A DNA stretch of 64,000 nt, taken from contig CDMY01000460.1 of the NCBI GenBank assembly GCA_001179505.1, forward strand, positions 1 to 64,000, in the 5' to 3' direction. A program made the position numbers and the translations under genes. The notes under the pieces are model-generated. The model did not search any database. It was given only the letters and a program-made list of their open reading frames with translations, and was not told the origin of the DNA. The stretch comes from Vitrella brassicaformis CCMP3155. Taxonomy: Eukaryota; Protista; Chromerida. This document shows positions 1 through 64,000 of this stretch, piece by piece. The stretch's first letter is position 1. Each line of letters begins with the position of its first letter.

Positions 1-80
1 ATCACCTGGAAGCTTTGTATACCGTGCATTCAGACCTGCCATCCATCCATTTGTCTTTGGGCTGCTCCTCTCCTCACCAT
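1..80 (-). repeat. Dispersed cassette copy a (partial)
   Basis: atcacctggaagctttgtataccgtgcattcagacctgcc matches 5894-5935 and 58496-58540. Confidence 0.8.
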
Positions 81-130
81 CGCGGCCCCTGCGGGCGGTG
101 ATAGTGATGGGGCGTTTTCTCTTTTGGTCG
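1..130 (-). pseudogene. Fragment of the FunK1-like kinase family (exon ending ...GEERSSPK plus cassette intron), running off the left edge
   Basis: 1-80 (atcacctggaagc...ccatccatttgtctttgggctgctcctctcctcaccat) is nearly the same as 58496-58570 and 59730-59805, which lie inside kinase copies. Confidence 0.55.
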
Positions 131-676
131 GTTACCGATGTGGGGGAAATGGCGCATGCTGCTGCCGGGCTCTGCTCGCCGAATGTGTCGACCTAGACAG
201 AGACACGAAGATCCCGATTGAAAGGCCTGGATCCATCTCATTGTTTACCGTTGACAGGGTCTCGTACCCTCGAGGGAGGGCATGCCGGCGCTCTCCAGCA
301 GCAGCAGCAGGCTGGGCGGCAGCAGCAGCAGCAGCACGGATGGCATGCAGGTGGGCCAGAGTCTACAACAATCCATCAATCCATCCACCACATCACACAG
401 CCCGTATACACCTCTCGCACTCCCATTTCCCGCCCTTGTGTACCTGGCGTGCTGCTTGTCGTCCGGCCTTATCCGTCATGTCGATGACGGACCCTGCCCT
501 GCCATCCGCTGCTTCAGCAGCAGCAGCAGGAGTCTGCCGGCCCCCGACAGCATGATCCTCCAAACCAGTCGCCCGTGGCCGAGTGTGGAACGGCCGCTGG
601 CGATGACGACGAAGGTCGCCCGGGCGATCTGGCTTGGACGGGAGCTGACCAGCAGATCCTGAAGGCACAGACACAA

Positions 677-1084
677 TTAGAAAGACAGAGATCTTTCATG
701 AATCCAACGCCATGCGATATAGGTCTTTTCATTTTGGCCCATCGGACATCGCTTCTCCTCCTTTCTCACCCTGATTGAGGGGAGATGGCCGTGCTGCGCG
801 CATAGTCCTCCCTGATCCGGCTGGCGGGGCGGTTGTGTGGACGAGAGAGAGGGACAGCGAATGATGTCGAGCTCACTGGCGGCTGTCGTCTCCTCTTCTG
901 GGCACAGGATGGCCACCACACTGGCGACGAAGAGGGTGGCCATCTCGAAACACATGAGCCCAAGCCCCAGTGCCGCCGTGACAGCGCTGCCTGCCGCCGT
1001 GACAGCCATGGCCCCACCGGCCGTCACTGCCGCTTTGGTGGCGAGGGCGGCGCCGACAGCGAAGATGGTCTCGACGAAGGGCAT
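677..1084 (-). CDS. Hypothetical small Ala/hydrophobic-rich protein (MPFVETIFAVGAALATK...)
   Basis: ORF 677-1084 has GC3-rich codons and a long hydrophobic N-terminus, directly downstream of cassette b. No recognisable domain. Confidence 0.3.
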   Translation of the reverse strand: MPFVETIFAVGAALATKAAVTAGGAMAVTAAGSAVTAALGLGLMCFEMATLFVASVVAILCPEEETTAASELDIIRCPSLSSTQPPRQPDQGGLCAQHGHLPSIRVRKEEKRCPMGQNEKTYIAWRWIHERSLSF

Positions 1085-1140
1085 CTCGGTGGGCCGACAT
1101 GAAGGGGAGGCGAGAGAGAGAGACTAGGATGGAGGGAGGG

Positions 1141-1285
1141 GGCTGCGTGAGAAAGGAAAACAATTCCCCTCGCGATATAAAATGTAACCAGCGATAGCCA
1201 CTGCACACAAACAGACAGAGACATAAGGCCAGATCACCTGGAAGCTTTGTGTGTTTTGCGTACCTGCTTGTCTTCAACCCGCTCG
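1141..1285 (-). repeat. Dispersed cassette copy b
   Basis: Minus strand: GAAGACAAGCAG|GTACGC...GTGATCTGGCCTTATGTCTCTGTCTGTTTGTGTGCAG|TGGCTATCGCTGGTTACATTTTATATCGCGAGGGG...TTCTCACGCAG. Extended match to 5960-6105. Confidence 0.9.
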
Positions 1286-1344
1286 ACACACACATCGACC
1301 ACCCCCCTTATTCAGCAGCATCACCACTAGCACCACTAGCACAT

Positions 1345-2160
1345 GCATGTGTGTATAGAGTTGGTTGCAGCTGTCGAAATCACACCGTACACATCAGAAA
1401 TCACATTCCATCCATCATACTTATCCCCTCATGCCTATCTATTCCCCTCTCCCTCTCCCGGCTCGCCCGCTCTAGCTGCATGTGTCTGTGTGTGTGCGTA
1501 GTTCAGTAGCGGGCCTTCTTCTTGCACTGGGCGTAGAAGTCGCGCGCCGCCTGGGAGGCACACTGCGGGACGAGGGGGCCCAGCTGCTGCTTCTTAATGA
1601 ACCCGTCCAGCTCCTCTCGGAGGCAGGCGTCGTCCTCGGCCTTGCGCTTCTTCGCGGCCTTGCGCCTTTCCTTGCGGCGCTCTGTCTCCTCCTTGCGGGC
1701 CTTCTCGGCGGCACGTTCGGCGGCGGCCTGCGCTCGGGCGGCCCTGAGCTCCTCCAGCTCCTTCCTCCCGCCCTTGTCGTATGCCTTCTCCTCTTCCTCG
1801 TCCAGGGCCTCGCCGTCGGAGTCCGTGGGGTAGATGATGAGTTCGTCATCGTCGCTCTGAGCAGATAGGCACATACAGGCAGCAGACAGAAAAGGCATTT
1901 GTTTGTCCATCCATCCATCCATCCAGATCTGTCTGTGTCAGATCTGTCTGTGTCAGATCTATGTATCTATCCAGCACACTCACCTCCGACGCGTTGGCCT
2001 TCCCACGTGTGGCCTTCGCCGCCGCCTACAGAGCCAACAAACACACACGTGGGCGCAGGCACGGAGAGATCTGCGCAGGCGGTATTGTCGGCCGACCTTC
2101 TTCTTGGCGTTAGGGTTCACGCCGCGCCGCGCCCGCCCTTCGAATGGCTGTCCAACCCGG
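1345..2160. repeat. ~0.8 kb segment, inverted duplicate of 14620-15490
   Basis: 1381-1500 (cacaccgtacacatcagaaatcaca...tctagctgcatgtgtc) is the reverse complement of 15340-15470, and similarity continues through the coding exon and introns. Confidence 0.9.
1503..2140 (-). CDS. Multi-exon hypothetical acidic/coiled-coil protein (...SDDDELIIYPTDSDGEALDEEE...KKKARY*), copy 1
   Basis: The last exon in ORF 1503-1922 follows a ctcag acceptor. Upstream micro-exons have gt/ag boundaries at about 2000-2130. Confidence 0.5.
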
Positions 2161-2186
2161 GCATGATGCTGACAACAGCTCCTTGG

Positions 2187-3130
2187 TGATGAGTGCTGCC
2201 TTGCTCAGCTCTTCCAGCGCTTCACCTGAGAAGCGACACACACCAAACACACACACGCGCACACACGCTCTCCCCATTCCCTCATATGCTCTCACCTGAC
2301 AACATGCCTCCTGACGACTGATACTTCTGCACGACCACGTCCCGACTGAGGGAACGCACAAATAAAGGCACACGTTGAATGGACAGCTGCAGCGCATTCA
2401 TCAATCCATTCCCCCTCTCCTGCCTCCAATGTGCAACTCTTTGCATACCCTGTCGTGCGGCTATCTCCTCACTGCACTTGGCGATCATCTGAGGCTCGTT
2501 GAGGCAACGCAGCCCGGCAATCTGGGCCTCCACGAGCCGGTCTTCGAGTTTGTTGCGCACATTCACGATGAACGGCACATGGTTCATGAGCTCATTCAGG
2601 TAGTCAGGCTCACTCTCTGCAAACCCCTAACTGAACAACACAGCCGCCAGACAAACACCNNNNNNNNNNNNNNNNNNNNNNNNNNNNNNNNNNNNNNNNN
2701 NNNNNNNNNNNNNNNNNNNNNNNNNNNNNNNNNNNNNNNNNNNNNNNNNNNNNNNNNNNNNNNNNNNNNNNNNNNNNNNNNNNNNNNNNNNNNNNNNNNN
2801 NNNNNNNNNNNNNNNNNNNNNNNNNNNNNNNNNNNNNNNNNNNNNNNNNNNNNNNNNNNNNNNNNNNNNNNNNNNNNNNNNNNNNNNNNNNNNNNNNNNN
2901 NNNNNNNNNNNNNNNNNNNNNNNNNNNNNNNNNNNNNNNNNNNNNNNNNNNNNNNNNNNACCTTCTTAGGCCCTCCCACGCATCTGTCGCAGCCGGGCGT
3001 TGAAGTGGTTGAAGATGGATCTGCCAAGGGCCACTCGCGGTAGGCCTCTTGGTGGCTCTCCCCGACAGATGTACCAGTGGCTTGGCCGAAGTTATGTTCG
3101 CCTCCATCGATGAGCTCCTGGACACACAAA
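2187..3130 (-). pseudogene. Gap-interrupted paralog of the 6756-7530 hypothetical gene
   Basis: 2621-2659 is identical to 6928-6966. 2960-3040 encodes SGPWQIHLQPL.RPAATDAWEGL, as at 7100-7170. Confidence 0.55.
2660..2959. other. Assembly gap (300 N)
   Basis: Run of N. Same-size gaps at 21281-21580, 49979-50278, 59087-59386 and 63528-63827. Confidence 1.
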
Positions 3131-3218
3131 AAATGGTCACACAGATGAGAACGTGAGAATGACTTCATGTGTACATGCTCTCTCTTGACTCGCTTACCTG
3201 CTGCCCACGCAAACCGAA

Positions 3219-3320
3219 AGAAATTCTTTCAGGATATAAGATGTAGACAGCGATATCCACTGCAGACAAACAGACAGAGACACAAGGGCAGATCACTTGA
3301 TGCCTTTCTGTACCGTCCGC
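3219..3320 (-). repeat. Dispersed cassette copy c
   Basis: Minus strand: GTGATCTGCCCTTGTGTCTCTGTCTGTTTGTCTGCAG|TGGATATCGCTGTCTACATCTTATATCCTGAAAG, followed by a CAG|GTAAGC donor. Confidence 0.9.
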
Positions 3321-3780
3321 CTGCATCAAGATGCAACACAACAACGCGAGGAAGAAGAATCCGAATTGGCCGTTCTGTTATGTCAATTCGTGTGGGAATC
3401 GACGGCCACCTGCGCCACCGGCACTCGGGCCTTGGTGGCTGTCGTGCGTGTGGAAGATCATGATTCTGCACACAGACAGAGAAGTGGGAAGAGTTGCAGA
3501 CACATCAATGGCAATTGTGTGCATGTTCCCGAGCAGCATGATGTATGCTCACCTGATGATAATGGTCAAGCCATCGCAGCAGCACAGCGGTATGGGGCTC
3601 TCGACTCCCTCGCTCTCTTAAATGACACCGGCAGCTCCTCCGAGTGAACGTCGAGCCACTGCAGGCACACGACACAACACAAGAGGCAATAGGTATGGAT
3701 GGAAGAGTGTGTGAGCGGATGGTCTGTGTGTGTGCGCGTACATCGAGAAGGCCACAGAACTGTGTGTATTTCTGGGTCGT

Positions 3781-3880
3781 CTCCTCTCGCGATATAAAAT
3801 GTAAACAACGATATCACTGCAGACAATCAGACAGACGGAGACACGAGGCCGGGATCACTTCTTTCTGTGTGCTTACGTAC
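3781..3880 (-). repeat. Dispersed cassette copy d
   Basis: Minus strand: GTGATCCCGGCCTCGTGTCTCCGTCTGTCTGATTGTCTGCAG|TGATATCGTTGTTTACATTTTATATCGCGAGAGG. Confidence 0.9.
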
Positions 3881-3889
3881 TGCACACTC

Positions 3890-4200
3890 CATGCCACTGG
3901 TGCTGCTCGCGGTGGCGCTGGCGGGGTGGTGATGGTGCCGCCCAGCTGTGGGCCCTTCTCGCCCGTGTCCTCGCCGCACACGTGCTCCCCCTTGCCCTGC
4001 TGGTCGTCTGTGGCGTCAGCGGACGGCTGCACGACAACAGACTCACCTACAAACAACCAGAACAGAAGAACCACACACGTGTCAGATGCAGGCAGGTAAG
4101 CAAATGTCATTCGTGCCTGGTCTTGCCGGCTCACCGTCGGCGGGGGGCTGAGGGCCGATGAGCTCCCGAATGCTCCGGAAAGCCCTGTCCTCTCCCCAGC
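3890..4200 (-). pseudogene. Remnant of kinase-family N-terminal exons
   Basis: ACCACCCCGCCAGCGCCACCGCGAGCAGCACCAG (3897-3930) also occurs at 61490-61525. The intron at 4080-4140 matches 63370-63440, and ELIGPQPPAD matches ELIGPQPPSD at about 61710-61740. Confidence 0.65.
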
Positions 4201-4240
4201 CTCGTCGACAACAGAACTAGCCATAGCCCCCACACCACTG

Positions 4241-5480
4241 CTACTGCGGCCGCCCTGCTCTCCTACGTCGCCCATGCGGCCCGCGTCCTCCTTGGCCTGC
4301 CTTGACTCGTCCTTCTCGGCCACGTCTGTCTTGCCTGGGTCTCCCCCGCGCTGCTCTGAGTCTTCCGACTCGGCGGGTGACGGTGCGATGCTGCTCTGGG
4401 TCGGCGATGGCGGCGGGAAGTCTCATCGGGGCTGCTGGACTGGTGCCGTGGTCGTCTTGCCCCTGGTGGCAAAGTTGGCGGCGGCCGGCTCGCTGATGAG
4501 ATCCTCCACTGCGATGGTATCGGCCGGCTCGCCAAATAAGTCCTCCACCGCGATGGTATCCTCCTGACCCTCTTCCCCCTCGACAATCCTGTCGCACTCC
4601 TTCCGGGCACCGGCGCCCATAGCACAGGCAGCTTTCATCATGTTCTTGCAGCAGCGGCGGCAGTAGTTCATCCTTCTTCCTCTGTGGTAGGGGTAGCCGT
4701 GGCGTGCGGGCCCTCAGGGGCGCCGGGCGGGCTGGCGGGGACGGGATAGTGCCTCGGCAGCCCCTGGCTGGGCACTGGAGCCGGCGGGTGGATGAGAGGA
4801 GGTGCCGGCCATCCAGCCACGTAATGTTGACCTTGTTGAGCGTGAGACGGGTGCATGTGTTGATAGCAGGCGTGTGGCGGCGCCATCTCGCTGTTCTCAC
4901 ACTCGAATCGCAGAAAGGGAAAACTGATCAAACACCAATGGCAAGGAAGACACTGCATCACGTGTGTGTAGATTCAAATGGCCATGTGGTGCTGCCTTAC
5001 ATGTGGCGCCATCCGTCTCGTATCGGCGCGGCTCACGCGGCCCTTGGTGCTCTCACTCGTGCTGACCTCACTGTCCGACACGAACACACCGCACTCCCGG
5101 ATGTACTGCACCAATGCACACACACATACAAAAGAGAGACACGTGGTGAATGGCTTCTGCTGCGGTGAGTGCAGGCGCTCACATGTCGTGGTGCCGGTGA
5201 TGTCATCGCGATGATCTCCTTTATTGCCAGCGAATCGAAGGCATTGAGTAGGTCCTCCCGTATCACCACATTGCCGACACAAAGTCGGCTCGACACGGCC
5301 ACCATGTCGCCCATCTCCATTACCTTGGGCCACTCCTTGACGTCGTCGAGCGGCGTGAATCGCACGCTCCCCTGCACCACTAGTGTCAGCGCCCGCATCA
5401 AATCGTGGCCAAACACCGCGATCAGGAGTGTCAGCTTCTCCTCCAGCTCCTTCTCGTCAATGGCCTCGGGCCAAAGATCA
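4241..5480 (-). CDS. Hypothetical exons (e.g. WPEAIDEKELEEKLTLLIAVFG...KEIIAM; DTIAVEDL repeat), probably degenerate
   Basis: Coding-like GC3 bias in ORFs 5033-5752 and 4423-4671. No clear domain, and stops or frame breaks between exons. Confidence 0.3.
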
Positions 5481-5550
5481 CATCCACCACATGGACTGAC
5501 ATAAGAGAGAAAGGTGCGACACATGGACGGTTTCAATGTGTATGGGTGTC

Positions 5551-5581
<31 letters not shown>

Positions 5582-5849
5582 GTCCGCCCGCTTGATGAGT
5601 ACAACTACATGCTCTATGTCAACACACGCATACAGACGGGTTTGGTGTGATGTGTGACGTGTCGTGGCCTGCTTACCGTCTCGTCGATATTCCTGTAGGT
5701 GTTTGGGCCGATAGGGGTTGGCTTCGAGTCCGCAACAGCCAAACACCAACAAAGGAAGACACTGGCCGAAGGAGAAACTCCGTGGCTCTCATGCAGCCGG
5801 TGCAGGTCCGGTCGAGGCACGACGGGTCGATGGTGCAGGTGTACTGACG

Positions 5850-5940
5850 GCGATATCTAGTGCAAAGACAAACAGACAGAGACACAAGGGCAGATCACCT
5901 GGAAGGTTTTCTGTACCGTGCATTCAGACCTGCCATGCAT
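5850..5940 (-). repeat. Dispersed cassette copy e (core truncated)
   Basis: Minus strand: GCACGGTACAGAAAACCTTCCAGGTGATCTGCCCTTGTGTCTCTGTCTGTTTGTCTTTGCACTAGATATCGCCGTC. Confidence 0.85.
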
Positions 5941-5959
5941 TCATCAGAGCTGGGAAATA

Positions 5960-6105
5960 TGCGGGGCCTGCGGGAAAGAAGTCCTCTCGCGATATAAAAT
6001 GTAGACAGCGATATCCACTGCAGACAAACAGACACACAGAGACATAAGGCCAGATCACCTGGAAGCTTTGTGTGTTCTGCGTACCTGCTTTTCTTCAACC
6101 CGCAC
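5960..6105 (-). repeat. Dispersed cassette copy f (consensus-like), tandem with e
   Basis: Minus strand: AAGCAG|GTACGC...GTCTGCAG|TGGATATCGCTGTCTACATTTTATATCGCGAGAGGACTTCTTTCCCGCAG. Confidence 0.9.
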
Positions 6106-6755
6106 ACCCACTCAGAATACGACGACACCACCGTACCCACCAACCCCCCCAACCTCCCCACCTTCTTGTGTATGTATGTGAAGCCTGTCTGCCCTTCTGG
6201 CTGCTTAAAAAACTTGCACCCAGCCATCGATACATCAATCCATCCGGAAAAACAGTCGCACACACACTCTCACACCCCCACACACTCCGCCACCCATATA
6301 TGTATTCGACACACACATCGACCATCTCGCTCCCCTCCCCCTCCCTCATTCAGCAGCAGCACCACTACCACATGCACTTCCACCACCGTCGGCCTTCCGC
6401 GGCTGTTCCCTCCTGCTCCTCGCCTCCTCCACCAGCTGCCGGAGGCTGAGCTGTGAAGCCTCCTCCGCCCTCGCCACCAGCTGGTCTATCTCCAGCCGCT
6501 TGGACTCATCCGGGTCCATGCCACCCTGAATGAGTCGGGCGGCCAGGGACAGGTCCCGTACGGCCCTCTCCCCCCACTGCTCTTCGTGTGCAGACAGACA
6601 GACAGACAGACGAACAGACAGACAGACTGACAGACTAACATGGGCACAGTGAAAAGACGACGGAAAAAACAAAGCACAAGACCCAACATCATCCCACACA
6701 GGCAGCCATCCATCCATTCAGGCATCCATCCACACACAGGCAGCAATCCACTCAC

Positions 6756-7530
6756 TCACTCAGGCAGGGTCAGCGAGGGATTCGACGCCCTCGTCGTTCT
6801 CGCACTCTCCCTCTCCCTCTGTGTCTCTGTCGATGAGGCCTCCTCCCGCCTGGCATCGGCCGCCGTCTCCTCCCGCGACTCGGCCTCGGGGTCGGGCACC
6901 AGGGTGGCCTTGCCGTTGACCATGCGCAAACCCCTAACTGAACAACACAGCCGCCAGACAAACACCAGGAACACTTGGGCAATGATGAGCGGATGTTTCT
7001 TCATCCTGTGCCCGTTCTCACTTAGATGCTGCTGGTCATCGAAGTCTCCCTGGCGCTTCTCCTCGGCACTCAGGCCCGGCTGCACATGCAGAACCTTCTT
7101 CAGGCCCTCCCACGCATCTGTCGCAGCCGGGCGTCGAAGTGGTTGAAGATGGATCTGCCAAGGGCCACTCCACTTGAAGTTTTTGATGTCGTAGCATTTG
7201 GAGCAGGTGGCCTTGACCGTCTCGTTGTCAGGCACCAACGTCGCCACGGAGAACTGCTCCCTGCACATCACACACAGACACAGACCCATCGGGGGCCATG
7301 ACGGACGCAATGTGTGTATCTCTGCCCACTTCAGGACTACATCTACGTGCTCGGTGCCGTTCGGGCCACTTTGGTCCTTGACCTGCTTCCGCAACATGTT
7401 GATGACGAAACCCGCCGCCTGCTCCCCCTGGTTGAATGCCGTGTCGTCGGAGGAGACGCCGTTCTCGTCAGCCGGCCACATGTGGATGCCGTGGGTGTGG
7501 TGTTGTCCCTGCCAGTGAGCTCCTAATGTA
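6756..7530 (-). CDS. Hypothetical lineage-specific protein (CxxC ...KATCSKCYDIK...; SGPWQIHLQPL...)
   Basis: 294-aa ORF 6756-7640 reads through short introns. A paralog lies at 2.6-3.1 kb. Confidence 0.5.
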
Positions 7531-7749
7531 CACACCCACACACATGAAGTACGCAGCACGCGGGCAAGGTGAGTGTTGGTCATGCCGTAACTTACGAAGC
7601 TGAAGACGCGAACGGGTATGCCGGTGAGTTTCCACGTCATGTAGCACAGAGCGGCTCGTCCGCGTACTCGTCTGATAAACTACACAAACACCCCATTCGT
7701 GAGTGCCTGGGTTGGCGTCCCACCCCCGTCTCCTTCATTCCCTCCCTCA

Positions 7750-9515
7750 CTTCGTTTTTCCACCACCTCTTGACTCAACGACCTGGCGAAGGCCGCAACT
7801 GACCAAGAAACATACACACACACACATACAAAGCAGTACAGCAATGTGGGAACACAAGCAGCGGCTCCCGTCAGCCCGTGTGCCTTCTTCCTTACCCTTG
7901 GGTCGCGGATTGAGGTATTTGTCGCGGACCTGCTGTGGGGTGAGCTTCTTCTTCTCGACCTCCGCAGTGAACTCAGCGGCTGAGGGTACACACACACACA
8001 CACACACACACACGCAGAGAGAGAGAGAGAGAGGGAGAGAGAGAGAGAATACACAGTCACTCATCCCGCTTCCCCTCCTCTTCGTTTTCCCCGACCCTTT
8101 TTCGCTACTATGTCGCGTTTGCATATCTTGATGACCTATGTCCGGCTCAGCTTCGATTTCTTGACATGGACGTATAGAAAGTAGATGAAGGCATAGAGAA
8201 CGGCGGTTGATAGTCTGATGAGTTCCCTATGCCTATCAATATCCCAATCGTTACATACAACCTGGGAAGCCACACACACAGAGTGGAGACATAGCCGTGC
8301 TTTTTGTGTTCGTCTCCTTTGTGCTGGGGCTTACTTGACCTGTGACATTTTTGGATGGCCTTCTTGGTCAACCCCTCCAGCTCACCGACTGAGTATGCGC
8401 ACACAGAGAGAATACACAGCTGCAACCCTCCCTCCTTCCCTCCCTCCCTCCCATGTGCGGCTGTTTGTGTACCTTCTTTGGCGGCTGCCTCGTCGCTGTA
8501 CTCCTGGATGAGCTGGTCCATGGTCAGGCTTGCCACCTGAGACTCCATGGCGGCACACATGGTCCTCCAAGCAGTCGGCCACTGTCTTCGAGAACGGCTG
8601 TGCGTTCAGCAGTGCTGAGCGACTGTGTTCATGTTGTCGACTAGGCCCAGCGAAATCAGCTTGCAGAAGCCTCTGACTGAGCAGCACAACAGAGAGTAAG
8701 AGGCTGAAAAGCAGACAAACGAGAGAGATTTCGAGCGGCGCGAGGGAAGCGAATGACGGTGTCGTCTGCCAGAACAAAGCTAACACGACACTCCTTAGTA
8801 CCGTCTACCGTCCCGTCGCGCATGTGCGTGTCTTCTGGTTGGCGCAACCTCTCGGCCAGCTGCAAGACACAAAGACAAACTACTTAATCCATCGGTTCCT
8901 ATGTCTTTTTTCCTCATTTTCTTTTTCTTTTTGTCGGATCAAGGGGTCGCATGTCTGAACAGCAGCGAACGAAGACAATGAAGTGTGCAGTGAACACCAG
9001 ACTCAATAAGGCACGTCCCAACCTCCTGACAAATGCGTCGAGAAAAGGAGACGGCGGAAACGGACCGTGTCGTCTGCAGACAAACATGGCAAAAGGAGGC
9101 ACATGAGCATACGCACAGCAACACAATACGTCATACATTCGCCCCTATACATCATCCATACACCACTCCATTTCCACAGCCAAGAGACACAACGCATAAG
9201 GTGTACCTGATGGAGGCCTCATGAGGCGAAAGAAAGGTGCGCGGGCCCTCTGCTGACATCAGGCAGGCGCCAGGCAGGCCCCAGTCGCTTGGAAAAGGCG
9301 AGGCGCCACCTGCTGAGACGTTGCCCGGGGCACGGCGGCGGAGGAAGGAAGACACGGGGGACATCCGGACAAGTTGGGAGGCATGGGAGGGGATGAGGCG
9401 CGTTGAACAAGCCAACAACCATGCGAAAACAAGATAGAATGAAGGATCTGTGGCTGTGGGAAGGCTGGAAAGCCGAACGCGGCCGGAAATTGCAGAAACC
9501 GTCTTCAAATTTCAT
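7750..9515 (-). CDS. Hypothetical multi-exon protein, divergent from TPI
   Basis: Coding-like segments (MCAAMESQVASLTMDQLIQEYSDE; KECRVSFVLADDTVIRFP; AEFTAEVEKKKLTPQQVRDKYLNP) separated by gt-ag microsatellite introns. Exon joins not fully resolved. Confidence 0.4.
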
Positions 9516-9704
9516 CGGTCTGTCGCCGTCTCATCGCGAAACTATTGTCGCGAAAAATCTCGCCGCACACGCATTTCGAAGGGGAAACGAAAACGACGGA
9601 AGGAACTTTGAAAGCATGAAAAGCCTTCAAGCCCCACAGTCGCTGCCCCCCGTCTCGCCCTCGTGTTTGACGGCGAAGCCTAGGGCGCTTTCGTCGTTTG
9701 CTCA

Positions 9705-11063
<1,359 letters not shown>

Positions 11064-11576
11064 TGAGTGACTGACCCTCCTGCCCTGCAATGCGAGGGCC
11101 ACTGCAATGAGGGGATTCTTCGTGGTGGGGGTTCATAGCTCGTGTGCGTGTGGTTTTGAGGGATTTTTGACAGATCATGGTACCTGAGGAGTGCACAGTG
11201 GACAGGCCAATCGATTGAATGCACCATGTGTGTGTCTCTCTGTCCATCCATCCATCTATCCAATCCATCCATCCATCAACATGACTACAACACACATTCG
11301 TTCGCCGCCCGTCCGTGCACCTGTCATGGTATGGGAAGACATGCATTGGACTAGGCATTACACGCAGCTAAGCATCACATGCCACCGATCCATCAGCTCC
11401 CAAACCCTCCCCTCGACGGGAGCAGGGTTTTAGAAACCCTGAACCCCAGCGGAAGCTCGAGTGCTCAGCATTCACGCGCCTTTGCTGGTGGCAGTTTCGA
11501 ATCCGCATCGCTTCTGCTAGGCAGTCTGCCGTGCAGACCTTGCTGAATCCGCTTTCAGTGGATCTGCCCATCGCTG

Positions 11577-13781
11577 ATGGCTGACAGCGAGTCGCCTCTG
11601 TATCTTGGGCTGGATCTCAGCACACAGTCACTCAAAGCAGTCGTTATACGACAGGTGAATGAATGCCCATCCAAGCCGACTCATGTCAAGCACGTGCCGT
11701 TTGCCTGTTTGCCCTCTGCAGGACACACTCGAGGTGGTGTGCAGCGCCCGCGTTGGCTTCGATGAGGATCTGCCGCACCACCGCACTGTCAATGGCGTCC
11801 ATCTTGGCAATGAGGGCGAGGCGACATCGCCGCCGCTGATGTGGGTGGAGGCCATGGAGCTGGTGCTCGACAGACTCACAGAACAGCAGTGCCCTTTCCA
11901 ACGCATCGGTACGTGCAGACCAGTCTGCGGCTCAGATTGACTTCTTCGTATGTACGCGCGTGTGTGCGCGCATGTGGTCGTGTCGCCAGTTGGTGTGTCT
12001 GGGTCGGGCCAGCAGCATGGGACTGTTTATTGGGCCAAGGGGGGAGAGCAGGCGCTCAAGGCGCTCGACAAGCAGCAGCAGAGCCTCACAAACCATTTTC
12101 GAAGGGCTTTTGCACTGGATGCGTCGCCCATCTGGATGGACACATCCACTTCTGGTGAGAAAACATCCGCACAATGGACATGTTTCCCTCCATCCACATG
12201 ATCTCGATCTACCTTCCCTCTGCTGCAGCTGAGTGTCAGGCGATGGAGAATTCCATCGGCGGCCCTCTTGCACTGGCCGGCCTGACGGGCTCTCGAGCGT
12301 ACGAGCGATTTTCAGCGCACCAGATACTGCGGCGTTTCAAGAGAGACTCTTCCTTAAGGCATCGCTGTGAACGGATCTCTCTAGTCTCATCCTTCGCCTG
12401 CTCACTGCTCGCCGGCAAATATGTCGATGTCGACTTTGCCGACGCATCAGGTACATGAGGAGCTGCGGAGAGGGTGCTGGAACGGGTGTGCTTTGCCCTC
12501 ACTGCAGGGATGAACCTGATGGACATCAAGTCCCACCAGTGGCACCCATCCCTCGTGTCGTTCCTCGCCCAGTCCATCGGCACCGACCCGGCCCACCTGT
12601 CCGCCCTCCTCGGTGCATCCCCCACGCCCTCCTGGTCCGTCTGCTCAGTCATCGCCCCGCACTATGTGCACAAGTATGGCTTTGATCCGGGCTGTGAAGT
12701 GGTGGCCTGGTCGGGTGACAACCCCAACTCCATCGTGGGTCTGGGGCTGCTCAAGGAGGGCGATATGGCGGTGTCGCTCGGCACGTCAGACACTCTGCTG
12801 GCGGTCGTCAGAGAGCCCAAGGTGAAGGAAGCCGGTCTATGCATTGTCTGGCATTCGCTCATTCATTCATTGTGCGGATGTGGGGTGTCTGCAGGCATTG
12901 TCCATTGGTCACGTAATGGTCCATCCAGCGCTAGAGGGCGCGTACTTCATCATGCTGTGCTACTCGAATGGCGATATCACCAGGAAGAGTGTTAGGGATG
13001 AATTCGCAAAGTAAGCCGACTCACCCAGAGGCTGTGAATGCAGCCATCCATCCGTCTGTGATGGTGTTTGTCAAGCGGTGATTGGGTCGACTTTGCCCGT
13101 CTAGTCGAGAACCATCCGCCCGGCAACAACAGCCACATCGGCGTGTACCTGAGCACCAACGAGTGCACTCCCCCGCTCGACAAGGGCCCTCCGCTGCGCT
13201 TCAAGGTGGACGACAGCGGCCACGCAAAGTCGGAGGACCGCTTTCCGAGCCCATGCATGGTACACACTAGGGAGCGCCTGTGCACAATGAGGCCAGCTCA
13301 TGCCATTGTGCCTCTTCAAGTGCAGGATTGCCGTGCAGTGGTTGAGATGCGTGCCCTGGCGATGCATTCCCACCTGCAGCAGATCGCACCCTCACTCCTC
13401 CAGTCAGCAGCGCCCCCCTCCCCCTCTCGCTCATCACCCCGGCTGCTGCTGACTGGTGGGGCCTCATCCAGCCCCGCCATCCGACAGGTCTTTGCAGACG
13501 TCTTCCAGCGGCCGGTGACCATCCTCGACCGCCCAGACAGTGCGGCACTCGGCGCGGCGTACAGAGCACTGCATGCGTGTGAGAAGAGGAAGGATGGCGA
13601 GCAGTATGGGGAGATTGGTCTGTTTGATCGCATTGGTCGTGCCGGTGAGGTGACGGAGGAGCCGAAAAGGGAGAGCGGGGGCCTGTACCGCATGCTGGCT
13701 GGGGCGTATGGTGATGTGGAAGACATGTTGGTCAAGGAGAGGGGCCGAGTGACACAGCAAGAGCAGCGGGACGGCAAGTGA
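11577..13781 (+). CDS. XYLB: Xylulokinase (FGGY carbohydrate kinase, XYLB type)
   Basis: LYLGLDLSTQSLK, GSGQQHGTVYW, SPIWMDTST, GSRAYERFSAHQI, ISLVSSF, GMNLMDI, VSLGTSDT and LLTGGASS...VFADVF. Multi-exon. Confidence 0.93.
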
Positions 13782-14050
13782 CGGTCGTATTGTTGCAGTG
13801 CAGACTGGGCTCAGTGTCGTGTTGTGGTGACTGAGCGACGGTTTTGTGCTGTGTCGTGTCTGGATCTCTCACGTGAATTGATTGCTCCTTCGTCCGTCCA
13901 CTTTCACGAACGCAAGCCAAAAAGAGCGCGCAGCCATTCAGCCATCACTCACTCACCATCCATATCCATCCATCCATCCAGTCAGGTACTGGAGGCCACG
14001 CCAGGCAGACAGACACTCAGACATTCATTCAGCCACTCACTCGAACTCCT

Positions 14051-14070
14051 TCATTCTGCAGACCAAACAC

Positions 14071-14104
<34 letters not shown>

Positions 14105-14523
14105 GCGCATTGTGGGTGTACGTGTGGTGTCGCACCTGGTTTTGATGGCGGGCAGCTCCTTGTCGACGGTGTTGATGATCCACGCGCGGATGGCCGGGTC
14201 GAGCTCCAGCTCAGCCTCTGCCCATGCCTTGGAGTCCTCGATGTGGTTGGCGAGATTCTTCATCAGCGCCACGTCTTGGTCACGGAGGCAATCCTGAATG
14301 ATGACGCAATCAAGTGAATGATTAATTGACTGACTGCTTCTTGTTCACTCACCCACTCACTCACTCACTCATGCACTCACCTTGGGGAGGGCGAGCAGTG
14401 CTTTGATCTGATTCACATCCACCTGCACAGCGACCAGCGCCTGCTGGTTGGGCGTGGGGATGTGGGCAGGGCAAAGCAGGGAAAGCTCCTCCTCCATCAA
14501 ACGCTTCAGTTGCTCGTTCTGCA
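14051..14523 (-). CDS. Hypothetical protein (MQNEQLKRLMEEEL...; MKNLANHIEDSKAWAEAEL...)
   Basis: Two coding-like exons separated by a gtgag...cag intron with (tgag)n repeats. Confidence 0.4.
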
Positions 14524-14619
14524 TGATTCGCACCACACGACACCGCTGCACACCACAATGCCGGCGTGTTGGACTCGTTTAAACGTTCCGTTTACATGAG
14601 CGGAGTGCCGAGTGTTGGT

Positions 14620-15330
14620 TCCCCGGGTTGGACAGCGAGGGATGCGAAGTGCGGGCGCGGCGTGAACCCTGACGCCAAGAAGAAGGTCGGCCGACAATAC
14701 GGCCTGCAGATCTCTCCGTGCCTGCGCCCACGTGTGTGTGTTTGTTGGCTCTGTAGGCGGCGGCGAAGGCCACCCGTGGGAAGGCCAACGAGTCGGAGGT
14801 GAGTGTGCTGGATAGATACATAGATCTGACACGGACAGATCTGACACAGACAGATCTGACACAGACAGATCTGACACAGACAGATCTGATACAGACAGAT
14901 CTGGACGGACGGACGGATGGATGGATGGACAAACAAATGCCTTTTCTGTCTGCTGCCTGTATGTGCCTATCTGCTCAGAGCGACGAAGACGAACTCATCA
15001 TTTATCCCACGGACTCCGACAACGAGGCCCTGGACGACGAAGAGGCGGAGGAATACGACAAGGGCGGGAGGAAGGAGCTGGAGGAGCTCAGGGCCGCCCG
15101 AGCGCAGGCCGCCGCCGAACGTGCCGCCGAGAAGGCCCGCAAGGAGGAGACAGAGCGCCGCAAGGAAAGGCGCAAGGCCGCGAAGAAGCGCAAGGCCGAG
15201 GACGACGCCTGCCTCCGAGAGGAGCTGGACGGGTTCATTAAGAAGCAGCAGCGGGCCCCCTCGTCCCGGAGTTTGCCTCCCAGGCGGTGCGCGACCACTA
15301 CGCCCCGTTCAACAAGAAGACCCGCTGCTG
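14620..15330 (+). pseudogene. Acidic/coiled-coil gene copy 2 with 1-bp deletion
   Basis: Inverted paralog of 1503-2140. Copy 2 has cagcagc-gggccccc where copy 1 has cagcagctgggccccc, which shifts the C-terminal frame. Confidence 0.6.
14818..14905. repeat. 15-bp intronic minisatellite (cagatctgacacaga)n
   Basis: About 6 units here versus about 3 at 1925-1960. Confidence 0.85.
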
Positions 15331-16313
15331 AACTACGCACACACACAGACACATGCAGCTAGAGCGGGCGAGCCGGGAGAGGGAGAGGGGAATAGAATAG
15401 GCATGAGGGGATAAGTATGATGGATGGGATGTGATTTCTGATGTGTACGGTGTAATTTCGGCACTTGCAACCAACTCTATACACACATACACATAATATA
15501 CACACATACTCATGGATGGATGGATTGATGGATGGACGAGCACACCGCCTACATACACGACTGTCCACCCCTCTGCAACACAGCGCTGCTGCTATGACAA
15601 CTGACTGATTTTTTCCCTCGTGTCGAGTTACCTAGCTGACCGGGGCCACCGACCAGCACAAAAAACAACCTTTGGCGTTACTGAACGCCACCATGTGATG
15701 CGCATTGACAGGCGGCTGGGCTGGCTGCCTGTATGAATGATGCTTTGGGTGGGTGCGTAGCTTGGGGTGGGTGGACGGTAGGTGTGTGGGGTGGTCAGTC
15801 ATGTATTCATTGACCAACACGCACACACGCACACACGGACAGGTGTCTGTCCACACACACACAGAAGATGGATGGATGGATGCCACAGGCAGGCAGGCAG
15901 GCAGACATATAGACAGTGACGGCCCTTCCTTCCACCATGCGGATGCACGGACAGACAATCTGATCGATATCCACAAACGCTTGCTGGCCAGCTGGCTAGC
16001 TCTGATCTCTCGCTCCGTCGCTTGCTCGCCCCAACGCTCCTCCCACTCTCTCTGGCGACAGACGGCCACACACGACAGCACAACCCACCTACATACATCT
16101 TGTGTTGGCCTGCCTGCCTGCCTGACTGCTTACTTGGTTGTTTATTGGTGTGTGCTGTCCTCCTTGCCTCCGCCATTGTCCTCTACCGCCATTGGCGCAT
16201 CCTCTGCGACAATCCATCCACACAACCGGAGGTAGAGAGGGAGGGAGGGAGTTTGTCGAATGCCGATTGCAGACAGACACGTGGATGGATGGATGGATGG
16301 ATGCTCATACAGC

Positions 16314-17931
16314 TCATGTAAGGTACGTACCAGTGTTGGCGATGGCAGGGGCATCGTCGTCGTTTTCTGTGTCCGCGTCATGGCTCGTGCTGCCGTCGTC
16401 ATGTGTGGACACATCACCGCCACCCTCCTTCCCCTCCTCGCTACCGCTCGAGCTGCTCGTGTCGTCGTCGTCGTATTCTAGCCCCGCCACCAGATACATC
16501 CACCGGGGGAAAACTGCACACACAGACACATGGGTCCATGTTGCAACACGTTTCGTGCCCTCCTGTCTGTCGATTCATTCCTGGGTGCGTACATGCGGCC
16601 GACTGAGGGTACATTTGCGAGAACCGAAGCTCGTCATCCGCAACAGACGCCCTCGGCTCTGTCGTGACCGCCAGCACGTTCACTGCACACACACACACAG
16701 ACACACGGAGACAGACAGGCAGAGCCCGAAATAGGCCATAGACACACCCGCCAATGAACCCACCCGCCCACCGACGCACCTTGGTCTTCGCGAGGGCCTT
16801 CCCTGACGCCGTAGACTGTGGCGAAGGGGTGGTCGAGCGGCGTGAGCACCGCATACCGATGGTGCACACCGGCGGGGTACTCTATCGCCATCACGGCCGA
16901 GGCGCCCGCGACATTGCCGACAAACGGACGGTGCACTGACCGGTCGAGCCGGGCCATCACGCCAGCATCTATCTTATGTCTGCAGCCACCCACCCAGCCA
17001 ATCACGCACATGACCAAGGCAGAGATTTCATCATGTGGCACTCCCTCCCTCCCTCCCTCCCTCTTTCACCCACCGACTGACCGTTGTGTATCGATAGAGG
17101 TGTGCGAGCCATACATTCGCGCCGAGATGGTGTGCATGAGGTAGGACGAGAAGGACGCCTCGACCATGTCGTCGTCCCGCACATGGTCTTGACCGTCGCC
17201 GTAGACGCTGATGCGGTGGGCCACGATGGGGTTGTGCGGGTCGGTGTGCTGCTGGAACCGGTGGTCGGCGGGGAGGGGCGGGGAGAGGCGGATCTGGAAG
17301 GCCTCCTCGTCCTTGATGGCGCGCATACCGCCATGGCCGTCGTCGAAGAGCTCGAACCGGCCCAACTCGCCAAAGTCGACCTGCCTGCCCACCATCTTCC
17401 ACAGCGCCACCACACGGGGCTCCGCCAGAAACGCCTGTACACACGTGACCAATCAATAACCATCCAGCCACACGTGTGCATTCATTGCCTGGACCGCCTT
17501 GATCAGGTACCTACCTGCTTGGTGCGATGCCTCTGGAGGTCCTCCCGCGTGATGATGGCCGGCAGCTGGCAGAACCTGCACTGGCTGGCGAATCGCAGGG
17601 CGTCTGCCGCCTCGTCCCACCGCTGGTGCTCCACCAGCCACAGGCACTTGAGCTCCTCGGCAGCTTCCAGGCCGCTGTGGGGGTCACCGAACGACACCAC
17701 AGTGTCCAGCCGTGTGCCGTCGTCGAGGCGCTTGGCGTGCAGCGCTCGTCTTAGTCGTCCGCTGAGGAGGCCTGGGGGGGTGTCGATGAGGAAGGGAGCC
17801 GCTGCGCGAATGCTGCCGAGGTCTATCAGGCTATACAAATCGAGGTGGTCTTCACGATGGATGAAGTCCAGGCATTGGCCACGAAACGACGGCCAAGCCC
17901 TATCGGTGCTCCTGCTCTGCGCGTTTCCCAT
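16314..17931 (-). CDS. Lineage-expanded family protein (MGNAQS...LGSIRAAAPFL...RWDEAADALRFA...), acidic C-terminus
   Basis: Exons in ORFs 17503-17943, 17066-17452, 16634-17041 and 16314-16529, with gt-ag boundaries. Confidence 0.65.
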
Positions 17932-18780
17932 CAGTCGGATCAAACAGGAGCTTCTTTCCTAACCTCAACAACTGAACGTCAAAAACTGAATGCCTCCCCT
18001 TTTCCCGAAAGGGGGGCTCTCTAACCCATATCTGAAGTTTGCGAGTGAATCCATCTGCCGCATAGGATGGCTGACCCAGCGTAGCATAGGATGGGCAAGT
18101 GTCACGTCTCCTAGCCACACAAGGTAAGGATAGACCGACTGTCGCAGACACTCTCACTTATCGAGCTCCCTGACTGCAGACACTCTCACCCACCCCATGA
18201 ACCGCTCCATCCATCCGTCCGTCCGTCCATCCCCCCTTTCATCATGCTGACTAAAACAAGAGCCCGGGCTTCATTCACAGATAACCGACTGACTTGACTG
18301 GCTGACTGGTGCATGAGTCTCAGACAGACAGACAGACAGACAGAGACAGACAGACACAGACAGACAGACAGACAGGATACACATGGTGTCCTCCCGCTCC
18401 CCGTGCCACACACAAAGCGAACGAGAGGATGTGTGTACACACGTACATGTACGTACGTATCCAAACATACACACATGGGTATAATATACTGTACAGGTGG
18501 TCACATCGCACGTGTGGAAAGTACACACCACACCCTCGACCGATAGCGAACTTCCCTGCCGCCCGCCGCGGTGTCTGTCTTCTCTCCTGCCTTTCCGCTC
18601 CGTTGCAACAGGCGGTGACAATGCTGCCAGACACCATGGACGGCCTCGTGCAGCATTGGCCCTGCCCAGAGCAACGCAGGAGAAGGACAGAGAGACACAC
18701 AGCAAACATCTGTATGCACACACGAAACGGAAAAAGAAATTCCCGACGGACATTGACAACAGCTATTGCTGTATGTTGAC
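17455..18780. repeat. ~1.3 kb direct duplicate of 21581-22900
   Basis: ataaccatccagccacacgtgtg... is essentially identical for about 0.3 kb, then diverges through the first exon and upstream noncoding DNA. Confidence 0.92.
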
Positions 18781-20596
18781 GTGCTTTGGGCTTGTAAGGC
18801 ATTAGATTCAGACACATCAGAACACAACCAACACAACCAACATGCAGTGAGTCAGTCATATATAGGCCATGCTCGACCATCCAGCCCCTCGCCACGCCAC
18901 CACACCGATGCCGCACCTGCCCTGCCTGCATACAGCACAACACAGAGTAGGCAAGTCGTGTCGTCCGTCTATCAGAACGCACCCATGAGGCAGGCGTCAC
19001 TCCCACACAACCAAATCAGACGTGGACTCCAGCAGTATGTCACCTGCATGCGCACACAGGCACAGGCAGCCAGACGAGGAGGGGGCTGATGGCGTCCACG
19101 CAGCTCTCATAAATGCGTACCGTAGTCTGCCGGCGTTTTCCACGAGCGTCGCCACACGACACTGGTGCCACCGATGAAGATACTGTCTCTAAGGCGCCAA
19201 ACACACCAGACCTGGCACACCAAGAATTGACGGCAGACGGCGAGGTGTGCGCGGGAAGGCATCGACTCAGAAAAACACAGAGGGGGGCAAACACACGCAC
19301 AGAGAGAAATAACCGAGGCATGTGATATGCACGTCTCTCGTAGTGTTTGTGTGCCGCTAGAGAGAAGGTGAAGATGGATGTCTTTTGCCGTGCATTGTGT
19401 GCAGTCACTGCTGTGTCGGTGGTCGTCGAGGGCGCGCACAAGGCAAGAGGGAGACAAGACGGCACATGGTTAGCAGAATGTTGTGTTAGCATGTGCGTGG
19501 TGGACTCTAGCCGACCGACGAACCGTGGAGACCAATGAAGGTGTCTGGCTTCAACCGCTCACCAGCAGCGCATTCAACCACCCACCAAGTCACACACAGA
19601 ACTCTGCTCGGTTCACATGCATCGACAACGCCATCCACCGTCAGATGTCAGAGTGAATCTATCAAACACGAGGGGGACAGTGTGCATCATTGTGTGGTCG
19701 TCTACGGCAAGTGTGGACGAAGAGTTTTTCGTGCCATTACGCCCGACTGGGACGCAGCGTCTCTCTGGTAGTGTTCGGTTCTGCTTATGCAAGCTACGGT
19801 CTTTCTACACTCCTGTCAGTATCACACATGCACTATACGCTTCTTTCGACATTGAGACACGCGACATCAACCCCAACACGCAACTTGATCTCCCGCCGCA
19901 GATCACATCCGATATCAGTGTGCAACGAGGGTGGACGTAAGAGACAGTCCTCACTTGACATGAACAGAGGAAGGGCGAGAGAGAGAGTGAGAGAGACGTC
20001 ACAGTGAATATGATGATCAGACAGACAGACGCTGGCAGAGTAGATGAGAAAAGACGCACCTGCCCCCCACGAGCAGGCAGCGAGTAGTGTGTATGGAGAG
20101 AGACGGAATCATGAGATGTGAGCACGAGCAGCCGGCCGGCCACAGCAGCAGAAGAGTGAAGGAAGCAATCCAAATCTCTCCCGTCCCAGCCCCTCCCCCT
20201 CACTCCCCTGGCCCACATCCATCCCATTCAGACATACCCAACCAGGCAGACAGGCAGGCAGGCAGACAGGCAGAGATACGGGCAGATGAGATATTACACA
20301 CAACAGCGGCAGCAGGCAGGCAGACCGTATGTACCGTCGGTAAGAACATCCATCCCATGCGACCGTCAGAACATGCACATGCACATGCCCCTCCCCTCGT
20401 GTGTCGCTTTCGAAGCCCCTCCCTAGTTTTGGGAGGGACCCAGCCAGCCAGATGCCTACCCTACGTACATAGCCCAATTGTGTATGAAAGAATACCACAC
20501 GTGTGGATAGCCACTCAGAGAGCAACCGCCCCCTCTGTGGCTTCCCTGTGCGTATGTCGGGGTGTGAATTTCACGTCCGGCCGTCTCCATGCTCAA

Positions 20597-21231
20597 TCAG
20601 CCGAACACCCGCGAACCGTGGTTCTCCAGCTGGCCTAGGCCGAAGAAAAGGTCGCGGTTGATTTTAAAAACGTCTGCAAAACACACAGACGCACACGAGT
20701 AGGGGAGGATTCAGACACACACACACACACACACGGTGTGGCAAGCGATGCAGACTCGTGTGGCCCTTTCTCACTCAACTTACCACCCTGATATGCCTTG
20801 CCAGAGTTGACAAAGAGGTTGTTGCCGATGCCCTTGGGGCCGGTGTTGTAGGCCGACTGCCCTGGAGCAGCCAAGCGGGAACTGGCCGGCAGCTTGCGTA
20901 AACGGGCGCCTTCCTTGTTCTTCGACGCATCATCAGCACCAGCAGCATCGACATCGTCATGGAGGCGGATGAAGCCGATGATGCAGTACTTGCCGTTCTC
21001 GCTGGCCATCCCCTTCTCGCCGCATCCCTTCTCGCCGCCCTTGGTGTTGGGTGTCAGCAGGCGGGCGAAGCCGCTGCCGTCCGAGAAGATCTCGAGGATG
21101 TCACCGCCCTGGAAGGTGACCTGGAGGGCGTTGACGTCCACGATGCGCTCCATCTGCTGCACCTTGTAGTAGCGCTCCATCTCATGCTTGCCGTCCGGCG
21201 TTTTGAGACCGCCCAGGTAAAAGGCGTCAAC
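20597..21231 (-). CDS. Orphan 3' exons of an unidentified, conserved-looking enzyme
   Basis: Spliced translation: VDAFYLGGLKTPDGKHEMERYYKV...KYCIIGFIRLH...QSAYNTGPKGIGNNLFVNSGKAYQG|DVFKINRDLFFGLGQLENHGSRVFG*. The 5' part is lost at the gap. Confidence 0.5.
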
Positions 21232-21599
21232 CTGCAGGGGAGTGGAGAGCGCACGCATGAAGATAGATGGCGTGCAGGGGNNNNNNNNNNNNNNNNNNNN
21301 NNNNNNNNNNNNNNNNNNNNNNNNNNNNNNNNNNNNNNNNNNNNNNNNNNNNNNNNNNNNNNNNNNNNNNNNNNNNNNNNNNNNNNNNNNNNNNNNNNNN
21401 NNNNNNNNNNNNNNNNNNNNNNNNNNNNNNNNNNNNNNNNNNNNNNNNNNNNNNNNNNNNNNNNNNNNNNNNNNNNNNNNNNNNNNNNNNNNNNNNNNNN
21501 NNNNNNNNNNNNNNNNNNNNNNNNNNNNNNNNNNNNNNNNNNNNNNNNNNNNNNNNNNNNNNNNNNNNNNNNNNNNNNNNATAACCATCCAGCCACACG

Positions 21600-22059
21600 T
21601 GTGCATTCATTGCCTGGACCGCCTTGATCAGGTACCTACCTGCTTGGTGCGATGCCTCTGGAGGTCCTCCCGCGTGATGATGGCCGGCAGCTGGCAGAAC
21701 CTGCACTGGCTGGCGAATCGCAGGGCGTCTGCCGCCTCGTCCCACCGCTGGTGCTCCACCAGCCACAGGCACTTGAGCTCCTCGGCAGCTTCCAGGCCGC
21801 TGTGGGGGTCACCGAACGACACCACAGTGTCCAGCCGTGTGCCGTCGTCGAGGCGCTTGGCGTGCAGCGCTCGTCTGAGTCGTCCGCTGAGGAGGCCAGG
21901 GGGGGTGTCGATGAGGAAGGGAGCCGCTGCGCGAATGCTGCCGAGGTCTCTCAGGGTATATAACAGGTCTCGCTGGTCTTCGCGATGGATGAAGTCCAGG
22001 CATTGGCCACGAAACGACGGCCAAGCCCTATCGGCGCTCCTGCTGCGCACGTTGCCCAT
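21600..22059 (-). CDS. Second copy of the MGN... family first exon (rest in gap)
   Basis: ORF 21628-22071 is a close paralog of 17503-17943. Confidence 0.6.
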
Positions 22060-23084
22060 CAGTCGGATCAACTACAAAATAACAATATTGGATTTCAGTC
22101 AGAACTCTTCGTCGATCGCCAAGCGATGTCCTTTTCCCGCAAACAGCTGACTCTAACCCATTTCTGAAGCCCGGCGAGTGAATTCATTCGCCGCAAAGGA
22201 TGGCTGACCCAGCGTAGCGTAGGATGGGTAAGTGTCACGTCTCCTAGCCAGACAAGATAAGGATACACCGACTGTCGCAGACACTCTCACTTCTCCAGCT
22301 CCCTGACTGCAGACACTCTCACCCACTCCATGAACCGCTCCATCCATTCGTCCGTCCGTCCGTCCATCCATCCATCCCCCCTTGCATCATGCTGACTAAA
22401 ACAAGAGCCCGGGCTTCATTCACAGATAACTGACTGACTTGGCTGACTGACTGGTGGATGAGACAGACAGACAGACAGGATACCCACGGTGTCCTGCCGC
22501 CTCCGGTCGGTGCAGCACGGCCAAAACGAACGAGAGATGTGTGTACACACGTACATGTACGTACGTATCCAAACATACATAGGTATCATATACTGTACAG
22601 GTGGTCACATCGCACGTGTGAAAAGTACACACCACACCCTCGACCAGCCGCGATCTTCCCTGCCCGTCTGCCGCGGTGTCTGTCTTCTCTTCTGCCTTTC
22701 CGCTCCGTTGCAACAGGCGGCGTGAATGCTGCCAGACACCACGGACGGCATCGTGCAGCATTGGCCCTGCCCACGGCAACGCAGCAGAAGGACACAGAGA
22801 CACACAGCAGACATCTGTATGCACACACGAAACGGAAAAAGCAACTCCCCGACGGACATCAACAACACTAAGGCAACCCATGGTCGCTCGCTCACTGATG
22901 TGTTCTACTGCTGACACAGGGATGAATCCCTCAATCCATCCACCCATCAATCTTCACTCGCACATGCATCCTGTCCCGTCAGTCATGCCCGCACGGCATT
23001 CTCAGGCAGATTGGGAAGGGTCGACGTCGCCAACAGCGACCCACAACGCTGAACACACACTCACACAGAGAGGAATCGATCACA

Positions 23085-25942
23085 TCAGCCCCACCCATAC
23101 ACCAACCACCCGCCCGCCACTTCTGTCACTCCTTCCTTCACCTGTTTGTTTTGTATGGTCTTGATGAGTCTGGTCTTGAGAGGGTACTTGGGCTCGCTGG
23201 TGTTGCGGTAGGTGTTGAGGTGAGGATTGACATTAAACAGGGGATTGGTCACTGGCTGGTGGTACCCGAAGGGGTAGGTGGTGTAGGAGGGGTGGTGGGA
23301 TGAGAACCCGGACGAACCCGTCATGCTCGAGCCGCCCGTGTTGCTGCTCGTGCGCCTGATAGGTAGGTAGGGAGAGAGGGAGGGAAAGACACACGAGAGC
23401 GGCGTCGTGGAGACTCTCGTCGGTGTGTGTATTCTTCTCTGCTCACTTTGAGTGGTGTCTGTCTCTGTGGTGTGAGTGGTGAGAGCCGTGGTGCCGCTTC
23501 GACGAACGGTCGCGCCGGCTCTTGCTGCTGGCAGGACAACAGCTGAATGCACACCACACCGATCAAGGAACGACACGTACGTCAGCTGATGGACATCACT
23601 GCCTGCGTGCACTTTGGTTGCTCACTATGGGCATGAGCAGTCTCTCCCTGGCCTCGCTGACGTGCACCTGACGAACACAGACACAATCGATGGCGGCAGA
23701 TCCTGGTGGGGGTAGATGGTCTTGATTTGCTCACATGCAGAAGTAGAGTGAGGTGCCGACGACCAGTGTTGTAGGGAAGACGACAAAAGTGAGGAACACC
23801 AGCAGCCAATCCTGGAAGGCTTGTGCTGCACACCACACAACACACGACTCACCATACATGCGCGCAATCGGTGTGCGCCTTTGTGTCTTGTGCCTTACGT
23901 ATGACTTGAACGACGGCCACTCGTTTGGGGTCGAGGTCGAATGCGTTGGCGTAGAGGCACATGTCGAAGCTCCTCTTCTGCTGCATCGGCAGGTCCTTGC
24001 TGAAGTGCCACACCAACTCCTCACCTGAAACACACACACACACACACACACACAGTGTCAGCGACATCCTGCCGACCGTCTTTGTGTCGGTCGGTTACCG
24101 AACGGTGGGGCGACGGAGACGGTTGTCCCGTTAATGTCCATCGTGTCTGATCAACACCAAGGCATGCAGTACACGCGAGCCCATTGCGCCCGCCTCCCTG
24201 AGTACCCTCCCTCACCGAAAGAAGGTTCGCGATTGGCGGCATTCCTTCGGTTCCTGCGCACCGGCCGCCCCCCTCCCTGCTGTGTCGGATACAGCTCAAT
24301 GGCGTCCGCCATGTCCCTCTCGCCACCACGGACTGCAGACCGACCCAGCTGCAGAAACGACAGACCGCCGAGGGTGCCCAGCAGATCCGTGGTGGGACGC
24401 TGGCTGTTCGGTGAGGGAGAGACCTCAGAGGCCTCTTCTGCTGATGGTGGTTGTGGTTGTGGTGGTGATGGTGGTGGTTGTGGTTGTGAGACGTCGCGGG
24501 CCGTCTCCGTTCTAGTGAGTGCTCTGAGGGATTGTGTCGATGAAGAGAAGATGTTGGCCAGAAGAGATGGGAGGCGGGAGAGAGGGGTGGGGAAGGTCGG
24601 CGATGAGGAGGGGTCGGCATCGTCGAAGACGTCCTCGCCCTACATGGTTGACAGATGACACGACGGTTGACCTTGCACGCGTGATGGTGGGAGGATGTGT
24701 CGTGTGTATCATCACTCCACTCACCGTCTTCCACGTGACGGATTCTGTCTTGTACGATCCGCGACAGCCGACCTCGCTCGGCTTCACCGACACGATAGTG
24801 TCTTTGGAGAAGCCATCACCTTTACACAGACAATCACAACACAACACGTCAGGTCGAACGAGGGCACGCGACGTGTCTGCAAAGTGCTGCACTCACCCTG
24901 CAGGACGAGATCGAAGTGTACGTGCTGCATCGGGTGGACGGAGAGGGACATCTTGGAGCGAGCGTGCGCCCGCAAATGCTGTCTGCACACACATACCGAC
25001 ACGTAGACACACGCGTGACACACACGGCTGCTGCACACGTGAGTGTTGGTCTGAAGGTTGCTTACTCCTGCTGTTGTACGTGAGGCTTCATGCACAGACC
25101 ATCGGCAGAGCGCCTGCACCCATCTGCAGACAGCAGCCGGCAGCAGAAAAGAAAAAAAGGGTTCACCTGTGCAGTGCACAGGCAACGCTTTGCTCACCTG
25201 GAATGTCGACGTCTCCCACGAACGTCCCCTCCGATTTGGACCGGGCGCTCGGGTAGAGACACAGTGTGTAGGTCTTGCCCCACTCACTCGAACTCTCCTT
25301 GCCCAACTCAAACACTGAACAAACATGCACAATACGACACCAATTGCCCGTGCGACTGATCTCCCTACCCGCCTTTGCTCACGGATGTGCTGCTCGTGGT
25401 GTTTGCGGCGCCTCAGGATCTCGCCGGTGGCACCTGCAACACACACACACACACACACAGAGCAGCAGAGGTGCTGTCAACACAGCGTAGCATGATTGTG
25501 TGCCTGCCTCGCTGACCAGCGATGCTGTTGTCGTAGGGTCTGGATTCGCATGACGCGTTGTTGGGCGCCCTCTCCTTGACACTCAGGTAGCTGTCCGGAT
25601 CAAACCCGCTCCCAACCAATGTCACATTCACCGACCAACCACGCAAACCTGACAACAGCAGACGACGCGCAGAGAGCAATATGCAGGAGTGCCATGAAGT
25701 CTTCCGCCTCGTCGTCACTCACCGTCGGCCAGCGCTTCATTTTCAAGCATGCGGTGGACCGCAAACAGAGTCCTCGGCACCCTTATGGATGCCCGCTTCG
25801 TTTTCTTGCCCGACTCAAGTGCCCGCTTCGACTTGCCCTTGCCAGGCTTTTCGATGCGGTTCCGCGCATCGCGGCTTCGTAACGCAGCTGCCCAGCCGAT
25901 GAGCACCGCCGCGATGGACGCCAAGAGGCCAGACGGAGCCAT
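23085..25942 (-). CDS. Multi-exon protein with signal peptide and C-terminal transmembrane segment
   Basis: N-terminus MAPSGLLASIAAVLIGWAAALRS; TM segment LLVFLTFVVFPTTLVVGTSLYF; many small gt/gc-ag exons. Confidence 0.45.
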
Positions 25943-26158
25943 CCGGAATGGTGGAATGATCTCAGGGAAAACGAGCCGCGCAATTCACATGCTGCCAATG
26001 CACTAAGACACAGCTGGATCTACCCTTGGGGACCTTCCAACTTCGAGGCAGGCTCTTCAAACACCACAACCGTTTGTCCTCTCAGCTCGCGCTTCTAAGC
26101 TCGCAATCTTCGAGGTGCTCCCTGAAACCGCTTCCCCGAGGAGGCTGGATGTGCAGTT

Positions 26159-27657
26159 GTGTCGAGGATGAAGTGGATCTATAGCATCTCGACGCCAAAC
26201 TGCATCGGTCGCATCTTCTCCTTCGCCGCGGCCCTTTGCGCGCTGCGGACATCAACTACAGAGTGTTCAGCCGTATACCGAGCGCCCCTGAAGAGCAAAG
26301 CAACGTTTATCGGTCCCCCTCTTCTTCTCCGCGCAAGAAGAACGACATCCATACATCGTCGCTGCAGCGACGGTGCCATGGGAGACCTGCCAGACAACGA
26401 TGCTTCGAGCCTCGGCCTTGGCTCGTCAGCAAGAGGCGGCAATCCCACAGCCGAGGGCGATGAGGTCCTGAAGGCGCACATCGAGTCCTTCCTGAAGCGA
26501 CAAAACATGACAGCTGTGCTGCGCTTCGACATCGAGGGTGCTGACCATCTGCGTGATGCGCTCCATGTGCTGGAGAGCAGTGGCGACTGGTGCAGACACT
26601 CGAGGGCCATCCTCTGCATCCTCAAGCAACGTGAGTATGTTCCCTCCCTGCCGCTGACCATCACACACGATGACGTCAAGAGAGTCGCGGCGTTCCAAGA
26701 CTGCCCAGTGCCGGTGAAGCAGTTCTCGCTCTTCAGCCACCTGCTCAATGGTGATCACAACATGACGCTCGATCGAAGAGATGACGGCGCCGTGACAATG
26801 GGCGGCCAATGGTTGAATATCTACACGAGGGACACGCTCCCTGCCGTTAAGGACTACTTCAAACAAGAGCATCCTTTTCTGAAGTCGTCCGATCCCGAGA
26901 ACCCGCCTTGCAGCTGTAAGAAACCGTTCTGAAGAGAGAAGGGTCATTATTGCATGGTATGTGCGGCTGATGAACATGTTCAGATATGTATCGTAACTTC
27001 GGAAGACGTGATTATGCGGGTTTTCACGACGCCGTGCTTCTCCAGTAAGGACAGTGCAGAGAAGGTGTTTGTGTTTGTGATTATTTTGTTTGTACTCTCC
27101 TGATTTTGTTGGTCAGCATGGGGTCGGGTTTTGGCGACAAAGAGTGCCATAATGTTCTGGGGACTGGCAGCAAAATCCCCAAGAAAGAGGAGACTGTCAG
27201 CTTTCGAGACCAGCGAATCGCGGAGCTGGTGGCGCAGGTGAGTGAAGCGCAGGCTATGATGTCGTGGTCATGACATGTGCCATCAACTAGTTTGTCCCTC
27301 TGCCTTTGTCAGATGCCGCCCCCTTGGCACCGCATCACCATGACGTGTCTGTGTGGAGAGAGAGAGGATACCGAGGTTAAGCAGTTACGTCGCCTGTACT
27401 TGTGCGGAGACGATCCGAACGACAGTTTCCTCACGTATCTGCAATGTGCCACCAGAGGTGTCTTCCAAGATGCCAAGATGATGTATCTGAACACGTTTGA
27501 GACGCCTCTCCCTCCTCCTGGGGGGTGGGAATTGTGGCCGGATTGGAAGCCGTCAAGGTTCCCGGCTACGGTGGAGGTGGCACGGCGGGAGATGGGCAGT
27601 GATTTCGACCTCATCTTTGGCGAGAAAATGAGACGGGCTGAAGCCCGTGGTGAGTAA
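26159..27657 (+). CDS. Hypothetical lineage-specific family protein (possibly fragmented)
   Basis: ORFs 26159-26932 (LHVLESSGDW...LPLTITHDD) and 27277-27657 (RRLYLCGDDPNDSFLTYL). Confidence 0.45.
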
Positions 27658-27849
27658 AGAGATCATGCGGGGCTGGATGACCGCAGGGACGGAGATATGC
27701 GGTGGATGGATGCATGTGACTGAATGGGATGAGGTTGTGACACTCTGTGCTCATGTGTAGTATAGAGTGACAACTGAGCTGGCTTAGGACGCTGCTCTGC
27801 TGTCATGTGCTCTCTACTGTTCCGCTGAGAGATCAGTCATCTGCTGTTG

Positions 27850-30800
27850 TGCTACATGAGAACAAGGCAGTTAGCTGACCTTTCAATGGAGGGTTGTAGA
27901 CTTATGTGTAAAAGACATGCAGACTCACGATTGCGAATTGATGGACTAAAGAGTCTTCCATGGATATAAAACGTTGGCAGCGACCCAGCATAAATAAACG
28001 TGCGCCCACAACACACCCACCCCACAAGTAGATGCAGTGCGGGATAGTCACCACCTCCGGCACATATAAAATGTAGGCAGCAATCGAATCGATAGGCGCT
28101 GCAGTGGGGCAGATCATGTTTTCGTGTCTCTTGCCTGTCTGTCTGTCTCCCTGGCTGGCTGCATGTCTCTCCCCTCTCGGCTGTGGCCAGACGTCCGGCC
28201 TCCTGAATGGCGCGTTGGAGCTCCTCGGGCGAGGTGGCTGGGTCGACGGACAGCTCGCTGGCCTCCCGGACGGCCTCCACCTCCTCGTTGAGGGGGGCGT
28301 CGAAGCACCGGTCGTATGCGGGCGGACGGTCCTGACCAACGGGCTTGAAGAACTTCGAGTGCGGCCCCCCAGCGGGTCGAACCTGTTGCCGTCGGCGTTC
28401 CTCAGCATGTGCATGTGGGGGGCCAGCAACAGGTTGGCCAGCAGCGAGCACAGTGAGTAGGTGTCGGCCGTCCGGCTGGACGGACCCACGATGGCTGTCC
28501 TGTCACCACTGCCACTGCTGCTGCTGCTGCTGGCGCCCTGGCCGATGATGCGGAGGAGGCTGGCGGCTGCTCGAATGTTGGCGGCTGGGTCTGTGTGGGG
28601 CGGGTTGACGGGGGGCGGGGTGATGTCGCTTGGGCGTGTCGGCTGGGGCGAGAGGGGCTGCTCGGCAATGCCGATGTCCTGGGCCATCTCCAGGTCGATC
28701 CACCGGCCTCTCAGCTCACCCTTCGTCCCCTCCTCCCCTTGACTCGTGCAGGTGGGCCGCCACTCGACCAGCACGTTATTGCCGCTGGCATCCCGGTGCA
28801 CCAGGCCGCCGCGAAGATCTCCGCCTGCGACACGAGCAGAGACAGGGCCAGCGAGCGGATGTGGTGGGGGGCGATGCCGAGCTCTTTGAGGGTGGTCTGC
28901 AGGCGCTTGATCTTGTTGACGAGGCAGTTGGCTGTCGGCAGGTCGGCCCTCGCAGCAAAGAGGTCCGTGAGCGAGACGCTGTTGGACCAGATGGGGTCCT
29001 CCTCTGCCGCTGTGGTGACCTCCTGCTGGTCGTCATAGGGGCTGATGCTGTCGGCCTCCCACTCCTCGTCGCCATCGGCCTCGTCCTGCTGCTCAGCTGC
29101 CGCCCTGGAGGCCGCAAGGGTTTCGGCGCTGATGCACAGCTCCATCGGCCGCGGGCAGAAGTCGGGGGAGGCCAACATGGCGTCGCACACAGGCAAATAA
29201 CAGACAGACACGTGGAAGAGCTGCGAATGTGTGTAAATGTGCCGTGTGTGTGGCGACCCACCGGCTGCCCTGCCCATCGAAATGCCGCCAGTCTCCTTCC
29301 GCGACGACTGTGGCTTCGAGGCGGTCTTGCGGTGGCGCAGCCGCTCGGCAACAGAGGGCGTCAGGAAGCCTGGAGTACACAACGCAATGCAACTCAACGG
29401 GGGAGTGCGTTTGATGTCCGCGTCTGTGTGCGTCTGTGTGTCGGCTGTGCTTACTTATGTATTCTGATATGGATATGTAGAAGTGCCCCTGGATGCCCAT
29501 GACCACCCGCTTGTAGGCCGCGTTGGGGCGGTCGGCCAGGTCCTCAGGCACGCGTGTCTTGTCGATGATGATGTAGTCGTGCCACTCCTTGGGCAGCAGC
29601 CGAATGGGCAGGACTCCCGTCGTCGGCGCCAGGCTGCCCCTCGCGCCCCCTCGGGCCACTCGAGTGACTGGTGGTCGGCGGGGACGCTGCCGGACGCCTT
29701 CAACGCGGCCGTGATACCGCCGCCGCGGGCTGACAGGCGCTTGATGGCCTCCACCTCCCTCAGGATGGTGCTGCTGGCGTCCTCTGGCCGCTGGGCGAAG
29801 CCCAGGGGGATGTCGCACTTGAGGACGACGCGCTGCCCCGACGCCAGGTGGCCCTCGATTATGGCAACTTCGCTGCTGTACTGCAGCATAAAGCGGCCGG
29901 CGGGGCTGAAGACTGACAGGACATCCAGTGCCGTCGCCTCTGGTGTGCCCGCCGCCTCTTGTGTGGGTCCGTCAGTGGCCGGCCCGATGTGTGCGTGGCA
30001 AAGAAAGAGAGAAGCGCCGTCTGGCGCAGCTCCCTCATCGTCGGTGTCGCCCTTTCCTTCTGCTGGGAGTGGTGCCGACTTACCGGACGCCTTGGTCCGC
30101 GGCACCGGCTCGTCGGCCATCTTGCACAGGCGGTGGTTGCGGCCGCGGTCCTTGACGGGCGTATAGCGGTTGGAGAACATGCTGTCGCGCACCGAGTTGC
30201 AATACGAGCCGTACTCGGGCCGCCTTTTGTGCAGACCCGCCACAAACTGCAGACACACAGAGAGAACAAGAGAATGTATTGATGCAGACAGACACCTGGT
30301 GTGACAGACAGGAGACCATACCCACCTCGTTGATCTGAGGGTAGTTTGTGCTGTTGATGTTGCCGCCGGGGATGTCGTTGTGGCACACGAAGAAGCTGGA
30401 TGAGTGTGTAGTTGATGGTCATGTGCGTGGCAAACACGCAGGCCATCGACTCGGCCTCCGCCATGTGCTCCTCAAGCAGCTTGAACACGCCCGTGAAGGA
30501 CTTCTCCAACTGCACACACACACACACACACACACGCATCCATCCATCCACCCGTCATCAGCCATGATTGCCTGCCCACCTTGACTATGTTCGTCCGCCG
30601 CGTTTTGGTGAGATTGTCGTTCGTCCTGCCGGCTATCATCTCGCTCCTCGCCTGCGCCACATAGCCGTCCACCAAGTTGTGCAAACAGCCGGTGGCATGA
30701 GCCATATTGGCGAAGAGCTCGTCCTTCTCCCAGCTGGCCGCTGCGGACTCTGGCTGCGCCGTCGATGCACGGGATGAGTGGGGGTGGTGCGAGAGCGCTC

Positions 30801-31140
30801 GCAGGAAGCACCACACCTGCACCACACCTGCCTGGCTGGCTGTCGAAGTACGACTCACCCAAGAAGGTGATCTTGGTGACACCGGGTGGCAGCGCCGCCC
30901 CATACTTGACCTCAGTGTCCTCGAAGCCTGCACACACGAACACCCAGCCGCCCAAAATGACCACATGTTGGTATGCAGCGATCGATCTATGTCACAGTGT
31001 TGGCCGGCCGACCTGGCTCTTTGGCGACGAGTTTGATGAGCTCGGGGAGCTGTTCCCTCTCGCTCTCCTTCTGGTTCTCCCGCTTCTGGGAGGACTTGCC
31101 GGGGTTCTTGACCCGCGGCACCGGCTTGTCAGCCATCCTT
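27850..31140 (-). pseudogene. FunK1 (fungal-type)-like protein kinase, multiple frameshifts
   Basis: N-lobe GQRVVLKC...ILREVEAI, catalytic LVHRDASGNNVL, RWIDLEMA and C-lobe ADTYSLCSLL. Frame breaks at about 29640, 28810 and 28370. Confidence 0.75.
27961..28117 (-). repeat. Two degenerate cassette cores (copies g, h)
   Basis: Minus strand: ATGATCTGCCCCACTGCAG...TGCTGCCTACATTTTATATG (28058-28117) and TCGCTGCCAACGTTTTATATCC (27961-27986). Confidence 0.6.
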
Positions 31141-31909
31141 TTCGCCACAGTTGATTATGCGATAGAGACGGCTTCCCTTCCACAAGTCTTTGTTCCTCGT
31201 CCTTTTGGCGTCGTCCGGCCACTCTCGGTCGGCATCCAAGAGGTCGAGCGGCAGGCCACGTGGAGCAGCACGTCATAGGCATGCTGCAGAAGGCAGGCAG
31301 GCAGGCGCTAGGCAGGCGTGTGTGTTTTTGTGTGCGCACCGACCTGCCAAAACGCCCTGCTTACTTTTCTGATATTCAGGAGGCCTTGGTCTTCGGGCAC
31401 GCATGTCCGTCATCGTCCCCGACTAGGTATCGCGACACAAGAGAGAAATGACAGGAATAAGTCAGTCGTCATATACCAGCAGCACAGTGTGGTGCATCGG
31501 GGCTGCACAGCCGGCAGGCAGCGAAAGTCATCAGAACTGCTGATGGCAGAAAAGGAAAAAGAATAAAACAAAGAAGGCCGTCTCCCTCCTCTCTCGAATT
31601 CTCGACCGTCCTTCTTACCCAAAATCGGTTCTTGCTGTCGTAGCGGGATTACAAGCCAGTGCGGCAGTATTGCATGGGGGGCAGAAGGGGAGTGAGGATA
31701 CACAACGGATTCCAACAGTGGAGCTGCAGAAGGCAAGAAGGACTCATCCCTGTAGACAGCTGATTCTCGATATGCGTACCAGTGCCGTAGATAGCTGTGT
31801 GAGCGGCGTGGAAGGGGAGAGGAATGGGAATTCGGAATGCGATGAAGATCGCGACTAAGCTCGCCATGGTGCGTGAAACCGCTGCGGTGAGATCTTCGAG
31901 AAAATCGTC

Positions 31910-33527
31910 ATGAAGAAACGTGCTGAGAAGAAGTCTGGTCGTTCTGGCGATCGTGATGCCAGCAAGGTGATGAAGGAGGGCAAGAAGAAGCGAGGTGGTG
32001 AGCCAACCATCGACAGGAGCCGAGCCGAGGCCTTGATTCCACTCATTAAGAACAAGCAGAAGCGGCGAGAGCTCCTTGGCAAGCTGTTCCGGGAGAAGCA
32101 GAAGGAGAAAGCGAAGTTTAGAAGAGCGAGGAAAGCCGCAGAGGCGCGGGGCGAGAAGGTCAGCACCGCCGAACACGCAATGAATAAGCCGACACACATG
32201 CCAGTGTGCTGTTTTCAGGTCGAGAGGCAGAAACCGAGGACCATAGAGGACATGCGGGAGGCAGACGACACCATTGGTAACACAAGGGAGAGGATCAGAT
32301 GCTTATGTGACAACACCGATGTCTTGTTGTGTTGCAGTGACCAAGGAGGACGAGGAGGTCCAGGCGGAGGACGCTGCCGATGAATTCGCCTCTTACTTCG
32401 ATGGATCGAGGCCGCCAAAGATCATGCTCACAACCAACAAGTGAGCTGCGGAGGGGGCGAGAGGGATGACAAGCAGCGCATGGATGCTGATGGTGTCTGG
32501 TGTGTGTCAGGCGGCCGTCTGCTGAGATGTTTGATTTCCTTAAGGAGCTGGTCGCCATCATACCGCGATGCTTCTACCATAAGGTGAGCCGGCAAGACAT
32601 CGATGGGTGCGCACATAGCCGCATTATCTGGTATGCTTGGCCGTTTGCAGAGGGCGAATCGCGAGATCAAGAAGATGGTCAAGTATGCGTGTGACAAGAA
32701 CTTCACGGACCTCATCATCGTCAACGAGAAGGCCAAGCGGCCCTTTTCACTCTACATCTGCCACCTGCCAGGTGCCCCCCACGGACGCCACATCACATCT
32801 ACTGGTGGCTAGTTACCATTCCCTGCCGTCATCTGCATGCAGAGGGCCCGACCACCTTCTTTCGCCTGACGAGGCTGAAGCTTGCACAACACATGAAGGT
32901 GAGGGAGTGAGCAGAGCGCACTGAAGGAAACGTGCACACACTATCTGGATCGAATGTGCGGCATTTGTCGTATATCGTCAGGGTGGTGCGACGTCGAGTG
33001 ATCACAATCCTGAGATCATCCTCAACAACTTCGACTCACGAGTCGGACACAGGCTGGGTGAGTTAACCGCTCCACACACATGGCCGCATAGATGATTGCT
33101 CTGCCTGTGTTTGTGTGTGCAGGGCGTCAGTTCGCGGCGTTGTTTCCGCAGCGTCCTGAGTTTCTGGGCCGTCGTGTGATCTGCTTCCACAACCAGAGGG
33201 ACTTCGTTTTCTTCAGACACTACAGGCACGGTTGTCACAGGCAGACATATGTGAGTCAATGGTATGGTTGTTTCGTTCAGGTATGAGTTCGACAAGAATG
33301 GGGAGCGGACTCGGCTGCAGGAGATCGGCCCACGATTCACTCTCAAACTCAGATGGATGCAGGCAACCCACCACACCACACCAGACGACACGAGCACAGA
33401 AGCACCAATGCTCTGTGTGTGTGTGTGTGTGTGTTAGGAGGGTACGTTCAACACGACATCCGGCGAGTATGAGTTCCTGTGGCGGCCGGACCTGCAAGTG
33501 TCGAGGAAGAAGTTCTTCATGGGATAG
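31910..33527 (+). CDS. RPF1: Ribosome production factor 1 (Brix domain)
   Basis: [24 protein letters not shown]...[61 protein letters not shown] and RKKFF. Confidence 0.95.
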
Positions 33528-33746
33528 CGGGGTGGATTGATGAAGCAATCACAGTCAATCTGTGCATGGGTGCTGTGTATAGACAGACAGACAGACAAAC
33601 AGACATGCTGCATGTCGACGTCGATCATGTGACTCACACTCTCTGCCCGTGCACGTGATTGATTGACTGATAATTGATCGACTGACTCACTGCTGGCATG
33701 CATACATATGTAACCAGCGTACTGATTCACTCAGACACCATGCGGC

Positions 33747-34994
33747 ATGCAACACGGTGACAGCACACTCTACGATGAGTGTGTCGCATTCCTTCACGAC
33801 AAAAACAACAGGGGCCGGTCGCTGAGAGGCGAGATGGCGGCGCTCAAAGCAGACATGACCATGTTCAAACAGTCACTCGACAACCTGCAGGTCGATGAGA
33901 CACAGACACAACAGACGCAGACGTGGAGGATTCATTTCTTTCCGTGTTCCCGCAGGCTGAGATCATCCGCGGGCGGCAGAGGCAGTGGCAGCAGAAGAAG
34001 CTTGCCAACGTGCCCAAGTGTCTGCCACGTAAATAACAGACAAACAAACATCCACGCAACAACGAGTGCCATTTGGTCTGTTCCTGAATGCAGAGATTCC
34101 AGCGCATGGTCCATCGCGTGAGGACGAGAGACGGCCCACCCGCATTGTGCCTGAGGTGCCACTAGTCGCCAGTAACAACCAGCCCAGCAACAATCCGACC
34201 AAGAAACGCAGACTGCTGCTGCTGCCCATGACAAGCAGGAGGAGCCCTCGCCAGCCCTCACACAAAGACAATGCACGTGCCGCCGCACTCTCGTCCAAGA
34301 GCAGACGCTCTTACAGCGAGGTATGCAGGACATACACAGCAAATGTCTCGCTTGTCGATGGATGCTTGATGTATGTAATTACACAGGTGTCGTCTTTGGT
34401 GTCTGGTGTCTCTGGCTCCAAACTCAGCAGCGGCAAAGGATCGCAGAAGAGACGTACAATAATCCACTCGACGTGTCTGTGTGTGTGATTGCTCCTTCTA
34501 TGTGTTGGTTTGTGTCAGGTCATCGCAAGGTCCGGGAGCTTGTGTTGCACTGTGCACAGGACGGCGGCAGGACCGAGACCCACCCTGTGTTTGATGAACT
34601 CGAGTGTGGCCTCTTCAAGGAAGAGGACGAACAGGTATACATCCGAACATACAGCGAGACTCAGATGGATGTACGAGTGTCTTCTCTACTGGTTTTGTGC
34701 TATCTCTGTGTCCAATCAGGAGTTCTTGTGTCTGCGTGCGTCAAATGAGAAGAGCGGCCACATGCCAAACGATGACGACCAGCTCACTCAGCAAGACGTA
34801 CCATGCCAGCTACACCAGCCATACCATGCGATTCTCCTCCTCTCCCTCTTACTTCTCTGTGTGTGTATGTTCTAGTCGCTGGAATGGGCACAGCAGATGA
34901 TCCACAAGTATCTCCAGCAGTTGCCGACACTGCTACGAGAGCAGGTGGACGAGCACGACCTCATCCACGGCGGGGCGCAGGCAAATCGCACTGA
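33747..34994 (+). CDS. Hypothetical multi-exon protein
   Basis: Coding-like exons (MQHGDSTLYDECVAFL...; HRKVRELVLHCAQ...FDELECGLFKEE) with gt-ag introns. No domain recognised. Confidence 0.45.
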
Positions 34995-35188
34995 GAGTGT
35001 GAGAGAGATGCTTGTGCCTCTGTGGCTCAAGGAAAGGCATTCGTGCACAAAGTGATGACTGATTGACGGCTGCGCACATGCATGTCAGACGCAGATGCAT
35101 GTAATGAGTGGATCCGAGCAAGAGACACAACATGCAAAGATCGACAGAAGGCGTCCCTCACAGACCAGAAAAGCAAGAGTCATTTTGA

Positions 35189-38100
35189 TCACTCGACTTG
35201 TTGTGACGTCTGTGCGCTGGCGCCGAGCTCGCCCTCTTCTTCATCCTCTTCGTTCTCCTCCTCGCCCAGGCCGAGAATGTCCCGCGCAAAGTCGTGGGGG
35301 TTGGACACATCGGCAAACACACTGTGCACAGAAGAGTCGCCAACCAACGCCTGAAAGAACAGGGTGTACATGCACATGGAACATGTCTCTCTATGCCGCG
35401 TTCGCACCTGCAGGCAGTCCTCGAGCCCCTCAAGTGTCATTCGCTCCCCAAACTGATCCATTGCACGCATACAGAAGGATCCGTGAGAAATGACGGATGG
35501 TGAGGGCCTTGCTGACCTTGACGAGTATCTGCACGAGTCGGTCTTTGTTGACGGGCTGGCCGTCCGTCTTGAGCGCATTGAAAGCCGATGCTACCTGATC
35601 AGTCGTCACCGCAAACACCGGCCTGCATCAACAAGCACAGCAGGGGATGGAATGACTGGGCCTGTGTGTTGGTGTCTCCTCGCTGACACTCACCTATGGT
35701 TGACGTAGAGCTTGAAGAAATCGTCGAACACAATCCTGTCGACGTAGTCGCCTGCACCCAAGAGGCTCAGACAGCAGAACCCCTCCGTATTCACGTGTGA
35801 TTACGGGCTGACCTGTCTCAGCGAATTTGGAGTATTTGACTTCATTGATCATGTTCTGGATCTCCAGCTGAGTGGGGAAGTACCCGAGGGCACACATCAA
35901 GTGCGGAATCTCCTGCAGTCACAAATACAGATATGGAGGAAGAGAAAGGCTTCCGTGTCTCTCGCCTCTTCACCTCCACAGGGATGGTGCCATCGAGGCT
36001 GCGTGCTCGAGTGGTGTTTTCGTCCTGTGACCGGATCTGTGAGTAGTAGAAGTAGTCCTTCATGTCTGAATAGAACTCGCCCTGCTCGCCCCCCTCTATC
36101 AGCTTCAAGAAAGGCTCGATGCCGTTGCCCCCTACCCGCAGAATGAATACGTCTCAGCAAAGGCTACGTGGGCACGACAGGTGTTACCGAATACGGATGC
36201 CGCGGCGACGGGGCTGGGGTCCATCTTCCATTGGTTGATGGTGAGGTCAGTGCCGCCACACGTGAATGCGTGTTTGCCCTCGAAGTCGACGGCGATGGCC
36301 GCGATGTGGCCCGGCTGGGCTATCAGACCCATGCACTTGTTTGGGTTACTGACACACAGCAGGCAGCATATATACAAGTCGAGTGGATGATGGGCCAAGG
36401 GTCTCTCTCACCCATCAAGCGGCAGCTGCACCAAGCCCAGGACCTTCTCGTACGTCGAATACAGCATGAACTGCCTATCGGGGAGAAAGGCCTGACTTTG
36501 ACAGATGTGCTAGCAGGTCAAGATCTTGTTGTGGCTTACTCGGGCCCTTCCTTGTCTTTGTACACGGGAATCATCTGACACACAGGGCCACCGTATGTGG
36601 GCGCCAGCGCTGTCTGCAAGCCAAGTCCAACACACACAAGACGCACATGACATGATGCCCGGCAAAGGCTGCCTCCGATGTCCTGCCAGCCACCTTTCTG
36701 CATGTCTTGTGTGTGGCGTTCCAGACTTTGAATTTGTACTCGTCGTTGAGTGTCAGCACATTGGCATTGTCGACCTTGCTGCCGTACGGGTACCACACGC
36801 AGCCGGTTGGCCTTGCCTCCTGCTCCACCTGTGTCACCATGGCGATCTGCAGCCCCGTCCACTCAGTGGAACTCTTGACATTGTACTCGACCAGACGGCG
36901 GTCCTCGCCTATAGAAAATAACCTGCATAGAGAGAGACACGAGAGACACGCCGTAGATGTGCGCGTGTGATGCATCTGATGTACCTGTGTTTGTCGCTTT
37001 CTGGTCCTGAGAAAGAGAGGCCGACAATGGGACGCCAATGCGACCGGTGCTTGCCTGCGCAGAGGAGGGATAAGGAAAGGCAGGACATACGGACGATACG
37101 ATGTCCTCTCATCTCACCCGAGAACATCCACTCGAGTGGGTAGTTGCGATCATTGTGCCGATGACCGTGCCTGAATACACATCAGCAATACGGCCGTGAG
37201 GCAGTGCAGTCAGGTGTGCCATTCACCTGTATAGACACACACATCTGTCGTGATGGGACACGGCAAGGTGAGTCGAATCGGGGCTAAACGCCAGCTGACC
37301 GGACACACATATACAAGGGCGCCATCAGTGTACGCTGTCATGTTTCCTGCGTCTTGTCAGCCCGCATGCATACGTGTGTGGCACATTCCTTAGAGTCTCG
37401 GACCGACACTGACTCTGACAGGTCATCCGACTTCAGAATCTTCACGGTACCGTTCGTGAAACCTGCACAGCAAACAAGGTGTCATCGACCCGCGGCGCAT
37501 ATCAACTGGGCAGACCAACTGGGCAGCTCACCAACGGCGAGCAGCTTTCCATTTGGTGAGAACTCCAGTGTGTGCGGCACCAGCTTCTCGAATATCTTGA
37601 CCAGATGCAGCGACCGAGACTGGTAGTTCCACAGGTGGACAAAACCTTCGACCAGCCACACAGCACCCCAGGTGGTGTCATCGAAATGCCAGGGCTTTTT
37701 CCTTCACACCACACCCGAGTATCCGCAGACAGCAAGGAGGGGCAGGGCGGGATGACAGGAGAGGCCAAACACGGGCGAGTCCAGACCCTGCAGAACCAGA
37801 CGACCTCTGAGAAAGGAGGGATGAGTGGCCGGCGACAGTCGGACATGGAGCCAACAGATGCCTGGCTCACCTTCTATCATCTGCGGAGAGCTCGTAGAAC
37901 AGGTGAGAGTCCACCTGATGGTCGGACAAGACAGAAGCAACCACTCCGTACCAGCCAAGCGTGTCTCCGTTACTGTCTACCAGCACGACAAGAGCTGATG
38001 CAGTCGACACCAGAAAGGACGCACAGCGGAACTCCTCATCCTTTGAACCAGTGTCTACATTTGTACACAGCCAACTACACAATGCAGCGAGCTCGACACT

Positions 38101-39901
38101 CCATGCTTCCTTACCTTCTTCCTCCGCTGCTTCGAAGGACAGGGCCTTCACCGACCCCTGAATTGCACATCATAGCGTTTTGCACCATCGGCGAATCCCA
38201 ACTTTTTAGTGTGCGAGTCTACCGCCGAAAGGTCTTCAAACCAGGCCTGGATACGGAACTGGTAGTCGTAAAACCTTCAACCACACATGTCAAATTCATA
38301 AAGGAAGAGCTGATGCGATCGTGTCGTACCTGACGGCGCCATCTGCGGCTCCGATGACAACGAAAGGTGTGTGGACGAGCAGCACATTGAGGGCCACATC
38401 GGGGCACAGCTTGACTATCTTGACCGCTCGCCGCTCGTCGGGACGACTCAACCTGAACGCGTAATGCAGCACTGCACTGCAGTTGTCCTATGTCGCCCAT
38501 GTGTGTGATGATCACCCGTCGACAATCAGGCTGAGGTCCCAGATGACCACATCGCCGTCATAAGTACCTGCAGACGGTATTCAAGAAGGGCGGACGGATG
38601 CACAGAAAAGGCGAATTGCCCACCGGTGGCAGCCTGGGTGGAGTTGGGGAGAAAGATGGTCTGCGTGTAGTCAGCCACTCTTTGCTTGAAGTCCCCGGCC
38701 GACAGAGCGGGCGAGTAGAACTGGAATGGCTGCCCCGCGTCCCAAGTCCAGAAGAACACTCTCCTGCGACCGTTGGTGGCCAGCTCGTGGATGTCCCAAG
38801 CATTGAAGAGTATGCACGTCTGTATGTCCTGCGTGCCGATCACCGCACTGCACAAGGGAGCCGAGCTGCGAAAGCACGGGAAGGGAAGTGGCATATGGGC
38901 ACCCCGATGGTCGTGTCTCTGTCTTGATGGGTACGGACCTTCCAGATGACCAGTCCCAGACAGCGATGCTTTGGCACTCAGGGTTGCCGTCGGCTGATGT
39001 CGAAGCAGGGCCCGGCAGCGCAGCCATCGACTTCTTGGTACTCCCTTCCTCCGTCTGCGACTTCTGACATGGAGAGAGGCCAGAACCCTACAAAGAGAGA
39101 AAGCCTGTGTGTCCAGGAGCAATGCTCACCTCTGGCGATGCCGTCGGTCCCTTGGTTGTGGATCCTCCGGCCGGTGCCGGCACCGGGGCCGACAGCGTCA
39201 CTATGAACTTGGAATCGGGGGTAATGTCTAGCGCTATCGCGCCTGCAGTCGTCGCGTCCAATCACATCAGTGACGTGTGGGCCATTCCGTATGTGTTCTG
39301 CACTGACCGTTGGGATGTGGGTCGAGTATGGTTTTCATCGGCGTAGCTGATACGCGATCCCACACGACGAGCAGGCTATCGCTGCCCGCGTCCGCTGTGA
39401 TGAGCCACTTGCGGTCACGAGAGACGGCCGTGGCCATGATGGGGTTCACCTGACACACATGACACCAACAGACAAGACATATGTGTGAAGGTTTACAAGC
39501 AATGGACATGTGTGTGCACTGCCTACGTGTCCCTGTAAGAGGCGCTGCTCTCCTGTGTTGTAGTTGAAGATAACACCGGTGTGTGCTGCCGCATAAAACA
39601 TTTCCTGAACCACGCGATGGCCAAGCCATTCCCGAGGTGTCTTTGCAATGAGGGCCCTGATACCGTGGCGTCCATCTTGGGATCTGTGAGGTTGTGCACA
39701 CCGCCGATGATGTCCTTGTTCAGCCCGAGGCTCCAGTGCAGAGACTGACAGACAAACACAGATAGATAGACAGACGGACAGACATATGCAGAACAGAGAG
39801 AAGTTGTGCCCTACCAGCGCCACAGAGTCAGCTACCGATGGCCCCAGCTCATCCGCTCCCCTCTCAGGGTCACGGGTAAATGCCTCGGGCTGAGGATCCA
39901 T
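35189..39901 (-). CDS. CFAP251: Cilia- and flagella-associated protein 251 (WDR66): WD40 repeats + EF-hand-like C-terminus
   Basis: LHWSLGLN, YAAAHTGVIFNY...LLQGH, ELATNGRRRVFFW, FTCGGTDLTINQW, DMKDYFYYSQIRSQ, LGYFPTQLEIQNMINEVKYS and FDDFFKLYVNHRP. Confidence 0.88.
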
Positions 39902-40169
39902 CGCAGACCACGCTCAGAGTTGTCAGGCCGTCTGAGAAAACGTCAGCGAAGTCTGAGGTTGCAGGGGCAGCTCAAAGCGGGTCTGCACACAGACGGGAAC
40001 ACTCAGTTTGGCAGCGCCTTTAGGAGCTGCGAGCTCGTGGATGGGGGCGGCCCACAGAGACTGCGATCCGGACTCGGAGAAGCTGACTGACAGCGTCAGA
40101 TTGAGGGTGCCACGTGCCATTTGCACTGCCGTTCAAAGTCATCATATATCACTGGCACGGAGAAAAGCG

Positions 40170-42999
40170 ATGGCGGCCTTCACCAATCGTTTCCTCTTCC
40201 CCGCGCCGCCACCAACCTACAACGCTGACCACTTCAATGACAACCTGTGCTGGGTCCCATGGTGAGAGGCCAACACCCCTTCCATCCATCCATCAGATAC
40301 GTGATGCTATCTCTTCTTGATCCTGCAGGAACCCAGCTGTCGGTCCGCTCGCCAAGTACGTTGCTCTGCATCACCCGGAGAATGCAGATGGGATCCCGTG
40401 CCTGTGGTTCCCAGCAGAAAGGTCAGCACTGATGGCCCATGCCAACATGCAGACAGATGGGCACTCGGGCTTGACCGTTCCTCTTGCTCAGGGCCGCGAC
40501 GGTTGTGATGTTTCTTCACGGCAATGCTGAGGACCTGGGGCTCTGCTACCCCTTCCTCAGGCACATGAGGGACCAATTCAAGGTGCAACGCAAGACACAC
40601 ACAGTCGCATGACGCACCTCATCTTGCGTGAACCTGATTGGGTTCCGCCAGGTGAATGTGTTGTCCTGTGAGTACCCTGCCTACGGGCTGCTCAAAAACC
40701 TCTCGCCGTCGCCCGATGCCGTCAACGAGGTCAAAAAGCACGAAGAAGTGAGAATAGAGGCTCCTCAGATCCCTTGTTCTGCTATTTGTAGGTCGTGACG
40801 ACAGTGTTGCGGTATCTGGTGGACACGGTGGGCGTCGCCTACCCCCAAATATTCTTCTTCGGAAGATCTATCGGTAGGCGTAAGCGCGAGGAGAAGAGCA
40901 CAAAGGAAACATCATGTGACCTGTCAGGCTCTGGCCCGGCCGTACATGTCGCCTCTCGCTACCCTGTCGGAGGCCTGATCTTGGTAGGCAGAGACATACA
41001 CACAAATCTGGACCCGTTCATGTGTGATACTGACTGGCAGGTGTCGCCCTTCACATCGATCCGCGATGCTGTCAAGAGTATCGTGGGTACACAGCAACAA
41101 ATGACAATGCCACACTGCCATTCGCAGCTCTTGTGCATGTGCTTCCTGTCAGGGCCGATTCCGTCGCTTTTCTTCCAGGACCGGTTCGTCAATAGCAAGC
41201 TAATCCAGGTAAGTGGCTTGATGGACAGAGACACTCGAAGAAAAGAAGCACCTGTTCGTTTTCTCGCAGAATGTGTCGTGTCCCACTCTGTTCATCCACG
41301 GCGAGTGCGACTACCTCATCCCTCTCTCACACTCAGAGGAGGTCGGCTGGGCCCAGAAGAAGAGACGTGAGACACTCATGGAGACATCTGTATGCTTTCA
41401 TCAGCTCCACAGCCGTTGTCGGTCCAAGAAGCTTCTAGTGTGCCCCCCACACATGGAGCACAACTCAAATCTCTTTTGTGACGCCGAATTCCTAGCCATA
41501 CCGGTGAGGAAGACACCTATGCACCGGTAGATAAAGCAGTGCAGCGCCTTACCTTTATCGCATCTCAGGTGATCAACTTCTTTGGTTTCCCCGGATATGC
41601 GATCGACAACCCACCACGCTTACCCGAGCACATCTTCAGGGCCGGGTGAGGAGCCCTTGGGAGGAAGGGGTCTGGATGGATGCAGATTGTCAGCACCTTG
41701 TGCCTCGTTTACTCTCGACAGGAAGAAACAGGTCAAGTTGACGGTTGACCCGTCTTCGTTCGTCCCGTGGGTCTGCAGAAACGGCAAGAGGGTAAGAAAT
41801 GCCCACCGCTCAGGCACACTGACAGCGCTGATGGCCACCCTGTTTGTGGTGCCTGTTCTCAGATGCAAAATGACGAATTCGAAGTTCCTCTACGCCACTC
41901 TTCAAAAAGTGTGAACGAAACGGAACATTGTTGCACCGCCGAGCGTGACGTATGCGCCTTCCTTGATGTGTCTCGTGCAGGCGTCAGCTCTCAGCACCCG
42001 TCTGTCTCCTGCGAGGCCATGCGCTTTCCGCCGTGTCCACCGCAGCCACCATGCAATCACCTCACACACGAGGGAGAGGAAGACTTCTCCGGTATGTACC
42101 CACATCAGTGTCTCCTACTGACAATCACCTCTGTCGGTGTGTGCAGGTGAGTTCGACCGGTTGGTGTCGTCTGACAGCCTAGCCTCGGATTGGGACGACA
42201 TCCTGCCGGTAGAGGAAGAGAGAGACAGTGCACACATACCTGGAGACAGCGGCCAGTATGCACACAGACGGTGAGGACGCAGTGTACCGACGCACCGATC
42301 GGCACCCACACCAATGTCTGCATGGGCGTCTTGTGTGGGTGCAGAGCGGTGTGTTCGTACCCTGATGGGAACGGCAAAGGTCTGGGTGGTGATGTACTGC
42401 CGCGGCCACCCACCGGCAGCAACATGAGCGATGCGCTTACGAGAAATGACTCCAATGCTGACAGAATACGAGGTGACGACGACATACGACATGGACGGCA
42501 CAGCAGCTTGTATGCGTGTTAATGGCATTCAATTGCCTGTAGATGAGGATTCTTTCAACTCGCTTGATTTCTGGGAAGGGGACCTACACACGCCAGAAGA
42601 AGCGTCCTTGAGGTGAGAAAACGGAGACACCACCCAAATTCTGGGCATTCATCCCCGATGATGCCCGTTTATCTATTCAGGCAGTCGCTGCCGCCCTCAG
42701 CGCCTCCGAAGCGGTTCCAAGAGGCCACGTCCATTTCATGGCCACCATCAAGAAGGCAGAAACTCTCACCAAAAAACGCGCCCGTCAACACGTCCCTCCT
42801 GGTCGACGACGTGTTCCTCCCCCCGTCCCGCTCCCTCCCCGAGCCGCTTCGCCAGCCATCGCTCTGCCCGCAGAGGCGCTTCTCTCCCCCACCCTCTGTG
42901 TCGCTTGCGTCGTCGGACTCGGTTGATGAGGCTGTGTGGGCGGATGTCGTGCTGGCCGGCCACATTGGGGCGAGGAACGTCCCGAGAAGAGTCAGATAG
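40170..42999 (+). CDS. Alpha/beta hydrolase, ABHD17-like, with low-complexity C-terminal tail
   Basis: FLFPAPPPTY, VMFFHGNAEDLG, EYPAYG, nucleophile GRSIG, LVSPFTSIR, TLFIHGECD and His region PHMEHN. Confidence 0.88.
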
Positions 43000-43189
43000 G
43001 ATGGATTGAGTGCATTGCTCTTGCACGTGTGGACATGTGCGTGTGCGTATGCGTGCGCGTGTGCGTGTGCGTGCGCGTGTGCCCTGTTGTTGTCAATGCA
43101 ATGCCTCCATCCCCCCAAGCTCCCCTCAATTTTCGAGCTCCAGCCGGGATGTAAATGCATCGATAAATCGGGGAGGAATGGCGGGTCAA

Positions 43190-44255
43190 CGGATGGTTCC
43201 GGATCCACCGTTTTGGCTGCCCAGTAGTCTGGCTGATATGTGGCGTGACCTCAAGTCGCTGGAGCTCAATCGAGAGTTCATTGCCTTCCTCGAGGACTCG
43301 GGCTACCCGCCGATGGCCAAGCATGTGCGCGACTGGCTGCTGTTCATGATCATTGTAAGGAGCCAACACACGCACACATGATGAATGGAGAGATCTGGCG
43401 CAACTGGTCTGCAGAAGAGCCGGGAGGGGGACGGCGATGTGAAGACGATGTTGCCTGACCATCTGCTGGTGGTGTGGAACGCTGGCAAGATCCACACCGG
43501 CTACTACTACGAGGCCCTTCCTCGCGCACTCGGCATAAGCCGCTTCATCCCGCAGTAAGGACGCTATACTGAGAGCAGCTTCATCTCTTCGACGTTTGGA
43601 TGCATGGATCATTCAGTTCTCGTTGGGCGGAGGAGCGTCTGCCAGATGAGGAGAAGATGGCACGTCGGGAGGCGGCCCTGACCGCATTCAAGTCCACCTA
43701 CGGCCGCGACTATGTTCCGTAAGCTCCTCCTCTCTCTCTCGATGGCGAATGTGTGGTTTGTACAGGAGTGAGGGTGCCGCTGAGGTGTTCGTCACGCAGC
43801 GTTCCTGGAGTCCATCGAGCCCCGCAAGGCATCGAGCAAGGGCACCACCAGGTCACACGCACAGCAGACACCGATGTACGGATGGATGAATGGATGGATG
43901 CATGGATTGCACTGTGCTGCGTGCAGCTACATCCTGCGGGATCGGGTGCCATTCACTTGGATCAACGTCAAGACACTGTCTGGTGAGCGTGTGTTGGTGC
44001 ACGCGCTCCCAGAGGCCACCGTGGCCGAGGTCAAGTTCGCCGTCTTCGAGGTCAATCGCGTCCCCGTGCACAAAATGCGGCTCGTGCATGCGGGCAGGCA
44101 GCTTCAGGACCACAGACTGCTATCTGACTACGCTGCGCGTGTGGGACAACTGCACGCATAACCGACTCTCGTCTGTCTGTCTGTCTGTCTGTATGTGGGT
44201 GCTTGCAGGTGTTACTTCGCAAGAATGCCTGTTTCATCTGATTGTGCGCGAGTGA
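43190..44255 (+). CDS. Protein with VRDWLLxMI motif and C-terminal ubiquitin-like domain
   Basis: Exons ...YPPMAKHVRDWLLFMII|KSREG...; INVKTLSGERVLVHALPEATVAEVKFAV...MRLVHAGRQLQDHRLLSDY. Confidence 0.65.
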
Positions 44256-44400
44256 GGCCCGCCTCATAAGTTGTCTTTACTGACCGGCGTATGCACACAG
44301 AGAGACCCACAGACGGCCCACGTCATTCATTATGTATGTATGTACACACACACACGTCCATTCATCCATCGACAACCCCCCCCTATACTACCAACGCCAT

Positions 44401-47316
44401 CTAGTCAACAGAGCGATAGTCGACCCGTTCTGGACATTGCACTCCTCCATCGTCTCCGTGTCGAGCGGCCTGCAGCAAGCCATGCACACAACGTGCCACC
44501 TCCCACCGGATGCCGTGCAGTCGGTTGGCATACATTCTCCTGTTGATGACGCAGTACATCCACGGCTCGGTGATGGGAATTCCTGTGCGTCTGCGGATGG
44601 CCAGCTTCACCTCATACACAGTGGCACTGGGTCGCACCAGAAACTCGCCCTTCGTGCCAGTACATGTGGCCGCACGCACGAGCAAGTACTCCACTCCTGG
44701 CGTCTTCCACCTGACGCACGACACGCAGAAACGCATGACATTGATCAGCATGGCTTTGTTTTTTTTGGCGTACCGCTCATGGGCGGCGGGCAGGGCGTAT
44801 TTGAGGCGTGCTTCGCTTGCCCGCCTCTCTTCTGCAGTGCGCTCTTCGTCGACCGAAAGATCCCTGCAGACGAAAACGTAAACAGGGGAGGCAATGCGTC
44901 CAGCCCTCATGTCCTCTTTCTCTGGTCAGGCAGTTTAGCTGACGAGAAGTATTCGAAGCCCAGGATGTCCTTGAACACCATCCGATCCGCCTCCACGCTA
45001 CCATCATCCTCTCTCTTGAATTGCTCACACGGCAGGATGGCCACCCGGAACGATACGCTGCGCAAAATATATACAATGGACCACCAATGTGGCGTCTGTC
45101 TGTCTGTCTGTCGAGTCTTTCCCTCACGTACTGAATAGGTGCTTCTCGCATGCCGATGACGCGACACACCTCGCTGTAGAGGTCAGGATGCTGCAACACC
45201 GCACGCGATACCTGCAACGAAAAGTACAGATGCCGGCTGCCCTTCTCTCTTTTCGATTCTCGTCACCATGCGTACCGCTTCGAGATGCCAAGGCAGGTCA
45301 ATCCTTCTACACTGAGCCGCCTGCAAGTGAGAAGAACCGGCAACACACGCCGCAGGCAAACAGATAGACGTTCACCCTTCACCCACCCATCCCGCCTTAC
45401 AACGATCATCCAAAGGAGCCAGTCTCGGACAGCCAATCTGGCATCGTAGTAGCCACGGTAGCGGACCTGCTTGCTCACGGCAATGAGGACATCTCCCCAC
45501 GGCAGCTGACCGAGTGACTGCCACACGCGCGTCAGGTGCTGAGGGAGGGGCTGCTGGACGGGTGCGATGCTGAGTAGTGGCACCACGGCCGTGCGGAAGG
45601 CGGCGATGTCGGCCTGGTTGTCACACACGTGGTCAGATGCCATCAGGCAGGAGAGGGTGTGATCGTCGAAAGCCGTCACGTTGGGGGCCAGTGCGGGCAG
45701 CCAGTGTCCTACAATGCCGTGTAGACGGTCACTCGAGGAATCGGTGAGGCACTGGAGCAGCCGCTCACTCACTCGGCGATCTAACGCACTGCAACAGACA
45801 CAAGGAAAGAGACCAAGTGAGTGGACCTGAAGAGGGCCCGTCAGCACATATCGCACCTACCATGCCATGTCCTTGAGCTTCCCCCAGCTCCGCTCCACGG
45901 CGCATTTGCGCAGGTAGTGCAGCGCGATCTCACACATCGGCAACACGCTCGCCTGCACCCGCACCACCACGTCGGCCAGCGTCTTGTCACTCACACCCCT
46001 CGCTGACAGCTCCGCTGGAGGAAGGTTGGGGGCTGTCAGCCTGAGCCGGGTGTGCGTCATGCTGCCGAGCGCCACCAAACCGAAGGCCCTGAGTGGTGAC
46101 TGCGGCAGCTTGTCGCCAATGCTGCAAATCGGGTCAGGCGCTCCATCGACGTACACGGTCGCTGTTGCCGCGAAGCAGCGGACGAATGCACCGCCCCCGA
46201 CCTGCCCGCGGACAGTTGCTCTGGCCTGCTGCTCGACGCTCACGCGCACGGCCCACTCGGTCACGTCGGAAAGCCGTGACTCCGATGTGCACGTGAACGG
46301 CTGGACGGACACGTCAGTGACGAAGCGGCTGTCGGATATCTCGTCGGGGTCGCTCATGGAATGGTCGAAGGGGCGGGTGGTGATATCTCCGAGAAGCTCC
46401 TGCTCAAACACGCGACCTGCATGCGCCAAAACCAAAATGCCTGCATCCCACCGCACCTTGCCAGCTCATTCCAATCACTCACCCAGCGCTTGTTTGACGT
46501 CCTGCGATCCAGTGGCTTCGGTAAGGAAAGTCGCGAGGTCGCTGCTGGAGGGGTCCATGACGCCGCTGGACATCTGGCGACTCACTCCCTCCACCAGGTC
46601 ACGCACACACTGGTGGGAGTCAGGCTCAGACGAGGGGGTGCTGATGTCTTTGATGATGCGGGGACGGGCGAACAGGCAGCTGCAGAGCGCGTCGAGCAGG
46701 CCTGCGTCCTCCTGGATGAGGCGCGTGACGACTGGTGCGGTGGGGATCTGCTTGAGCACCAACACGGAGAAGTCAACGTCGTCGCACCAACGCGAATCTA
46801 CTACCTGAGCGAACGAACGAGCAAACATCCAATCGGTTGGCCAATGCGTATCACAGTCAGTCATGTCAAGCCCTTTCCCACCTTGGCTGCGATTTGCTTG
46901 AGCAGATCATTGAGGCTCTCCCTGTTGTCAGCAGACTGGTCGTGGTCGGCGCCGAAGCCCAGGAAGTCGATGACTGCCAGCACATCGATAAGGTTGCCCG
47001 AAGTCACCCCCTGCACGATGGCCGACGCCGGGCGCTGCAGCACCACCGCCGCCACATCACGAGTGACGCCCTCGAGGATGCTCAAGCCGCCACCATCGGC
47101 ACCACAGTCCAATGCAGCACTCTGCGGACAAGGCACAGACAGTGAAGAACCAAGATCTGTGAGCTGTCCGTTGCTCGTGCTTTCTCTCCTCACCTCGTAG
47201 AAGTTGCATTGGCTGCGGAAGTACTGGAACTGCAGCAGCACGCTCCTATGTACAGGAATGCTGCTGGAGCCGTCTGCCGCCTGAAACACCAGAGTGACGA
47301 ACCCGTCTTCTTCCAT
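44401..47316 (-). CDS. BTB/POZ-domain protein with VRDWLLxMI motif and C-terminal ubiquitin-like segment
   Basis: N-terminus IPVHRSVLLQFQYFRS...NLIDVLAVIDFLG (BTB); YYDARLAVRDWLLWMIV|; LLVRAATCTGTKGEFLVRPSATVYEVKLAIRRRTGIP (Ubl-like). Confidence 0.65.
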
Positions 47317-47827
47317 GGATGCCGGCTGCTGAATCAACGCTTGCTGCCGACCAGCAGCTTCCAGGGAAGAATGGTGTTGCTCATCGGGCTTGAATCCATC
47401 GCTTGCTCAGCTTCCGCGATCCGGCCTCCTTCACCGGAGCAAGCATTCTCGAAAGAAAGGAGGCCAGTGGGCACCGTAGAGCTCCCGGACGGCCCATGCA
47501 TCATGTGTGGATTGGCGATGGCCGTGGTCGACTGACGTATCCAGAGCCTCAGATACTCACCGCTGGTAGGCTTTGCTGATGACACAGTCATTACGTGGTC
47601 ATCTCATTTCATTGTTGCTGTGCTTTGCCTCAATGACAGCAGATAGCCCCGACGAGTGGCCAATGCATCCCTCCCTCGTGTGCAGATGAGTGGCCAGACG
47701 GGGGCGGCCAAGCAGGATACTCTGTCACTGACTGACCCATACCTGTCCATCACATCGCCTGGTGAGCAAGGACAGACCCGCTGCCATCACACCATCACAC
47801 ATGTGCTTTGTCTTCAGCCTTGGTACA

Positions 47828-50800
47828 ATGATGGCGGCGCAACCTGCACAAGCATCATCGTCGTCATCAGCTGCAGCAGCGGCACCAGCACCACATGTAT
47901 GTGGGCAGCTGACACACACACACACACACACACAGTGTGTCATCCTTTAATGAGCTCTGCCTACGTCGGTCGTTTGTTCGTTTCACCAGGGGGCGCCATG
48001 CCGTGGGCCGTGTGGTTACCAGAAGGGCAGTCGTGTGTGGGTGGTGACGGAGAAGCGGGACGAGGGCGAGCAGGAGTGGGTCAAGGCGGACGTCTACCGC
48101 ATCGACGGGAGGACGGTGTACATGCGGGAGGTGGGCGGCGGGGAGGGCTTCAAAGTCACTGTGCCGACCAAGACCATTCCGCCCACAGAGCTGACGCCAC
48201 ACGCGGTGAGCAAATGAACGACAAGATGATTGACCCACTGGTCCACTCATGTTTCCGTTCTGTCTGAGTGCAGGTGTGTGACGGCTTCCGTTATCTCCGC
48301 TCAGGGACGCCGCTCAAGGAAACACACTACGGCAGCAAGAAGGTACACACACACACCCCTACACTCACAGCACACGGATGTCCGGTCTGTTCACCGTTCA
48401 TCATTCCTTCCCCTCTCCCCCTGTCAGGCCGTTGACCGTCTCGGCAATGACGAGTTGGCATCGCTGTTCGGCTTTTTCAGCCCTTGCGAGCTGTCCGCCC
48501 TCTTCTCACACCGCTCCCCCGTCCGCAACGGAGCTGTCCAGCAGCACAGCCACATCACCATCGACGCATCCACGCCCGCCGAGTGTCAGTTTTGGACCAG
48601 CACGACCACACAGGACGCCTTCAAGCTCGGCAGACGGCTGACCAATCTGACGTCCGCTCACGTGGTGCAGCCACACACCCATCTGGAATGGTGCGTGAAG
48701 ACATTGACGGCCGTCGTGGAGGGCCATGCTGCGGGCCGCCGGGCGGCGCGGGAGAGGGAGAGCTCCATCGAGTCCATCCACTTCAGCTGCCCGACCGACG
48801 TCCGTGCCGGCCAGGTGTCCATCCCGGCCCCGGCATCCTTCTCTCCCCCTCCCCTCTCCCCGTGTCCAGCTGCCGTCCCTCAAGAGCATCACGGGCCTTC
48901 GTGAAGCCCACGAGATGCTCGAACGGGGCTTGGTGATGCCTCACCTGGAGGTCGTGACCACGGGAGGAACCTTCAGGCTTGCGACGGACGACTTCGTCCG
49001 CTTTCTGCGGCAGCTGATCAAGACGTCTTGGTCCCTGAAGCGGCTGGCCGTGGGTGGGCTTCGTCGCAAGGCGACGCTCTGCGTCCTAGCGGGCATCCCT
49101 GAGGGCGAGAGGGGGGAGAGGGGGCCGCTGGCGGGGCTCGAGCATCTGTCGACGGTTTACCTGGGACCCAGGGAGGACTTCGAAGAACTTCAGGCAAGTA
49201 GAGGGAAGGCGTCGCAGAGCTCACACATCATTGTGCTGTGTCGGTCTCCTCTTCAGAGGCTGTTGGTTTCTCGCGGCTGCAAGCAGTCAATCCGCCATCT
49301 CGGGGTTGGCAGCGCCGTGCCTTTACGGGACCTTCCACGAGGGGAGCGTCATTGGCTCCATTCCCTCAAGCCCTTCGCCGAGGCAGTCGCGTCGCCCTCC
49401 GTCGACATCGAGTGCTGCCTGCCCGCTGTGGGCTGCCTCAACACATTCCTCGATTCGGCATTGCTCAACACGCCCTCCCTCGCCAAGCTCCTCCAGGCCA
49501 TGGCAAAGGGGGCCGGGACGACCGGCCCATTCGGTGGCCCGGAGGGGGACGCCATCACACTGGAGGTCACGCAGGCCATCGTCGACGGCAGCAACGACGT
49601 GATGGGGCCCCTCACCGAGAGGGCGCAGCAGACGGCAGCCAGACTCACATTCGAGAAGGTGAAGAAGGTGGTGATCTGGGCGCCGGAGGGTCTGGACATC
49701 CCCGAGGACTTCCCTCCCCCTTCCATCCCCGCACTCCAGCACCTGTCGCCCCAGGCATTCCCCAACGCGACACAGCTGTTTGTGGGAGCAAGACCCGTCG
49801 GTCCCCAGGGGCCCCAGGCAGCTGCGGATCTCACGAGCCGGATGCCGGCGCTCGACCACCTGACACTCACGCCTACTGCACCTGACACCGTCGACATGCT
49901 GAGATCGATCGGCGACCGAGTGCCACGCAAGGTGCAGCTGGAGGGTTTTCACATGGGCCTTCCACCCCCCCCCCCCAANNNNNNNNNNNNNNNNNNNNNN
50001 NNNNNNNNNNNNNNNNNNNNNNNNNNNNNNNNNNNNNNNNNNNNNNNNNNNNNNNNNNNNNNNNNNNNNNNNNNNNNNNNNNNNNNNNNNNNNNNNNNNN
50101 NNNNNNNNNNNNNNNNNNNNNNNNNNNNNNNNNNNNNNNNNNNNNNNNNNNNNNNNNNNNNNNNNNNNNNNNNNNNNNNNNNNNNNNNNNNNNNNNNNNN
50201 NNNNNNNNNNNNNNNNNNNNNNNNNNNNNNNNNNNNNNNNNNNNNNNNNNNNNNNNNNNNNNNNNNNNNNNNNNNNNNCCCCCCCCCCCCAATCCACTGC
50301 CCCCTGCGTCTCTGCCCCGCGTCAAGCACCTGTTGGTCATGGGCACTCAGGGCATGTCTGCGGCCAAGGCGGCGGTGGCCGGCATGAGCTCACTGGATGA
50401 GGCGATAGTGGACACGGCTGGTGTAGCAGGGTTGCTGACGGCGATGGGCGGCGGGCGGACGCTCAAGTCGCTGCAACTTACCTTTCATCCACGTAGTTTC
50501 CGCGCCCTCGAGTCTGCTGATCTGACCCACCTGCCCAAAGTTGAACGCGTGTTTGTGCCAGGTACACAACAAGTGCGTCACTCTTCTTCACATCTGTTCG
50601 CTTTCACACAGTTTTCGATCGTACCGTCTGGCCTGCTGCCGATGTCCTTGCCGGTGTGAAGGCCTTGTGCCGTCTGCGAGACCTGCAGCGGTTCGAGCTC
50701 TTCCTCCCTGAGGCACCCGAGGACCGCATCGGTGGCCCTAGAGACCCCATCCACGTGTTGTTGGGCGAGATGCAGCAGCGACACGGCACGACACTGGGCA

Positions 50801-51257
50801 CACTGGTAAAGGAGAACACACCAGCGCAGCAGGGGCTCCATGCCTCCAGCGGTCGCATCGACTGTCGTCTGCTGCTCGACGCTCGCGACATACAGCAGGT
50901 CAGTGATGTGTGTGCATTGCTCCCTCGTCCATCCATGCAGTCATTTTTCACTTTCACTTGCCCTCATGTGCCATGATGTGTCCGATGCAGTTGCTCATGT
51001 TAGACGCTCAGATCGCAACCAATGCCGCCAACGACCACACCACCGGTGAGCACAAAGGCTGTCTGTCTGTGCAGAGACGAGTTTTGTTGATGGGCTGTCT
51101 GAGGTTTCCATGCGTCTCTGCAGGAAGTGAGAGTGTCGGTGCAGGGCGGCCGTCGGTGGACGAGGTGTCTGGCCAAGAAGGTGGAGGTGCGAGTGGTGGC
51201 GCGGTGCGTTCGTGGGTGGATGTGGTCATGAGCCGCCCAGCTTCAGGCAGCAAGTAG
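47828..51257 (+). CDS. Lineage-expanded F-box-like family protein with N-terminal myosin SH3-like domain
   Basis: Spliced: MMAAQPAQ...PH|GAPCRGPCGYQKGSRVWVVTEK...EWVKADV...TPHA|AVDRLGNDELASLFGFF...LGRRLTNL...VVEGHAAGR...LPSLKSITGL. Contains a gap, and an intron or frameshift at about 48810-48870. Confidence 0.6.
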
Positions 51258-51888
51258 CAGCGCATCAGCAGCCAGCGGGGCGGGGAGGAATGGGTGAGGG
51301 GAGAGGGCTACAGAGGAGTGAGGGAGGGTGTGTAGAGATCGATTCCTGCCCAGCTCCAGGCAGCAAGTAGCAGCGCATCAGCAGCGAGTGGGGTGGGGAG
51401 GGGGGAGTAAGAGGGCTGACCTGACCGGGTGATGGGTGCGGTGCAAGTGTGTGCGATGCAAGTGTGTGCGAGTATGAATGTGTGTATGTCTATGGACCGA
51501 TTCATGAATGAATGTGTGTTCGTCCATGACATTAATGTGGTGTGTGATGACATGACCGGCTCACTGCATGAGCGACACTCACTTCATTCTCAGAAGCGCT
51601 GTCAAGTGTCCCTCCTGACTGACACGAAAAACTCGCCACCCACACACTCACCTCAGACAAATGCACAGCGTGCACACACCAACTTCCTCCCTCCCTCCCT
51701 CCCTCCCACCTTTGGTCACCAACACGAATTCATCAGCCGGCTGCCTGTACACATATACTATGCACCCACCCACCAATCCATCCATCCCCAAGTAGGTATA
51801 CACGAAAGCAACACGCACGCAACAAAACACGTGTGTCCACGAAAACCAATCTATTCGCGACAGCTCAATGCAGACCTCCATCCACCGT

Positions 51889-52592
51889 CTATTCCGCTAT
51901 CTGCAGACACACAGACACAGGCGCATTGTGTGTCGGACGGTTGGCTGTGGATTGTCTGTCTATCTGTGTGTGTGTGTATGACCTCGACTCTGACAGTGAC
52001 GATAGGCGGTGCGACGCCCGGGTGGTCACAAAACGACATCGGGTCGATCATCGGCTTGTCCTTGAAATACAACGACTGACTCATCCACACACACACACAC
52101 ACATACACAGAAAATACAGCAGTGAGCCAGGTGAGCCCTCTCTCGCGTACAATTTTGTTGTAGGGTATCTCGAGTTTTTGTGAGAGCATCAGCTTGACGT
52201 AGCCGACCTCCTTGCTCACAGGCAGCTGCAGCAAACCACGCCAGCCAACACACATCCACCCTTTGCCTCCTGTTCGTGTCTGTGGTGCTGACATACATAC
52301 CACCATATCGTCGGATGAGCCGTCCGGCAGCTGTAGCTGAACCTAAGCGAAGGGAGAAAAGGCACAGCACAGAAGTGGTGCTGGCTGCCATTCTGTCTGC
52401 CCGGTTTGTGTGTGCCTCACCGTGATGTTGGCTCCGTGCAGAGCCTCTTCTTCCTGCTTCCGCAGCCTGAAGGACAAGACAGAACAGACAACAGAGCCGT
52501 TGACAAGGCATTGTGGGTCTGTTCTGGGTCTGCATGGCCTACTCTTCGTTCTTGGGTGGGAGAGCGAGACCTCCTGTGCCCTCTGACGCCAT
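51889..52592 (-). CDS. Small ubiquitin-like protein (~105 aa, no C-terminal GG)
   Basis: Six exons splice in frame: MASEGTGGLALPPKNEELRKQEEEALHGANITVQLQLPDGSSDDMVLPVSKEVGYVKLMLSQKLEIPYNKISLYFKDKPMIDPMSFCDHPGVAPPIVTVRVEIAE*. Confidence 0.8.
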
Positions 52593-52785
52593 TTCAGCGG
52601 CCCCGGTTGATAGATGGCACAGACGACGGATGGAAAAGGAGAGAGCCCGATTTAAGAGTGACGAGAAACGCAGAAAAGCCTCAAAGCACCGCCCTCCCCA
52701 TGAGCTAAGCTCGCAGCAGCCAAGCGATCGTTTCTGGGGGAACGGCGAGAGGGAAGGGGAAAGAGAGGTTCGGTTGTGTTGCACG
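52593..52785. promoter_or_regulatory. Probable compact bidirectional promoter (Ubl / RecQ)
   Basis: Head-to-head start codons are 193 bp apart. Similar arrangements at 9516-9704 and 39902-40169. Confidence 0.5.
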
Positions 52786-55700
52786 ATGGCCGAGGACGAT
52801 TCGATGGTAGATCTGACTGATGAGATGGAGCAGCAGCAGCTTGCAGAGGATGCTGATGGAGCCGACGGAGAGGGAACCTACGACCAGGTGACAGTAGGAG
52901 GGTGCACGAGGGCAGAGCAGACAAGAAACACGCGGCATTCCCGTCTGTGTGTGTCGTGATCTCCAGGGGATGGATGATCTGAGAAGCCAGGTGGCGGCTC
53001 TTGATGCCGAGATTGCAGTGACTGAGGAGGAGTTGGCGTCCATTCGTTCCCGGCTGCAGCAGCTGCGGCATGAGCGTGCGTCCAAGCAGAGTGCCCTCGA
53101 GGCATACATCAAACGCAAGAGGTCAGCCGGCTGCCGTTACCTAGTACGTGGCCGCTGCTGTCGTTCACCATCGACTGGTGTCTGTCCGTCAGGTCCAAGT
53201 GTGACTGGAGCAGTGAGTACGCGTGGAGCTCTGACGTCAGGCGAATCGCTGACGAGTACTTTGGGTAAAAGGGCAGACGAGGGAACAGACCATCTGGCTG
53301 GAAGAAGGGCCGGTCTCCGGGTTGCTCTGTGTGCTTGCCTTGCAGTGTGCGTGAGTTTCGGCGCAACCAGCTGGAGTGTATCAACGCCATCCTCTCCAAC
53401 GAGGACACTTTCCTCATCATGCCCACAGGCGGCGGCAAGTCGCTCTGCTTCCAAGTCCCCACGCTGGTGTGGTCGAGTGGTCTGACGCTGGTGGTGTCGC
53501 CCCTCATTGCCCTCATGAGCGACCAGGTCATGATCCTGCGGTCGCTGGGCATCGGCGCAGCCATGATGACGTCGTCGAGCTCCAAAGAGGAGAACAACCA
53601 GGTGAGAGAGAGGACGGCCAAATGACAACACTGCGACCTATCAGCATGACACGAGTGCCATTGGTTCAGGTGCGGGATTGGATGAAGACGCTGCACGGCC
53701 CCAGCAAGGGCGGTCAGGCAGCGTTGGAAGCTGCCCTGCGGTTCCTGTACGTGACGCCTGAGCGTGTGGCAAAGAGCAAACTATTCATGAGCAGCCTCGA
53801 GAAGATCCACGCAGCCAAGAACCTGTCGCTGATGGTTGTGGATGAGGTGCACTGCGTGTCGCAGTGGGGGCACTCCTTCCGGCAAGACTACCAGGTACCA
53901 AGAACACCTCACACATGCACCCCAGCTGGATGGCCAGTGAGTGCACGTGTTGTGTGTCCCTCCCTGGTTCAGCATTTGATCATCTTGAAGCGACAGTTCC
54001 CGAGTGTGCCTCTGCTGGCGCTGACGGCCACAGCAACGCCCCAGGTGGTGCAGGACGTCCAGAAGACCCTCGAGGTCCCCAACTCCATCGTCTTCAAATC
54101 GCATTGCAATAGGCCCCACCTCTTCTACCAGGTCAGTCAGCAAAAACAGCAAAACAGAGTGCAGGTGCGTCCATGCTGTCGTCTTGTGGCGTGTGTCTTT
54201 CAGGTTGCGGCCAAGCCCAAGCAGCCCGACGATGTGCTGCAGGTGATGGCTGGCTTCATCAAGCAGCTCGACAAGACCGCTGCGGGCATCGTCTACTGCC
54301 TGTGAGTGACCACACCACACCACACCACACCACACAGACAGACAGACAGACAGCCATACAGGTGACCAGTGAGCAGACACTCCGTTTTGGCGATTGGTTA
54401 CACACATGATTCATTGCCTGACTGACAGGTCCAAGAAGGACGCTCAGGCGGTGTGTGCGGGCCTGAATGCGAAAGACATCCCATCGGCATTCTACCACGC
54501 TGACCTCGATGGCGCCGACAGACAGCAAGTGCACCACCAGTAAGTGTCTGCAGACAGGGCCATCTAACACAATGCCCGACCGGTCGCTACAACGCTGCGA
54601 ACTGTCAACATATCAGGTGGTCGTCGGGTGCTGTCCGTGTCGTCGTTGCAACAATCGCCTTCGGTATGTCGGCAAGAGCACACCACCCGTACGTGGATGT
54701 GGCTCACTCAATGATGCTGTCTGTGTGTGTCTAGGCATGGGCATTCACAAGGACGACGTGCGGTTCGTTATCCACCACACGCTGCCCAAGTCACCCGACA
54801 ACTACTACCAGGAGAGTGGCAGGGCGGGGCGCGACGGAAGGCCCGCCTACTGCCTCCTGCTCTACAGGTACCTGCACACGCACACACACACACATCCCAC
54901 ACGAAAGTGGACACACTGTTGGTGGTGCTGTGTGCTGTGGCCGTCAGGCCTTCTGACGTGGTGCGTCACTCGGTGATGGTGTTTCACGAGACGACGGGCC
55001 TCGACCTCCTTTACAAGATGGTCAGCTTCTGCCACGCACAGGAGTGCAGACGCAGGTCAGTGAATCACCAGCTGCACTAGATCACATACAGACAGACGGA
55101 CAGCCTCACTGTCGCCTCTGTGTGCATCAATCAGCATGATCATCAGTCACTTCGGCGATGAGGGTGTGGCGTGTGGCGGCATGTGCGACGTCTGCAAACG
55201 ACCAGCATGCGACAGCTCAGAGGCAGCCGCGTCAGCATCTGCATCAGCAGTAGCCAAGGGGGGCAAGAAGGCCAAGGGTGGTCGTGGCAAGGGCGGGGAG
55301 GGCATCACTGTGGGTGCGGTGGAGGACGGCGCCGTGTGTCTGCTGGAGATGCTGGCCAAGGTGCAGGGCACAGAGACCAAGGTCAGAAAGGCGAACCGAA
55401 GCCATGGGAACGTATCGTGATGTGTGCACGTCATTCTGTTGGTCTGCCTTTTGTCAGTATACGCTTCTGCAGTGTGCGACTGAGTGGAAGAAGCTGCTGG
55501 GCAAGCAGAAAGGGGCCCTCAAGGGCGACATCGACACCTGCCAGCACCTCATCGTGTCACTCATACTCGAGGGATTCATCAAGGTCAGCAAGCCAACCAC
55601 CGCAAAGCTGTGCGAACGCAGGTGTGTGCGTCTGTGTTATCGGTTGTCCAGGAGGAGTTTTCACACACGCCCTACAGCACCAACAGCTACTGCGTCATCA

Positions 55701-56653
55701 CCCGACGGGGCACAAACGCACTGCAACGGCTGCAGAACGGTACTGTACACACACACACACAAACACACACACCGGAGAGACCCTGATGCCGTTGACTCAT
55801 CGAAGGATCGAGGGTCGTGTTGCGTTGACGGTTCTGCAGGTCAGCGAGGGGTTCTTCCCAGCCACGTGACACAGGGGATCGAGGCACTCTCGACCGCCGC
55901 AGACACCGACACATTCTTCGTGCACGAGGTGAGTGACTGACTCATGTGTTCGCAGTGTTGGTGTCTTCGTCAATGTGTGTGTGTGCAGGTGATGCAGGAG
56001 TCCTCGTCCAGTAGTGCCGCTGCAGGGTCGGCACCGACAGACCGGCGGGCGACACAGGAGTTCAAAACGCTCCGGCAGCAAATCGCAAACGAGATCGGTA
56101 CGTTCGGATGAGAGGGACCCCGCGATCATCATCGCAGCGTGTGGTGCAACCTTTCTGCCCATGTGCGTATCAATCAGATGTGTACGCGCACTTCATCCTC
56201 AGCGACAGCCAGATCCAGGAGCTGATTCGCTTCAGCCGGGGCAGCGATCCCCTCACCCTCGATGCACTCCAGGCGTCAAGTATTCTGACCAGCCGCCGTA
56301 TCGAGCTGCACGGCCAACGCATCCTACACACATGCAGGTACGTTACACGGCCGATTGATTACACTGATGTGTGTGTGAATGTCTGTGTGCTGGATGGATC
56401 GTTCAGTCGTGTGCGAAGCGGGTCATTCTCAGCTGCGGTTGTGCCAGGGCCTTTCCCAGCAGCAGCAGCAGCAGCTGCTGCTGCAGCGTCGTCAGCTCAT
56501 GATGCGATCGTGGTGGATGACGACGACGAGCAAGAGGGTGGCAAGGGCGGCAAGAAGAAGAAGAGGCGCAGACTGGTCAAGGGAGACGAGGATGAGGAGG
56601 GGGAGGAGGAAGGCCATGAGATGAATGACGATTGGGGTGAGATGAATGATTGA
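52786..56653 (+). CDS. RECQL: RecQ-family DNA helicase (RECQ1/RECQ2-like) with RQC and HRDC-like C-terminus
   Basis: [56 protein letters not shown], Zn-binding CRR...HFGD...CGGMCDVC, and HRDC-like [11 protein letters not shown]...HGQRIL. Confidence 0.93.
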
Positions 56654-56748
56654 TCGCATGTATTATCGATTGGTTGACTGACGAACGTCCAAGTAGAATG
56701 TGCTCAGATGACATGACCTTCACATGACTGTCTGAGGTCACCGCATGT

Positions 56749-57530
56749 TCACGTCAATTCAAAATCAACATCGCGCACACAGACATCGTCACTGCAAACG
56801 ACCAACCCGATATAAAATGTAGGCAACGATGTGTCGCTGCCGTCACCCATCGCCACTTCTCCCCGCCACGCCACACGCCTGCCAGTGCGGACCTCCTCGG
56901 CGATGCAGTAGCACTGCCGCAACTCCTGTCTCACAAAAATGTCCGTCAGATCCTGCGATTCTCCGTACAACCGCAAGTCACCAACTGAACAAGCACAGGA
57001 AAATCCCTCATTCAGGCGAAGTGTCAATCTTGCTCATGCTGGTTTGTCTTACTGTCCAGGTCCCGGAGCGAGCTGTGCTTGGCCTGCACCTTCAGGAGAC
57101 AGGGCAGCCGCGTTGGCGTCCTTGGTGGGGCCGAAGGGAGACAGCACTTGTGCGATGGTGGCGGGGGATAGGTTGTCGCTCAGCCCGTCCGTGAAGACCA
57201 CGATGCAGTCCTTGTCTTGGACGGGCACACTGGCGACGCTCATGCCCTGCTGCGTCTTCAGCTGGTCAGCTGTTGGGGTGGGGGGGGGCGTGCCGTCGCT
57301 GCTGGTGGCGGGTGGCAGCATGGCCAGCTGAAGGGGGCGGTTGGGCTCGGTTGGATCCACCATAGGGGCCGTCCGGTGGATCTCCCAAGGCCTTCCCGAG
57401 ATGAGGGGCGACGGAGGACCATGGCGCCCGAGTCGCCAAAGTTGGCGATGTCGGCGGAGATGGACCCGTCGGCCTCCTCACTCAATGCCATCCCAACTGC
57501 CGTGGTGCCGCCCACACGCCCGGGGGGGCT
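56749..57530 (-). pseudogene. PTC7-like PP2C phosphatase fragment with 1-bp frameshift
   Basis: GGTTAV...IANFGDSGAMVLRR, PNRPLQLAMLP and IVVFTDGLSDNL. Frame break at about 57390 (restoring one base gives GLWEIHRTAPMVDP). The N-terminal DG motif is absent. Confidence 0.75.
56806..56835 (-). repeat. Cassette core copy i
   Basis: Minus strand: CATCGTTGCCTACATTTTATATCGGG. Confidence 0.6.
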
Positions 57531-57625
57531 GCGTGAGAAGTGAAAGAAGTTCCTGTCGCGATATAAAATGTAGACAGCGATATCCACTGCAGACAATCAG
57601 ACAGAGACATAAGGTTATATCGTTT
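57528..57625 (-). repeat. Dispersed cassette copy j
   Basis: Minus strand: CCTTATGTCTCTGTCTGATTGTCTGCAG|TGGATATCGCTGTCTACATTTTATATCGCGACAGGAACTTCTTTCACTTCTCACGCAG. Confidence 0.9.
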
Positions 57626-57781
57626 AGACGCCCTTCTGTGCCGCACCACCATTTGCAGCAGCGCCACCCTCCCTTTCCCCCCCGACCATCTCCTGCGCCA
57701 GCAGTCGCTCGATGCTCAGCCGCTCGGCCTCCTTTGGCGCCATGCCGCCTTTGATGAGGCGAAGGGCCATGGAAAGGTCTA

Positions 57782-59086
57782 TCACCGGCTCTCCTCGGCC
57801 ATTGCCTCCTGCCGCGCCTTCTCGGCTTCTTCGTCGGCCACCGCCCTGAGCAGGACGTAGTCCTTCTCACTGTGGGCTGACTGGCCGTCCTTGATGGTGG
57901 TAATGGCCTTCTCGACGGTCTGCACCAGCCAGTCGTGGCGGTTCTGGGCCTTCTCGGCTTTGATCACCCTCTCAGCCTTCTCGATGGTCTTAGCGATGGC
58001 CTGCAGCTCAGGCTTCTTGGGAGCGGAGAGGCGAATGGGCTGTCGCACCAGGTTGGTCTCCCGCTGGAGGGGCCTGCTGAAGTACTGCGTGAATGCTGGC
58101 CACACCCCCTGATCGCAGAAGAAGAGCTGGTTCCTCCTCTTGGCGCCATAGTAGTCGCCGGCATTGTTGTGGATTTGGTCCATGTGAGGGCGAGGAGCAG
58201 GTGGACGAGCAATGAGCAGAGTTTGTAGGTGTCGCTCGACCGACTCACAGGACCAAAGTGGGCGCCGCCGCTGCTGCTGCTGCTGCTGGTGATGTTGTTG
58301 AGGACGTTTTTGCAGGGAGCACTTGTAGCCCCGTCTCGTCATCCGCTGATGGTCTGTGTGTGTGCTCGCGTATTTTGTGGTCGTCCCTTGCAGACACGGG
58401 GTCGCGATGAAAAGGGAGCAAATTCCTCTCGCGATACAAAATGTAGCCAGCGATATCTCCTGCAAAGACAAACAGACAGAGACACAAGGCTGGATCACCT
58501 GGAAGAGCTTTCTGTACCGTGAGTGCATTCATCCATCCATTTGCCTTTGGGCTGCTCCTCTCCTCACCATGGTGGACTCCTGCAGCGGTGGTGGTGGTGG
58601 TGGTGGGGCGTTGATGGTGGGGCTTCGACGGCCTTGACCGTCGTGGGAGGGGGCTGGAGGGGTGACTCGGTGTCGGTGACGGGTCCGGGACAGCTCGAAT
58701 TCGATCCACCTCGCTCCCAGCTCGCCCGCCACCCCACCCTGCACCGTGCTGGTCGGCCGCCACTGGATGAGGACGTTGTTGCCGCTGGTGTCGCCGTGCA
58801 CCAGGCCGCTGTCCTCCCCCGCACCGCTGGAGAAGATGTCGGCCAGTTCGCGCAGCAGCGACACTGCGAGCCGGCGGAAATGGGGGCCCGTGACTCCCAG
58901 ACGTGCCAGCGTAACCCGCAGGCGCCGCCTCCTGTTCTCGAGAGGGTCGGGGTCGGAGTCCTTGAACATGCGGGCTTCGATGAGATCGAAGAGGCTGACG
59001 ACGTCCGTGCACAGTTCAGGATCGTCCCCGTCGTCGCTCTCGTCGCCGTCATCGGCCTCCTCGACCTCGTCGTGACCCGCGTTGCC
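57782..59086 (-). pseudogene. FunK1-like kinase C-terminal half (copy B1)
   Basis: VSLFDLIEAR, LVHGDTSGNNVLIQWRP, RWIEFEL and SDTYKLCSLL. 1-bp deletion at LLLA(P)HMD, about 58185. Confidence 0.75.
58420..58570 (-). repeat. Dispersed cassette copy k
   Basis: Minus strand: CCAAAG|GCAAATGG...GTGATCCAGCCTTGTGTCTCTGTCTGTTTGTCTTTGCAG|GAGATATCGCTGGCTACATTTTGTATCGCGAGAGG. Confidence 0.9.
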
Positions 59087-59656
59087 NNNNNNNNNNNNNN
59101 NNNNNNNNNNNNNNNNNNNNNNNNNNNNNNNNNNNNNNNNNNNNNNNNNNNNNNNNNNNNNNNNNNNNNNNNNNNNNNNNNNNNNNNNNNNNNNNNNNNN
59201 NNNNNNNNNNNNNNNNNNNNNNNNNNNNNNNNNNNNNNNNNNNNNNNNNNNNNNNNNNNNNNNNNNNNNNNNNNNNNNNNNNNNNNNNNNNNNNNNNNNN
59301 NNNNNNNNNNNNNNNNNNNNNNNNNNNNNNNNNNNNNNNNNNNNNNNNNNNNNNNNNNNNNNNNNNNNNNNNNNNNNNNNNNNNNNGCCATAGTAGTCGC
59401 CGGCATTGTTGTGGATTTGGTCCATGTGAGGGCGAGGAGCAGGTGGACGAGCAATGAGCAGAGTTTGTAGGTGTCGCTCGACCGACTCACAGGACCAAAG
59501 TGGGCGCCGCCGCTGCTGCTGCTGGTGATGTTGTTGGGGACGTTTTTGCAGGGAGCACTTGTAGCCCCGTCTCGTCATCCGCTGATGGTCTGTGTGTGTG
59601 CTCGCGTATTTTGTGGTCGTCCCTTGCAGACACGGGGTCGCGATGAAAAGGGAGCA

Positions 59657-59805
59657 AATTCCTCTCGCGATACAAAATGTAGCCAGCGATATCTCCTGCA
59701 AAGACAAACAGACAGAGACACAAGGCTGGATCACCTGGAAGAGCTTTCTGTACCGTGAGTGCATTCATCCATCCATTTGCCTTTGGGCTGCTCCTCTCCT
59801 CACCA
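59657..59805 (-). repeat. Dispersed cassette copy l
   Basis: Essentially identical to copy k. Confidence 0.9.
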
Positions 59806-60994
59806 TGGTGGACTCCTGCAGCGGTGGTGGTGGTGGTGGTGGGGCGTTGATGGTGGGGCTTCGACGGCCTTGACCGTCGTGGGAGGGGGCTGGAGGGGTG
59901 ACTCGGTGTCGGTGACGGGTCCGGGACAGCTCGAATTCGATCCACCTCGCTCCCAGCTCGCCCGCCACCCCACCCTGCACCGTGCTGGTCGGCCGCCACT
60001 GGATGAGGACGTTGTTGCCGCTGGTGTCGCCGTGCACCAGGCCGCTGTCGTCCCCCCGCACCGCTGGAGAAGATGTCGGCCAGGCCTTCGCGCAGCAACA
60101 CTGCGAGCTGGCGGAAGTGGGAGCCCGTGACTCCCAGACGTGCCAGCGTAACCCGCAGGCGCCGCCTCCTGTTGAGGGGGTCGGGATCGGGATCGTCCTC
60201 GTCGTCGCTCTCGTCGCCGTCATCGGCCTCCTCGACCTCATCGTGATCCGCGTTGCCCTCGTCTCGCGGCTCCAGCAGCTTGGCCTCTGCGGCCAGCTTC
60301 GCACACTGCTCCGGGGTCAGGACCTCCTTCATTGGCACGCCTCGCGTCTCGCGCAGGTAGCGCTTCCTCCACTGGGCCATGTCCTCACCGGGTGACGCTG
60401 CAGGCAGGAGGGCAGCACATGACACACACATCATGCGATGCGATACGATACGCAATTGACGATACGCTGTGCGCATAAACTCCTCGTGCATTGGTCTGAG
60501 CGATGTGTGTCTGTCTGTAGACCCACCTTTTGGCAGGGAAGATGACGGTCTGGGCCGGCGCAGCTCCTCCGCTACTACTGGTGGCAGAAAAAGCTGCATA
60601 ACACAGAGCGAAATCCAACACACAGCGAAATCCATCCATCCATCCATTCACTGCTTTCTCTTTCCGGTCTGCGTATGGCGTTGGTCACTTACCGATTCGC
60701 TCTGCCATGTAAAAGAGCCCCCTCACTCCCAGCACGCCGTCCCTCGTGCCCGGCTGCTCCCCGCAGCGAATGGGAAAGAGGCCCGGCTCTCCATCCGCCC
60801 CCTTTAGGCCACCCCTTTGCCATGGCCGCACGTATGGCCGCCTGCCGTCGGCCGGCACCTCCCCGAAGGCCGTCAGGGTGGCTGTCAGGGTGCTGCGACG
60901 GGCGGCCAGCTGCTGCATGGCCGCCACTCCCCTCTTGACGGTCGCGCTCAGACGAAGGAGGTCATCTGGGCTTAGCTCTGGAGTGCCCGGCGCG

Positions 60995-61135
60995 AAAAGG
61001 GAAAGAAGTTCCTCTCGTGATATAAAATGTAAACAGCGATGCCTACTGCAGACAAAGGGACAGAGAGGGACACAAGGCAGACACACATTCAGATCACTTG
61101 GACGTCCTCGTGTGCTGCAAATACCTTCTTTGTCT
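60995..61135 (-). repeat. Dispersed cassette copy m (inside kinase N-lobe)
   Basis: Minus strand: GAAGACAAAGAAG|GTATTTG...GTGATCTG...GTCTGCAG|TAGGCATCGCTGTTTACATTTTATATCACGAGAGGAACTTCTTTCC. Confidence 0.9.
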
Positions 61136-61807
61136 TCTGAGGGTGCCACTGACTGAAGGAGGTCTTGAGGGCTGAGCTCCGGAATGCCGGGCACCGTCTC
61201 CTCCTTCCTGTTGACGGTGGCCGTCACCGCCGCGATGCCTTTGGGCACCGGGCACTTCAGCACTAGCCTCCGCCCCGCCGACTTGCCCTCGGCGATGGCA
61301 AAGCTGTCGCTGTAGTGCAGCATGCGGCGGCCAGCCGTGCGAAAGCTGGAGAGGGTGGCCAGCGAATCGACTGATATGGCCGCCGCATGCTGTGTGGGGG
61401 AAGCGGGGACGATTTGGGCGTGGGGCAGAAGGGGCGAGGAGCCGTCGGATGCCGCGCCCTCATCGTCCATGTCGGCCGCCGCTGGCGAGGCTGGTGCTGC
61501 TCGCGGTGGCGCTGGCGGGGTGGTGGTGGTCTTGTCCCCCTCCTCTGCCCCACTCGGCTCCTCGAGGCTGCCCTGGTGGTCGGCTGTGTGGCTGGCAGGT
61601 GCATCGGGCTCGACAACACGGTCGCATCTGAATGAACGAAGGCACAAAGGAAGCGACGCTAGATATGCGAAAGCAAATCTCATTCATTTGTGGTCTCGTC
61701 GGCTTACTGTCAGATGGCGGTTGAGGGCCAATGAGCTCCATGAACGCAACAGAGAGCTCCGCCCCCTTCCCAATCTGACGCTGGAACCCGGGGGCCGCGA
61801 TGTCAAT

Positions 61808-61920
61808 GAAAGAAATGAGACTCAGGATATAAAATGTAGCCAGCGATGTTTGCTGCACACACACAGACGGAGACACGAGGCTATGTCATTTGGAAGCTTT
61901 TGTGTATCCTGCATACCTTC
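61808..61920 (-). repeat. Dispersed cassette copy n (between kinase copies)
   Basis: Minus strand: GAAG|GTATGC...AAAGCTTCC...GTGTGCAG|CAAACATCGCTGGCTACATTTTATATCCTGAG. Confidence 0.85.
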
Positions 61921-61951
61921 GGGACTCATTGGTGCGTTCCTGTCCTCATCA

Positions 61952-63470
61952 TCACCAATGTCCTCCTACTTGCTCCACGAGCTCATGGGCGTCGAGAAGG
62001 GCCCTGTCCACTGACTGCAGCAACCAGGCGTGCCGCTTCTGGGCCTTCTCGATGGTCACCTTCGTCTTGGTCTCGGCGATGGCCTCTTGGAGGCTCGTGG
62101 CGGGGAGGTCGAACAGGTCGCGGACGGCTTCTGTCTCCTTCTCGAGTGGCGCCTCGAAGCGCTTCTTGAAGGTCGCGCCTCGGAAGAATGTCTGCCACTG
62201 GTTCGGCTTGTTGGTGTAGAGTGTGCCGTCCTTGTTGATCAGCCGGTCCATGTGTGGCGCCAGCAGCAGATGGGCGAGCAGCGAGGTCGCGCTCGCCCTT
62301 CTGGCCATGGAGGGTATCGATGAGGTCCCCGATGGAGACGGCGTCTGTCCATAGCTCGTCCAGCACGGCGTCGTCGTCCTCCTCCTCCTCCTCCTCGTCG
62401 CTCTCGTCGTCATCGTCACCCTCGTTGTAGTCCAGCAGCTCCCTCCTGAGCTTGACGACGGCCGCTCTTCCGCCGGTGTAAGCTGCAAAAGGGCAGACAA
62501 ACACACACAATACAATACAATACAATATGACGGTCACGAACCCGTTCGTTAATATGAGTGTCCTGTGTGTGTGCATGTAGGTGCATGTCATATCTCTGTC
62601 AACCCACCTGCTGTGAGTGGCTTCTTCCCGCGCTGACGCAGCTCCTCCTCGACTGCTGGTCGCAGCTGCTCCACTGCTGCCGGCGGCAGAAAAGCTGCAT
62701 TACATGAACGGAAAGAAGGCAAAGTGGGATTCATGACGCAGGCATCTCCGGTTGTCCGGTAGGCTTACCTATGTATTTTGACATATAGAAGAACCCCCTC
62801 ACGCCCACGACCTTCTTCTCAGAGCGACAGACCACCCTCACCGGGAAGCGCCCCGGCGCCCTCTCGGCGCTGCCCGCCCTCGTCCCCTTCGGCCACAGCC
62901 ACTCGCGATCTGCCGGGATGGTGCCGGACGCCACCAGTGCGGACGCGAGCGTGCTGCGGCGCGCCGTCAGCTCGAGGATGGCCTTCACCTCCTGCAGCTG
63001 CTCCTCTGTGAGCTCGTCCAGCCCCTCAGGGACGGCGCATTTGAGGATGACGCGGCCGGCAGCCGAGTGGCCCTCCAGGATGGCGAAGTACTTGGGGCTG
63101 TGGTGGACGAGGCACCTTACGGAGGGGCGGAAGGTGGAGAGGATGGCCAGCGACGCCTCCTCTGATGTGTCTGCCGCCTCCTGTGTGCGCGCGTCAGAGG
63201 CCGGTGCGTTGTGGATGTGGGGCAGCAGTGGCGAATAGCCGTCAGACGCACCGCCCTCGTCCTCGGTGTCGCCTTTCCATGACGATGCGCTTCGGCGTCT
63301 CCTCGCCGTTCGTGTCCTTCTGCTTGCCCTGCTCGTCGGCAGGAACAACAATCGCAGGAACAACACACACACCTCAGATGCCGGCAGGCAAGGAAATGTC
63401 ATTCATGAACACTGTTGTCTTTCCGGCTCACCGTCGGCTGAGGATTGAGGGAGAGCTTGAAGTGGGAGAC
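61952..63470 (-). pseudogene. FunK1-like kinase (copy A) lacking the catalytic core
   Basis: AGRVILKC...QEVKAI, GVRGFFYMSKYI and acidic insert are present. VSIGDLIDTL then jumps to SLLAHLLLAPHMD, with no HxD or DxE segment. Confidence 0.7.
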
Positions 63471-63474
63471 ATGC

Positions 63475-63527
63475 GGGGCTGCGTGGAAGAAGTCCTCTCG
63501 CGATATAAAATGTAGACAGCGATATCC
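63475..63527 (-). repeat. Dispersed cassette copy o (into gap)
   Basis: Minus strand: GGATATCGCTGTCTACATTTTATATCGCGAGAGGACTTCTTCCACGCAG. Confidence 0.9.
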
Positions 63528-63827
63528 NNNNNNNNNNNNNNNNNNNNNNNNNNNNNNNNNNNNNNNNNNNNNNNNNNNNNNNNNNNNNNNNNNNNNNNNN
63601 NNNNNNNNNNNNNNNNNNNNNNNNNNNNNNNNNNNNNNNNNNNNNNNNNNNNNNNNNNNNNNNNNNNNNNNNNNNNNNNNNNNNNNNNNNNNNNNNNNNN
63701 NNNNNNNNNNNNNNNNNNNNNNNNNNNNNNNNNNNNNNNNNNNNNNNNNNNNNNNNNNNNNNNNNNNNNNNNNNNNNNNNNNNNNNNNNNNNNNNNNNNN
63801 NNNNNNNNNNNNNNNNNNNNNNNNNNN

Positions 63828-64000
63828 CACACATCATACCATACGATGCGATGCGATACGCTGTGCGCATAAACTCCTCGTGCATTGGTCTGAGCAGTAG
63901 GTGTCTGTGTGTAGACCCACCTTTTGGCAGGGAAGATGACGGTCTGGGCCGGCGCAGCTCCTCCGCTACTGCTGGTGGCAGAAAATCTTCATGACACACA
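63828..64000 (-). pseudogene. Further kinase-family copy continuing beyond the window
   Basis: Closely matches 60426-60590 (EELRRPRPSSSLPKGGST exon and introns). Confidence 0.7.

Follow-up and report, generated by a model that had tools for sequence, protein, structure and literature searches.

Why should a short sequence recur, always on the same strand, among divergent kinase-like genes and unrelated neighbours in the chromerid Vitrella brassicaformis? The question was raised by a 64,000-nt stretch of DNA (strain CCMP3155, contig CDMY01000460.1, positions 1 to 64,000), hereafter the window, in which a first-pass annotation had described about 15 co-oriented copies of a splice-site-bearing cassette. 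It had read the cassette as a nucleotide-level element, acting either as a mobile intron or exon-shuffling module or as a recombination hot spot that joins domain cassettes. The strict orientation held: a search with a 13-nt core, allowing two mismatches at most, gave 13 matches in the window, all on the minus strand, where 0.07 would be expected by chance, and two further copies are partial. The latter had been placed at about 1 and 5850; both are real, although one is the intron part only and the other has a truncated core. The features are listed below, and the 13 matches start at the first coordinate of each core entry other than the partial one.

1..40, minus strand: 5' part of the cassette intron; the contig ends inside the cassette.
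1174..1195, minus strand: 22-mer core in a cassette at 1155-1282, past the stop of an unrelated gene (about 1503) and ahead of a membrane-protein gene that starts at about 1083.
3233..3254, minus strand: 22-mer core, TACATCTT variant, upstream of an unrelated gene; the predicted exon that contains it is 62 nt long.
3791..3812, minus strand: 22-mer core; the predicted exon around it is 75 nt long and coincides with the break-off point (3897) of an N-terminal kinase-like fragment.
5860..5905, minus strand: partial cassette, with the 3' half of the intron and a truncated, diverged core.
5991..6012, minus strand: 22-mer core in the most complete cassette (5951-6103), about 370 nt past the C-terminal fragment of a kinase-like gene.
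27963..27984, minus strand: a further core past the 28063 copy, 100 nt away and more degenerate (4 mismatches).
28063..28084, minus strand: core beside the decayed remains of an intron, where a solitary kinase-like gene has its 3' end.
56809..56830, minus strand: core-only copy at the array end, facing a convergent RecQ-type gene, with no unit after it.
57560..57581, minus strand: 22-mer core just past the C-terminal end of a kinase-like gene, upstream of a weak PP2C-like fragment; cassette 57540-57650.
57640..61740, minus strand: one long kinase-like gene with two cassettes within and a third after it; frame breaks in the assembly.
58433..58454, minus strand: near-identical twin of the 59669 copy (97% over 816 nt), on the other side of the gap at 59087-59386.
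59669..59690, minus strand: 22-mer core, TTTTGTAT variant, in the linker of a kinase-like gene, with a long upstream intron; cassette 59657-59848.
61019..61040, minus strand: 22-mer core; its cassette (about 60975-61135) interrupts a kinase-like gene in the N-terminal part; DNA unitig 60676-61431.
61826..61847, minus strand: 22-mer core that lies in a spacer, with a kinase-like unit on either side; cassette about 61782-61925; DNA unitig 61496-62019.
63502..63523, minus strand: 22-mer core with 0 mismatches to the consensus; the 5' side of the cassette is cut by the gap at 63528-63827.

Misassembly had been named as a concern from the start. The junctions at 61019 and 61826 are not misassemblies, as DNA unitigs of independent runs span both. 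The gap at 59087-59386 is flanked by two 97%-identical 0.8-kb blocks that contain the 58433 and 59669 copies; these were counted as one independent copy because no DNA contig bridges the gap. No cassette is touched by the gaps at 2660-2959, 21281-21580 and 49979-50278.

The conserved unit is a sharply edged 22-mer, ATCGYTGNCTRCATTTTATATY, found in 36 copies in the approximately 205 kb examined, which comprised the window contig and five other contigs. All five of these contigs also bear the same divergent kinase-like family, and none of the >100 kb of sampled non-island sequence contained a copy. The 22-mer follows the gene strand in 36/36 copies across the six contigs, and copies within genes are accordingly in sense. 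Unitig depth over the core is approximately 7-9 times that of single-copy sequence. Once the other contigs are added, almost no information is left in the flanks of the 22-mer, and no further enriched 11-mer was found as a companion motif. Position 8 varies freely, substitutions among the copies are mostly transitions, and the 3' half (CATTTTATAT) is rich in A/U. No frame of the core contains a stop codon, and its reverse complement, read directly in the sequence, includes TATAAAA. A viral or metagenomic origin of the element was considered and rejected, as the matches were single and at chance level only. No telomere repeats were detected at the ends of the island-bearing contigs.

Translation does not explain this conservation. 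Between them, the gene models read the core in all three frames, and the would-be synonymous sites are invariant and no freer than the others; an ordinary conserved coding exon was rejected on these grounds and on the many non-orthologous positions that the element occupies, so that the first-pass view of a nucleotide-level element was borne out. No codon periodicity was detected in the flanking windows. Coding-like windows make up 42-44% at -480 to -180 relative to the core, fall to 3% at +30 to +180 (of the 36 copies, one has coding-like sequence in the 150 nt that follow) and rise to 36% at +330 to +480, a trough that places the core closer to the end of the upstream coding block. The annotated fusion proteins cross the core in frames other than the conserved kinase frame, and several of the islands' "fusion" proteins are probably artefacts of gene prediction across a spacer that is non-coding yet open. 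Moreover, the array was absent from the single RNA run examined, which does hold neighbouring genes. These observations give no sign that the cassette joins protein domains productively, and the 22-mer probably marks gene ends and is not part of a protein.

A strong 3' splice site was found at most 20 nt upstream of the core in 21 of the 36 copies, compared with 3.9% of random positions, and donor sites downstream of the core were not enriched. At several loci, a plausible donor does follow the core, and the gene models turn it into an internal mini-exon (31 nt in L004 and 74 nt in L003). The GT...AG intron and the tail are homologous within the window contig only, where the donor end and the tail vary and the columns with least variation are those of the acceptor tract and the core. 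The splice-bearing consensus described in the first-pass annotation is thus valid within that contig, whereas only the 22-mer is common between contigs; the ATATCGC direct repeats reported around the core are likewise present in a subset of the window-contig copies but are not general. Past the core there is a U-rich tract, where T accounts for 38% of the bases at +10 to +20, compared with an overall 20% (P = 0.0006). A comparison with non-island genes, which rests on three motif occurrences, found TTT[AG]TAT three times in 5.9 kb of 3' flanks, with no sense-strand occurrence across 45 kb of gene bodies and 5' flanks.

The islands contain co-oriented, divergent kinase-like genes together with orphan genes. 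The kinase-like assignment rests on a profile search against solved structures and on a protein atlas; Pfam gave no match for the large reading frames, the family proteins or the island genes. A look for transcript-derived members found none, as all nine family proteins were singletons from the reference genome. Two solitary kinase-like genes, one in L007 and the other at 28063 in the window, have their core at the 3' end, with no copy upstream; the distance from the stop codon to the L007 core is 28 nt. Among the kinase-like genes, the one that is intact and has no more than a single intron lacks a core, and the units that follow a core contain introns.

Cassettes that are approximately 90% identical occur in unrelated contexts of one contig, including inside kinase coding sequence, where paralogs differ in their presence at three sites and the gene resumes after the insert. 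Flanking duplications surround two inserts, one of 36-60 nt and one of approximately 15 nt, both diverged; the former brackets the cassette at 61019, and paralogs lack a cassette at the same site. Cassettes are also found at rearrangement junctions, and the types of flank on their two sides, left and right, are reassorted. It should be noted that the reassortment was read directly from the sequences, as a flank-identity matrix gave an unreliable metric. Breakpoints are also found outside the core, for example at 5950 and 3897 in the window. Copying into unrelated contexts and the association with rearrangement junctions, both part of the original description, are therefore retained, but neither transposition nor a dedicated recombination mechanism is established, given the low copy number and the absence of terminal inverted repeats shared by the copies.

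Taken together, the cassette is best read as a copy-prone, non-coding 3'-end module, formed by a last intron and a terminal exon that starts with the signal, whose copies also seed rearrangements; we assign this reading a probability of approximately 0.38. We infer splicing, a 3'-end function and a role in recombination from sequence features. The order of the module would be a short spliceosomal intron, a 3' splice site, a 22-nt RNA-level signal 0-15 nt further on, a U-rich tract approximately 10-20 nt later and then 150-300 nt of non-coding spacer. The transcript of the upstream unit would splice into the short terminal exon, where the 22-mer and the U-rich tract may direct or regulate 3'-end formation or mRNA fate. 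Whole modules of approximately 130-200 nt have been copied to new island sites, among them kinase coding sequence, where a copy would truncate the gene. Since the copies are dispersed, co-oriented and alike, we propose that they are substrates for unequal recombination, which could have produced the mosaic of gene fragments. The last array copy (56809), facing a convergent gene, is in line with a 3'-end module. Several observations are less easily accommodated: 22 invariant bases far exceed what known poly(A) signals need, the 22-mer is absent from the neighbouring housekeeping genes, and some copies are internal to gene models as mini-exons. In addition, the next start codon lies 11-30 nt past the core in some array spacers, where a promoter would have little space. 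A mobile element would account equally well for the copies inside kinase genes.

The main rival, tentative and clearly less probable than a 3'-end module, is an introner-like non-autonomous mobile element with its own splice sites that would insert in sense and be removed in whole or in part by the spliceosome, the 22-mer being a cis sequence for mobilisation. It would account for the similar cassettes in unrelated contexts, the presence/absence differences at the three kinase coding sites where the gene goes on after the insert, the duplications around two inserts, the strictly sense orientation and the lack of stops in every frame of the core; furthermore, in silico removal of the GT...AG segment around the 61019 copy kept the frame in both paralogs. 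However, these duplications are far longer than those that known introners leave, the copies have no terminal inverted repeats in common, and they are few and confined to islands, with none in the >100 kb of neighbouring sequence. What the contigs share is only the 22-mer, on the exon side of the best acceptor, and many copies are intergenic or at 3' ends. Unlikely, in our view, is a DNA-level core promoter, a TATA-type element serving either the downstream unit or, through TATAAAA, an antisense transcript across the upstream unit. One oriented copy per unit, often 30-420 nt before annotated start codons, would suit such a role, and the acceptor-like CAG would then be 20-35 nt away, but after the core, the first ATG is no closer and the reading frame no longer than in the background. 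The full acceptor enrichment upstream and the conserved GT donors point to use at the RNA level, the last array copy and those of the solitary genes have nothing downstream to drive, and the array was not seen in the RNA run. Slightly less likely again is a conserved target, bound by a 22-nt small RNA or by an RNA-binding protein with sequence specificity, through which the island genes would be co-regulated or silenced. The exact length of 22 nt, the sharp edges, the predominance of transitions, the sense-only placement in transcribed spacers or 3' regions and the silence of the array in the RNA run all speak for it. No antisense copy or hairpin precursor was detected in the 205 kb, Rfam returned zero matches for the element, and its folding was not better than that of shuffled controls apart from a general AC-rich/GT-rich intron polarity; the adjacent acceptor and the copying of whole cassettes would also be left unexplained.

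Two readings that centre on recombination appear improbable, to the same degree. The core could be where site-specific recombination takes place in a cassette system resembling integrons or gene traps, as the co-oriented arrays, the sharp core, the unrelated flanks on both sides and their reassortment would suggest, with the acceptor before each unit perhaps permitting expression from the upstream unit; yet no recombinase was seen in the island loci, the core has no dyad symmetry or fold, breakpoints are not confined to it, its flanks are non-coding, and the array was unexpressed in the one run. Alternatively, the 22-mer and its acceptor might form a boundary signal at which promoter-less units are moved, duplicated or reordered, to be expressed by splicing onto the upstream unit. 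We give very little credence to a spliced-leader relic of the kind found in dinoflagellate retrogenes, or to an ordinary translated exon. The former would share its 22 nt with the dinoflagellate leader (PMC2606063), along with sense orientation and CATTTT, but approximately 0.2 of shuffled sequences align to that leader equally well, the core is not enriched just before start codons, the Vitrella units carry introns, and no copy is directly followed by a donor as in a leader gene; the latter is excluded by the three frames and the invariant synonymous sites.

Chromerids are free-living relatives of the apicomplexan parasites, and very little is known of the signals behind their gene regulation and genome plasticity. 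An invariant, strictly oriented 22-nt element at every unit of particular islands offers a searchable handle on array termination, silencing and rearrangement, and bears on whether an alga already had multigene families organised as in parasitic protists. If the cassette-system reading were true, Vitrella would have an integron-like or gene-trap-like diversification of a kinase-like family.

Several known systems resemble these islands in part. The junction of Crinkler effectors, the analogue named in the first-pass annotation, is also a conserved joint between variable modules of a diversifying family, but it is a translated motif in one frame, whereas the Vitrella core is non-coding and is modelled in three. 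Integron attC sites share the co-oriented cassette arrays, the short conserved site and the unrelated flanks; in Vitrella, neither an integrase nor an imperfect palindrome was found, and the arrays are eukaryotic and intron-bearing. In dinoflagellates, a related lineage, spliced-leader relics form a 22-nt sense tag near the starts of retrogenes, in tandem arrays (PMC2606063, PMC6050394). The Vitrella core is likewise a 22-nt sense tag in tandem arrays, but without significant sequence similarity and in units that bear introns. Trans-splicing is not known from chromerids. Introner elements have been described in Micromonas, Aureococcus and dinoflagellates such as Amoebophrya (PMC7789003). They too are short repeated units with splice signals that lie in sense only within genes and have spread to unrelated positions. 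Introners number hundreds to thousands genome-wide, whereas the Vitrella cassette has a few dozen copies in particular islands, no shared inverted termini, a conserved piece on the exon side of the acceptor and many intergenic locations. Trypanosome VSG genes carry a conserved 16-mer in the 3'-UTR and 70-bp repeats upstream, motifs credited with a role in mRNA fate and with setting the limits of recombination tracts. Organism, gene family and sequence are unrelated, the Vitrella motif is preceded by an intron and an acceptor, and the element is not known to be linked to antigenic or phenotypic switching. What the two have in common is an invariant, A/U-rich, family-specific and non-coding motif at the unit ends of pseudogene-rich, co-oriented arrays.

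With the 13-nt inner core as query and up to two mismatches allowed, 13 matches were found in the window, all on the minus strand, where 0.07 were expected by chance; together with two partial cassette copies, they bear out the recurrent single-strand core described in the first-pass annotation. Its consensus was recovered by aligning the copies on contig 460. The array continues past the right edge of the window, with 4 further copies in the 8 kb of L001:1-8165 (the window is bases 1-64,000 of the 72,165-bp contig 460, CDMY01000460.1; L001 is the final 18 kb of contig 460, read in reverse orientation). An exhaustive search with a reading frame of the kinase-like island family gave 8 representatives, in Vitrella only, and 6 additional stretches on other contigs (L002-L007) were taken from their loci.

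Partial cassette copies in the window and core copies in the additional stretches
Window 1-40: partial cassette copy
Window 5860-5905: partial cassette copy
L002: 0 core copies; its family gene is intact and has no more than one intron
L003: 7 core copies
L004: 1 core copy
L005: 7 core copies
L006: 4 core copies
L007: 1 core copy

The core lies on the strand of the kinase-like genes in every copy, on contig 460 and in L003-L007. Across 36 copies, information content is high over exactly 22 positions (ATCGYTGNCTRCATTTTATATY) and approximately zero to either side. Among non-repetitive words in 205 kb of sampled sequence, none is more strongly over-represented than the core 11-mers (23 occurrences on one strand, 0 on the other), and the same scan yielded no companion motif. 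Cores are spaced 0.75-4.3 kb apart within islands of co-oriented genes that had no match in Pfam; neither the housekeeping genes adjoining the islands nor the window outside its two arrays (50 kb) has any core. Because the unitigs at the core add up to a depth of ~7-9x the single-copy level, the cassette family consists of tens of copies, not thousands. Islands with cores in L003, L004, and L006 (contigs CDMY01000255, 179, and 258) lie within 5-46 kb of one end of the contig; these long contigs showed no telomere repeats. Core islands may mark repeat-rich or subterminal regions.

Judged by its sequence, the island family is a predicted divergent protein kinase. The family profile matches the catalytic-loop region of MAP kinases and GCN2 (E = 2e-4), its protein-atlas neighbors are Pkinase clusters, and Pfam returned no match. 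When the intact member P0002 was mapped onto every locus, the core appeared in three settings. It can follow a completed unit, as at the solitary kinase-like gene in L007 (28 nt past the stop codon), at the solitary kinase-like gene in the window (core 28063), and at the last copy of the array (56809), which lies opposite a convergent gene. It can lie within a kinase gene that resumes afterwards, at P0002 residues 215/216, 474/487, and 541/578, sites at which there are paralogs without interruption. Finally, it can lie where a gene fragment stops short and gives way to unrelated sequence (e.g., 3897). According to this mapping, 61740-57640 is therefore a single kinase-like gene, with two cassettes inside it and another at its end. 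The PP2C flank proposed earlier is doubtful: the piece after the last kinase unit (57049-57363, minus strand) matches PP2C_2/SpoIIE at E ~0.1, below the cut-off, is split over two frames, and is at best a degenerate fragment.

Annotated proteins translate the core as DIAVYILYRE, SLATFCIARG, SSPPFYICRLF, RIVAYILYL, NIASYILYS, or GIAVYIFISRE, that is, in three frames plus one indel variant, which confirms that the frame varies between copies. Read as ATC GCT GNC TAC ATT TTA TAT, the core is invariant at all third positions and free to vary at the second base of codon 3. At least two models, P0003 and P0009, cross the cassette outside the conserved kinase frame. Codon periodicity, for which annotated exons scored 73% coding-like and an intergenic stretch 0% in calibration, drops around cores: 14% of windows are coding-like just upstream and 3% in the 150 nt downstream, recovering to 42-44% beyond -180 and 36% beyond +330. 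The core thus sits in a non-coding trough, nearer the upstream coding block. The three frames, invariant third positions, and lost periodicity rule out a translated exon, and the original view of a nucleotide-level element stands. In X5, the one RNA run analyzed, 0.28 of the words sampled from a non-island 10-kb stretch of the window were present and 0.00 of those from the array at 57400-62700, so the array is silent or nearly so in this sample. Annotated genes of 939 and 672 aa string 2-3 units together across cassettes (L001:8764-12679, window 63402-59487; L001:1450-4413); given the missing periodicity and absence from RNA, they look like over-merged predictions. The published gene models were made by Augustus with RNA-seq intron hints (PMC4501334); such hints were probably lacking for the models here.

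In the contig 460 alignment, a GT donor is followed by a short putative intron (65-130 nt) and a GT-rich tract that closes with CAG; five variable bases then precede the core, and the C/T-rich tail behind the core often terminates in CGCAG. The acceptor tract and core are the least variable columns, and the donor end and tail are variable. The intron and tail proposed at first share homology among the copies of contig 460 alone; the other loci carry flank types of their own. Using splice-site matrices trained on 33 introns not adjoining a core, after annotated exon structures were rebuilt, we found a strong acceptor within 20 nt upstream in 21/36 copies versus 3.9% of random positions, an enrichment that recurs in most of the independent flank types of the other contigs; donors downstream of the 36 cores were not enriched. 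T reaches 38% at +10 to +20 versus 20% overall (P = 0.0006; 24 representatives with unrelated flanks). TTT[AG]TAT, part of the core, was counted around 20 non-island genes: their 3' flanks (5.9 kb) have 3 occurrences, and their bodies plus 5' flanks (45 kb) have 0 on the sense strand. After stop codons of non-island genes in L002-L007, TTT[AG]TAT and TGTAT are enriched and AATAAA is absent; the two motifs may be a general 3'-end signal of Vitrella.

Cassettes have been copied at ~90% identity into unlike contexts at five sites.

Cassettes ~90% identical in unlike contexts (window, minus strand)
1174: upstream of a membrane-protein gene
3233: upstream of an unrelated gene
5991: after a kinase fragment
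57560: after a kinase C-terminus
61019: within kinase coding sequence

Flank types are reassorted: copy 5991 has the left flank of 1174 and the right flank of 63502 and L2206, and 57560 has the right flank of 1174 with a different left flank. The 61019 insert is flanked on both sides by a diverged 36-60 nt duplication, and that at 13161 in L003 by one of ~15 nt; no inverted termini are common to the copies. Part of the unrelated gene beside the left-end cassettes has a 0.87-kb inverted copy 13 kb off on the other strand, 85-88% identical (14622-15491, plus strand; relatives at 1344-2161 and L001:392-1191). A 1.3-kb direct duplication (17456-18761/21581-22867, 86% identical) is unrelated to the cassettes, and one copy adjoins the gap 21281-21580.

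The mosaic junctions at 61019 and 61826 are real rather than misassembled, since DNA unitigs of independent runs pass straight through them. Elsewhere, the cassette repeat breaks the assembly. The gap 59087-59386 lies between 97%-identical blocks with one cassette each and no bridging sequence (copies 58433 and 59669 were therefore counted once), the gap 63528-63827 cuts copy 63502, and contig 460 ends inside a cassette. At 58181-58190, the conserved LLLAPHMD frame of the kinase-like gene is broken in the assembly; one contig from DNA run X4 has an extra base at 58187 that preserves it, with seven other differences nearby, and so probably represents a second, unbroken copy or allele, perhaps in the gap. 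Depth over 58600-59000 at ≥95% likeness is normal in X1 (18-21) and very low in X2-X4, from another sample (0-12), which hints at a between-sample difference in copy number or sequence of this duplicated unit.

These facts fit best, at a tentative probability of about 0.38, with a 3'-end module whose copies also feed unequal recombination. The module would comprise the last intron, its acceptor, and a terminal exon opening with the 22-mer, then a U-rich tract and spacer. It would duplicate together with units and occasionally be pasted elsewhere, coding sequence included; the dispersed co-oriented copies would supply homology for unequal recombination, which would explain the mosaics. The length and invariance of the 22-mer, its confinement to islands, the internal mini-exons of some gene models (31 nt in L004), and the closeness of the next start codon to the core in some spacers all speak against such a module.

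Inserts inside genes and flanking duplications would also suit an introner-like mobile element, a doubtful reading given the low copy number, the missing termini, and the position of the core on the exon side. Full-text searches on Vitrella turned up no publication about introners, a nuclear spliced leader, or a motif of this kind. Transposable elements amount to only 1.5 Mb according to the genome paper. A TATA-type promoter, sense or antisense, is unlikely, as no start-codon signal follows the core. A small-RNA or protein target site seems slightly less probable still, and a dedicated recombination site would be a distinctly improbable explanation. Least credible is a spliced-leader relic or real exon: the likeness of the core to the dinoflagellate leader is at the level of chance.
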